A stretch of 64,000 bases of DNA from Mobula hypostoma (taxonomy: Eukaryota): contig NC_086104.1 in assembly GCF_963921235.1 (NCBI RefSeq), positions 114,886,001 through 114,950,000 on the forward strand, read 5' to 3'. Positions within the stretch are counted from its first letter, which is position 1. Each line of letters opens with the position of its first letter. Shown one piece after another: positions 1-64,000 of the stretch. The position numbers and the translations under genes are program-made. The notes below the pieces were generated by a model that made no database searches, was not told where the DNA came from, and worked only from the letters and a program-made list of their open reading frames with translations.

Positions 1-2548
1 CCAGTGTGTTATAGGCACACAGGAATCAGGGCCCAGTGTGTTACACGGCACATGGAAATCAGGGCCCAGTGTGTTATAGGGACACGGGAATCAGGGCCTA
101 GTGTGTTATAGGGATCATGGGAATCGGAGCCCAGTGTGTTATAGGGAGCACGGGAATCAGAGCCTAGTGTGTTATAGGGACACGGGAATCAGGGCCTAGT
201 GTGTTATAGGGACACTGGAGTCAGGGCCTAGTGTGTTATAGGGATCATGGGAATCGGAGCCCAGTGTGTTATAGGGAGCACGGGAATCAGAGCCTAGTGT
301 GTTATCGGGACACGGGAATCAGGGCCTAGTGTGTTATAGGGACACGGGAATCAGGGCCTAGTGTGTTATAGGGATAATGGGAATCAGAGCCCAGTGTGTT
401 ATAGGGAGCACGGGAATCAGAGCCTAATGTGTTATAGGGATCATGGGAATCAGGGTCCAGTGTGTTATAGGGACAAGGGAATCAGGGCCTCGTGTTTTAG
501 AAGGATCATGGGAATCAGGGACCAGTGTGTTATTGGCACGTGGGAATCAGGGACCAGTGTGTTATAGGGATCATGAATATCAGGACCCAGTGTTTTATTG
601 GGACACAGGAATTAGGGCCCAGTGTGTTATAGGGAAGATGGGAATCAGAGCCCACTGCGTTATAGGGACACGGGAATCAGGGCCTCGTGTTTTAGAAGGA
701 TCATGGGAATCAGGGACCAGTGTGTTACTGGCATGCAGGAATCAGGGACCAGTGTGTTATAGGGAACACGGGAATCAGGGCCCAGTGTGTTATAGGGATA
801 CAGGAATCAGGGCCCAGTGTGGTATAGGGAACATGGGAATCAAGGTCCAGTGTGTTATTGAGATGATGGGAATCAGAACCCAGTGTGCTATAGGCACACA
901 GGAATCAGGGCCCAGTGTGTCATTGGGACATGGGAGTCAGGGCCCAGTGTGTTATTGGGACACAGGAATCAGGGCCTAGTGTGTTACAGGGACACTGGAA
1001 TGGCGTCCCAGTGGTTATAGAGATCATTGGAATGGGGCCCCAGTGTGTTACTGTAATCACAGGAACGGGGCCCCAGTATGTTACTGTAATCACAGGAATG
1101 GGGCCCCAGTATGTTATAGAGATCACGGGAATGGGGTCCCAATGGTTATAGAGATCATGGGAATAAGGCCCCAGTGTGTTACAGGGATCACAGGAGCGGA
1201 GCCCCAGTGTATTCTAGAAATAGCGGAAATGCGGCCACAGTGTGTTATAGAGATATCACAGTGTGATATAGCGATATCACAGTCACCCCAGTGTGTTACG
1301 GGAATCACAGGAACACGGGTCCCAGTGTGTTACAGGGATCATGGGAACAGGCCCCAGTGTGTTACAGAGATATCGGAAATGGTGCCCCAGTGTCTTACAG
1401 GGATCAAAGGAATGGGGTCCCGGTGTATTACAGGGTTAACAGGACCGGAGCCCAAGTGTGTTATAGAGGTATCGGAAATGGTGCCCCCTGTGTGTTATAG
1501 GGATCACAGGAACAGAGCCCCCAGTGTGTTACAGTGATCATAGGAACGGGGCCCAGTGTATTACAGGGATCACAGGAACAAAGGCTCCAGTGTGTGATAG
1601 GGATCACACAAACAGGGCCTCCACTGTGTTACAGGAATTACAGGAATGGTGCCCCAGTGTGTTATAGATATATCGGAAATGGGCCACAGTGCGTTACAGG
1701 GTTCACAAGAGCAGAGCCCCAGTGTGTTATATAGATAATGGAAATAGCATCCTAGTATGTTACAGGGAACACAAGAACGGGGTCCGAGAGTGTTACAGGA
1801 ATCACAGGAACAGGGGCCCCAGTGTGTTACAAGGATCACAGGAATGGGGCCCCAGTGTGTTACAGGAATCACAGAAACACAGCTCCAGTGTGTTACTGTA
1901 ATCACGGGAATGGGGCCCCACTGTGTTATAGAGATCATGGGAATGGGGCCCCAGTGTGTTACAGGAATCACAGAAACACAGCTCCAGTGTGTTACTGTAA
2001 TCACGGGAATGGGGCCCCACTGTGTTATAGAGATCATGGGAATGGGGCCCCAGTGTGTTACAGGAATCACAGGATCGAGGCCGAAGTGTGTTACTGTAAT
2101 CACAGGAATGGAGACCCAGTGTGTTAGAGAGATATCGGAAATGGCACCCCAGTGTGTTACAGGGTTCTCGGAAATGGGGCCACAGTGTGTTATAGAGATA
2201 TCGGGAATCAGGCCCCTGTGTGTTACAGAGATCATGGGAACAGCTGCCCCAGTGTGTGATAGGGATCACAGGAACTGGAGCCCCAACGTGTTACAGGGAT
2301 CACAGGAACGGGGCCCCAGTGTGTTACAAGGATGATAGGAATGTTTCCCCAGTGTGATACAGAGATATCTGAAATAGCGCCTCAGTGTGTTGCAAGGGTC
2401 ACAGAAGCAGGGCCCCAGTGTGTTATAGGGATCATAGGAACAGGGCCCCAGTGTGTTACAGGGATCATAGTAACAGTTCCCCGGTATGCTACAGAGATAT
2501 CTGAAATAGTGCCCCAGTGTGTTGCAAGGATCACAGGAACAGTGTGTT

Positions 2549-2890
2549 CATTTTTAAATCTTTTTCATTAATTATTATTGAAGAATTAAATTACCAAATA
2601 ACTGATTAGCAAAGCTAAACAATATATCAGTAATAATAAGAAAAAATAAAGTGTTAAAACAATTTTTTGGAAAAAGGAAAGAAGGAAAAAAGAACCCCTA
2701 CTAACTAAAACATAAAAACCCAGCTAACAAAAAAACCTGAAAAAAAAACCGCATTGGGAGCTATACGCCATACAAGCTTCCATAAAAGAAAAACATCAAT
2801 CCGCCAACTGAAATCTATTTAAACAAGAATCAGAAGGAAACCATTTTAATTAACTCAAATCAGATGATAGTAGCGGGCAAAAGAACCCCT
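2549..2890 (-). mobile_element. 5'-truncated L1-clade LINE stub (last ORF2 codons, 3'UTR, A-rich tail)
   Basis: Minus strand reads GSFARYYHLI*, matching the ORF2 terminus GPFIRYFHLM* of the L1 at 57606-59430; an A-rich tail faces 2550. Confidence 0.7.
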
Positions 2891-2935
2891 GTGTGTTATA
2901 GAGATATCTGAAATGGCGCCCCAGTGTGTTACAGA

Positions 2936-3731
2936 TGTGACAAAAGACCAAGTTATCAGAAGATTGATGCTGATAAGAGAGACAAAGTGAGAAACATTCC
3001 AAATGTTAATGAGAGACGAGAGAGATTAATGAAAAGAGACACAGTTCCGAGTATTGTCAGACCGGTTGCTTTGAACCTGAACTGTTTGAAGTTTGATGGA
3101 CAGGCGATACCCCAGCAGGGGGATAAAAGGAACAGGTTCGCTAAGGCAAGGACACCACGAGATAATGAGACCCTGGAAGTGCGGTGTGCCCCCCCACAAG
3201 TTGGTGGGGGTTTTGGAGTTCTGGTCACGGGACCGACCATAGACGCACGGGGTGAAAAGGGTACGATTGGCGGGAACCTGGTGTGTGTGTCTGCCCTTGC
3301 CTGGGTGCCGGGTTCCCGTAGAAGAACGATCATATCCGGAACGGAGGGGTCACAGTTGGTGACCCCAGAAGATATAAAAAGGGCTCGCGCCGAAAGCTAA
3401 CTGCGAAGAACAAAGGTCTGTCTGAATCCGATTTGCATATTCTCTCTCCAATGGCACAATAGCGATTGCTGCGAACTATACTAAACTGAACTGAACTCTG
3501 CGTCACTTGAGACTGATCATTTTGCCCCTAGACTGTGATAGAGCTTGATCGATTCCTATTATCCTAGTTCTGTGTACATGTGTGTTTTATCATTGCTAAC
3601 CCGTTGCATTTACATCCTTATGTTTAGAGTACTGTGTTACTTATTTCTTTAATAAAACTTTCTTAGTTCCAGACTCCAACTAAGTGGTCCATTTCTGCTG
3701 GTTTGGCAACCCAGTTACGGGGTATGTAACA
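2936..3731 (+). mobile_element. Solo LTR of the Gmr1-type Gypsy family at 42163-46546
   Basis: TGTGACA...TGTAACA termini, 4-bp TSD CAGA (2932-2935 / 3732-3735), AATAAA at 3651; collinear with the LTR at 45683-46546. Confidence 0.93.
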
Positions 3732-5204
3732 CAGAGATCACAGGAATGGGGCCACAGTGTGTTACAGGAATCACAGGAACAGGGGCCCCAGTGTGTTACA
3801 GGGATCAAAGGAATGGCTCCCCAGTGTGTTACAGAGATATCTGAAATGGCGCCCCAGCGTGTTGCAACGATCACAGGAACAGGGCCCCAGTGTGTTACAG
3901 GGATCACAGGAATGGGGCCACAGTGTGTTACAGGGATCACAGGAATGGGGCCACAGTGTGTTACAGGGATCATAGTATCGGTTCCCCAGTGTGTTACAGA
4001 GATATCTGAAATGGCGCCCCAGCGTGTTGCAAGGATCACAATAACAGGGCCCCAGTGTGTTACAGGGATCACAGGAACAGGGCCCCAGTGTGTTACAGGA
4101 ATCACAGGAATGGGGCCCCAGTGTGTTACAGGGATCAGTGGAACAGTTCCCCAGTGTGTTACAAAGATATCTGAAATGGCGCCCCAGTGTGTTACTGGAA
4201 TCACAGGAACAGGGCCCCAATGTGTTACAGGGTTCACAGAAGTGAAGCCCTGGTGTGTTATAGAGATATCGTAAATGGGGCCCCAGTATGTTATGGAGAG
4301 ATTCGGAATGGGGCGCCAGTGTGTTACAGGAATCACAGGAACGGGGTCCCAGTGTGTTATAGAGATCACGGGAGTGGGGCCACAGTGTGTTACAGGGTTC
4401 ACAAGGGCAGAGCCCCAGTATATTATGGAAGTGGCACCCATTGTGTTACAGGGATCATGAGAAACACTTCCCAGTGCATTGTAAGAACGAGGGCCAAGTA
4501 TGTTTTAGTGATCATGGGAGTGGGGGCCTAGTGTGTTATTAGGATCAAGGGAACGTTACCCATGTGTTATTAGGATCAAGGGAACGTTACCCGTGTGTTA
4601 TTAGGATCAAGGGAACGTTACCCGTGTGTTATTAGGATCAAGGGAACGTTACCCGTGTGTTATTAGGATCAAGGGAACGTTACCCGTGTGTTATATAGAT
4701 CACAGAACCACGTCCCAGTGTGCTGTAGGAATCATCGAACACTGTGTTATAGGAAACCCTGAAATGAGGCCCCAGTGTGTTATAAGGATCAAAGGCCGTT
4801 GGCCCCAGTGTGTTATATTGAACATGGGTACCATGTCCCAGTGTTTTATAGGGATCACAGGAGCTTGGCTCCCACTCTTTGTGATGGAGCCTGGGGTCTA
4901 TAGTGCCATGCTGCAAAAGTGTGAGCTGTGTGGAATGTCAGAGTATTTAACAGATATACTCAACTATATACTCCGGGGGGATGTTTAGTAGTGTGTGGGG
5001 TAGTGCTGTATGGAGCTAGTGAGAGGCTATCAGAAGAGGAATTCCGGATCTCTGAACACAGACTGAAGTCATTGCTACCAATGGCAGAGCAATAATATTC
5101 AGGTGATTGCTCAGAAGCTGGGATTGAGGAGAAAAGATGGTCTTCGACACAGGAGATCTAGTAAATGGGGATACTTATTGTTTTCCGATTTTTCAAACAC
5201 TCAC

Positions 5205-5325
5205 CTGTTAGTTCTACATCGGGACTGAAGAACGAACCAAGTCAGAGTCACCAAGATGATCAGGGCTACAACTCCTGCTGCAGCAGCCAGTGAGACGATC
5301 AGCATTTCCTGCAATGAGAGCTCCA
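5205..5325 (-). CDS. Transmembrane exon of the Siglec-like gene (absent from the ORF track)
   Basis: Acceptor ttgtcctctcgttcttggctcctccaacAG, phase 1 in. Encodes (L)[39 protein letters not shown]: a 26-aa uncharged hydrophobic run followed by basic residues. Donor AG|GTGAGT, phase 2. Confidence 0.78.
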
Positions 5326-8300
5326 CTGTTGGAGGAGCCAAGAACGAGAGGACAATTACTTGTAGCAATATCCTTGTGGATCAAATGTGCTGTGTTGAAG
5401 GAATTCCGCACTATGTGAGGGCCAGTGCCAAGGAAGTGCTGCAGTGGGACGAGTGGTGCCCAGAGACTGCTACATGATGTGAAGGGGCAGCACTGAGGGA
5501 GTGCTGCATGGTGGGAGTGGCAGTACCAATAGAGTACAACGTTGTAGCCCTGAGGGAAAGATGCACAGTGGGAGTGACAGTACCAATAGAGTACAACATT
5601 GTAGCACTGAGGGAATGCTGCACAGTAGGACTGATAATACCAATAGAGTGCAGCACTGTGGGAGTGGCAGTACCAGAGAGCAGCTGTCCCCAACCACCGG
5701 GCCGCGGATTGGTACCGGGCCGCAAAGTATGTGCTACTGGGCCGCGAGGAAACAATATGATTTGGTGATAGGAGTCAGCTGCACCTTTCCTTATTCCCTG
5801 TCATGCTCACTGTTGAGCGAGGTCATTACCTATGCATCATCCATGTCAGCGCGGGAAGGAGATTAACTCCTCGAGCTTGCAAATGACGATGGGCTGAAAA
5901 GTATGTTTGACATAACATCTCTGCCGGCATTCTGGATCAAAGTCAAGGCTAAATATCCTGAGATAGCCACGAAAGCACTGAAAACGTTGCTTCCATTTCC
6001 AACATATCTCTGCAATGAATGCAACAAAAACTAAATTGCGGAATAGACTGGACATAAGGAACTCCGTTTGAGTATCGCTGTCTCCCATCATCCCTCGGTA
6101 GGACGGTCTCGTTGTAGGGAAACAAGCCCAGGGCTCCCACTGATTCAGCGATATTGGTGTGTTGCAATGATTTTATATGTTCATACAGGGAAAATATGTG
6201 CTGTGTATTTAATTTCCAAACATTACTTAAAATGTCATGATGCTATTGACTTATAAGTGACCTATATAACCATATAACAATTACAGAATGGAAACAGGCC
6301 ATCTCTGCCCTGCTAGTCCGTGCAGAACGCTACTCTCACCTAGTCCCACTGACCTGCACTCAGCCCATAACCCTCCATTCCTTTCCTGTCCATATACCTG
6401 TCTAATTTTTCTTTAAATGATAATATCAAACCTGCCTCTACCACTTCTACTGGAAGTTCGTTCAATACTTACTTCAAGCTCCCCTGTCCTCCCCTGATAA
6501 TTGACTTCTCACTATATTCATGTGAGGGAAATATGCACTGTGTGTTTAATATTAAATTCGTTAGATAAACCCTTTTAGAAACAAAATTGAGTGTATTAGC
6601 CAGTTATCACCCATATTCCGGTCGTGATTAACACCCCCCCCCACCCAACAGAATCGCCAAAAACGATTTGTAGGGGAAAAAAATCGGCACGTACACACAT
6701 GTGCACTGGTGCCCGCGCAAGGCTTCATGGTCATTGTAGTCTTTCATGAGGTAAACAACGTATTTGACTGATACTCTTGTCCGTTGGCAACCCTACCCAC
6801 CCCACCCCCACCTCCGGTCGGCCGGTCCGCAAGAATATTGTCAATATGAAACCGGTCCATAATGCAAAAAAGGTTGGGGACCCCTGCCATAGAGTACAGC
6901 CCTGTAGCACTGAGGGAGTGCTTCACAGTGAGAATGGCAGTGCCAATAGAGTGCAGCACTGGTCGCACTGAGGGAGCGCTGCGTGGTTAGATGGATCGTG
7001 GTGAGGGACCATTGCACTCACAGAGGAGAGAAAGCTGGACATGCGAGAATCGAGGTAGCATTGCCAAAGCAGAGAATCTGCTCTGAGGTAGTGTCCGAAC
7101 AGTGTGTGCAGAGCATTAGTAAACTTTGAACTGTTAGAGGGGGCAATACTGATGGGGGGATGTGTTTTCTGGGTGAGCAAGAACTACACTAACAGATAGG
7201 TGGTCCAGAGGAATTGCTGCGTTATGTTAAGATGTCACTGAATGCCCGCCCATACTTACACCGCACAGTCAGTGTGACTGTCTGCTCTGATGAAACAGGT
7301 GGGTATTTGACTCTGCAGGTGAGATTTTGCCCGTGGTGTTTGAGCGCTGGGGTGAGGGTCAGAACAGCTGTATATGTCAGAGTGTCACCCCACTCAGTTA
7401 CACTGCTGGAGTTTAACGCCAATACATCTGTGGGGGTGATCCAGGTGAAGTTGGGTGTCGATCCACCACACGTGATGTTGAAGGTGCAGCTTATGTTCAC
7501 TGGCTTTCCTGCAACCATTTCAGCGGGGAATATCGAGGGCTTATCTGTGAAATCTAACACAGAGAAATGGATCCTTTTAGATAAATATAACAAGTAGCAA
7601 ATGACTGCTGGGCTGGAGGAACAATTCTGACAGATTCTCTCCCTCTGCTCAAAGCACTTTCACTCTCAACACCTTTGATACTGCTGGATGAACAGGTTCA
7701 TGACTCTCAGGATTCTGCCCTAGTTTAATTAATCACTATCCACAGCAGGATGGACACAATGTTCATTAACCCTTCAATGACCATTTAAAATAGGGGGTGT
7801 ATCAATTTAATATTTGACATGCCTGGTTTGTAATGATCTGTACGAAGGTGTGACTGACGTTACAGCAGTTTATCATATTTCCTGAATTGCTGGAAAATTA
7901 TACTAGGCACTCACCAGTAACATGGAGCTGTGTTGTGGGTAGATAGCTATGTCGATCCACATTTTCAGATGCAATTTTGAAGTAATAATAACCTTCATCT
8001 TCCTGCATGATATTGTCTATAACCAGGGAACAGTCGCCATCTTTCATTTTTCCGGACAGCCGGGTCCGACGATGAAACCTCGGGGACACACGACTCTGAT
8101 GCTTAGAGTGGAAAGTGACCGTTTGAGTCAGACATTCATCTTTCATCCAGATTCCATCCCAGGGTTTATTGTCCACGTGCAATGGATAACTGTAGTGGCA
8201 TGGAATCCGAGCACACAAACCCCTCTGCGCCGTCACATCTTGTGGAGTGTCAGCTCTCCACTCTTCCGACACTGCACAGAGGAGACAAGGAACATCATAC

Positions 8301-11300
8301 AGATTCTCTCCCCCAGCCTCAGGTCCCCACTATGGATTCATCCCAAATTTCAGGTGGACACATCCTATGTCACTAATGAGACATTGCTGCACTGCTGGAG
8401 ACACAGGTCTAAGGGTAGCTACTCTGTCCAAAAGGCAGAGCAAATGATGCATCGTGGTGTCAGAGCAGCAGAGTAACGAGTAGTAGGAAGGATCATTCGG
8501 AAAGAAGGGCTGGCTATTTGTCCCTCACTCCAAACGCCTTCACTCTGAGGTCCCTGAGTACTGGGTTAGAAGAACCCCCGCTAGAACAGAGTGGTGTTCC
8601 CTCAGAATCTCACCTCTAAGAGAGCAGTGTACCCTCAGAATCTCCCCTTTGACAGTGTGATGTCTCTCAGAATCTCCCCTCAGAGAGAGTAGTGTTCCCT
8701 CAGTACCTCCACACTGACAGTGTGATGTCTCCCAGTATCTCCCCTCTTACGGTTTGGTGCTCTCTCAGTATCTCCTCTCAGACAATGTGGTTTCCCTCAG
8801 TATCTCCCCCCTGAGAGTGTGATGTCCCTCAGAATCTCTCCTCTGAGAGAGCAGTATTCTCTCAGTATCTTCCCTCAGAGAATGTGATTTTACCTCAGTA
8901 TCTCCCCTCTGACAGTGTGGTTTACTTTCAGTATCTCCCCTCTAACAGAGTGGTTATTCTCAGTATTTCCCCTCATACAGTCTGGTGACCCACAGTATCT
9001 CTCATCTCACAGTGTGATGTCCCTCAGTATTCACCTGCTGACAGTGCAGTGTCCTTCAGTATCTCCCCTCTGACAATGTAGTGTCCCTCAGTATCTCCCC
9101 TCTCACAATGTGATGTCTCTCAGTATTTCTCGTCTGACAGTGTGAATTTGTCTCAGTATCTCCCCTCTGAAAATATGGTGACCCTCAGTATCACCCGTCC
9201 GACAGTGTGATGTCCCTCAGTATCCCCGTCTGAAAGTGTTGTGTCTCTGAGTATCTCCCTTCAGACCCTGTGGTGTCCCTCAGTATCTCCCCGCTGACAG
9301 TGTAGTGTCCCTTAGTATCTCCCCTCTGGTGTCACTCAATATCACCCCTCTGACAGTGTGGTGTCCGCCTGTACCGCCCCACTGACGGTGGGTTTCTCTC
9401 ACTATCTCCCCAATGACAGTGTGATTTCACTTAGTATCTCCCCTCTGAGAGTGTGGTGCTCTCACAGTATTTCCTATCTGACAGTATGGTGCTCAACCGA
9501 TATCTCCTCTCTGACAGTCTGGTGTCTCTCAGTATCTAACCTCTGACAGTGTGATGTCTCTCAGTATCTCCCCTCTGACAGTCAGTTGTACCTCTATATC
9601 TCCCATCTAACAGTGTGGTTTCTCTCAGTACCTCCCCTCAGACAATGTGGTGTCCCCCTGTATCTCCGATCTGACGGTGTGGTGTCCCTCAGAATCTCCC
9701 CTCTGACAGTTTGATGTCTCTCAGTATCTCTCTTCTGACAGTGTGGTGCTCTCTCAGCATCTGCCATCTGACAGAGTGGTGACCCTCACTATCTCCCCTA
9801 GCATATTGTGATGTCTCTCAGTATCTCACCTCTGACAGAGTGAATTCTCTCAGATTCTCCCCTCTGACAGAGTGAATTCTCTCAGATTCTCCCCCGTGAC
9901 AGTGTGATCTCTCTCAGTACCTCCCCTCTGACAGTTCTCTCACTATCTCTCCTTGACAGTGTGATGTCTCTCAGTGTCTCCCATCTGATAGAGTGGTGTC
10001 TCTCAGTATATTCCCTCTGACAGTCTGATGACCGTCAGTATCTCCCCTCTGACAGTCTGTTGTCTCTCAGTGTCTCCCCTCTGACATTGTGGTGTCCCTT
10101 AGTATCTCCACTCTGACAGTGTGATGTTCCTTCAGTACCTCCCCATTGACAGTGTGATGCTCACTCAGTATCACCCCTCTGACAGTGTGGCGTCCCCCTG
10201 TACCTCCTCTCCGACAGTGGGATTCTGTCACTATCTCTCCCATAACAGTGTGACTTCTCTCAGTATCTCCCCTGTAACAGTCTGGTGCTCTCAGTATCAC
10301 CCCTCTGACAGAGTGGTGTCCCTCAGTATCTCCCTTATCACATTGTGATGTCTCTCATTATCTCACCTCTGACAGACTGAATTCTCTCAGGTTCTCCCCT
10401 CTGACAGTGTGATGACCCTCACTATCTCCCCGTTGTCAGTGTGAACCTCTCTCAGTATCTCCTCTCTGAGAGTATGGTGCTGTCCTGATATCTCCCCTCT
10501 GACAGTGTGATGTTCCCTCATTATCTCCCCTCTGACAGTGTGATGTCCCTCAGTATCTCCCCCATGAGAGTCTGTTGTCTCTCTGCATCTCCCCTCTAAC
10601 AGTGAGGTTTCTCTCAGTATCTCCACTTTCAAAGTGTGGTGTCTCTCAGTTTCTCCCCTCCGACAGTTTGATGTTCCCTCAGTATCTCCTCTCTGACAGA
10701 GTAATGTTAGCTCAGTCTGTCGCCCCTGACAGTTTGGTGTCTCTCAGTATCTCCTCTCTAATAGTCTGGTGTCTCTCAATATCTCCCCTCTGACAGTGTG
10801 GAGCCCCCTGTACCTCCCCTCCGACAGTGGGTTTCTCTCACTACCTCCACCATGACAGTGTGATTTCTCTCAGTATCTCCCCTCTGACAGTGTGGTGCTC
10901 ACTCACTATCTCTCCTCTGACAGTGTGATGTCTCTCAGTGTCTCCCATAAGATAGAGTGGTGTCTCTCGGTATCTCCCCTCTGACAGTGTGATGTCCCTC
11001 AGTATCTCCCCTCTAACAGTGTGGTTTCTCTCAGTATCTCTCCTCTGTCAGTGTGGTGTCCCTCAGCATCTCCCCTTTCAAAGTGTAGTGTCTCTCAGTT
11101 TCTCTTCTCCGACAGTTTGAAATTCCCTCACTATCTCCTCTCAGACAGAGTGATGTTAGCTCAGTCTGTCCCCTCTGACAGTTTGATGCTCTCTCAGTAT
11201 CTCCCCTCTGAGAGGTTGGTCTCTCTCGGTATCTCCCCTCTGACAGTCTGGTGTCTCTCAGCATCTCCTCTCTAACAGTGTTGTATTCCTTTTGTATCTC

Positions 11301-14300
11301 CCCTCTGACAATGTGTTTTGCCTCAATATCTCCCCTCTGACAATGCGGTGCTCTCACAGTATCACCCATATGACAGAGTGAATTCTCTCAGATTCTCCCC
11401 TCTGACAGTATGGATCCCCCTGTACCTCCTCTCCGACAGTGGAATTCTGTCACTATCTCCCCGATGACAGTGTGATTTCTCTCAGTATCTCCTCTCTGAC
11501 AGTGTGGTGCTCTCTCAGTAGCTCCCATCTGACAGAGTGCTGTCCCTCAGTATATCCCCATCACATTGTGATCTCTCTCATTATCTCCCCTCTGACTGAG
11601 TGAATTGTCTCAGTAAAACCCCTCTGACAGTGTGGAGCTCTCTCCATATCTCCCCTCTGACAGTCTGTTGTCTCTCAGTATCTCCCCACTAACTGTGGTT
11701 ATTCTCAGTATTTTCCCTTGTACAGTGTGGTGTCTCTCAGTATCTCTCCTCTGACAGTGTGGTGCTCATTCCATATCTCCCCTCTGACAGTGTGGTTTAC
11801 TTTCAGTATCGCCCCTCTGACAGTCTGTTGTCGCTCAGTATCTCCCCTCTAACAGTGTGGTTATTCTCGGTATTACCCCTCATACAGTCTGGTGAGTCAC
11901 AGTATCTCCTGTCTGAGTGTGTGATTTCCCTCAGGATATCTCGTCTGACAGTGTGAATTTCTCTCAGTATCTCCCCTCTGAAAATATGATGTTCCCTCAG
12001 TATCACCCGTCCAACAGTGTGATGTCCCTCAGTATCTCCCTCTGGCAGTGTTGTGTCTCTCAGTATCTCCATTCAGACCCTGTTGTGTCCCTCAGTATCT
12101 CCCCTCGACAGTGTGGTGTCACCTCTCTGACAGTGTAGTGTCGTCCTGCAATTCCCCTCGGATGGTAGGTATCTCTCATTAGCTCCCCCATGAACGTATG
12201 ATTTCTCTCAGTACCAGCCCACAGACAGTGTGATGTCCCTCACTCTCTCCCCACTGACAGTGTGACGTCCATCACTATCTCCCCTTTGTCAGTGTGAACC
12301 CCTCTCAGTATCTCCCCTCTGAGAGCATGTTACTCTCCCAATATCTCCCCTCTGACAGTGTGATGTCTTTCAGTATCTCCCCTCTGACAGTGTGGAGTCC
12401 CCCTGAACCTCCTCTCCAATAGTGGGATTCTGTCACTATCTCCCCCATGACAGTATGACTTCTCTCAGTTTCTCCCCTCTGACAGTGTGGTACTCTCTCA
12501 GTATCTCCCACCTGACAGAGTGGTGTCCCTCAGTATCTCCTCTATCACATTGTGATGTCTCTCAATATCTCACCTCTGACTGAGTGAATTGTCTCAGTAT
12601 CTCCCCTCTGACAGCGTGGAGCTCTCACCATATCTCCCCTCTGACAGTGTGGTGTACTTTCAGTATCTCCCCACTGACAGTCTGTTGTCTCTCAGTATCT
12701 CCCCTCTAACAGTATGGTTATTCTCAGTATTTCCCCTCATACACTCTGGTGACCCACAGTATCTCCCATCTGACAGTGCGATGTATTTACTCAGTATTTC
12801 CCCTCTCACATCATCATTATCTCCCCCATAACAGTTTGATGTCTCTCAGTATCTCCCCTCTGACAGTGTGGTCGTCTCTCAGTATCTTCCCTCTGACAGT
12901 GTGGTGTCTCTGAGCATCTCTCCTCTGGCACTGTGATGTTCCCTCGATATCTCTCCTCCGACAGAGTGATGTCTCTCAGTAGCTCCCCTCTCAAAATGTG
13001 GTATTCCCCCAGTATCTCCCTTCTGACAGTGAGGTTTCTCTCAGTATCTCCCCTCTGACAGTGTGGTGTCTCTCAGTATCTCCCCTCTGACAGTGTGGTG
13101 TCCCTCAGTATCTCCCCTCTCAAAGTGTGGTGTCTCTCAGTTTCTCCCCTCTGACAGTTTGATATTCCCTCACTATCTCCTCTCTGACAGTGTGATGTTA
13201 GCTCAGTATGTCCCCTCTGACAGTGTGATGCTCTGTCAGTATTTCCCCTCTGAGAGTCTGGTGTCTCTCAGTATCTCCCCTCCAACAGTGTTGTATTCCC
13301 TTTGTATCTCCCCTCTGACAGTCTGGTGTCCCTCAATATCTCCCACCTGACAGTGTGGTTTCTCTCAGTATCTCCCCTCTGACAATGTGATGTCCTTCGG
13401 TATCACCCCTCTGACAGTGTGGTGTCCCTTAGTATCTCCACATTGACAATGTAATGTCTCTCAGTATCTCCCCTCTGACAGAGTGATGATCCCTCAATAT
13501 CTCCGCTCTGACAGTGTGGTGTCTCTCAGTATCTCTGCTCTGACAGGGTGATGATTCCTCAATATCTCCCCTCTGACAGTGTGGTGTCCCTTAGTATCTC
13601 CACATTGACAGTGTGATGTCTCTCAGTATCTCCCTTCTGACAGTGTGGTGTCTCTCAGTATCTCCACTCTGACAGTGTGGTGTCTCTGAGCATCTCTCCT
13701 CTGGCACTGTGATGTTCCCTCGATATCTCTCCTCCGACAGAGTGATGTCTCTCAGTAGCTCCCCTCTCAAAGTGTGGTATTCCCCCAGTATCTCCCTTCT
13801 GACAGTGAGGTTTCTCTCAGTATCTCCCCTCTGACAGTGTGGTGTCTCTCAGTATCTCCCCTCTGACAGTGTGGTGTCCCTCAGTATCTCCCCTCTCAAA
13901 GTGTGGTGTCTCTCAGTTTCTCCCCTCTGACAGTTTGATATTCCCTCACTATCTCCTCTCTGACAGTGTGATGTTAGCTCAGTATGTCCCCTCTGACAGT
14001 GTGATGCTCTGTCAGTATTTCCCCTCTGAGAGTCTGGTGTCTCTCAGTATCTCCCCTCCAACAGTGTTGTATTCCCTTTGTATCTCCCCTCTGACAGTCT
14101 GGTGTCCCTCAATATCTCCCACCTGACAGTGTGGTTTCTCTCAGTATCTCCCCTCTGACAATGTGATGTCCTTCGGTATCACCCCTCTGACAGTGTGGTG
14201 TCCCTTAGTATCTCCACATTGACAATGTAATGTCTCTCAGTATCTCCCTTCTGACAGAGTGATGATCCCTCAATATCTCCGCTCTGACAGTGTGGTGTCT

Positions 14301-17300
14301 CTCAGTATCTCTGCTCTGACAGGGTGATGATTCCTCAATATCTCCCCTCTGACAGTGTGGTGTCCCTTAGTATCTCCACATTGACAGTGTGATGTCTCTC
14401 AGTATCTCCCTTCTGACAGTGTGGTGTCTCTCAGTATCTCCACTCTGACAGGGTGATGATTCCTCAATATCTCCCCGTTGACAATATGAACCCCTCTCAG
14501 TTTCTCCCCTCTGAGAGTATGGTGGTCTCCCAATATCTCCCTCTGACCGTGTGATGTCCGTCAGTATCTCCCTTATGACAGTCTGTTGTCTCTGTATCTC
14601 CCCTCTAACAGTGAGGTTTCTCACAGTATCTCCCCTCTGACAGTGTAGTGTCCCACAGTATCTCCCCTCTGATAGTGTGATGTTCCCTCAGTATCTCCCC
14701 TCTGACAGTGTGATGTTCCCTCAGTATCTCTCCTCTGACAGTGTGATGTCTCTCAGTTTCTTGCCTCAGACAATGTGGTGCTCTCTCAGTATCTCCCCTC
14801 TCAAAGTCTGGTATTTCCTCAGTATCTCCACTCTGACATGGTGGTATCCCTCAGTATCCCACCTCTGGCAGTGTGAGTCCCCTCAGTATCTCCCCTCTGA
14901 CAGTCTGATGTCTCTCAGTATCTCCCCTCTGACAGTGTGGTGTCCCTCAGTATCTCCCCTAACAAAGTGTTGTGTCTCAGTTTCTCCCCTCCGACAGTTT
15001 GATATTCCCTCAGTATCTCCTCTCTAACAGAGTGATGTTAGCTCAGTATGTCCCCTCTGACAGTGTGATGCTCTCTCAGTATATCCCCTCTGAGAGTCTG
15101 GTGTCTCACTTGTATCTCCCCTCTGACAGTGTGGTGTAACTCAGTATCTCCCCTCTGACAGTGTGGTATCTCTCAGTATTTCCCCTCTGACAGAGTGTTA
15201 TCCCTCAGTTTCTCCCCACTGACAGTGTGATTTCCCAGTATCTCCCCTCTGAGAGTGTGATTTCTCAGTATCTCCCCTCTGACAGTGTGGTGTCTCTCAG
15301 TATCTCCCCTCTGACAGTCTGATGTTCCCTCAGTATCTCCCCTCTAACAGTGTGATGTCTCTCAGTATCTTCCCTCTGATAATGTGGTGCCCACTCAGTA
15401 TCTCCAAACTCATTGTGCGAAATTCCCTCAGTATCTCTCCTCTAAACAGTGTGCTGTCTCTCAGTATATCCCCTCTGACCGTGTGTTATCTCTCAGCATC
15501 TCCTTTCTAACTGTGTGGTGTTCCCACAATATCTCCCCTCTGACAGTGTGGTGTCCCTCAGTATCTCCCCTCTGACAGTGTGATGCTCTCTCAGTATCTC
15601 CCCTGTGACAGTGTAGTGTCCCTCTGTGTCTCCACTCTGACAGTGTGATTTTTCTCAGTATCTTCTCTCAGACAGTGTGGTGTCTCTCAGTATCTCCCCT
15701 CTTGCAGTGTGATGTTCTGTCAGTGTCTCCCCGTTGACATTGTGAAACTCTCTCAATATCTCCCCTCTGAGAGTATGGTGCTCCCCTATCTCCCCTCTGA
15801 GAGTGTGGTGTCTCTCAGTACCTCCCCTCTGACAGAGTGTTATCCCTCAGTTTCTCCACACTGACAGTGTGATTTCCCACTGTCTCCCCTCTGACGGTGT
15901 GATTTCTCAGTACTTCCCCTCTGACAGTATGGTGTCTCTCAGTATCTTCCCTCTGACAGGGTAACGTTCCCTCAGTATCTCACCTCTGACATTGTGGTGT
16001 CCTTTAGTATCTACCCTCTCAAAGTGTGATGTCTCTCAGTTTCTCCCCTCTTGACAGTTTGATATACCCTTAGTATCTCCTCTCTGACAGAGTGATGTTA
16101 GCTCAGTATGTCCCCTCTGACAGTGTGATGCTCACTCAGTATTTCCCCTCTGAGAGTCTGGTGTCTCTCAGTATCTCCCCTCCGACAGTGTTGTATTCCC
16201 TTTGTATCTCTCCTCTGACAGTGTGGTGTCCATCAATATCTCCCCTCTGACAGCGTGATGTCTCTCAGCATCTCCTCTCTGACATTGTGGTGTCTCTCAG
16301 TATCTCCCCTCTGACAGATTGTTATCCTCAGTTTCTCCCCACTGGCAGTGTGATTTCTCAGTATATCCCCACTGACAGTGTGATTTCTCAGTATCGCCCC
16401 TCTGGGGGTGTGGTGTCTCTCAGTATCTCCCCTCTGACAGAGTGATGTTCCCTCAGAATCTCTCATCTTACAGTGTGATGTCTCTCAGTATCTTTCCTCT
16501 GACAATATGGTGCTCTCTCAGTATCTCCCCTCTCAAAGTGTGGTATTCCCTCAGTATCTCCCCTCTGACAGTGTGGAGTACCTCAGTATCTCCCCACTGA
16601 GAGTGTGATGTTCCCTCGGTATCTCCCCCCTGACAGTGTGATATCTCTCAGTATCTCCACTTTCAAAGTGTGTTGTCTCTCAGTATCTCCCCTCCGACAG
16701 TTTGATATTCCCTCAGAATCTCCTCTCTGACAGAGTGATGTTAGCTCAGTATGTCCCCTCTGACAGTGTGATGCTCTCTCAGTATATCCCCTCTGAGAGT
16801 CTTGCGTCTCGCAGTATCACCCCTCCGACAGTGTTGTATTCTCTTTGTATCTCCCCTCTGAGAATGTGGTTTCCCTCAATATCTCCCCTCTGACAGTCTG
16901 TTGTCTCTGTATCTCCCCTCTAACAGTGAGGTTTCCCTCAGTATCTCCCCTCTGACAGTGTAGTGTCCCTCAGTATCTCCCCTCTGACAGTGTTGTGTCC
17001 CTCAGTATCTCCCCTCTCAAGGCGTGGTATCTTACAGATTTTCCCCTCTGACAGTTTGATATTCCCTCAGTATCTCCTCTCTGACAGAGTGATGTTAGCT
17101 CAGTATGTCTCCTCTTACAATGTGAGCTCTCGCAGTATTTCCTCTCGGAGAGTCTGGTGTCTCTCAGCATCTCCCCTCCAACAGTGTTGTATTCCCTTTC
17201 TATCTCTGCTCTGACAGTGTGGTGTCCCTCAATATCTCCCCTCTGACAGTGTATGTCTCTCAGTATTTCCTCTCTGACAATGTGGTGTCCCTTAGTATCT

Positions 17301-20300
17301 CCCCTCTGAGAGTGTGGAGTATCTCAGTATCTCCCCTCTGATAGTGTGGAGTCCCCCTGTACCTCCCCTCCGACAGTGGGTTTCTCTCACTATCACCCCC
17401 ATGACAGTGTGAATTCTCTCAATATCTCCACTCTGACAGTGTGGTGCTCTCTCAGTAGCTCCCATCTGACAGAGTGGTGTCCCTCAGTATCTCCCCTATC
17501 ACATTGTGATGTCTCCCATTATCTCCCCTCTGAGTGAGTGAATTGTCTCAGTATCACCCCTCTGACCGTGTGGAGCTCTCTGCATATCTCCCCTCTGACA
17601 GTGTGGAGCTCTCTGCATATCTCCCCTCTGACAGTCTGTTGACTCTCAGTATGTCCCCTCTAACAAAGTGGTTATTCTCAGTATTTCCCCTCATACAGTC
17701 TGGTGACCCAAGGTATCTCCCATCTGACAGTGTGGTGTCCCTCAGTATTTCTCGTCTGACAGTGTGAATTTCTCTCAGTATCTCCCCTCTGAAAATTTGA
17801 TGTTCCCTCAGTATCTCCCTCTGGCAGTGTTGTGTCTCTCAGTATCTCCCTTCAGACTCTGTGGTGTCCCTCAGTATCTCGTCTCTGACAGTGTGGTGTC
17901 ACTCAATATCTCTCCTCTGACAGTGTAGTGGCCCCCTGTAACTCCCCTCTGACAGTAGGTTTCTCTCACTTTCTCCCCCATGACAGTGTGATTTCTCTCA
18001 GTATCACCCCACTGAGAGTGTGATGTCCCTCACTATCTCCCTTTTGTCTGTGTGAACTTTTCTCAGTATCTCCCCTCTGAGAGTATCGTACTCTCCCGAT
18101 ATATCCCCTCTGACAGTGTGATGTCTTTCAGTATCTCCCCTCTGACAGTGTGGTGTCACTCAGTATCACCCCTTTGACAGTGTGGTGTCACTCAGTATCT
18201 CCCCTCTAACAGTGTGGTTATTCTCAGTATTTCCCCTCATACAGTATGGTGACCCACAGAATCTCCCATCTGAGAGTGCGATGTCCCTCAGTATTTCCCC
18301 TCTCACATTAGAGTGTCCATTACCATCTCTCCTATAACAGTTTGATGTCTCTTAGTACCTCCCATCTGACAGTGGGATTCTCTCACTATCTCCCCCATGA
18401 CAGTGTGATTTCTCTCATTATCTCCCCTCTGACTGAGTGAATTGTCTCAGTATCTCCCCTCTGACAGTGTGGAGCTCTCACCATATCTCCCCTCTGACAG
18501 TGTGGTTTACTTTCAGTATTTCCCCTCTGACAGTCTGCTGTCTATCAGTATCTCCCCTCTAACAGAGTGGTTATTCTCAGTATTTCCCCTCATACAGTCT
18601 GGTGACCCACAGTATCTCCCATCTCACAGTGTGATGTCCCTCAGTATTCACCTGCTGACAGTGCAGTGTCCTTCAGTATCTCCCCTCTGACAATGTAGTG
18701 TCCCTCAGTATCTCCCCTCTCACAGTGTGATGTCTCTCAGTATTTCTCGTCTGATAGTGTTGTGTCTCTAATTATCTCCCTTCAGACCCTGTGGTGTCCC
18801 TCAGTATCTCCCCGCTGACAGTGTAGTGTCCCTTAGTATCTCCCCTCTGACAGTGTGGCGTCCCCCTGTACCTCCACTCCAACAGTGTGATTCTGTCACT
18901 ATCTCCGCCATGACAGTGTGGCTTCTCTCAGTATCTCCCCTCTGACAGAGTGGTGTCCCTCAGTATCTCCCCTATCACATTGTGATGTCTCTCATTATCT
19001 CAGCTCTGACAGTCTGTTGTCTCCCAGTATCTCCACTCTAACAGTGTGGTTATTCTCAGTATTTCCCCTCATACAGTATGGTGACCCACAGAATCTCCCA
19101 TCTGAGAGTGCGATGTCCCTCAGTATTTCCCATCTCACATTAGGGTGTCCATCACTATCTCCCCCATAACAGTTTGATGTCTCTCAGTAGCTCCCCTCTG
19201 ACAGTGTGGTGGCATCTCAGTATCTTCACTCTGACAGTGTGGTTTACTTTCAGTATCTCCCCTCTGACATGTGGTTATTTTCAATATTTCCCCTCATACA
19301 GTCTGGTGACCCACAGTATCTCCCATCTGACAGTGTGATGTCCCTCAGTATTTCCCCTCTCACATTAGAGTGTCCATTACCATCTCCCCCATAACAGTTT
19401 GATGTCTCTTAGTATCTCCCCTCTGACAGTGTGGTGGTCTCTCAGTATCACCCATCTGAAAGTATGGTGGTCTCCCGATATCTCCCCTCTGACTATGTGG
19501 TGGTCTCTCAGTATCACCCATCTGAGAGTATGGTGGTCTCCCGATATCTGCCCTCTGACAGTGTGACGTCTCTCAGTATCTTCCCTCTGACAGTGTGATT
19601 TTTCTCAGTATCTTCTCTCAGACAGTGTGGTGTCTCTCAGTATCTCCCCTCTGGCAGTGTGATGTTCCCTCAGTATCTCCCCATTGACATTGTGAACTTC
19701 TCTCAATATCTCACCTCTGAGAGTATGGTGCTCCCCTGCTATCTCCCCTCTGAGAGTGTGGTGTCCCTCAGGACCTCCCCTCTGACAGAGTGTTATCGCT
19801 CCATTTCTCCACACTGACAGTGTGATTTCTCAATATCTCCCCATTCACAGTGTGATTTCTCAGTATATCCCCTCTGACAGTTTGGTGTCTCTCAGTATCT
19901 CCCCTCTGACAGTTTGGTGTCTCTCAGTATCTCCCCTCTGACAGTGTGATGTTCCCTCAGTATCTCCTCTCTGACAGTGTGATGTCTCTCAGTATCTCCT
20001 CTTTGAAAGTGTGTTGTCTCTCAGTATCACCCCTCCAACAGTTTGAAATTCCCTCACTATCTCCTCTCTGTCAGAGTGATGTTAGCTCAGTATGTCCCCT
20101 CTGACAGTGTAATGCTCTCTCAGTATCTCCAATCTGAGAGTCTTGTGTCTCTCAGTATCTCCCCTCCGACAGTGTTGTATTCCCTTTGTATATCCCCTCT
20201 GACAGTGTGGTGTCCCTCAATATCTCCCATCTGACAGTGTGATGTCTCTCAGTATCTCCCCTTTGAAAGTGTGTTGTCTCTCAGTATCACCCCTCCAACA

Positions 20301-23300
20301 GTTTGAAATTCCCTCACTATCTCCTCTCTGACAGAGTGATGTTAGCTCAGTATGTCCCCTCTGACAGTGTGATGCTCTCTCAGTATCTCCAATCTGAGAG
20401 TCTTATGTCTCTCAGTATCTCCCCTCCGACAGTGTTGTATTCCCTTTGTATCTCTCCTCTGACAGTGTGGTGTCCCTCAATATCTCCCCTCTGACAGCGT
20501 GATGTCTCTCAGTATCTCCCCTCTAACAGTGTTGTATTCCCTATGTATCTACCCTCTAACAGTCTGGTGTCCCTCAATATCTCTCCTCTGACAGTGTGAT
20601 GTTCTTCAATATCTCCCATCTGACAGTGTGATGTCTCTCAGTATCTCCCCTCTAACAGTGTTGTATTCCCTTTGTATCTCCCCTCTGACAATGTGGTTTC
20701 CCTCAATATCTCCCCTCTGGCAGTCTGTTGTCTCTGTATCTCCCCTCTAACAGTGAGGTTTCTCTCAGTATCTCCCCTCTGACACTGTGGTGTCCCTCAG
20801 TATCTCTCCTCTCAAGGCGTGGTATCTTACAGATTCTCCCCTCTGACAGTTTGATATTCCCTCAGTATCCCCTCTCTGACAGAGTGATGTTAGCTCAGTT
20901 TGTCCCCTCTGACAGTGTGATGCTCTCTGAGTATTTCCCCTCTGAGAGTCTGGTGTCTCTCAGTATCTCCCCTCCAACAGTGTAGTGTTCCCTTTGTATC
21001 TCCCCTCTGACAGTCTGGTGTCCCTCAATATCTCCCATCTGACAGTGTGGTTTCTCTCAGTATCTCCCCTCTGACAGTGTGATGTCCTTCGGTATCACCC
21101 CTCTGACAGTGTGGTGTCCCTTAATATCTCCACATTGACAGTGTGGTGTCTCTCAGTATCTCCCCTCCAACAGTGTTGTATTCCCTTTGTATCTCCCCTC
21201 TGACAGTCTGGTGTCCCTCAATATCTCCCATCTGACAGTGTGGTTTCTCTCAGTATCTCCCCTCTGACAGTCTGATGATCCCTCAATATCTCCCCTCTGA
21301 CAGTGTGGTGTCTCCCAGTATCTCCCCTCTGAAAGTGTGATGCTCTTTAAGTATCTCCCATCTAACAGTGTGATGTCTCTTAGTATCTCCGCTCTGACAG
21401 GGTGATAATCCCTCAATATCTTCCCGTTGACAGTATGAACCCCTCTCAGTTTCTCCCCTCTGAGAGTATGGTGGTCTCCCAATATCTCCCTCTGACAGTG
21501 TGAAGTCCATCAGTATCTCCCCTCTGACAGTCTGTTGTCTCTGTATCTCCCCTCTAACAGTTTGATATTCCCTCAGTATCTCCTCTCTGACAGAGTGATG
21601 TTAGCTCAGTCTGTCTCCTCTGAGAGTGTGAGCTCTCTCAGTATTTCCCCTCTGACAGTGTGAGCTCTCTCAGTGTTTGACCTCTGAGAGTCTAGTGTCT
21701 TTCAGTATCTCCCCTCCAACAGTGTTGTATTCCCTTTCTATCTCTGCTCTGACAGCATGGTGTCTCTCAATATCTCCCCTCTGACAGTGTTATCTCTCTC
21801 AGTATCTTCCCTCTGACAATGTGGTGTTACTTAGAATCTCCGGTCTGACAGTGTGGAGTATCTCAGTATCTCCCTTCTGGCAGAGTGTTATCTTTCAGTT
21901 TCTCCCCACTGACAGTGCAATTTCTCATTATCTCCCCTCTGACACTGTGGTGTCTCTCAGTATCTCCCTTCTGACACTGTGATGTTCCCTCAGTATTTCC
22001 CCTCTGACAGTGTACTGTCCTTCAGTATCTCCCTTCTGACAGTGTGGTGTCCCTCAGTACCTCCCCTCTCAAGGCGTGGTATCTCTCAGATTCTCCCCTC
22101 TGACAATTTGATATTCCCTCAGTATCTCCTTTCTGACAGCGTGATGTTAGCTCAGTATGTCCCATCTGACAGTGTGATGCTCTCTGAGTATTTCCCCTCT
22201 GAGAGTCTGGTGCCTCTCAGTATCTCCCCTCCGACAGTGTTGTATTCCCTTCGTATCTCCCTTCTGACAGTGTGATGTCCTTCAATAACTCCCATCTGAC
22301 AGTATGGTTTTTTCAGTCCATCCCCCCTGACAGTGTGGTGTCTCTCAGTATCTCCCCTCTGACAGTGTGGTTTCCCTCAGTGTCTCCCCTCTGACAGTGT
22401 GATGTCTCTCAGTATCTCCCCTCTGACAATGTGGTGTCTCTCAGTATCGCCCCTCTGAATGTATGATGTCTCTCAGTATCTTCCCTCTGACAATGTGGTG
22501 CTCTCTCAGTATCTCCCCTCTCAAAGTATTGTATTCCGTCAGTATCTCCCCTCTGACAGTGTGGTGTCCCTCAGTATCTCCCCTCTGACAGTGTGGTGTC
22601 TCTCAGTGTCTCCCCTTTGACAGTGTGGTGTCCCTCTGTATATCCTCTCTGACAGTGTGAGTCCCCTCAGTATCTGCCCTCTGACAGTGTGATGCTTTCT
22701 CAGTATTTCCCCTCTGACCATATGGTGTCCTTGAGTATCTCCCCTCTGACAGTGTGGTGGCTCTCAGTATCTTCCCTCTCAAAATGTGGTGTCTCTCAGT
22801 TTCTCCCCTCCAACAGTTTGATATTCCCTCAGTATCTCCTCTCTGACAGCATGATGTTAGCTCAGTATGTCCCCTCTGACAGTGTGATGCTCTCTGAGTA
22901 TTTCTCCTCTGAGAGTCTGGTGTCTCTCAGTATCTCCCCTCTGACAGTGTGGTGCTGTCTTAGTATGTCCCCTCTGAGGAAGCAGTTTTCCCTCAGGTTC
23001 TCCCGTCTTGTGGTGTACTCCTGTTCACAGCAGCATGGAGACAATTCATCCTTGAATAAAGCCTTTAAAACAGTGTGCCTGGCCCTTTTACCTTGGTGAT
23101 GTGCGTGCTGCTGTCTACAGACTGACTGCTCCCCCTCCCACGCTGCCATGCTAGTGTGGGGCAAATTGGCAGGGACAGTGAGGACATGGCAGGTGTTACA
23201 GAAAAGCAATTCCTGCTGTTTCTTTAATGATGAGACAGCACAATTGGAGAGAAATCTGCAGTTGAGAATATTGATGGACGAGGGAATTTATCGTAATTAT

Positions 23301-26300
23301 CAGATAGGGAACTGAAAGGCCAAGTAGCTGAGCAACACACACAGAATGCTGGACAAGCTTAGCATGTCGGGCAGAATCTCTGCAGATAATAAACTGTCCA
23401 TATTTCAGGATGAGACCCTTCCTTTTCAGTGCTGATGAAGGCTCTCAGGCCAAAACGCCGACCGTTTATTCACGTCTACAGATGCTTCTTGACTTGCTGA
23501 GTGTTGCTCAGGATTTCCAGCAGAACACCATGTTTATGCCAGGTTACTAATATTCTTACATTACATTATACTAAGCTGTGACTTGTATTAATTGGAAATC
23601 AGCAGAGTTCATGACTAAACAAGAGACTGCATATGCTTAGATCTTTGCTGGAAGAACATTGCAGGCCAGGCACTATCTAAGGGGGCATAGGGATGGTTGA
23701 CACTATTATACTGACTGTCATATATCTTTTGTTTAATAATATTACAATGTACTTACCAGTAACATTCAGCTGTGTTATGGAGTGATAACTATATTGATCC
23801 TGGTTTTTAAATTTAATTCTGAAAGTATAAGAACCTTCATCTTCTTGTGTGATATTGTTTATAACCAGGGAACAGTTGTCGTCTTTCAGGTCTCCGGCCA
23901 GCCAGGTCCGACGCTTGAACTTCAGTGTCTCTTTATTGCGATCCATGGAGTGAAAGGCTACGGGCAGGTGGCTCTGATTCCCTCCTTTAACCCAGATTCC
24001 ATCCCGTGTTTCATTTGCAAGGCACGATGGGTAACTGAAGTGACAGGGAATCCAAGCACACATACCCCTTTGCACTGTGATACTTTCTTTCACGTGGACT
24101 CTCCATTTCTCTGATGCTACAGATGAAAAAAGTAGCAACATTTAACATTGCTTGATAAACCCACCAATCTCCATATTTAAACCAGTGGATGTCCACTGCA
24201 GATCCTAATCACATATCCCAGGCTGACATCCCCTGTACTGGAACCGGGGTCTTTCTCCAGATTCTCCCAATCGCCTACACATTGGGGCAAATTATCATAG
24301 CCAAGCAATTAATCTTTGAGAGGTGGAAGGAAACAAGAGTCACAGAGGGAAACCCAAGCTGTCAAAGGAACAAAGCCCATAGAGGTTGTTGCCCACTGGG
24401 GTTGTCGGAGTTTTGAGGTACAACTCTATTCACTATACACCCTGCCATCTACTGGAAACTAGGAATCCCAAGTAATATTCCCGTGTTTCTCCTTCTCTTC
24501 CACTTCTCTGATCCTACTTTCACTCTGAGGACTTTCAATGGACAACATCGAGTAGTGATGGAGAAGCCTGCTTCACTACCTCAACAAAGTGCTCGGGCCC
24601 CTTGTCGGACAACTAGTGGCCCATCATTTTGCACTCATTATGAACAAGAAAGGACATGGATGGCATTGCTAAGTCACTGATTGTCCAAAACTGCATTATA
24701 CTAAGCTGTATTGGTAAAACTTTCCACTGACAGCTGATCAACAACTAATTAATTATATAATGCACTCACCAGTAATGCGGAGATGTGTTATGGAGAGGTG
24801 GACAAACTGCTCCCCTTTTCCGAATTCAATTTTAAAGTAATAAGTGCCTTCATCCTTCTCTGTGACGTTGTCAATAATTAGGGAACAGTCACCATTCCTT
24901 AGATCTCCAGACAGCCGGGTCCGATGGTGAAACCCTGGTGACTCACGATTGGGATCACTGGAGTGGAAGATGACTGTTTGAGTCGAGCACTCATCCTTCA
25001 GCCAGATTCCATCTCGGGTCTTCTTTTCCGATTGGTAGTGGCATGGAATAAAGGCACAGAGGCCCCTCTGTGCTGTCACAACTCTTGGAGTATTGGCTCT
25101 GCTTTGCCCTGACACTATAGCCGAGAGGGAAATAACTGATGTTAGGTATTGGATGGCCTGTCAGTTTTCCAGTCCTTCATCTACGTGCTCAAGTCTCCAA
25201 CCCCTGATGCCATACTCTGGGTTGCCAAATCATATGCCATGCTGCAGAAGGGATGGCATTGAGGGGTGGTACAGTGTGGGAGGGGTTTCTATGGAAGTTC
25301 ATCATATGAGGGCAGACAGCACCAAGGAAGTATCGCATTATGGGAGGAACGGAGCTGAAGGGGTAGTACTGAGCAAATACCACTCTGAAGGATGGATATA
25401 TTGGGTGGAAAAACCTCCATGACCTGACCAGACTTTATGTGAAGCTGGTGCAGCAATTGTAGGGGCCCGAGCAGAGATATTTAAAACATCCTTAACCATG
25501 GGTGAAAATGTCAGAGGATTGGAAGGCAGCTAATGTTGTTCTGTTGCTTAAGAAAGGCTCTAAGGTGTTCTAAGGGACTGGATATATGACTATTTGTATA
25601 GACAGGGACTAGTTAGGGATAGTCAAAATGGCTTTGCACATGTCTAAATAATATTTTAGAGTTTTTTGAGGAAGGTACCAGGAATATTGATGAGAGTAAG
25701 GTGGTGGATGTTGTTTTCATGGACTTTAGCAAGGCCTTTGACAAGGTCTTGCATGGGAGATTGGTCAAGAAGGTTCAGTCACTCGGCATTCAGGATTGGG
25801 TGGTGAATTGAATTTGACTTTGTGGGAGATGCCAGAGAGTGGTGGTAGATGGTTGCCTTTCTGACTGAAGGGCTGTAACTAGTAATGCGGCACGGGGATC
25901 GATACTGTGTCCATTATTATTTGTCATTTACATCAGTGATCTGGATCCGCAAATTTGTGGATGAAACCAATATCGGAGCATAGTTGACGGTGAGGAAGGC
26001 TATCAAAGCTGGCAGCATGATCTGTACAAGCTGAAAAATGGTAGGTGGAATTTAATGCAGACAAGAGTGAAGTGTTGCACTTTGGGAGGACACCAGGGTG
26101 GGGCTTACATGGTCAGGAAACAAAGAGTGCAGTAGAACAGAGGGATCTGGGAATACAGGTGTATCATTCCTTGAAAGTGGCATCACAGGCAGATAGGATC
26201 GTAAAGAGAGCTTTTGACATGTTGGCCTTTGTATCAATCAATACAGGAGTTGGAATGCTATGTTGAAGTTATATAAGACATTGGTAAGTCATAATTTGGA

Positions 26301-29300
26301 GCATTGCGTGCAGTTCTTGTCGCCTATCTATAAGAAATGTATCAATAAGATTAAAAGAGTAGAGTGAAAATTTGCAAATATGAACAACATTAGCTATCCT
26401 CCAGTCCCCCAGTACTTCAGCTATCGGGGTTGAGCTGGTGCTGGTGCAGCAGACTCCAGTCAGACTCTCTGTTTGGGAGAGTGTGAGAGTGAGTGTGCGA
26501 GAGAGGTTTGGTTGGTTTGGCCTGTAGCATTCTTTTGTTCAATTTTAAATTTCAAATGTGGCTGCATATGTAACTTGTGTTTGGTCACCTTACAGGGGCC
26601 ACATTGGAAATTTTTTCTGGCCTTCCCCTTGTTTTGGGTGACAATTTTTTCTCGCTTTTGCAAAAGTAGTTTGTTAGCGTTAGCAGTAATAGACGCACTT
26701 GCACTGTTTTTCAAAGAAACAAACCGATAATTAGAATAATGGCCAAGTTGTTGTAGGCGCAACAAGGCAAGACTAAGAGTTGCTTCGCAGTATAGTTTAC
26801 CGGCAGAGAGAGCAGAGTTTGCCAAGCTTGGCTCAAGAGGCTTCAGTGAAGAGGATCAGGTGAATACTCAGTAAAGCTTTCGTAGCGTTTGAATAGAAGT
26901 GTCATCAAACTACAACTAATTAAATAAAGTAAGGAAGATGCAGGATCAGATGATGTGCTGTAGCTGCGTGATGTGGGAGCTGGTGGACCCCATTGTGTTT
27001 CCTGGTGATCACATCTGCAGCAAGTGTTGGCTGCTCGAGGAACTCAGGCTCGAAGTTGATGACGCAGTGCTTCAAACACTACGGCACATCAGGGAGGGGA
27101 GATTTACCTGGATTCTCTGTTTCAAGGGTTAGTTACACCTATCCGATTAGCTGCCTCAAATTCAGTCAGTGATCAGGGACAAGAAGGTGTGACTGTGAGT
27201 GAGGCAGGTCGTGGGATCCAAGAGACAGCACTGGAGGGCCCTCAGCCCTTGAGCTTGTCTAACAGGTCTGAGATTCTTGCTCCCTGTGTGGATGACAGTG
27301 GGGGCTGTAGGAAGGATGAGCAACCTAACTGTGGCACCATAGTTCAGGGAACCATTCAAGAGGGAGGAAAGAAGAGAAATATAGTTGTAATACAGTCAGG
27401 GGAATAGACAGAGTTCTCTGTCGCAGAGATAGAGCGACCCTAAGGCTGTGTTGCCTGCCTGACGCCAGGGTTCAGGACATCTAATCTGACCTGCAGAGGA
27501 AAGATCCAGTTGTCGTGGTCCATGTGGGTATCAACGACATCGGTAGAGTGAGAAAATAGGTTCTGCTGAGGGAATTTGAACAGCTAGGGGCTAAGTTAAA
27601 GAGCAGAATCAAAGAGGTGGGAATCTCTGGATTACTGCCTGAATCGCAGAAATTGACACAGGGTCAAGAAGATTAGAGAGTTAAATGCCTGGCTCAAGGA
27701 TTAATGTGGGAGAAGTGGGTTTGAATTAATGGGAAACTGGCACCAGTATTGGGGAAGGAGGGAACTGTTCCAATGGTACAGGCTCCACCTGAACAGTCAT
27801 GGGACCTGGATCTTGGCAAATTGCATAACTAGGGGTGTGGATAGGGGGTGGTTTCAACAGATTGGAGAAGTATGGATAAAGTAAAAGAGAAAAGCATAGA
27901 TAAAGTGTAGAAAAGTGTAGGCAAAGAATACAAGATTTTAAAAGCACAATGAGTGTAAGGGCACTTTATCTGAATGTCCGTAGTATCCACAACAAGGTCA
28001 GTACAAATCAATACAAAGAGCTATGATTTACTGGCCTTTACAGAAACGTGGTTACAGAGTGGAGAGGATTGGGAATTAAATATCCAAGGATATCAGGTAA
28101 TATGGAAGGATAGACAGGAAGGTAAGGGAGGTGGGGTAGCGCTCTGAGATCAGGGTGACAGAGACAGGTCTAAGGACCAAAATATTGAATCCGTCTGGGT
28201 AGAGATTAGGAATAGTATGGGAGAAAAAAAATCACTTGTGTGAGTTGTCTGTAGGCCACCAAATGATAACATTACAGTGGTACAGACAATAAACCAAGAA
28301 ATACCTGAGGCATGTAAAAATGGAACAAGAGTTATTGTTATTTTGGGGGACTTTAACTTGCACATAGATTGGGTGAATCAATTTGGTCGAGGTAGTCTTG
28401 AGGAGGACTTCATAGAATGCATCTATGATGGCTTTCTTGAACAACATGTTACTGAACCTGCAAGGGAATGTGCTATTTTAGATCTGGTCCTGTGCAATGA
28501 GACAGGTAAAATTAGCAATCTTATAGTTAGGGATCCTCTTGGAAAGAGTGATCATAGTATGACTGAGTTTCTCATACAAATGGAGGGTGCAATAGTTTGA
28601 TCTAAAACCAGTGTATTATGCCTAAACAAGGGAGACTACAATGGGGTGAGGGAGGAATTTGATGGGTAGACTAGGAACACAGGCTATATGGTGGAATGGT
28701 TGAGGAACAGTGGAAGGCTTTGAAAGAGAATTTTCATTGTGGTCAGCAAAAGTACATTCCAGTTAAAAGCAAGGACAGTAAGGGTGGGGAGAGCCAGCCT
28801 TGGATAACTAAGGAAATAAAGGAAGGCATCAAACTAAAAGCTCATGCGTACAAAGTTGCCAAGAGTAGTGGGAAACTGGAAGATTGGGAAAACTTTAAAA
28901 AGCAACTAAGTACCACCAACTGAGCAATAAAGAAAGGGAAGATAGATTATGAAAATAAACTAGCACAAAATATAAAAATGATTAGTAAAAGTTTTTATAA
29001 TTATATAAAGTGGAAAAGGATGGCTAAAGTGAATGTCCTTGGAGGATGAGAAGGGGGAATTGATATTGGGTAATGAGGAAATGGCCAAGGCTTTGAATGA
29101 CTATTTTGTGTCGGACTTCATGGTGGAAGACACATCTAGCATGCCAAGGAGAGATGTTATGAATGTGATTAGAGCTGAGGACCTCAATATAACAGCTATC
29201 ACTAAAGAGGTTGTGCTGAGAAAACTTGTGGGCCTAAAGCTGGACAAGTCCCCTGGTCCTGATGGAATGCTTCCCAGGGTACTGAAAGAAATGGCAGAGG

Positions 29301-32300
29301 TCATTGTAGATGCTTTGGTGATAATTTAACAAAAATCTGTGGACTCTGGGCAGATCCTGACGGATTGAAAGAAGGAAAATGTCACGCCACTGTTCAAAAA
29401 CAGGATGTAGACAAAAAGCAGATCACTATAGATCACTATAGACTGCATTGGCGCTGCTTCCTGCACGCATGCAGAACTCGTTGACTTTATTAACTTTGCC
29501 TCCAACTTTCACCCTGCCCTCAAGTTTACCTGGTCCATTTCTGACACCTCCCTCCCCTTTCTAGATCTTTCTGTCTCTGTCTCTGGAGACAGCTTATCCA
29601 CTGATGTCTACTATAAGCCTACTGACTCTCACAGCTATCTGGACTATTCCTCTTCTCACCCTGTCTCTTGCAAAAATGCCATCCCCTTCTCGCAATTCCT
29701 CCCTCTCCGCCGCATCTGCTCTCAGGATGAGGCTTTTCATTCTAGGACGAGGGAGATGTCTTCATTTTTTAAAGAAAGGGGCTTCCCTTCCTCCACTATC
29801 AACTCTGCTCTTAAACGCATCTCCCCCATTTCACGTACACCTGCTCTCACTCCATCCTCCCACCACCCCACTAGGAATAGGGTTCCCCTGGTCCTCACCT
29901 ACCACCCCACCAGCCTCCGGGTCCAACATATTATTCTCCGTAACTTCCGCCACCTCCAACGGGATCCCACCACTAAGCACATCTTTCCCTCCCCCCCCTC
30001 TCTCTGCATTCCGCAGGGATCGCTCCCTACACAACTCCCTTGTCCATTCGTCCCCCCCATCCCTCCCCACTGATCTCCCTCCTGGCACTTATCCGTGTAA
30101 GCGGAACAAGTGCTACACATGCCCTTACACTTCCTCCCTTACCACCATTCAGGGCCCCAAACGGTCCTTCCAGGTGAGGCATCACTTCACCTGTGAGTCG
30201 ACTGGGGTGATATACTGCGTCCGGTGCTCCCGATGTGGCCTTTTATATACTGGTGAGACCCGACGCAGACTGGGAGACCGCTTTGCTGAACATCTACGCT
30301 CTGTCCGCCAGAGAAAGCAGGATCTCCCAGTGGCCACACATTTTAATTCCACATCCCATTCCCATTCTGACATGTCTATCCACGGCCTCCTCTACTGTAA
30401 AGATGAAGCCACACTCAGGTTGGAGGAACAACACCTTATATTCCGTCTGGGTAGCCTCCAACCTGATGGCATGAACATTGACTTCTCTAACTTCCGCTAG
30501 GCCCCACCTCCCCCTCGTACCCCAGCTGTTACTCATTTTTATGCACACATTCTTTCTCTCACTCTCCTTTTTCTCCCTCTGTCCCTCTGAATATACCTCT
30601 TGCCCATCCTCTGGGTCACCCCCCCCCATCTTTCTTCCCGGACCTCCTGTCCCATGATCCTCTCGTATCCCCTTCTGCCTATCACCTGTCCAGCTCTCGG
30701 CTCCATCCCTCCCCCTCCTGTCTTCTCCTATCATTTTGCATCTCCCCCTCCCCCTCCAGCTTTCAAATCCCTTACTCACTCTTCCTTCAGTTAGTCCTGA
30801 CGAAGGGTCTTGGCCCGAAACGTCGACTGCGCCTCTTCCTATAGATGCTGCCTGGCCTGCTGCGTTCACCAGCAACTTTGATGTGTGTCACTATAGGTCA
30901 GTTAGTTTAATATCTGCAGTTGGGAAAATGATTGAAGCTATCAATAAAGAAGAAATAGCGAGGCATCTGGAAAGAAATGGATCCATCTGGCAGACACAGC
31001 ATGGATTCAGCAAAGGCAGGTCCTGTTTAACAAACTTAATGGAGTTCTTTGAGGAAGTAACGAGCACAATGTATAGAGGGGAACAGATGTACATCATTTA
31101 CTTGGATTTCAAGAAGGCATTTGATAAGGTGCCACATAAGCTAAGGGTGCAGAGAGTCGGGGTGATGTATTAGCATGGACAGAGGATCGGTTAACCAATA
31201 GAAAGCAGAGAGTTGGGTGTTTCCCTGGTTGGCAATCAGTGGTGAGTGGTGTGCCACAACTGTTCACGATCAGCAAGAGGGACCAAGTATAATGTTTGCT
31301 GATGACACAAAATTGAATGGAAAAGCAAATTGTGCAGAGGATACAGACAGTCTACAGAGAGATAGAGATAGGTTAAGTAGATGAGCAAAGGTCTGGAAGA
31401 TGGAGTACAAAGCATTCTACAAGTATGTGAAGAGCAAGAGAATAAGATGTGAGAGAATAGGACCAATCAAGTGTGACAGTGGAAAAGTGTGTATGGAATC
31501 GGAGGAGATAGCAGAGGTACTTAATGAATACTTTGCTTCAGTATTCACTATGGAAGAGGATCTTGGTGATTGTAGGGTACAGCAGATTAAAGAGCTTGAA
31601 AGAAAGAGGATGTGCCGGAGCTTTTGGAAGACATCAAGTTGGATAAGTCACTGGGACCAGATGAGATGTACCCCAGGCTACTGTAAGAAGCAAGGGAGGA
31701 GATTGTTGAGCCTCTAGCGATGATCTTTGCATCATCAGTGGGAATGGGAGAGGTTCCGGAGGATTGGAGGGTTGTGGATGTCATTCCCTTATTCAAGAAA
31801 GGGAGTAAAGATAGCCCAGGAAATTATAGACTAGTGAGTCTTACTTCAGTGGTTGGTAAGTTGATGGAGAAGATCCTGAGAGGCAGGATTTATGAACATT
31901 TGGAGAGGCATAATATGATTAGGAATAATCAGCATGGCTTTGTCAAGGGCAGGTCGTGCCTTACGAGCCTGATTGAATTTTTTGAGGATGTGAATAAACA
32001 CATTGATGAAGGTAGAGCCATTGACGTAGTGTATGTGGATTTCAGCAAGGCATTTGACAAGGTACCCCATGCAAGGCTGATTGAGAAAGTAAGGAGGCAT
32101 GGTATCCAAGGGGACCTTGCTTTGTGGATCCAGAATTAGCTTGCTTACAGAAGGCAAAGAATGGTTGTAGACAGGTCATATTCTGCATGGAGGTCGGTGA
32201 CCAGTGGTGTGCCTCAGGGATCTGTTCTGGAACCCCCACTCTTCGTGATTTTTATAAATGACTGGATGAGGAAGTGGAGGGATGGGTTAGTCAATTTGTT

Positions 32301-35300
32301 GATGTCACAAAGGTTGGGGGTGTTGTATGTAACGGCTTCTCTGTAATGTTAACTAATGTAATGGCTTCTCTGTAATGTTAGCTGCTAAGGCTAATGTAAT
32401 GGCTTCTCTATAATGTTAACTGCTGAGGTAGTGGTTTCTCTGTAGCAGAAATGTTTGGGTTATGACTAGAGATAATGGGACTTTGGAATTCAGTGGCTAT
32501 CCAATGGGAGAAATGTTATTCTTTCTTGCGTGTCTGGGAGCTGAGGTTTTCATGGAGTTTTTTGTCAAGGAGAGAGGAAGAGGAAGATCGCGTGTGGAGA
32601 GCGCTGGTAGACCACTGGATGGCGTAGGCTGGGATCCGAGGGTCAGCAACGTTCGGTGGAGATCGATGGTGGAGGAATGTCTACTGAGTGAGCTCCAATT
32701 GATACTGTGACTTTAATTTGGGCTTTTATTTTGTTTTGTTTATTTTCATACTAACCCTATATTCAGATTAAGATTCATAAAGTCTATCATTTAATTGCAT
32801 ATGGTGTACTGTCTGATATTTTGCATTGTGGGTTTGTAATTGGGAGTACATTACACAGCATCCACATAAATGTGAATACACAGTTTGGCGGGGCCGAAAG
32901 CTGATACCCCTAGACGAATGTGAGCGGGCGAGCCTGAGGGTTACATGTGGATAGTGAGGAGGTTCTATCAGAGATTACAGCGGGACATTGATAGGATGCA
33001 AAACTGGGCTGAGAAGTGGCAGATGGAGTTCAACCCAGATAAGTGTGAGGTGATTCATTTTGGTAAGTCAAATATGATGCCAGAATATAGTATTAATAGT
33101 AAGACTCTTGGCAGTGTGGAGGATCAGAGGGATCTTGGGGTCTGAGTCCATAGGACACTCAAAGCTGCTGCGCAGATTGGCTCTGTGGTTAAGAAGGCAG
33201 ACGGTGCATTGGCCTTCATCAATCATGGGATTGAGTTTAGGAGCTGAGGGGTAATGTTGCAGCTATATAGGACCCTGGTCAGGCCCCACTTGGAGAACTG
33301 TGCTCAGTTCTGTTCACCTCACTACAGGAAGGATGTGGAAACTCTAGAGAGAGTGCAGAGGAGATTTACAAGGATATTACCTGGACTGGGGAGCACGCCT
33401 TATGAGAATAGGTTGAGTGAACTCGGCCTTTTCTCCTTGGAGCGACGGAGGATGAGAGGTGACCTGATAGAGGTGTATAAGATGATGAGAGGCATTGACT
33501 GTGTGGATAGTCAGAGGCTTTTTCCCAGGGCTGAAATGGTTGCCACAAGAGGGCACAGGTTTAAGGTGCTGGGGAGTAGGTACAGAGGGGATGTCAGGGG
33601 TAAGTTTTTTACTTAGAGAGTGGTGAGTGCGTGGAATGGGCTGCCAGCAATGGTGGTGGAGGTGGATACGATAGGGTCTTTTAAGAGACTTTTGGATAGG
33701 TACATGGAGCTTAGAAAAATAGAGGGCTATAGGTAAGCCTAGTAATTTCTAAGGTAGGGACATGTTCGGCACAACTTTGTGGGCCGAAGGGCCTGTAATG
33801 TGCTGTAGGTTTTCTATGTTTATATGTCCTATGACATGGTTACAGCATTGGCTGATTAGCAGGAGGCAGCAAGTGGAAATAAAAGGTTGGCTGTTAGTGA
33901 CAAGTGGTGTTCCACAGGGGTCAGTGTTGGGACCACTTCTTTTTATGCTGTATAGCAATGATTAGGTGATGGGGACAGATGGCTTTGTTGCCACATTTCC
34001 AGATGATACAAAGTTTGGTGGAGGAGCTGTGCTGAGGAAACAGGTAGGTTGCAGAAGGACTTAGACAGATTTGGAGAATGGGCAAGAAAGTGGCAAATGA
34101 AATGCAATGTTGGAAAATGCATGGTCATGCACTTTGGAATTAGAATTAAATGTGCAGACTATTTTTCAGACAGGCAGAAAATCCAAAAATCTGAGATGCA
34201 AAGGGATTTGGGAGTGCTTGTGCAGAACACCCTAAAGGTTTACTTGCAGGTTGAGTCAGTGGTGAGGAAGGCAAATGCCATGTTAGCATTCATTTCAAGA
34301 GGTCTTGAATTCAAGAGCAAGGATGTGCTCCTCATCTCAGAAAAGATGTGCTGGCATTGGAGAGGGTTCAGAGGAGGTTCACAAGGATGATTCCGGGAAT
34401 GAAAGGGTTATCATACAAAGAACGCTTGATGGCTTTGGGTCTGTGCTCGCTGGAATTTAGAAGAATGAGGGGGGATCTCATTGAAACCTTTTGAATGTTG
34501 AAAAGCCTAGACAGAGCAGATGTGGAAAGGATGTTTCCCATGGTCGGGGAGTCTAGGACAAGAGAGCACAGCTTCAGGATAGGGGGGGTCCATCTAAAAC
34601 AGACTTGAGCCAAAGGTTGTGAATTTGTGGAATTTGTTCTCACAGGCAGCTGTGGAAGCCAAGTCGTTAGGTGTATTTAATGCAGAGATTGATAGGTTCT
34701 TATTGGATACAGCATCAAAAGTTACAGGGAGCAGGCTGCGGAATGGGGTTGAGGAGGGGAACAAAGGATCAGCCATGATTAAATGGCGGAGAAGACTCAA
34801 TGGGCCAGGTGGTGTAATTCTGCTTCAATGTCTAATGTTACCAGGACTTGAGGACCTGAGTTGTAGTAGAAGGTTGAATAGGGTAAGACTTAATTCCATG
34901 GAACGTAGGAAGATGAGGGGAGATTTGGAGAGGTATATATTATGAGGGACACAGCTGGTGGCAGAGTGGCATCAGCGCTGGACTGCGGGGTGGGAGGTCC
35001 CAAGTTCGAATCCAGCCAGCTCCCCTGCACGCCTAGGCATTTCATGAGCTGGTGATCTCTTTGAAAAACTCACCTGGCAGAAAGAAAATGACAAACCACT
35101 GCTGTAACTTGCCTCGTACACGATTTCCCGCTACGTCAGAGCAGTGTGGGAGGAAGTCGTCAGCCAACTGGAAAAATTCTGGATACGACGTACCTTTTTT
35201 TTATATTATGAGGGTATAGATAGGGTAAATGGAAGGCTTTCTTCCCTGAGTGTGGGTGAGACTAGACGTAGAGATCGTATGTTAAAGGTGAAAGGTGAAA

Positions 35301-38300
35301 TACTTAAGAGGAAGAGGGCAAATTTCTTCACTCAGAGGAATGAGCTACCAGGTGAAGTAGTGGATGTGGGTTTAATTTGAACATTTAAGAGAAGTATGGA
35401 TAAGTCCATGGATGGGAGGGGTATGGAGGGCGATGTGTAGGCCCATGGGAATAGGCAGAATAATAGTTTAGCATGGACTCGATGGGCCAAAGGGCTCGTT
35501 TCTATGCTGTAATGGTGTCTATTTCATGTTTTCCATGGTTTACTCTATTCACCACACTTTGCCCATACTCTACCTTTATGCTTTGTGTCCTCCTCTTCAG
35601 AAGTTAATTTTCTTCTTTGGAGTCTTCTGAAAGATTTGCAACCATATCTTTGTTTTCTTTACCTATCCCTGTGTACACTTGCATTCCATTTCGTCAATCA
35701 GTAAAAATCCCATTTACCTTGTTACCTAGCCAATGCTCTGCCTGTAATATCTTCAATAATAGCTTCCACTATTTTCCCTAATGTGTACTCTCCCACTGTC
35801 TTCCCTGTTGTTTGAGAGAAAAAAAACCTTTGCAACATTCCAATCTTATGCAACCTTTCTCAATGTTGGTGAACTGTGGAAAATTAAAACCAAAACAACA
35901 GCTTTCTGCTGTCAAAACCCAAGGATGAGGTGCTTCAGAACAGACAGAGTTTCCCTCACATTCAGCCTGGGCACCTTCAACAGACAAGGCTAGGTAGATG
36001 ACACAGCTCCCTGTTCAGGCAGCACTGGCTCAGAGTCTCTGCAATATACATTTAGCAATTATCACAACAAATGGAGACAATTTGCACTGAAACCCCTCAC
36101 CTACCTCTCTCTGCGAGGATTTTGAACAAAATAGTGGGATTTATGGAGGAAGTGAGATCAAAGTTGGAAAAGATTGCTAAAGCAAAAAGTAGAAATAAGT
36201 CACAAAACAGATGTGTAAACATAGAAAAGGAGAAACAGATTGTGACAGGAAATGACAGAGTAAATGCACCAGAGGGCTGGTGTTACACAAATCTAAAGGC
36301 CTTGCAGTTGAATGTGCAGAGTATTGGTTTATTATTGTCACTTGAAAAGCTTGTATATACAGAGCATTACACAGTGCATTGAGGTAGAACAAGGCAAAAA
36401 TATAACAATGCAGAATAAAGAGCAACAGTTACAGAGAAAGTGCAGTGCAGGTAAATAACTTACTGCAGGATCAAAACAAAGTAGCTGAGGTCAACAGTCC
36501 ATCCTATCATTCAAGAGTCTGACAACAACTGAAGACTGGTGTACATGCTTTCAGGTTTATGCAGTGTTTGAACTGTGACTATGTGATGTTGAGGAACTGC
36601 AGGAAGCTTGGAAAAGCTGGAGGGTGGGTCTGCTCACTTATTATGATTTTAGATGGCAAAGGAGAAGCAAATTAACAATCAGAATCAGGTTTATTGTCAC
36701 CGGCATGAGTCATGAAATTTGTTAACAGTAGCAGCATTACTATGCAATACATAATATAGAAAAAAAATTGGTAAATAAGAGTGTATATATATTCATGGGT
36801 TCAATGTTCCTTTAGGAATTGGATTGCAGAGGGGAAGAAGCTGTTCCTGAATCGCTAAGTGTGTGCCTTCAGGCTTCTGCACCTCCTTCCTGACATTAAC
36901 AGTAAGAAGGCACGCCCTGGGGGATGGGTCCTTAATAATGGATGCCACCTTTCTCTGAGGCACCGCTCCTTGAAGACGTCTTAGATTACGGAGGCTAGAA
37001 CCCAAAATGGAGCTGACTAATATTACAACTTTCTGTAGGTTCTTTCAGTCCTGTACAGTAGCACCCACCCATACCAGACAGTGATGTGGCCTGTCAGAAT
37101 GCTTTCCATGGTATATCTATTGAAATTTGACTGTTTTAGCTGATAAACAAAATCTCTTCAACTCCTAATGAAATATAGCCGCTGTCTTGCCTTCTTTATA
37201 GCTGCATCAATATGTTGGGACCAGGTCAGATCCTCAGAGATCTTGAAACCTAGGAACTTGAAGTTGCTCTCTCTCTCTCTCCACTCTGATCCCTCTATGA
37301 GGATTGGTTCATGTTTCCTCATCTTATCCTTCACAATCAGCTCTTTCATCTTACTGACATTGATTGCAAGGTTATTGGTACGACACCACTCAACTAGCTA
37401 GCATATTTCGCTCCTGTATGCTCTCGCGTCTCCATCTGAGATTCTAGGAATAATGGTAGCATCATCAGCAAATTTATCAATGGCATTTGAGTCACACAGT
37501 CATGAGTATCAAGAGAGAACAGTGGGCCCTTGGGTGTGTCAGTGATGGTCATCACTGAGGAGGAGATATTATTAGCAATCCACACAGATTGTGGTCAAGA
37601 ATCCACTTGCAGAGAGAGGGACAGAAGCCCAGGTTCTGTAGCTTATCGATCAGAACTGTGTGAATTATGGTGTTGAATGCTAAGCTATAGCCAACATAAA
37701 AGCATTGTGACAGAGGTGTGTGCATTGTCCAGGTGATCTAAGGCCATGTGAAGAGCCATTGAGATCGTTCCTGCCATAGACCTATTGTGGTGATAGGTAA
37801 ATTACAGAGAGTCTTGAGCACTGATATAATTGTTGCCTTTTTTTGAAGAGGCTGGGAAGATCCAATTATGTAATATAAACCTACAAAATTAACGTTGTTT
37901 TGTGTAAAATAAGCCAACCAATAAAAACAATATAGAAAATATATCAATAAGTTTAAAAGAATGCAGAGAAAATCGACAGGACTTGTGGACTTCCTGAACT
38001 TTATTCCCTGGAATACAGGAGAATGAGGGGAGATCATATAGACGTATACAAAGTAATGAGGGATGCAGATCGGGTGTATCCATGCATGTTTTTTGGTTGG
38101 GTGAGACTACAACTGGAGGCCAATGCTTCAGGGTGAAAGGTGAAATATTTAAGAGAAATCTGAAGAAGAACGTCTTCCCTCAGAAGGTGGTGTAAGCGTG
38201 AAAAGAGCTGCCAACAGAAGTGGTGTATGGGGGCTGAATTGCAGCATATAGGGGAGGTTTGGATAAGTTAATTGTTGTGAGGTGAACAGACAACTGTGTT

Positions 38301-40264
38301 TCAGAACCAGACAGGCGTGACTCGGCACAGGGTGAACTAAATGGACAGTTTCTGTGCTTAATGTCCAGTGACTGTATTAGCATAAATAGGTCATTTTGTC
38401 TAGATGGTAATGTGTGATGTGCTGGGACTTACATTTTATTTTAACCTTAAAAATGATGATTGCAAGATGGGCTGCTGTGTTTGGTGATAGACAGGAAATT
38501 GAGCTGTGAAGTGGACAGAATGTTGCAGGGTTTTGACTAGAAATGTTAAAAATCCCTTTCCTGCCACATATGCCGCTTGACCCTCTGCATTGCTGCACTA
38601 TATTGTTTGCTGTTCCCATACCAGCATTAATGGAGCCCACCCACACTGGGAAGCAGGCTCAGACATCCTGAGGAAATAAACGGTGCTGTAAAAATGTTGT
38701 CCATCTGTAACTTAGTTTATAACAGAGAGAAGTGAAGGAGATAACATGATAGCATAGACAGTGAATTGGAGATTGTGTTAGAACTGATGGAGGCACAACA
38801 AAGTCACTGATAATCCCATTCTGCATTAATGATTTGTGAATTGTGTTACTGGGAAAGCAGCACAGTTTGGCTATTTCTCCCTGACTGCTGAGTGTCTGTC
38901 ATTATATAATTAGACAAAACACTTACCATCAACACGTAGTTGTGTTATGGTGGAGTAGCTATAGCGATCCAGGTCTTTAAATTCAATTCTGAAGTGATAA
39001 GGACCTTCATCTTCCTGTGTAACATTGTTTATATTCAAGGAACAGTTCTTGTCATTCAGGTTTCCAGAGAGCCAGGTCCGATGGTGATACTTTGGCATTA
39101 TATGACTGCTATTCTTGGAATGAAAGGCTATCTGTGACCATGAAAACAGGTTATTTGAGTTAAACCAGATTCCCACCCGCTGGTCATTTGCCAGACGTGA
39201 TGGATAGCTGTATTGACACCGAATGTGTGCACACAGGCCCTTCCGCACTGTAACTTCTTGTTGAATGTCGGCTGTCCATTCCTCTGACACTACAACTGAG
39301 GAGAGATTATGAATATTAAGCAACAAGACAGTATTGAAGAAGATCCTCAGTGTTGACAGAGTTACACTGCTGTTGGTGTGTACTCAGAGTACTGCAGAAT
39401 TCTTGGTAAGCACTATGCAGTAATGGTGGTAATACTGAAGGAGTTTACACAGACACAAGAACAATGCCAGCAATACTCCACTATCAGCACTGCAAATCTG
39501 GAGACCCCACATAAGGCAGCTTGGTAGCGTATTGGTCAGCAAAATGCTTTACAGTACAAGCCAGATGGGTTCAATTCGTGCTGCTGCCTGTAAGAAGTTT
39601 ATACATTTGCCCCATGACCACGTCCTCCCAAAGACATACCGGTTCATAGATCATTGTAAATTGCCCCTTGATAGACTAGGATTAAATCATGAGATTGCTG
39701 GGTGGCCTCTGGACAACTGTAGGTTCCAAGTACTGTTGGATTTCTGTACAATCAGAATGGCTGCAATGTGGGAGTACTAAAGGAGCATTAAAGGAGCACT
39801 AATCAGAATGGCAACAATGTGTTTGTACTGAAGGAGCATTAAAGAAGCACTAATCAGAATGGCAGCAATGTGGGAGTACTAAAGGAGCATTAAAGGAGCA
39901 CTAATCAGAATGGCAACAATGTGTGTGTACTGAAGGAGCATTAAAGAAGCACTAATCAGAATGGCAGCAATGTGGGAGTACTAAAGGAGCATTAAAGGAG
40001 CACTAATCAGAATGGCAACAATGTGTGTGTACTGAAGGAGCACTAATCAGAATGGCAGCAATGTGGGAGTACTAAAGGAGCATTAAAGGAGCACTACTCA
40101 GATTGGCAACAATGTGTGTGTACTGAAGGATATTTAAGGGAGCGCTAATCTGTTAACCTCTATCAAAATTAGTTTCCATCCCAACTCATTGACAGTTAAT
40201 CAGCTGAGCTGCTGTTGCTGGTACCTTGCAGAATTGATAGGAGAAAATACCACTTTCCAATCAT
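5205..40264 (-). CDS. Joined model: Siglec/MAG-like type I membrane receptor, leader-V-V-V-V-C2-TM (~628 codons to the end of the TM exon; tail unresolved)
   Basis: Seven exons (40+369+345+360+357+294+121 nt) with canonical AG/GT and phase-1 junctions give one open frame. I found only one leader, one C2 and one TM exon in the interval. Joining is inferred; no transcript evidence. Confidence 0.65.
5420..5680. repeat. 57-bp tandem repeat (~4 units), resuming at 6887-6990 beyond the hAT insertion
   Basis: CTGAGGGA at 5493, 5550 and 5607; the same unit continues right of the transposon. Confidence 0.8.
5681..6886 (+). mobile_element. Non-autonomous hAT (Charlie-like) DNA transposon with a remnant of the transposase C-terminal dimerisation domain
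   Basis: 15-bp TIRs CAGCTGTCCCCAACC / GGTTGGGGACCCCTG (2 mismatches); 8-bp TSD CCAGAGAG / CCATAGAG. + frame at ~5870-6130 reads [47 protein letters not shown] ... KLRNRLD. Confidence 0.88.
6270..6475 (-). mobile_element. CR1 3'-end fragment inside the hAT
   Basis: Reverse complement resembles the CR1 3'UTR/tail seen in other copies here (GATGGCCTGTTTCCATTCTGTAATTG...). Confidence 0.5.
7260..7553 (-). CDS. C2-set Ig exon of the Siglec-like gene
   Basis: ttctctgtgttAG acceptor, GTAAGT donor, 294 nt, phase 1-1. [38 protein letters not shown]...[10 protein letters not shown]...TVTLTVR has the Siglec domain-2 Cx5C and LTCRV motifs. Confidence 0.92.
7915..8271 (-). CDS. Siglec-type V-set exon, type B copy 2 (Arg->Lys)
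   Basis: ctctgtgcAG / GTGAGT, 357 nt, phase 1-1; [27 protein letters not shown] motifs. Confidence 0.92.
8575..23010. repeat. ~14.4-kb intronic satellite of 32-bp units (consensus TCTCTCAGTATCTCCCCTCTGACAGTGTGGTG), roughly 450 units, with higher-order blocks
   Basis: Continuous 32-bp periodicity; near-exact internal duplications with 776-bp and 260-bp offsets. Confidence 0.96.
23335..23525. mobile_element. Degenerate palindromic Penelope terminal remnant
   Basis: Inverted arms resembling the Penelope 3' terminus; eroded hammerhead CTGATGAAGGCTCTCAGGCCAAAAC. Confidence 0.5.
23757..24116 (-). CDS. Siglec-type V-set exon, type A copy 2 (Arg retained)
   Basis: tttttcatctgtAG / GTAAGT, 360 nt, phase 1-1; [28 protein letters not shown]. 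Confidence 0.92.
24770..25114 (-). CDS. Siglec-type V-set exon, type B copy 1 (Arg->Lys)
   Basis: tttccctctcggctatAG / GTGAGT, 345 nt, phase 1-1; [25 protein letters not shown]. Confidence 0.9.
25435..26380 (+). mobile_element. Degraded CR1 LINE reverse-transcriptase fragment
   Basis: Broken RT motifs (MDFSKAFDK; [13 protein letters not shown]) with stops and deletions. Confidence 0.8.
29441..30887 (+). mobile_element. Penelope-like retroelement 3' part (RT thumb, GIY-YIG endonuclease, 3'UTR with hammerhead)
   Basis: [47 protein letters not shown] motifs; one frameshift near 30000; flanked by duplicated TCACTATA(G). Confidence 0.93.
30792..30829 (+). ncRNA. Minimal type I hammerhead ribozyme (Penelope-associated), core intact
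   Basis: TAGTC-CTGACGA-A-GGGT CTTG GCCC-GAAA-C-GTC-GACTG: CUGANGA and GAAA core, stem II, 5-bp stem I (TAGTC/GACTG), palindromic ACGT stem III, predicted cut after C30824. Confidence 0.8.
31400..33828 (+). mobile_element. 5'-truncated CR1 LINE (RT to 3' tail), interrupted by a solo LTR
   Basis: [49 protein letters not shown]; TTCTATGT-type 3' tail at ~33810-33828. Confidence 0.9.
32328..32945. mobile_element. Probable solo LTR (second family)
   Basis: 618 bp with inverted termini TGTAAC...GTTACA; flanks TGTA / TGTG (4-bp TSD, 1 mismatch); removing it restores the CR1 sequence; internal tandem repeats at 32330-32450. Confidence 0.7.
33830..34838 (+). mobile_element. CR1 LINE 3' fragment
   Basis: [26 protein letters not shown]; CR1 3'UTR. 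Confidence 0.85.
34839..35530 (+). mobile_element. CR1 3' fragment interrupted by a SINE
   Basis: [11 protein letters not shown], then NFFTQR and a CR1 3'UTR after the SINE. Confidence 0.7.
34949..35201 (+). mobile_element. tRNA-derived SINE
   Basis: A box TGGCAGAGTGG (34959), B box GTTCGAATCC (35004), T-run end, 13-bp TSD TATATTATGAGGG (34936-34948 / 35202-35214). Confidence 0.85.
36678..37815 (-). mobile_element. Rex/L2-type LINE 3' fragment
   Basis: Minus strand [50 protein letters not shown]; AATAAACCTGATTCTGATT tail. Confidence 0.8.
37990..38270 (+). mobile_element. Degraded CR1 3' fragment
   Basis: Similar to the CR1 3' ends at 35200-35450 and 61655-62070. Confidence 0.55.
38927..39295 (-). 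CDS. Siglec-type V-set exon, type A copy 1 (N-terminal domain, Arg retained)
   Basis: aatctctcctcAG acceptor (in-frame alternative AG 6 nt further, start 39289), GTAAGT donor, phase 1-1; [31 protein letters not shown]. Confidence 0.92.
39516..39745 (+). mobile_element. Degenerate HE1-like tRNA-derived SINE
   Basis: A-box-like TGGTAGCGTATTGG, B-box-like GGTTCAATTC; body similar to the SINE at 63575-63860. The family name is from memory. Confidence 0.5.
39750..40150. repeat. 51-bp minisatellite, 8 units alternating between two variants (102-bp dimer)
   Basis: AATCAGAATGG at 39750, 39801, 39852, 39903, 39954 and 40005, then one shortened unit; GCAGCAATGTGGGAG alternates with GCAACAATGTGTGTG. 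Confidence 0.92.
40225..40264 (-). CDS. Signal-peptide (leader) exon of the Siglec-like gene (absent from the ORF track)
   Basis: gcacgATG (A at -3), [13 protein letters not shown], donor CAAG|GTACCA phase 1. Joined to the next exon it gives [20 protein letters not shown]. An acceptor-like tgttctcttttAG at 40307-40309 hints at an upstream non-coding exon. Confidence 0.72.
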
Positions 40265-40369
40265 CGTGCAATCCCAGGTATTCTGTCCGTTTCCTGCTCT
40301 CAGGGTCTAAAAGAGAACACAGTTAGTGAGACCCCTTCTCCTGCCTGGCAGCTTTGGCAGAGCTTTAAA

Positions 40370-40549
40370 AACGCAAACACGAGGAATTCTACAGATGCTG
40401 GAAATTCAAGCAGCACACATCAAAGTTGCTGGTGAATGCAGCAGGCCAGGCAGCATCCCTAGGAAGAGGTACAGTCGACATTTCGGGCTGAGACCCTTCG
40501 TCAGATTGCCTGGCCTGCTGTGTTCACCAGTAACTTTGATGTGTGTTGA
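40370..40549. mobile_element. Short palindromic Penelope terminal element with a degenerate hammerhead on the minus strand
   Basis: 42-bp inverted arms (40411-40452 / 40507-40548); flanks CAGAGCTTTAAA / CAGAGTTTTAAA. Confidence 0.8.
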
Positions 40550-40911
40550 CAGAGTTTTAAACCATTTGTGGACAAAATCTTTGTGGATCACTTTAATCAA
40601 CTGTGTGAAGGGTGGTTCTCTGCCCTGAGGCTGAGAAGGAGACAAGCATTCGGCCAAACCTTTTAACAGCCTGAGAAACTCACACCATTCGTTGAAAGAA
40701 TGTCACACCATACTATCTGTTTTGAAAGACAGCAGACAATCTGTAAAATTTACGTTGATACATTCACCAAAACCAAGGAGGATCATGCTCGGTGGTGGGG
40801 GGAGGAGTGGTGCTGTTGCTTTTTTACTGGTGGGGAAGCGGGGGGGTAGTTGTCGCTTTGCTGCTGCTTATGCATGAGAGGGCAGAGCTGGGGGTGTTTT
40901 GTGGTTCTAAC

Positions 40912-41749
40912 TGTTACGTGCTCAAGGAGATCTGTTCTTTGTGTGAGAATGCTGTAATGGTCTTTTGGAGGTCACCTGATGTGATTTTCCCGCCGATGTG
41001 AGGTCACGTGATAACATGTGCCCCCGTGACTATATAAGGGTCGACCCAGGTGACGCAGTTAGTTTTTGAGTTTGTAGATTTCCAGGTAGAACGTGTTGTG
41101 CCTCCATTTCTGTTGCGTGTTTGTTTTTGTGACACAGTTTCATTTTTAAAACGGAAGGTGCATTCTCTTACAAGATATTGTATAATTGGACTGGGAATTT
41201 GTGGCTGGAAGTGCCAATCTACTCAATTCCAACAGTTGAAGGGAGAGTGAAGGATCGAAGGATCAAGAGAAGTCGGCATCGTTTGGCAGTTTAATAAAGA
41301 ATCAACCTTATTGAGTCTTCATTGGAGAGAACCTGCATCGAGATAACTCTTGCAAAAGGGCAATGAGTTCATGCAAAAAGGTGCTCTCTCTCTCTAAAGG
41401 AATTTAAAGTCAGTTGATTTACACTGTTTATTTTCGGCATCGTGAATCCTGTGGACAGAACCAGCAGTAAAGGTGCATCTGTGAAGAAATCTTTCTCCAG
41501 AGAAGTCTCTCCCAATTGAATGTGTAAAACGGTTGGACTTTCAAAGTTATCACTGAAAGAACTGTTTTCGCATTTAACGCTTTAAGAACCAGAGCCGAGT
41601 GGAGTTGGTGAACAGTTGTGTACCTGTTAACCTCCGGTTAAAGTTTTCCTTTGTTTTTTTTCCTTATCATTTATACGTGCTTAATAAATGTTTGGTTGTT
41701 TTTATATAGCTTGTCTCCATTAATATTCATTTTTTCCGGTTACGTAACA
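40912..41749 (+). mobile_element. Solo LTR (third family)
   Basis: 838 bp, TGTTACG...CGTAACA, perfect 5-bp TSD CTAAC, TATATAA at 41031, AATAAA at 41683. Confidence 0.88.
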
Positions 41750-42949
41750 CTAACATTTAACTGTCATTCATTCTTTGGGGAACTTCTCTGTTTTTGTGGA
41801 TGTTTGTGAAGAAAAAGAATTTCAGGATGGATATTGTATATATTTCTCTGACATTAAATGTACTTACTGAAAGTTGGTAAGACACTTTCCTGCCCTGCAC
41901 AAAGCCTCTCTCCTCATTACTCTCTCTCTCCCTGTTCTCCCTCATTAGGTCATGGGTTTCCAAACGCTCATACTGTATACCCTATCCCTAAGAATTTTCT
42001 CCAGTAATTTCCCTACAACTGATGCAAGCCTTATTCCCTGACTAGCTGCCAGTGACTAGTGGTGTTCCACAGGGTCTGTGTGGGACTGATTCTTTTTACA
42101 TTATATGTCAGTGATTTGGATGATGGAATTGATTGTTTTGTTGCAAAGTTTGCAGACAATATTGTGACAAAAGACCAAGACGAGAGAGATTAACAAAAAG
42201 AGACACAGTTCTGAGTATTGACAGACCGGTTGCTTTGAACCTGAACTGTTTGAAGTTTGATGGACAGGCGATACCCCAGCAGGGGAATAAAAGGAACAGG
42301 TTCGCTAAGGCAAGGAAAACACCACAACACCACGAGATAACGAGACCCTGGAAGTGCGTTGTGCCCACCCCCCCCCCCACAAGTTGGTGGAGGTTTTGGA
42401 GGTCTGGTCGCGGGACCAACCATAGATGCACAGGGTGAAAAGGTACGATCGGCGGGAACCTGGTGTGTGTGTCCGCCCTTGCCTGGGTGCCGGGTTCACC
42501 GCAGAAGAACGTTCGTATCCGGAATGGAGGGGTCACAGTCGGTGACCTCAGAAGACATTACAAAGGGCTTGCCCGAAAGCTAACTGCGAGGAATATCAAA
42601 GGTCTGTTTGAATCCGATTTGAATATCATCATTCGCTCTCCCTCTCTCTCTCCGCAACGGCACAACAGCAATTACTGTGAACTGAACTAAACTGAACTGA
42701 ATTCTGCATCACTTGAGACTGATCATTTTACTCCTAGACTGCGATAGAGCTTGGTTGATTCCTATTATCCTAGTTCTGTGTACATGTGTGTTTTATCATT
42801 GCTAACCTGTTGCATTTATATCCTTACTATTAGAGTACTGTGTTACTTATTTCTTTAATAAAACTTTCTTAGTTCCAGTAATCCAGACTCTAACTAAGTG
42901 ATCCATTTCTGCTGGTTTGGCAACCCAGTTATGGGGTACGTAACATAAG

Positions 42950-42975
42950 TGGGGTTCTCATCCAGGATTTTGAAC
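42950..42975 (+). promoter_or_regulatory. Primer-binding site, degenerate match to the tRNA-Pro 3' end
   Basis: TGGGGTTCTCATCCAGGATTTTGAAC versus the tRNA-Pro complement TGGGGGCTCGTCCGGGATTTGAAC, 4 nt after the 5' LTR. Confidence 0.7.
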
Positions 42976-43044
42976 GCTAACTTTGGGACGGGGTAAATTG
43001 ATTGGGTTAAAATTCCCTAAAGAAAGGAAAGGCAAACAGCAGAA

Positions 43045-43694
43045 ATGGAGATTGAGGAATTTCTAAAGGCGCCGACCTTGGAGGCATTAGAGGATGCCAG
43101 GAAAGCAGAATTGGCAGCTGTGGCCAAACGGTTGAATCTTTTTAAGGGGAAGTTGGCTTTGTCCGCAGAAGATGCCCAGAGGTATGAGGTGGTGAAAGAG
43201 GCCATCCTCAGGATTTATGAGTTGGTCCCGGAGGCATACCGGCAGAGGTTCCGGAATGCGAGGAAGCAGTGGGACCGCACGTATTTGGAGTTTGCCCGTG
43301 CGATGCAGACATATTGTGAGCGTTGGTGCGCCTCGAAAGGGGTCAATGGGGATTACGACAGACTGCTACAGCTCATCCTGATTGAGCAGTTTAAAGGTTG
43401 TGTCCCTGAGGGTATGAGACCCTACCTCGATGAGAAAGAGGCAGACACTTTAGCCGCAACTGCTAAGCTAGCGGATGAGTACGCGTTGACAAATAAAATG
43501 AAGTTTACCTCGAGTAAAGGCTACCAGAAGGGTAGTCAGGACGGCGGGGAGAGTCCGCCAGAAAAGTCAGAAAGTAAGCCGTGGACTAGTGAGAAGGAGA
43601 GAAGGATAAGGTAGACAGGGAGCAATTTGGTAGGACGTCTCCTGGGGTCGTATGCTTTAATTGTGGGAAAGTCGGACACTTTGCGTCCAGGTGC
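43045..43694 (+). pseudogene. Gypsy gag remnant with SCAN-like capsid domain and frameshifted CCHC zinc knuckle
   Basis: YEVVKEAILRIYELVPEAYRQRFR...LLQLILIEQFKGCVP...YLDEK; CFNCGKVGHFASRC at 43653-43694 in another frame. Confidence 0.85.
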
Positions 43695-43827
43695 TTTGCC
43701 CCAAAGAAGGAGACGGGAAAAGGGAAAACGACGGTTCTGACTAGCTGTATTGAGCTGGTAAGCAAACCACTAGGAGAAGAGGTCTGATAAAGTTCAGGAA
43801 GGGCGCGAGAAGTTTATCTCGGCTGGA

Positions 43828-45570
43828 TTGGTGTCGGTGAAGGAGGGGTTAAACCCAGTTCCAGTACGGATCTGGAGAGACACGGGAGCATGTCAGTCCC
43901 TGATCTTAAGGAGTGTTTTAGATTTTAGTTCAGAGACCCAGACTGGGGAGGTCAGGGTCATAAAAGGCATTGGGAAAGGGACTGAAGCAGTACCTTTGCA
44001 CCAGATACACCTAAAAAGCGATTTGGTCTCTGGACCGGTCACGATCGGGGTGAGGCCCGAACTACCGATGAAAGACATGGAGGGCTTACTCGGTAATGAC
44101 CTCGCCAGTGAAGAGATGTACCCAGCAGTAAGATTGACAAGCCAGCCTGCCAGCTTTGGGGCCCCGCCCATGGACTCACAGGTTTACCCCGTTTGCGCAG
44201 TGACTCGGCGTGTGTCCAGAAAGGCTGCCGAAGCTAATATAGATTTAGTGGAGACGCTTTTACCAGCCTTATACGAGGAGGGGTTAGAAAGTGAAAAGAA
44301 GGAGCGTAGTGAAATGGAAATTAAGGTAGATTTATCATTATCAAGGAAGGAATTTGTACAGGCACAGGAGTGAGACGAGGAGCTGATGGTTTTGGCGGAG
44401 ATAGCTCTCTCTGAAGCAGAATTAAAAAGGCTATTGTGTGGAGGAGGGAGTACTAAGGAAGAAATGGAGACCAAGTACCGTGCCCGCAGATGAGGAATGG
44501 GGGGTGGTGCCAAAAATTTATGGGGATGAGATTCTTAACCTGGCCCACAAGATACCCCTCGGTGGACATTTTGGGGTGAGGAAAACAGTCGGCGGAATCA
44601 TGAAAGAGTTTTACTGGCCACACAGGAGGAAGGATGTTATTGACCATTGTAGACGTGAGCTAACACGGTTACGGGCTTTTGATATGCTAACAGCTTGCCA
44701 CGATAGGCGAGCAGACCTAGTCGGTGTTATCACGAAAATTAATGAGGCTAGGGTGCCACCTGATAAGGGGAAAACCCATTTTGAAAAGATAAGTATGGTG
44801 CCGACCAGATGGGAGAAGTCTATTGTTTTGGCCAACTTTGCTGATAAGGTCTCTCCCTTAATCCCCGAACAAAGCGACCCGCTAAGAGAGCTAATTAAAC
44901 GGTGCGCACACGTATGTCCGGATGTCCCGAGGCAATGCAAAGAACCGGACCATGGTGTTGTCACATCAGGTCAGTCTAGTGAGCAACACCCCTATAGGAT
45001 GATAAATTCAGTGACAAAAGGGCTAAAGAACGCAGAAGCGTATATTGGTGATGTAGTGGTCTGGAGTGACACGTGGGAGGAGCACATTGTGGCACTGTTT
45101 AAACGGCTGTTTGAAGCCAGCCTGACAGTGAACCTCACAAAAAAGTGAATTCAGCCACGCGAAGGTCACTTAGCTGGGATTTGTGGTAGGACAGGGGCAG
45201 CTGGCTCCGATGCAGGCTAAGGTGCGGGCTATCTCTGAAGTCCCCACCCCGACAGACAAGAGAGCCCTGAGAAGGTTCTTGGAGATGGTGGGGTACTATC
45301 GGAAGTTTTGCAAAAAAAAAACTTTGCGGATATTACCCACTCTCTTACTAAGCCCTTGCCAAAGAATGCTAAGTTGGTATGGGACGACCCTTGTTATCTG
45401 TGTCCGGGACGAAAACCACTGAGAAGTTACACTGATCACAACTCTTTAGTGTTTTTGGCCACTATGAAGTTTGCTAAATTGGAGCCTGGTTTTAGAGGAT
45501 TATTAAAATAACACATATAAAAGGAACGGAAAATGTGATTGCTGACTGTCTGTCAAGCTGTTGACAACTC
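43828..45570 (+). pseudogene. Gypsy pol remnant: protease, integrase zinc-binding stub, RT stub, RNase H stub
   Basis: RDTGACQSLI (PR); AHKIPLGGHFG...FYWP...HC (INT); AYIGDVVVWSDTWEEH (RT, YIDD->YIGD); YTDHNSL and HIKGTENVIADCLS (RH); stops and large deletions. Confidence 0.85.
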
Positions 45571-47372
45571 AAAGTTCTCTGTATTAGCCAAATAGCTGAT
45601 GACCATGTATATTTGTGTGTATCTAATAATCTATTCATGCCTATAATTTTTACCCCGGTAAAAATACTTTGAAGGGTAGGGGTGTGACAAAAGACCAAGT
45701 TATCAGAAGATTGATGCTGATAAGAGAGACAAAGAGAGAAACATTCCAAATGTTAATGAGAGACGAGAGAGATTAACAAAAAGAGACACAGTTCCGGGTA
45801 TTGTCAGACCGCTTGCTTTGAACCTGAACTGTTTGAAGTTTGATGGACAGACGATACCCCAGCAGGGGGATAAAAGGAACAGGTTTGCTAAGGCAAGGGA
45901 CACACCACAACACCACGAGATAACGAGACCCTGGAAGTGCGTTGTGCCCACCCCCCCCCACAAGTTGGTGGAGGTTTTGGAGGTCTGGTCGCGGGTCCAA
46001 CCATAGACGCACAGGGTGGAAAGGTACGATCGGCGGGAACCTGGTGTGTGTGTCCGCCCTTGCCTGGGTCCCGGGTTCATCGCAGAAGAACGATCGTATC
46101 CGGAACGGAGGGGTCACAGTCGGTGACCTCAGAAGACATTACAAAGGGCTCGCTCGAAAGCTAACTGCGAGGAATATCAAAGGTCTGTTTGAATCCGATT
46201 TGAATATCATCATTCGCTCTCTCTCCCTCTCTCTCTCTCTCCCCCTCTCTCTCCCCAAAGGCACAACAGCGATTACTGTGAACTGAACTAAACTGAACTG
46301 AACTCTGCGTCACTTGAGACTGATCATTTTACCCCTAGACTGCGATAGAGCTTGGTTGATTCCTATTACTCTAGTTGTGTGTACATGTGTGTTTTATCAT
46401 TGCTAACCTGTTGCATTTATATCCTTACTATTAGAGTACTGTGTTACTTATTTCTTTAATAAAACTTTCTTAGTTCCAGTAATCCAGACTCCAACTAAGT
46501 GGTCCATTTCTGCTGGTTTGGCAACCCAGTTATGGGGTACGTAACAATATGAAGTTAGGCAGAGGGACAGGTAGTTTCAAAGAAGTAGAGAAGGACTTAG
46601 ACGGATTAGGAGAATGGGCTTAGAAGTGGCAGATGGAACAGTGTTGGGAAGTGTATGGTCATGCACCTTGGTAGAAGAAATAAAAGGGATGACTATTTTC
46701 TAAATAGAGAGAAAATACAAAAAATTGAGACATAAAGATTCTTTGGAGTCCTTGTACCGGAATCCCTAAAGGTTAATTTGCAGGTTGAGACTGCGGCGAG
46801 GAAGGCAAATGCAGTGTTAGCATTCATTTTGAGATTAGATTATAAAAGCAAGGATGTAGAGCTGAAACTTTAAAAAGCACTGGTGAGGCCTCACTTGGAG
46901 TATTGAGAGCAGTTATCTTAGAAAGGATGTACTGAAACTGGAGAGGGTTCAAAGGAAGTTCATGAAAATTATTCCAGGATAGAATGGCTTGTCACATGAA
47001 AAGCATTTGATGGCTCTGGGCCTGTATTCACTGGAGTTCAGAAGAATGAGGGGTGACCTCATTGAAACCTATCAAACAGTGAAAGGCCTTGATAGAGAGG
47101 ATGTGGAGATGGTGTTCTTATGGTGAGCCAGTCTAAGACTAGAAAACACAACCTCAGAATACAGGGGTGTCCTTTTAGAACGGAGATGAGGAGGAATTTC
47201 TTCAGCCAGGTGGTAATGAATCTGTGGAATTCTTTGCCACAGACAGCTGTGGAGGCCAAGTCTTTATGTATATTTAAGGCAGAGGTTGATAAATTCTTGA
47301 TTGGTCAGGGCATGAAGGGATACGGGAAGAAGGCAGGAGATTGAGAAGAAAATTGGATCAGCTAAAATGAAA

Positions 47373-49232
47373 TGCCCATAGATCCTATCTCTAAGAATCT
47401 TTTCCAACAGCTTTCCCACCACAGACGTAAGGCTCACTGGTCTATAATTACCCGGACTATCCCGACTACCCTTTTTGAACAAGGGGACAACATTCACCTC
47501 CCTCCAATCCTCCGGTACCATTCCTGTGGACAATGAGGACATAAAGATCCTAGCCAGAGGCTCAGTAATCTCTTCCCTCACCTCGTGGAGCAGCCTGGGG
47601 AATATTCCATCAGAGCCCGGGGACTTATCTGTCCTAATGCATTTTAACAACTCCAACACCTCCTCTCCCTTAATATCAACATGCTCCAGAACATCAACCT
47701 CACTCATATTGTCCTCACCATCATCAAGTTCCCTCTCATTGGTGAATACTGAAGAGAAGTATTCATTGAGGACCTCACTCATTTCCACAGCCTCCAGGCA
47801 CATCTTCCCACCTTTATCTCTAATCGGTCCTACCTTCACACCTGTCATCCTTTTGTTCTTCACAGAATTGAAGAATGCCTTGGGGTTTTCCTTTACCCTA
47901 CTCGCCAAGACCTTCTCATGCCCCCTTCTTGCTCTTCTCAGCTCCTTCTTAAGCTCCTTTCTTGCTTCCCTATATTCCTCAATAGACCCATCTGATCCTT
48001 GCTTGCAAAACCTCATGTATGCTGCCTTCTTCCACCTGACTAGATATTCCACCTCACTTGTCACCCATGGTTCCTTCACCCTACCATTCTTTATCTTCCT
48101 CACTGGGACAAATTTATCCCTAACATCCTGCAAGAGATCTCCAAACATCGACCACATGTCCATAGTACATTTCCCTGCAAAAACATCATCCCAATTCACA
48201 CCTGCAAGTTCTAGCCTTATAGCCTCACAATTTGCCCTTCCCCAATTAAAAATTTTCTTGTCCTCTCTGATTCTATCCTTTTCCATGATAATGCTAAAGG
48301 CCAGGGAGCGGTGGTCACTGTCCCCCAGATGCTCACCCACTGAGAGATCTGTGACCTGACCTGGTTCATTACCCAGTACTAGATCTAGTATGGCATTCCC
48401 CCTAGTCGGCCTATCAACATACTGTGACAAGAATCCATCCTGGACACACTTAACAAACTCTGCCCCATCTAGACCCTTGGAACTAATCAGGTGCCAATCA
48501 ATATTAGAGAAGTTAAAGTCACCCATGATAACAACCCTGTTATTTTTGCACCTTTCCAAAATCTGCCTCCCAATCTGCTCCTCTGTATCTCTGCTGCTAC
48601 CAGGGGGCCCATAGAATACCCCCAATAGAGTAACTGCTCCCTTCCTGTTCCTGACTTCCACCCATATTGACTCAAAAGAGGATCTTGCTACATTACCCAC
48701 CCTTTCTGTAGCTGTAGTAGTATCCCTGACCAGTAATGCCACCCCTCCTCCCCTTTTTCCCCCTCTCTATCCCTTTTAAAGCACTGTAATCCAGGAATAT
48801 TGAGAATCCATTCCTGCCCTGGTGCCAGCCAAGTCTCTGTAATGGCCACTACATCATAATTCCATGTATGTATCCAAGCTCTCAGTTCATCACCTTTGTT
48901 CCTGATGCTTCTTGCATTGAGGTACACACACTTTAGCCCTTCTACCTTACTACCTTTACACAACTTTATTCTGCTTATTCTGCTTCTCTTTCCTCAAAGC
49001 CTCTCTATATGTTACATCTAGCTTTACTCCATGCACTTCTTTCACTGCTCTATCGCTCCGGGTCCCAACCCCCTTGCAAGTTAGTTTAAACCCTCCCGAT
49101 CCATGCTAACAAACCTACCTGCAAGGATATCGCTCCCCCTTGAATTCAGGTGCAACCCATCCAATCTGTACAGGTCCCACCTTCCCCAGAAGAGATCCCA
49201 ATGATCTAAAAATCTAAAACCCTGCTCCCTGC
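47373..49232 (-). mobile_element. Young CR1 internal fragment (ORF1 end, APE endonuclease, linker), lacking RT and 3' end
   Basis: Long open frame in 47264..48742 ([30 protein letters not shown]) plus CVYLNARSIRNK/AITETWL after a frameshift; sequence stops at RDRIYGH. Confidence 0.9.
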
Positions 49233-49252
49233 AGAGGTCTGCCCGTCAGCGT

Positions 49253-49541
49253 TGTTACGTACCCCGTAACTGGGTTGCCAAACCAGCAGAAATGGACCAC
49301 TTAGTTGGAGTCTGGATTACTGAAACTAAGAAAGTTTTATTAAAGAAATAAGTAACACAGTACTCTAATAGTAAGGATATAAATGCAACAGGTTAGCAAT
49401 GAATAAACACACATGTACACAGAACTAGGATAATAGGATCAATCAAGCTCTATCGCAGTCTAGGGGTAAAATGATCAGTCTCAAGTGACACAGAGTTCAG
49501 TTCAGTTTCAGTTCGCAGTAATCGCTGTCATGCCATTGGGA

Positions 49542-49610
<69 letters not shown>

Positions 49611-50186
49611 TGATAGAATGATTGATAGAATGATGATATTCAAATCGGATTCAAACAGACCTTTGATATTCCTCGCAGTTAGCTTTCGGGCGAGCCCTTT
49701 GTAATGTCTTCTGAGGTCACCGACTGTGACCCCTCCATTCCGGATACGATCGTTCTTCTGCGGTGAACCCGGCACCCAGGCAAGGGTGGACACACACACC
49801 AGGTTCCCGCCAATCGTACCGTCTCACCCTGTGTGTCTATGGTTGGTCCCGCGACCAGACCTCCAAAACCTCCACCAGACCTCCAGACCTCGAGACCCTC
49901 ACCAACTTGTGGGGGCACACCGCACTTCCAGGGTCTCGTTATCTCGTGGTGTCGTGGTGTGTCCCTTGCCTTAGCGAACCTGTTCCTTTTATCCCCCTGC
50001 TGGGGTATCGCCTGTCCATCAAACTTCAAACAGTTCAGGTTCAAAGCAACTGGTCTAAACAATACTCAGAACTGTGCCTCCTTTTCGTTAATCCCTTTCG
50101 TCTCTCTCTTATTAGCATTTTGAATGTTTCCCCCATTTGTCTCTCGCTTATCTCTCTTATCGGCATCTTCTGATAACTTGGTCACA
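49253..50186 (-). mobile_element. Solo LTR of the Gmr1-type family, with an expanded (GA)n
   Basis: Reverse complement of the LTR family at 45683; TSD GCGT (49249-49252 / 50187-50190). Confidence 0.93.
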
Positions 50187-53100
50187 GCGTGATCAAAGCG
50201 AGGGAAATCCTAGCTGAACAGTTATCCCAATCTGCTTGGGAAATAGTAAGAGAACCGAGAAAGCAGGGGATGGGAGGAGGGCGAGAGAATATCAGGAAGG
50301 GACTGTGAGTTTTCCAAAGACAGACCTCAACCCCTCCAGAAGGTTTTAAGGTTTGGTGAACTTTAAAAGTGTTGATAAGATAAACGGAAGCAAAAATAGA
50401 CGGTGCTATACCTATTTCAAGAAATATTTATTATAATGTGGATTTTATATTACTCAATTTTTTAATTCATTCATCCACTCCTTTTTCCCCACCTAAATGA
50501 GAATATATATATAGGGGAGAAATACACAGGGAAATCTTTTCTGTGTAATGGACATAGACTTGTTCACTTACTTTTATGGTCACTGTAATGGGGCCCCCAA
50601 CTCACAGGGAGTTGGGGCTATCCCCCACTGCTAGACATTCCCTCCAGCTCAACCCAGGGTCATCTGCTAGAGACCTCAGCCTTGGAATCACACCTTCGTT
50701 GCCTTTTTTTTATTATTCATGTTTCTTGGTTCTTATTTGTTCAGGGAGTAGATCGATTAAGTTTTATTCTACTAATTCCAATGATATATTGACAGATAAA
50801 TACACATGGCGAAGGACAAAGTAAAATACATTTCTTTCAATGTCAATGGGCTGTTAAATCCAATCAAACACAGTAAAATTCTATCCAAAATGCAAAAAAG
50901 AAGAAGCCTATGTAGTATATTTACAGGAAACTCACTTAAGTGATAATGAGCATGGAAAACTAAAGAGAATGGGCTTCACTAATTTGCTTTTCTCCTCATC
51001 AGGACATAGGAGAGGAGTTGCGATTCTTATCTCAAGCAAGCTAAATTTTGAAAAAATATTCAAAATGGGAGATAAGGAGAGCAGATAAATTCTGGTAAGG
51101 GGGAATATAGATGGAAATCCAGTTACTCTATTGAATATATATGCACCCCCAGAAAGTGATATTAATTTCTTTCAGAAAATTACTAATGTTATGGTAACGG
51201 AAACAGAAGGTCTCCTGATACGTGGGCGAGACTTAAGTTTACAATTACAACCAAAGTTAGACTCTTCCAATAGAAAAACCTATGAAACAAAATCCTTTTC
51301 GAAAGAGAGTTAATACACTTTTTGAGGATGTTGGTTTAATTGATAAATAGAGGGACTTTTCCCCGACAGAAGGGATTACACTCATTATTCTGCCCCCCAT
51401 TCTGTATATACAAGAATAGACAATTTCATAACATTTGGAAAAGATAAAAGACAAAATAAACACCTGTGGAATTGGGACAATAGATGTAAGTGACCATGCA
51501 CCTATATATATCTATCTGTTGATTATGACCTACAACAAAGAATACTATTTGGAAGCTAAATTCAAGTCTACTCAATGATCCCTACTTTAAGGAACAAATT
51601 AAAAAAGAAACTGGTCTTTACTTAGAATTCAATGATAATGGAGAGGTTTCACCTCCCATTCTATGGGAAACTCTGAAGGTTGTCTTAAGAGGGAAAATTA
51701 TACCGATATCTTCATATAAGAAAAAAACAAGGAATAAAACATGAGAGGAATTACAAAATAGGCTGAAAGAACGAGGAAAAAAACACAAACTGAATTTGGC
51801 ACAGGATACATTAGAGAAAATAAAAAAAATGGAATGAAATTAATAGTTTGGCTACAGAAGAAATCAGGAAAAAATTAATGTTTCTGAAACAGACACTATG
51901 AAAGTGGATCTAAATCTATAAAAATACTGGCGTGGAAACTGAAGATAAAAGATAGCAAAAAATACAAGTCATAGAATTAGGGATCCAAGAACAAAAATGA
52001 TTAAAAAAAAATAAGCTAAGTGAAATTCAAAAGCTTTTGAAGTGTTTTACAAAACTCTATATTCCAAAGTTCCAGGGGGAAGCATAACCCAAACTGACAC
52101 TTTCCTGAATTCTCTGGAGTTCACTTGAAGTGAAGAACAAAATAGAACGATGACTGTTCACATAACTGAAGTTGAACTAAAAGCTCCTATTAGTAGGCTT
52201 AAATTAAGCAAGTCACCAGGTTCAGATGGGTATACGGCAGAGTGGTACAAAGAATTTAAAAATGAGTTAATTCCTGTTTTACTCCCCACACTGAACTGGG
52301 CTCTAAGAAAGACACAAATGCCACCAGCTGGAAGGAGGAGATAATCTCAGTTATACCGAAAGAAGGCAAAGATAAAATGGAATGTGGGTCATTTAAACCA
52401 ATATCCATTCTTAATGTAGATTATAGAATATTTACCTCCATCATGGCCAAATGATTAGAGGAGTTTCTACCCATACTGATACATAATGATCAGACAGGTT
52501 TTTATACAACACCACCAAACACAAGACAATATACGAAGGACACTTCACATTATGGATCATATACAAGAAAATAAAATTGAAGCAATAGTGATAAGTGTGG
52601 ATGCTGAAAAGACATTTGATTCCGTTAATTGGAATTTTCTTTACAGAGTTTTACATGGATTTGGTTTTCATGACACAATTATTAAAACTATACAGGCACT
52701 ATATGACAACCCTACTGCTAGGATTAAAATCAATGGATATTTATCAAATATTTACCCCAGAAAGGGGCACAAGACAGGGTTGTGCATGGTCACCGCTACT
52801 CTTCGCATTATATCTGGAACCATTTGCTCAATACATCAGACAAAATGAAGATATCAGAGGAATTACTACTAAAGGGACAGAGCATAAATTGGCCTGTTAC
52901 GCAGATGACATTTTGATCTATCTAGGGCAACCAACATACTCTTTACCTAAATTGATGCAATCCTTTAAACAGTATGGTCAATTATCAGGATGCAAGATCA
53001 ACATAGATACAACCCAATTACCTTCATATAACTATAGCCCACCAAGAGAAATTGAAAGTAGATAACCCTGGGCATGGCAAAAAGAGTCTTTCAAATATTT

Positions 53101-53926
53101 GGGCATCATTATGCCAAAAGATTTGTCAAAATTATCAGAATGCATTTATCAGCCTATATATAAAAAAAATTAAGGAAGATATATCAAGATGGAACCTAAT
53201 TCCTTTTTTAGTCTCAGTTCAAGGATTGAATCTATTAAAATAAATATACTGCTCAGACTATTATATTTCTTTCAGACCCTACCAATAGAGATTAACCAAA
53301 ATCAATTCAATGTATGGAACAAGATGCTATCAATATATATATGGCAAGTTAAAAGGTCTAGAGTTTGTCTCAAAACTTCGCAATTAGCCAAGGAAAAGGG
53401 GGGATGGGGCCTACCTTCTCTTAGAGATTATTATTTTGCAGCATAATTGAGAGCTGTGATATGCTGGTGCAACCCATCATATGATGCTCGATGGAAAAAC
53501 ATTGAGGAGGGGATACTTCCCATCCCTATACAGGCAATTTTGGCTGATAACAACCGACAAATGTACATAAATACTATTGATAACCCATGGGTGAAATAGA
53601 CTTTAAAATACGGAAAACTATTATAAAAGAATATAAACTAGAGCGAGATATTGCAATTCTTAAATGGTGTGCATATGACTCGGATTTTACACTGAATAAA
53701 CTGGGTGCTAGACTGGACAGCTAAAGGAATAACAGCTCTTTGCAATATAATGAAAGAAGGAACACTGTTCAGTTTTGAAATGCTTAAAGAGAAACACTTA
53801 CTAGAAAAACAAGACTTTTATCAGTATCTACAGATGCGACAGTATGTTAATAGGAGGGTTAAAAATGTAACCAAAGTAAGTACATCTTTGAGAGAGCTAT
53901 TTAGAAAAGCATATAATTCAGATAAC

Positions 53927-56204
53927 AACACACATAAAAGTTGCTGGTGAACACAGCAGGCCAGGCAGCATCTCTAGGAAGAGGTACAGTGGACGTTTCG
54001 GGCCGAGACCCTTTGTCAGGACTAACTGAAAGGAGAGCTAGTAAGAGATTTGAAAGTGGGAGAGGGAGGGGGAGATCCAAAATGATAGGAGAAGACAGGA
54101 GGGAGAGGATGGAGCCAAGAGCTGGACAGGTGATTGGCAAAAGGGACATGAGAGGATCATGGGACGGGAGGCCTAGGGGGAAAGAAAGGGTGGGGGAGCC
54201 CAAAGGATGAGCAAGGTGCATAGTGAGAGGGACAAAGGGAGAAAAACGAGAGAACGGATGGGGTATGAAGGAGAGGTGGGGCATTAACAGAAGTTAGAGA
54301 AGTCAATGTTCATGCCATCAGGTTGGAGGCTACCCAGATGGAATATAAGGTGTTGTTCCTCCAACCTGAGTGTGGCTTCATCTTTACAGTAGAGGAGGCC
54401 GTGGATAGACATATCACAATGGGAATGGGATGTGGAATTATGATGTGTGGCCACTGGGAGATCCTGCTTTCTCTGGTGCACAGAGCGTAGGTGTTCAGCA
54501 AAATGGTCTCCCAGCCTGCGTCGGGTCTCACCAATATATAGAAGGCCGCATCAGGAGCACCGGATGCAGTCTATCACCCCAGCTGACTCACAGGTGAAGT
54601 GTCGCCTCACCTGGAAGGACTGTCTGGGGCCCTGAATGTTGGTAAGGGAGGAAGTGTAAGGGCTTGTGTAGCACTTGTTCCACTTACAAGGATAAGTGCC
54701 GGGAGGGAGATCGGTGGGAAGGGATGGGGGGACGAATGGACAAGGGAGTCACGTAGGGAGCGATCCCTGCGGAAACCAGAGGTGAGGGGAGGGAAAGATG
54801 TGCTTAGTGCTGGGATCCCGTTGGAGGTAGCGGAAGTTACGAAGAATTATATGTTGGACCCGGAGGCTATAAGCCTACGGATTCTCACAGCTATCTGGAC
54901 TATTCCTCTTCTCACCCTGTCTCTTGCAAAAATGGCATCCCCTTCTCGCAATTCCTCCGTCTCTGCAGCATCTGCTCTCAGGATGAGGCTCTTCATTCCA
55001 GGACAAAGGAAATGTCCTCCTTTTTTAAAGAAAGGGGCTTCCCTTCCTCCACCGTCAACTCTGCTCTCAAACGCATCTCTCCCATTTCACGCACATCTGC
55101 TCTCACCCTATCCTCCTGTCACCCCACTAGGAATAGGGTTCCCTTTGGCCTCACCTACCACCCCACCAGCCTCCAGGTCCAACATATAATTCTCCGTAAC
55201 TTCTGCCACCTCCAACGGGATCCCACTACTAAGCACATTTTTCCCTCCCCCCACCTCTGCTTTCCACAGGGATCGCTCCCTACTCGACTCCCTTGTCCAT
55301 TCGTCCTCCCCGTCCCTTTCCACTGATCTCCCTCCTGGCACTTATCCTTGTAAGCAGAACAAGTGCTACACATGCCTTTACACTTCCTTTACACTTCCTC
55401 CCTCACTTCCTCCCTTCAGGGCCCCAGACAGTCCTTCCAGGTGAGGCAACACTTCACCTGTGAGTCGGCTGGGGTGATATACTGCGTACGGTGCTCCCGA
55501 TGCAGCCTTCTATATATTGGCGAGACCCGACGCTGACTGGGAGATCATTTCGCTGAACACCTACGCTCTGTCCGCCAGGGAAAGCAGGATCTCCCAGTGG
55601 CCACACATTTTAATTCCACGTCCCGTTCCCATTCTGATATGTCTATCCACGGCCTCCTCTACTGTCAAGATGAAGCTACACTCAGGTTGGAGGAACACCA
55701 CCTTATATTCTGTCCGGGTAGCTTCCAACCTGATGGCGTGAAAATTGACTTCCCTAACTTCCGTTAATGCCCCACCTCCCCTTCGTACCCCATCTGTTAT
55801 TTATTTATCTATCTATTTATTTAATTATTTAATATATTTGTTTCCTCTCTCTCCTTTTTCTCCTTCTGTCCCTCTCACTATACTCCTTGCCCATCCTCTG
55901 GGCTTCCCCCCTCCCCCTTTCTTTCCCGTGATCCTCTCATATCCCTTTTGCCAATCAACTTTCCAGCTCTTAGCTCCATCCCTCCCCCTCCTGTCTTCTC
56001 CTATCATTTCGAATCTCCCCCTCCCCCTCCCACTTTCAAATCTCTTACTATCTCTTTTTTCAGTTAGTCCTGACGAAGGGTCTCGGCCCGAACCATCAAC
56101 TGTACCTCTTCCCATAGATGCTGCCTGGTCTGCTGCGTTCACCAGCAACTTTTATGTGTTGCTTGAAATTCCAGCATCTGCAGATATCCTCATGTTTGCG
56201 TTTT
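53927..56204. mobile_element. Two-arm inverted Penelope insertion (minus arm 53927-54868, plus arm 54867-56204)
   Basis: Both arms carry the GIY-YIG region, 3'UTR and a mutated hammerhead pointing outward; 13-bp TSD TAATTCAGATAAC (53914-53926 / 56205-56217). Confidence 0.9.
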
Positions 56205-56560
56205 TAATTCAGATAACGGTAGTAGAATCATTTCAAGCGTGTATCAGAGTTTATCAAATCTTAAAACACATTCGACTGCATACATTAAAGGAAAATGGGA
56301 GAAGGAAGGAGGGATAATTATATCTGAGGGAGAATGGAAAATAATATGGAGGTATCAATGGAAATGTACCAGTTCACGGAAATGGAGGGAGTTCAGGTGG
56401 AAAAACTTGATAAGATATTTTATTACACCCTCTCGGAAATCCCATTATGATAGTAACCTCCCTGTTTGCTGGAGAAATTGTGGAAATCAAAATGCAAACC
56501 ATTATCATATTTTCTGGGAATGCCCCATTATCAAAGACTATTGGAGTGGGAAACACAATG

Positions 56561-56677
56561 AAATGTATGGTTTCTATAGGTCAGTGGGACTAGGCAGAAA
56601 ATGGTTCGGCACAGCCAAGAAGGGCCAAAAGGCCTGTTTCTGTGCTGTAAGTTTTTCTATGGTTTCTATGGTTTCTA
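56561..56677 (+). mobile_element. CR1 3' tail inserted in L1 ORF2
   Basis: GGCACAGCC..AAGGGCCAAAAGGCCTGTTTCTGTGCTGTA followed by TTTCTATGG repeats. Confidence 0.7.
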
Positions 56678-57605
56678 AGACATTTTTAAATATGAAATAT
56701 CCTTGGAAAGTAAGACCATATATTTTGGGTACGTACCTCAAGAATGGTTGAAAAGAGATAAATATTTAATGAATATACTGCTGGTGGCTGGTAAAAAGAC
56801 CCTTACCAGGAAATGGTTATCACAGGAGAGCCCAACTTTAAATGTATGGATGGATGTTACAATGGACATTTACAAAATGGAGAAGATAACAGCATCTGTT
56901 AATCATAAGTTGGAACAATTTGATTCATACTGGGGAAAAATGGTTCAACTACATAACACCTCTTCGGCCTGATTTTATTTTCACAAGTCAATGAATATGT
57001 TGTAAAAAAAAAAGATCATTCTCTACTTTGTACATAGTTCTCTCCTTTTGCTTGTTGTTTCTTTCCTCTCTTTTCTATAGGTGTATACCTCAGATAAATA
57101 TTATGTGGAGATTTGTGGCAAATATGATTATATGATATATATGTAGAATAACTGAAATACATCTTATGGAAATGTTTGTTTGATGATGAACTCCAATAAA
57201 AAATAAATTACAAAAAAAAATCCTATTTAACTCAAGCTAAGCTTCTCATACACTGACATCGGTATACCTGCTCCCCTGCCATGTGCACATCAACACCTGG
57301 GTCACTCGTACTTGCCATTGTTCCTTCCAGTCACCTATCCTTACTTCTCAAGCTGTCCAGGCAATGTTCCAGTGCTCAAAAACACATTTCATTCATAAAA
57401 TATCTTTCATGTCACTTTCTGGACATCCCAAAACACTCTGCACCCAGTGAAGTGTAGTCACCACTGTAACAGAAGCTTATGTGGTTTAAAGCAGAGGCTG
57501 AGAGGTACTTGATTAACCAGGGCACCAAAAGTTATGGGGGAAAGGCAGGAGATTGGGGTTAAGAAGGAAAATAAACCAGCCATGGTCAAATGACTGAGGA
57601 GACTC

Positions 57606-59430
57606 TTTATAAATCTTTTTATTGAATAAGTATACAAAAAAGGTAAGCCATATAAACATTAATACAATGTTAAAGTATAATAAAATTCCAAAAGGTATCA
57701 ATACCAAAAAAAATACTACAAACAATGTAATTTAAACATAAGAAACCAAGATAACATAATAGTATACTAAATTTTATATATATCAATGGAAAAAAAGAAA
57801 AAAAAAACCCCAAAAAAAACCCACCGTGCAACTAACTAAAAGCAAAGCAAAGCAATGGGCTAACTTGAAACCAAACAGAGTTAAACTTAAAATCACGTCC
57901 TCAATCCCGACCTCCATTAAAAACAGTGAAAAAAAAAAACAAGAAGGGTAAATATTACATTAAATGAAAATATCGAATAAAAGGTCCCCAAATCTGTTCA
58001 AATTTAAATGAAGAATCATAAAGGTTACTTCTAATTTTCTCCAAATTCAAACATAAAATCGTCTGAGAAAACCAAAAAAAGGTAGTTGGAGCATTAAGCT
58101 CTTTCCAATGTTGTAAAATACATCTTTTCGCCATTAAAGTAAGAAATGCAATCATTCTACGGGCTGAAGGGGAAAGATTACTAGAAATTTTAGGTAGTCC
58201 AAAGATAGCAGTAATAGGGTGAGGAGAGATATCTATATTTAATACCTTAGAAATAATATTAAAAATATCTCACCAAAAAGTTTCCAAAGTAGGGCAAGAC
58301 CAAAACATATGAGTTAAAGAGGCTATCTGCCCCGAACATCTATCACAGAAAGGATTAATATGCGAGTAAAAACGCGCTAACTTATCTTTGGACATATGTG
58401 CTCTATGAACCACTTTAAATTGAATTAGGGAATGTTTAGCACAAATAGAGGAAGTATTAACTAATTGTAAAATCTGCCCCCAATCATCCACAGAAATGGT
58501 AAGCCCCAATTCCTGTTCCCAATCTACCCTAATCTTATCAAATGGAGCTTTCCTAAGTTTCATAATAATATTATAAATCATAGCCGATGCACCTTTCTGA
58601 CATGGATTGAGGTTAATTATCGAATCTAAAATATATGTAGGAGGAAGCACTGGAAAGGAAGAAAGTATAGTACTTAGGAAATTTCTAACTTGTAAATATC
58701 TAAAAAAATGTATTCTTGATAAGTTATATTTATTAGATAATTGTTCAAAAGACATAAGGGAACCATCTAAAAATAAATCCAAAAACCGTAAAATACCCTT
58801 AGTCTTCCAAGTTTGAAAAGCGCGATCCGTAAAAGAGGGAGGAAAAAATATGTTACCTAAAATAGGAATCGCTAACCCGAATTGATTAAGATCAAAAAAA
58901 TTTCTGAATTGAAACCAAATGCGCAAAGCATATTTAACTATCGGGTTAGAGACCTGCTTAAGGCGTTTCGAATCAAAAGGGAGAGAGGAGCCTAAAATAG
59001 AGCCAAGTGTATAACCCTGAACAGATTGTAGTTCCAATGCTACCCATTTAGGAATAGATAGTATGTCCTGATCAAGTAACCAAAATTTCATATGTCGAAT
59101 ATTAATAGCCCAATAATAGAATCTAAAGTTAGGTAATGCTAAACCTCCATCTCTCTTAGCTTTCTGTAAGTGTATTTTACCCAGTCTCGGATTCTTATTC
59201 TGCCAAATAAATGAAGAAATTTTAAAGTCAACTTTATCAAAGAAAGATTTTGGAACGAAAATTGGTAATGCCTGAAACACATATAAAAATTTTGGCAAAA
59301 AAAACATCTTAACTGCATTAATACGACCAATCAAAGTTAAATATAAGGGAAACCATTTAGATGAAAGTTGAGTAATATGGTCTATTAATGGTAAAAAGTT
59401 AGTCTTAAATAAATCTTTGTATTTACAAGT
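57606..59430 (-). mobile_element. Young 5'-truncated L1-clade LINE inserted in a CR1 3'UTR
   Basis: Open 354-aa ORF2 segment (58270..59334) ending in CDRC...HMFWSC; 3'UTR with AATAAA; perfect 17-bp TSD AATGACTGAGGAGACTC (57589-57605 / 59431-59447). Confidence 0.92.
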
Positions 59431-59569
59431 AATGACTGAGGAGACTCAATAGGCCAATTGCTGTTGTGTCTTATAATCTTAATGCTGCTCAAAAGTTCCC
59501 ATAAACAGAAGAGAGATAGTGACCCAGAGCAGCAATTTTACAAGAGATGTGAAAGAAAACTGTGGGTTG

Positions 59570-59720
59570 TAGGATAGAACTCCCTGCTGTTCTTTGGCTG
59601 GGTATCCCCTGAATGTTTCACCCCTCTCAGGGAAGGCAGTTAAGCCCTTGGTTGAATATTCTATCCAAGGATGGCCCCTTGGACAGTGGAGTGCTTCCTC
59701 AGCACAGTCCTTCCTAAAGC
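59570..59720 (-). mobile_element. Degenerate DeuSINE-like fragment
   Basis: Minus strand GTGCTGAGGAAGCACTCCACTGTCCAAGGGGCCATCCTTGGATAGAATATTCAACCAAGG resembles the Deu-domain consensus as I recall it; not verified by a search. Confidence 0.45.
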
Positions 59721-59825
59721 ACAGCCCTCTGTAGTTACTCCCTTACCTCTGTCTCACTGACAATGCAATTGCTTCTCAGTAATGTCTCTCTGCCAATGCG
59801 GTGCTCCCACAAAGCTCAAGGCAAA

Positions 59826-60060
59826 TTTAAAGTTCAAGGTAAATTTATTATCAAAGTATATATATGTCACGATGTATATCCATGAGATTCGTCTTCTTGC
59901 TGGCAATCACAGTAAATACAAGAAACACAATAGAATCAATGGAAATCTGCACACAACACTATGGACAAACAACCAACGTGCAAAAAGAAAGCAACAAACT
60001 ACAAATAAAAAGAGAGAAAAAATAAATAATTATTGCTATTATCAGTAATAATAATAAATG
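59826..60060 (-). mobile_element. Probable Rex/L2-type 3' tail remnant
   Basis: Minus strand ends in GATAATAAATTTACCTTGAACTT; similar to the remnant at 61185-61620. Confidence 0.4.
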
Positions 60061-60761
60061 CAATAATGCAAATCACTACTGTTCCTCTATTTGTACAGCT
60101 ACTCCACATGTCTGTCCCTCTCACATTATTCCCTCCACATCGCTAGCCCAGTAATGCCCTGCTTCCTCAGTTCTGGCACTGGGTATGGAAACCAGAAGTG
60201 CAGGGCTCCTCTCTAAAAGGACATATTAAAGGCTAATGCCTCTGTGAAACCTCACCCTGCACTACCAGTGAGTAATTACTGGACCAACAGTCAGAGCTCT
60301 GGGCCACTGATCCAGAGACGCTAGTTTGAATCTCACTATAGCCGCTGGGGAGTTTTACATTTAAGGATTCTTTTTAATAAAAGTTCATTTCAGTAAAAAC
60401 TACCTGTTGGTCACTTCAGGGAAGGAAATTCCACATTCTAGGATTCTAGGAATTTGGATATTCCCAGAAAATGAAAGTATTCCTTGTGTACTTACGGAAT
60501 ATCCCCCAGGCTTGCTGTTTAAATCCTGTTAGACAGAAGTTAGTTAGCTCCGCTTCAGAACTTGGTTGTCACTAATAAAGTGCTGTGATGAACAGGATCA
60601 TGGGCAACCGACTTTCTTTTGTGACTGGAATTAAGTGCTGGGCCGAGGGTGCAGAGAAACACTGCTGATCTATATTTGTCAATCCAACAGAGGGGTGGGG
60701 TGGAAATGGGTGGTTTCTGCTGTGTGGTTTATTTGTCCTTATTTATAGCAGTAGTTGCACT

Positions 60762-60916
60762 TTTATTTTTTTTATTGAATTTCATCATCAAACATTTCCA
60801 TAAGATGTATTTCAGATACTGTACATATATATCATATAATCATATTTGTCTCAAATCTCCACATAATATTTAACTGAGGTATACACTTATAGAAAGGACA
60901 GGAAGGAAAGAACAAG
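60762..60916 (-). mobile_element. L1 3'UTR stub of the same family as 49233-57220
   Basis: Reverse complement closely matches 57060-57220 (TATACCTCAG..AAATATTATGTGGAGATTTG...GATGATGAA). Confidence 0.8.
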
Positions 60917-61210
60917 TGTGGATTAACTGTTTCATATTATAATAACAGAGCCAAACAGATCTCATAAGTCACACAGCAGAGGAAGTGGTACCAGCACAGA
61001 TCAGCCATTGGATGGTGGGGCAGGTCTGAGGGGCCTGATGACCCACTCCTGGTTTGATCTTGCTGTGTTTTTGTGTCTGACCTGACAGCAAAGGTCCACA
61101 GCTCTCAAATGCTAGACCCAGAGCCAAACAATTTCTCCAGGCTGTGTTCTCAGTGCTGACCTGGGTATCACAAGCAGTCTTATACATCAAAGGTTCATTT
61201 TATTATCAAA

Positions 61211-61311
61211 AAAATCCTGACGAAGGGTCTCGGCCTGAAACGTCGACTGCGCCTCTTCCTATAGATGCTGCCTGGCCTGCTGCGTTCACCAGCAACTTTG
61301 ATGTGTGTTGC
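61211..61311 (+). mobile_element. 101-bp Penelope-derived insertion consisting of a hammerhead core plus the terminal tail
   Basis: CTGACGAAGGGTCTCGGCCTGAAACGTCGACTG at 61217-61249; 13-bp TSD TTTTATTATCAAA (61198-61210 / 61312-61324). Confidence 0.85.
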
Positions 61312-61654
61312 TTTTATTATCAAAGTATGTTTGCAGAATATACCTCTGAGATTTTTCTTCTCCCGACAACCATAAAATATAGAAAACTATAATAGTTCAA
61401 AGAAAGACATCAATTCAATCCCTCCCCAAACAAAAGGAAAAAGAAACAGAAACTCACAAAGCCCCAACCCCTCTCTCACACAAAAACTAACATCACCCAG
61501 ATGGAGAAACAACAGCCGGAACATTAAACCCCACAGACCCAGACCGCCAGTCGGCAACAAGGAAGAATGGGCAAAAGCACAAAAAAATATAGAAGTGAAA
61601 GAGGCCAATATGAATTACATAAATCACAGAATTCTCAGAATTTTGATAACATCT

Positions 61655-62070
61655 CCGAGGGCAGAAGGATGAGGGGGGATCTCATTGAAACCTTTTGAAT
61701 ATTGAAAGGCCTGGACAGGGTAGATGTGGAAAGGATGTTTCCCCTGGTGGGAGAGTCTGGGACAAGAGGACACAGCCTCAGAATAGAGGGACATCCATTT
61801 AAAACAGAGATGCAGAGAAATGTCTTTAGCTAGAGGGTGGTGAATTTGCGGAATGTGTTGCCACATGCAGTTGTGGAGGCCAGGTCGTGGGGTGTATTTA
61901 AGGCAGAGCTTGATAGGTTCTTGATTGGACATGGCATCAAAGGTCACAGGGAGAAGGCCGGGAACTGGGGTTGAGGAGGAGAAAAAAATAGGATCAGCCA
62001 TGATTGAATGGCAGAGCAGACTCGATGGGCCAGATGGCCTAATTCTGCTCCTATGTCTCATGGACTTGAG
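61655..62070 (+). mobile_element. CR1 3' fragment
   Basis: Close match to 34450-34830, including the 3'UTR. Confidence 0.8.
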
Positions 62071-62573
62071 CCAGAGCCCCTCCAAGTACCACTTCCTCTC
62101 CTCCACATTTGCCTTGATGTTTCAATCTTCCTAGTAACTTTAATTAGCAAGGAATGTAGTTCATCCCAGCCCCTCGTCTCATCTCTGAACTTCTTCTCAT
62201 GGTAGCTCGTGCTTGCTTTTCTCTCCTGGAGTTTCCTCAGGGACAGCAGAGCACTAATTTACTTGATCAAATTACAGACTGTAAGTCCCAGGCTACAATG
62301 ATTTCAAAAACAAAGATTAAAGAATAAGCAGAATTAGATAAAACTGAAATGATTGTCTCGCTGGAAGATATTGCCTGAGGAATTGTTCACTGTTCACTGG
62401 TGCCATCTTGACACATGCTCAGATTGACATGCACAGACACTCAGCAATACAAAAATGCATACAGATACTCCAATTCACCTCCATAAACACACATGCACAT
62501 TATTCACATTTCAATAAGTTAGTGTGTTATGTTGTGACTGGCTAGTACAGAGAGTGATGTAGTGACATAACAG

Positions 62574-63546
62574 AAGGGGAGCAGTTTACCTGGTCCATTT
62601 CCGACACCTCCCTCCCCTTTCTAGATCTTTCTGTCTCTGTCTCTGGAGACAGCTTATCTACTGATGTCTACTATAAGCCTACTGACTCTCACAGCTATCT
62701 GGATTATTCCTCTTCTCACCCTGTCTCTTGCAAAAACGCCATCCCTTTCTCGCAATTCCTCCGTCTCCGCCACATCTGCTCTCAGGATGAGGCTTTTCAT
62801 TTCAGGACGAGGGAGATCTCCTCCTTTTTTAAAGAAAGGGGCTTCCCTTCCTCCACCATCAACTCTGCTCTCAAACGCATCTCCCCCATTTCACGCACAT
62901 CTGCTCTCACTCCATCCTCCTGTCACCCCACTAGGAATAGGGTTCCCCTGGTCCTCACCTACCACCTCACCAGCCTCCGGGTCCAACATATTATTCTCCG
63001 TAACTTCCGCCACCTCCAACGGGATCCCACCACTAAGCACATCTTTCCCTCCCCACCTCTCTCTGCTTTCTGCAGGGATCGCTCCCTACGCGACTCCCTT
63101 GTCCATTCGCCCCGCCCCCCCCATCCCTCCCCACTGATCTCCCTCCTGGCGCTTATCCTGGTAAGCAGAACAAGTGCTACACATGCCCTTACACTTCCTC
63201 TCTTACCACCATTCAGGGCCCCAAACAGTCCTTCCAGGTGAGGCGACATTTGATCCGTGAGTCGGCTGGGGTGATATACTGCGTCCGGTGCTCCCGATGT
63301 GGCTTTTTATATATTGGCGAGACCCGACGCAGACTGGGAGACCGCTTTGCTGAACATCTACGCTCTGTCCACCAGAGAAAGCAGGATCTCCCAGTGGCCA
63401 CATATTTTAATTCCACATCCCATTCCCATTCTGACATGTCTATCCACGGCCTCCTCTACTGTAAAGATGAAGCCACACTCAGGTTGGAGGAACAACACCT
63501 TATATTCCGTCTGGGTAGCCTCCAACCTGATGGCATGAACATTGAC
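62574..63546 (+). mobile_element. Penelope fragment truncated at both ends (RT thumb to GIY-YIG), no 3'UTR
   Basis: [26 protein letters not shown]...QPDGMNID; 14-bp TSD TAGTGACATAACAG (62560-62573 / 63547-63560). Confidence 0.88.
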
Positions 63547-63574
63547 TAGTGACATAACAGTTAACGTATCGATT

Positions 63575-63860
63575 TATAGTGCCAGTGATCAGGGTTGAGC
63601 TCCCACTGGTGTCTGTAAGGAGTTTGTACATCCTCCCCATGACTGTGTAGTTTCTTCCAGGTGCCCTGCTTTTGTTCCACATTCCAAAGATGTGTGGGTT
63701 TAGGTCAGTAAGTTATGGGCATGCTTTGTTGGTATCAGAGGCATCACGATTCTTGTGGGCTGCCCCAGCACATTTTCGGACTGTATTGATTGTTGACAAA
63801 AATGACACATTTCACTTTACATTTTGATGTACATGTGACAAATAAAGCTAGTCTTTAAAT
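63575..63860 (+). mobile_element. Degenerate HE1-like SINE with LINE-type 3' tail
   Basis: GTCTGTAAGGAGTTTGTACATCCTCCCCATGAC core; ends TGTACATGTGACAAATAAAGC. Confidence 0.5.
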
Positions 63861-64000
63861 CTTTAGGAATGACGGTGTTGACGATGGACAAGTTGAACAG
63901 AGCTTATCAGCTCACACCAGAGACATCTGATCTGTTAGATATCTTACTGCTTAAGCAGTTTCTTGTCACGTTTTCCCTCACCTCCATTCAGGGCCCCGAA

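Follow-up and report, generated by a model that had tools for sequence, protein, structure and literature searches.

A Siglec-like gene with four consecutively spliced V-set exons in the ray Mobula hypostoma

A Siglec-like gene on the minus strand of a 64,000-nt stretch of DNA (the window) has four V-set exons, A1, B1, A2 and B2, and the available transcript contigs support their consecutive splicing within one gene. With considerable confidence, we read the window as most of one Siglec-family gene from Mobula hypostoma (lesser devil ray) or a near-identical relative. The encoded product is predicted to be a type I membrane protein consisting of a signal peptide, the V-set domains A1-B1-A2-B2, a C2-set domain, an uncharged transmembrane (TM) helix and a 73-aa tail. 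The textbook Siglec has one sialic-acid-binding V domain, and we know of no described exception other than primate Siglec-12, with two V domains.

The original prediction had called this receptor possibly undescribed, which does not hold for the databases. A search for multi-V Siglecs in cartilaginous fish returned nothing relevant, and no paper describing a four-V architecture was found; on the other side, an identical RefSeq model, orthologues in Hypanus and common multi-V models in elasmobranchs are already public. A paper on fish Siglecs reports fish genomes without CD33-related Siglecs, its text being silent on sharks and cartilaginous fishes (PMC7226832).

Gene structure

Within the window, the gene has a single leader, four intact V-set exons of Siglec type, and single C2 and TM exons; all V and C2 exons are open and in phase 1-1 (Table 1). 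These exons, their canonical splice sites, coordinates and motifs were reproduced as first described, and so were the intron lengths, including the 361 nt between B2 and C2. A tblastn search of the whole 64-kb window with every exon recovered just the four V exons and the single C2 exon, without further matches, in agreement with the earlier failure to find a leader, C2 or TM exon between the V exons. A mini-exon scan for extra leaders upstream of B1, A2 and B2 yielded weak candidates only, without good donors; a hidden leader exon such as the 12-residue candidate at 24380 has a poor donor and is contradicted by the RNA junctions. RefSeq takes the A1 acceptor at 39295, and a second in-frame AG is present at 39289. 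The retroelement ORFs of the A1-B1 intron match RVT_1 (31720-32139) and GIY-YIG (29604-30500).

Table 1. Features of the gene and its surroundings in the window
Feature	Position	Strand	Remarks
Leader exon	40225..40264	-	ATG at 40264; 13 codons + 1 nt; phase-1 donor GTACC; same as P0151 residues 1-13
Intron 1	39296..40224	-	contains 51/102-bp tandem repeat, 39750-40150
V-set exon A1 (N-terminal domain)	38927..39295	-	donor GTAAGT; 3 Cys; canonical Arg in YHFRIEF
A1-B1 intron	25115..38926	-	13,812 nt; full of decayed retroelement ORFs on the + strand
V-set exon B1	24770..25114	-	donor GTGAGT; Lys at Arg position (YYFKIEF); extra Cys in KDEC; shortened B-C region
B1-A2 intron	24117..24769	-	653 nt; GT..AG
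V-set exon A2	23757..24116	-	donor GTAAGT; Arg present (YTFRIKF); extra Cys in B-C loop (PSC)
A2-B2 intron	8272..23756	-	15,485 nt; 32-bp minisatellite at 8586-22977, ~448 copies
V-set exon B2	7915..8271	-	donor GTGAGT; Lys at Arg position (YYFKIAS); extra Cys in KDEC
C2-set exon	7260..7553	-	donor GTAAGT; 3 Cys including B-C-loop Cys (ITC)
Transmembrane exon	5205..5325	-	donor GTGAGT; ends in phase 2; hydrophobic span without charged residue
31-33-bp satellite arrays	1..4730	.	3' of TM exon, within intron toward cytoplasmic exons past window start

Spliced together, the window exons are identical to residues 1-628 of P0151, a protein named Siglec 12 [Mobula hypostoma]. The gene model is thus already in RefSeq as an automatic Gnomon prediction, and nothing in our reading differs from P0151. 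A tail exon was absent from the window by tblastn of P0151, the last 73 aa being encoded outside it.

Transcript evidence

Exon junctions were read from assembled contigs of short-read runs, whose type was guessed to be RNA, with one run flagged as probably DNA; we take the runs as RNA because intron depth is zero. Contigs from four runs contain the A1-B1, B1-A2 and A2-B2 junctions exactly. The joint 24116/24770 between B1 and A2 (GT..AG on the gene strand) is present in contigs of runs X1, X2 and X4, and the 653-nt intron is removed exactly. Loose contig ends at 23757 read, in reverse complement, as the beginning of exon B2 and mark the A2-B2 junction (X1, X4 and an X2 contig); those at 25115 read, again in reverse complement, as the final part of exon A1 and mark the A1-B1 junction (X2 and X7). 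With these junctions in RNA contigs and intron coverage nil, the four V exons belong to one gene and are joined in order, and the proposal that they are parts of one gene rather than separate genes or orphan exons is supported. The four-V chain is assembled from overlapping contigs, no single contig covering all four V exons. The RNA runs also contain words from 7200-8300, a stretch that includes exon B2, and the B2-C2 and C2-TM junctions are based on the RefSeq model and such word shares.

Family assignment

All four V exons exceed the cut-offs of two Pfam families, V-set (39-58 bits against 26) and Ig_CD22, which represents the first domain of Siglecs (30-36 bits against 27), and the C2 exon matches C2-set_2 (8e-08). 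The top PDB sequence matches are all Siglecs; those of A1 are Siglec-7 (1.9e-16), Siglec-5, CD33, Siglec-8, sialoadhesin and MAG, and the Arg and Cys residues align with Siglec-7. The essential F-strand Arg (Y-x-F-R) is found in A1 (YHFR, aligned with the Arg of Siglec-7 YFFR) and A2 (YTFR) but not in B1 and B2 (YYFK). The motifs FRI or FKI, KDEC, RTWL or RTRLSG, and NCSL or GDCSL were likewise confirmed in the V exons. Every V domain has the three-Cys Siglec pattern, G-x-C-x4-C plus N/D-C-S-L, in alignment with Siglec-7, as predicted for a B-E intrasheet pair plus one Cys available for a disulfide to the next domain. By homology, the B-C-loop Cys of the C2 domain (ITC) would be the partner of that interdomain disulfide. 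The corresponding bonds are C36-C169 between domains and C41-C101 within the V domain in CD33 (PMC6669322) and the interdomain C37-C165 in MAG (PMC5150538).

CD33-related Siglecs (Siglec-7, Siglec-5, CD33 and Siglec-8) are thus the best PDB matches, and the Arg, the B-E Cys pair and the interdomain Cys align with theirs (PMC6669322); in those Siglecs, however, a single V domain precedes the C2 domains, and there is an ITIM or ITIM-like tail or a charged TM, whereas the ray gene lacks both a canonical ITIM and a charged TM. The P0151 tail, encoded beyond the window, matches neither [SIVL]xYxx[IVL] nor TxYxx[VI] and is therefore without a canonical ITIM or ITSM, and it contains three YxN motifs (YTN, YEN and YAN). 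In the search for a DAP12-type basic residue, no Lys or Arg was found in the hydrophobic span of the TM exon. Because of these three properties, signalling would probably proceed via SH2 recruitment to phosphotyrosines and not via DAP12.

The whole-protein AF2 model, of modest confidence (pLDDT 70, pTM 0.34), has five beta-sandwich domains and a TM helix at 593-625. Its best structural match is the ectodomain of pIgR (Foldseek E 1e-30), a membrane receptor with five tandem V-type Ig domains; yet the TM-score is only ~0.2, sequence identity is 18% and the Siglec sequence features are missing from pIgR. The resemblance is one of domain count and type, not of kinship, and the fold search as a whole yielded only generic matches to multi-Ig proteins.

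Relatives in rays, sharks and mammals

The order A1-B1-A2-B2-C2-TM is also annotated in Hypanus sabinus, and the V domains of the orthologues P0260 and P0001 likewise run A1-B1-A2-B2. Between Mobula and Hypanus, the V domains (77-84% identity per domain) and the C2 domain (84%) are about equally conserved. The Hypanus gene spans are about 77 kb and 63 kb, and the Hypanus A2 has a 6-7-aa deletion besides a Ser at the Arg position.

Siglec-like models with two to six V domains are common in sharks, including Scyliorhinus canicula 'Siglec 12 X1' with four V domains, S. torazame with five to six, Mustelus with three, and Carcharodon, Cetorhinus and Chiloscyllium with two. Like the ray gene, these models have tandem Siglec-type V domains before C2, with an additional Cys in the B-C loop (PSC) of the internal ones. 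Unlike ray B1 and B2, all shark V domains keep the Arg; the shark internal V domains fall in clades separate from the ray domains, and the shark tails have ITIM and ITSM-like motifs (LLYASI and TEYAQI) rather than the YxN of the ray. Taken as database models, they suggest that V arrays are widespread in elasmobranchs.

The name Siglec 12 was given to the ray gene by the annotation pipeline. Primate Siglec-12 (Siglec-XII) is similar in having more than one V-set domain, with two there (PMC6288428) versus four here, and the ray gene differs from it in its single C2 domain and in a YxN tail instead of an ITIM. Because the ray V domains form a batoid-only clade, with duplications within rays, we infer that this is no orthologue of mammalian SIGLEC12.

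Origin of the V-set exons

In the maximum likelihood (ML) tree, built from non-mammalian sequences, the four ray V domains form a single batoid-only clade that includes no shark V domain (support 98/93), which places the V duplications after the ray-shark split. The internal V domains would accordingly be products of V-exon duplication within batoids. An AU test rejected the idea that all internal domains with PSC go back to one origin (delta lnL 74, p 0.002), that group having been named after the tree was seen; a grouping of ray A2 with the shark D2-type domains was disfavoured, not rejected (delta lnL 18.6, p 0.075).

A more specific scenario, the one originally proposed, is a single duplication of a two-exon A-B unit, giving a true bivalent lectin in which binding (A) and non-binding (B) domains alternate. 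Within Mobula, several features point this way: the like pairs are the most similar (A1-A2 53%, B1-B2 56%), the quartet columns favour (A1,A2),(B1,B2) at 6:2:2, and the donors alternate between GTAAGT and GTGAGT. In addition, B1 and B2 have KDEC, the Lys and a 2-aa gap in common in all three species. However, A1-B2 identity reaches 49% (A1-B1, 40%), so the A/B pairing is only slightly better than cross pairs, and at the DNA level the similarity of A2 to B2 (80%) is close to that of A1 to A2 (82%). The expected (A1,A2),(B1,B2) topology does not appear in the ML tree, which leaves A1 alone and groups B1 weakly with A2, although AU tests reject neither the A clade nor the B clade. In Hypanus the quartet columns turn against the unit (1:5:2), and the A-type signatures put forward as its markers are mostly Mobula-specific, RTW, NCSL and the A2 Arg not being common to the stingray orthologues. 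The intron lengths, read before as a sign of unit duplication, lose that meaning: the A2-B2 intron owes its length to a 14.4-kb minisatellite of 32-bp repeats and the A1-B1 intron to retroelement ORFs, and no similarity was found between the intron flanks of the supposed unit copies. On balance, we consider the duplication of an A-B unit a rather doubtful account of the array.

Sialic-acid binding and the extra cysteines

We regard the N-terminal domain, A1, as the putative sialic-acid-binding site because its F-strand Arg, set in a conserved Y-x-F-R-I-E-F, is kept in three ray species (Mobula, Hypanus and Hemitrygon), and because it has the Siglec three-Cys pattern. The position is occupied by Lys in B1 and B2 of all species compared and by Ser in A2 of both Hypanus and Hemitrygon; the second Arg site is therefore not conserved. 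A2 may be a second binding site in Mobula only, and the two-site, bivalent reading, advanced as a general feature of the receptor, would apply to Mobula alone and there as a putative one. The internal V domains would serve mainly as a stalk, projecting A1 off the membrane.

A Siglec-like build could also do without sialic-acid binding altogether, the V array serving a protein or other ligand or acting only as a spacer or decoy. Such a role would suit the two of four domains with Lys and the stingray A2 with Ser, the loss of the Arg in related single-V batoid paralogues (K in Mobula birostris, E in Hemitrygon), the alignment of the Siglec-7 G-strand Trp to a gap, and the structural match to pIgR, a protein-binding receptor. 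Against this, the A1 Arg persists in its context in all three genera, the highest sequence similarity is to sialic-acid-binding Siglecs, and the pIgR match, with its low TM-score, mirrors domain count only; we consider this role unlikely.

Cysteine counts distinguish terminal from internal V domains: first or only Siglec-like V domains have three Cys in 98 of 107 cases, and internal ones have at least four in 38 of 40. One additional Cys in nearly all internal V domains suggests V-V chains linked by disulfides, in which the extra Cys may take the interdomain bond that runs from V to C2 in ordinary Siglecs. In the B-type domains, the KDEC Cys follows the C-strand Trp and, on a reading of Ig topology, lies at the far end from the preceding domain, so its pairing is uncertain. 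A broader and quite tentative possibility, to which we give less than even odds, is that V exons were amplified repeatedly and independently in elasmobranch Siglec-like genes (in rays, Scyliorhinus, Mustelus and an older shark D1/D2 pair), the extra Cys of each new internal V taking over the disulfide to the next domain; the outcome would be a rigid, disulfide-stapled chain whose intact Arg sites vary in number, with four in the catshark, two in the devil ray and one in stingrays. If true, these receptors would form a natural Siglec series of tunable valency and reach.

It is very unlikely that the V exons are instead cassettes, spliced mainly into isoforms with one V or two (A1-C2 or A1-B2-C2, for instance), with the four-V form minor or one of several. 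In favour of cassettes, the phase would keep any subset in frame, short-read assemblies lose rare isoforms, so that variants could have dropped from the contigs, and A1+B2+C2 (P0259, Hypanus) and A1+C2 (P0010, Hemitrygon) models exist. However, these two are paralogues rather than isoforms, being located on different contigs or having sequences unlike those of the four-V genes. Furthermore, at the acceptor and donor of B1 and the donor of A2, no run shows any junction but the consecutive one; between species, conservation is equal across the four V domains, and the extra Cys is conserved in the internal ones.

Implications

The gain is limited in that the gene model was already public and its function is putative. 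What the locus adds is a demonstration, supported by transcripts, that a four-V receptor of Siglec type is expressed in rays. If disulfides link the internal domains into a chain and some of these domains still bind, such receptors would represent naturally varying lectin valency and reach, open to direct testing.

Gene architecture and RefSeq identity

The window carries a Siglec-like gene on the minus strand, in which four V-set exons (A1, B1, A2 and B2, in gene order) lie between a leader exon and single C2 and TM exons (table). The exons, splice sites and intron lengths of the original prediction (13,812, 653, 15,485 and 361 nt for A1–B1, B1–A2, A2–B2 and B2–C2) were recovered unchanged, and every motif that it quoted is present in the V exons. 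When each exon was searched by tblastn against the whole 64 kb, the only matches were the four V exons and one C2 exon, and no convincing leader-like mini-exon turned up in a scan of the sequence preceding B1, A2 and B2, which bears out the claim of one leader and one C2 exon, with neither between the V exons. The predicted domain types agree with the Pfam calls, in which each V exon exceeds the curated cut-offs for V-set and Ig_CD22 (the Siglec first-domain family) and the C2 exon is assigned to C2-set_2.

Spliced from the acceptor at 39295, the seven window exons encode 628 aa identical to residues 1–628 of P0151, the RefSeq model named Siglec 12 in M. hypostoma. This 628/628 identity means that the window holds this gene and that the predicted exon model is exactly the public one. 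The last 73 residues of P0151 (the cytoplasmic tail, 629–701) have no match anywhere in the window, so the tail exons must sit beyond the window start, past the 31–33-bp satellites at 1–4730. Exon A1 begins with a choice of two in-frame AG acceptors separated by 6 nt (39289–39295); RefSeq takes the upstream one, adding Val-Val, and the downstream one is, by homology, the equivalent of the B1, A2 and B2 acceptor sites.

Exons of the Siglec-like gene and retroelement domains in the window
Feature	Position	Strand	Details
Leader exon	40264..40225	minus	40 nt, GT donor
V exon A1	39295..38927	minus	AG acceptor, donor GTAAGT, phase 1-1
V exon B1	25114..24770	minus	AG acceptor, donor GTGAGT, phase 1-1
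V exon A2	24116..23757	minus	AG acceptor, donor GTAAGT, phase 1-1
V exon B2	8271..7915	minus	AG acceptor, donor GTGAGT, phase 1-1
C2 exon	7553..7260	minus	AG acceptor, GT donor, phase 1-1
TM exon	5325..5205	minus	AG acceptor, GT donor; ends in phase 2
RVT_1	31720-32139		A1-B1 intron
GIY-YIG domain ORF	29604-30500		A1-B1 intron
SCAN	43045-43614		upstream of gene
Integrase zinc domain	44438-45148		upstream of gene
Endonuclease-RT ORF	47264-48742		upstream of gene
zf-RVT	58270-59334		upstream of gene

The A1–B1 intron is filled with retroelement ORFs, RVT_1 and GIY-YIG among them, and decayed retroelements span 28000–34400 and 42000–59400. Within the A2–B2 intron, 14.4 of 15.5 kb is one 32-bp minisatellite (8586–22977, ~448 copies, 73% matches) with strong strand asymmetry (GC skew ~ -0.27, AT skew ~ -0.33). 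A 51/102-bp tandem repeat of ~8 copies occupies 39750–40150 in the leader–A1 intron, and the satellites downstream of the TM exon form arrays at 1–2540, 3731–4403 and 4530–4730.

Expression of the V array

In RNA-type sequencing runs (type guessed) under two organism labels, 36–39% of sampled words of 23740–25130 were found, exons making up 51% of that stretch, and intron depth was zero in the RNA contigs aligned to it. Contigs from three runs (X1, X2, X4) contain the exact B1–A2 joint (24116/24770, GT..AG on the gene strand). For A2–B2, loose contig ends at 23757 are, reverse-complemented, the first bases of exon B2 (X1, X4), and an X2 contig continues into that exon; for A1–B1, loose ends at 25115 are, reverse-complemented, the 30 nt at the end of exon A1 (X2, X7). 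All three V–V junctions thus exist in RNA, and the four V exons are joined in transcripts in the predicted order. No other junctions were found in RNA contigs at the sites examined within 23740–25130, the contigs being short-read, overlapping and each shorter than the whole V array, so that rare isoforms would escape. The B2–C2–TM junctions are based on word shares in the RNA runs and the RefSeq model. Other X1 and X7 contigs match just 23855–23895 and 24901–24932 (32–41 nt, 2–4 differences) and then diverge; they probably represent expressed paralogous Siglec-like genes with a common conserved D-to-E strand region.

Origin of the array

The evolutionary and functional inferences of the original prediction were supported only in part. 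Long A-to-B introns had been read as a sign that an A–B unit was duplicated, but one is mostly minisatellite and the other filled with retroelement ORFs, and the supposed unit copies were no more alike in their intron flanks (300–800 bp beside the exons) than cross-pairs were. In a maximum likelihood (ML) tree of 62 ray and shark V domains, all four ray types fall in one ray-only clade (98/93), in which A1 stands alone and B2 groups, with weak support, with (B1, A2). The proposed (A1,A2),(B1,B2) topology is therefore not the ML one, but each of its two clades survives the AU test (A1+A2, p 0.50; B1+B2, p 0.38). Parsimony-type quartet columns back the A1A2/B1B2 split at 6:2:2 in Mobula, whereas the Hypanus columns do not (1:5:2), because the stingray orthologues are without the ‘A’ signatures (W of RTWL, NCSL, A2 Arg). 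Stingray A2 (P0260, the Hypanus four-V orthologue, and P0257 of Hemitrygon) has YTFSIKF and, compared with Mobula A2, a 6–7-aa deletion in the C'-region. All three species keep the B-type features, namely KDEC and its Cys, Lys in place of the Arg, and a gap of two residues, and donors alternate between GTAAGT and GTGAGT along the array. With A2–B2 nearly as alike in DNA (80%) as A1–A2 (82%), these tree and quartet results make B1–B2 sisterhood plausible, leave that of A1 and A2 open, and render a single duplication of an A–B unit a possible but rather doubtful origin.

Cysteines and a possible disulfide chain

Across the elasmobranch relatives, a Siglec-type V domain that comes first or stands alone has three cysteines in 98/107 cases, and an internal V domain has four or more in 38/40, the extra one usually at position 31 in the B–C loop (PSC), as in A2, or in KDEC in B-type domains. 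In CD33, the first V-domain cysteine, C36, bonds C169 of the C2 domain, C41–C101 being the internal pair (PMC6669322), and C37–C165 is the equivalent V–C2 bond in MAG (PMC5150538). The extra A2 cysteine follows the B-strand Cys by 7 residues and precedes the C-strand Trp by 10, and the corresponding spacings in the C2 exon are 6 and 9; the ectodomain count is even (18). Each internal V domain would take an interdomain disulfide from the preceding domain, giving a stapled chain, with pairing via the KDEC cysteine in B-type domains uncertain, given its position. An AF2 model comprises five beta-sandwiches and a TM helix (pLDDT 70, pTM 0.34). The AU test rejects a tree that unites every PSC-bearing domain, a group named post hoc, in one clade (p 0.002); joining only ray A2 and the D2-type domains of sharks is disfavoured, short of rejection (p 0.075). 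Repeated gain of this cysteine is likely, not proven.

Sialic acid site, valency and tail

Compared with the sequences of solved structures, the top matches are only Siglecs: Siglec-7 (1.9e-16), Siglec-5, CD33, Siglec-8, sialoadhesin, MAG and Siglec-10. The F-strand Arg and three cysteines of Siglec-7 align with those of A1, whose Arg is kept in Mobula, Hypanus and Hemitrygon, making A1 the putative sialic acid-binding domain. At this position B1 and B2 have Lys, and the A2 residue is Arg in Mobula and, in stingrays, Ser. Any second site would thus be a Mobula feature at best, and the proposed bivalency is not a conserved property of the gene. Mobula–Hypanus identity is 84, 83, 79 and 77% for A1, B1, A2 and B2 and 84% for the C2 domain, and, with conservation on a par with C2, no V domain looks like a decaying exon.

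The TM segment has no charged residues. Shark relatives carry LLYASI and TEYAQI in their tails, whereas the ray tail has three YxN motifs (YTN, YEN, YAN), conserved in Hemitrygon, and no canonical ITIM or ITSM in P0151. Since pYxN is the Grb2 SH2 consensus and CD22 carries such a site, these motifs offer a lead towards Grb2.

Relatives and novelty

The top match of a four-V-domain profile among 1.84 billion representative proteins was a 620-aa protein with four matches. Two Hypanus sabinus models, the 655-aa XP_059838704.1 and the partial XP_059815055.1, show the A1-B1-A2-B2-C2-TM order; a model from Hemitrygon akajei, truncated at its 5' end, has A2-B2, and A1+C2 and A1+B2 occur in stingrays as separate paralogues. 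In public annotation, Siglec-like models with several V domains are common, including shark models with 2–6 V domains, Arg being kept in all, a Xenopus model with three V-like domains and a mormyrid fish model with six; some may be fused gene models. Because its V duplications are ray-specific in the ray and shark tree, the gene is probably not an orthologue of primate Siglec-12. In the predicted structure, the best whole-model match was pIgR, with five tandem V-type domains, at a TM-score of only 0.2.

A paper on fish Siglecs describes fish genomes as being without CD33-related Siglecs, its text mentioning neither sharks nor cartilaginous fishes (PMC7226832), and no papers on multi-V Siglecs in cartilaginous fishes were found in the searchable literature. 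The suggestion that the receptor is undescribed thus holds for that literature, although an automatic gene model is already public. The ray gene is a real, expressed Siglec variant with an unusual architecture.
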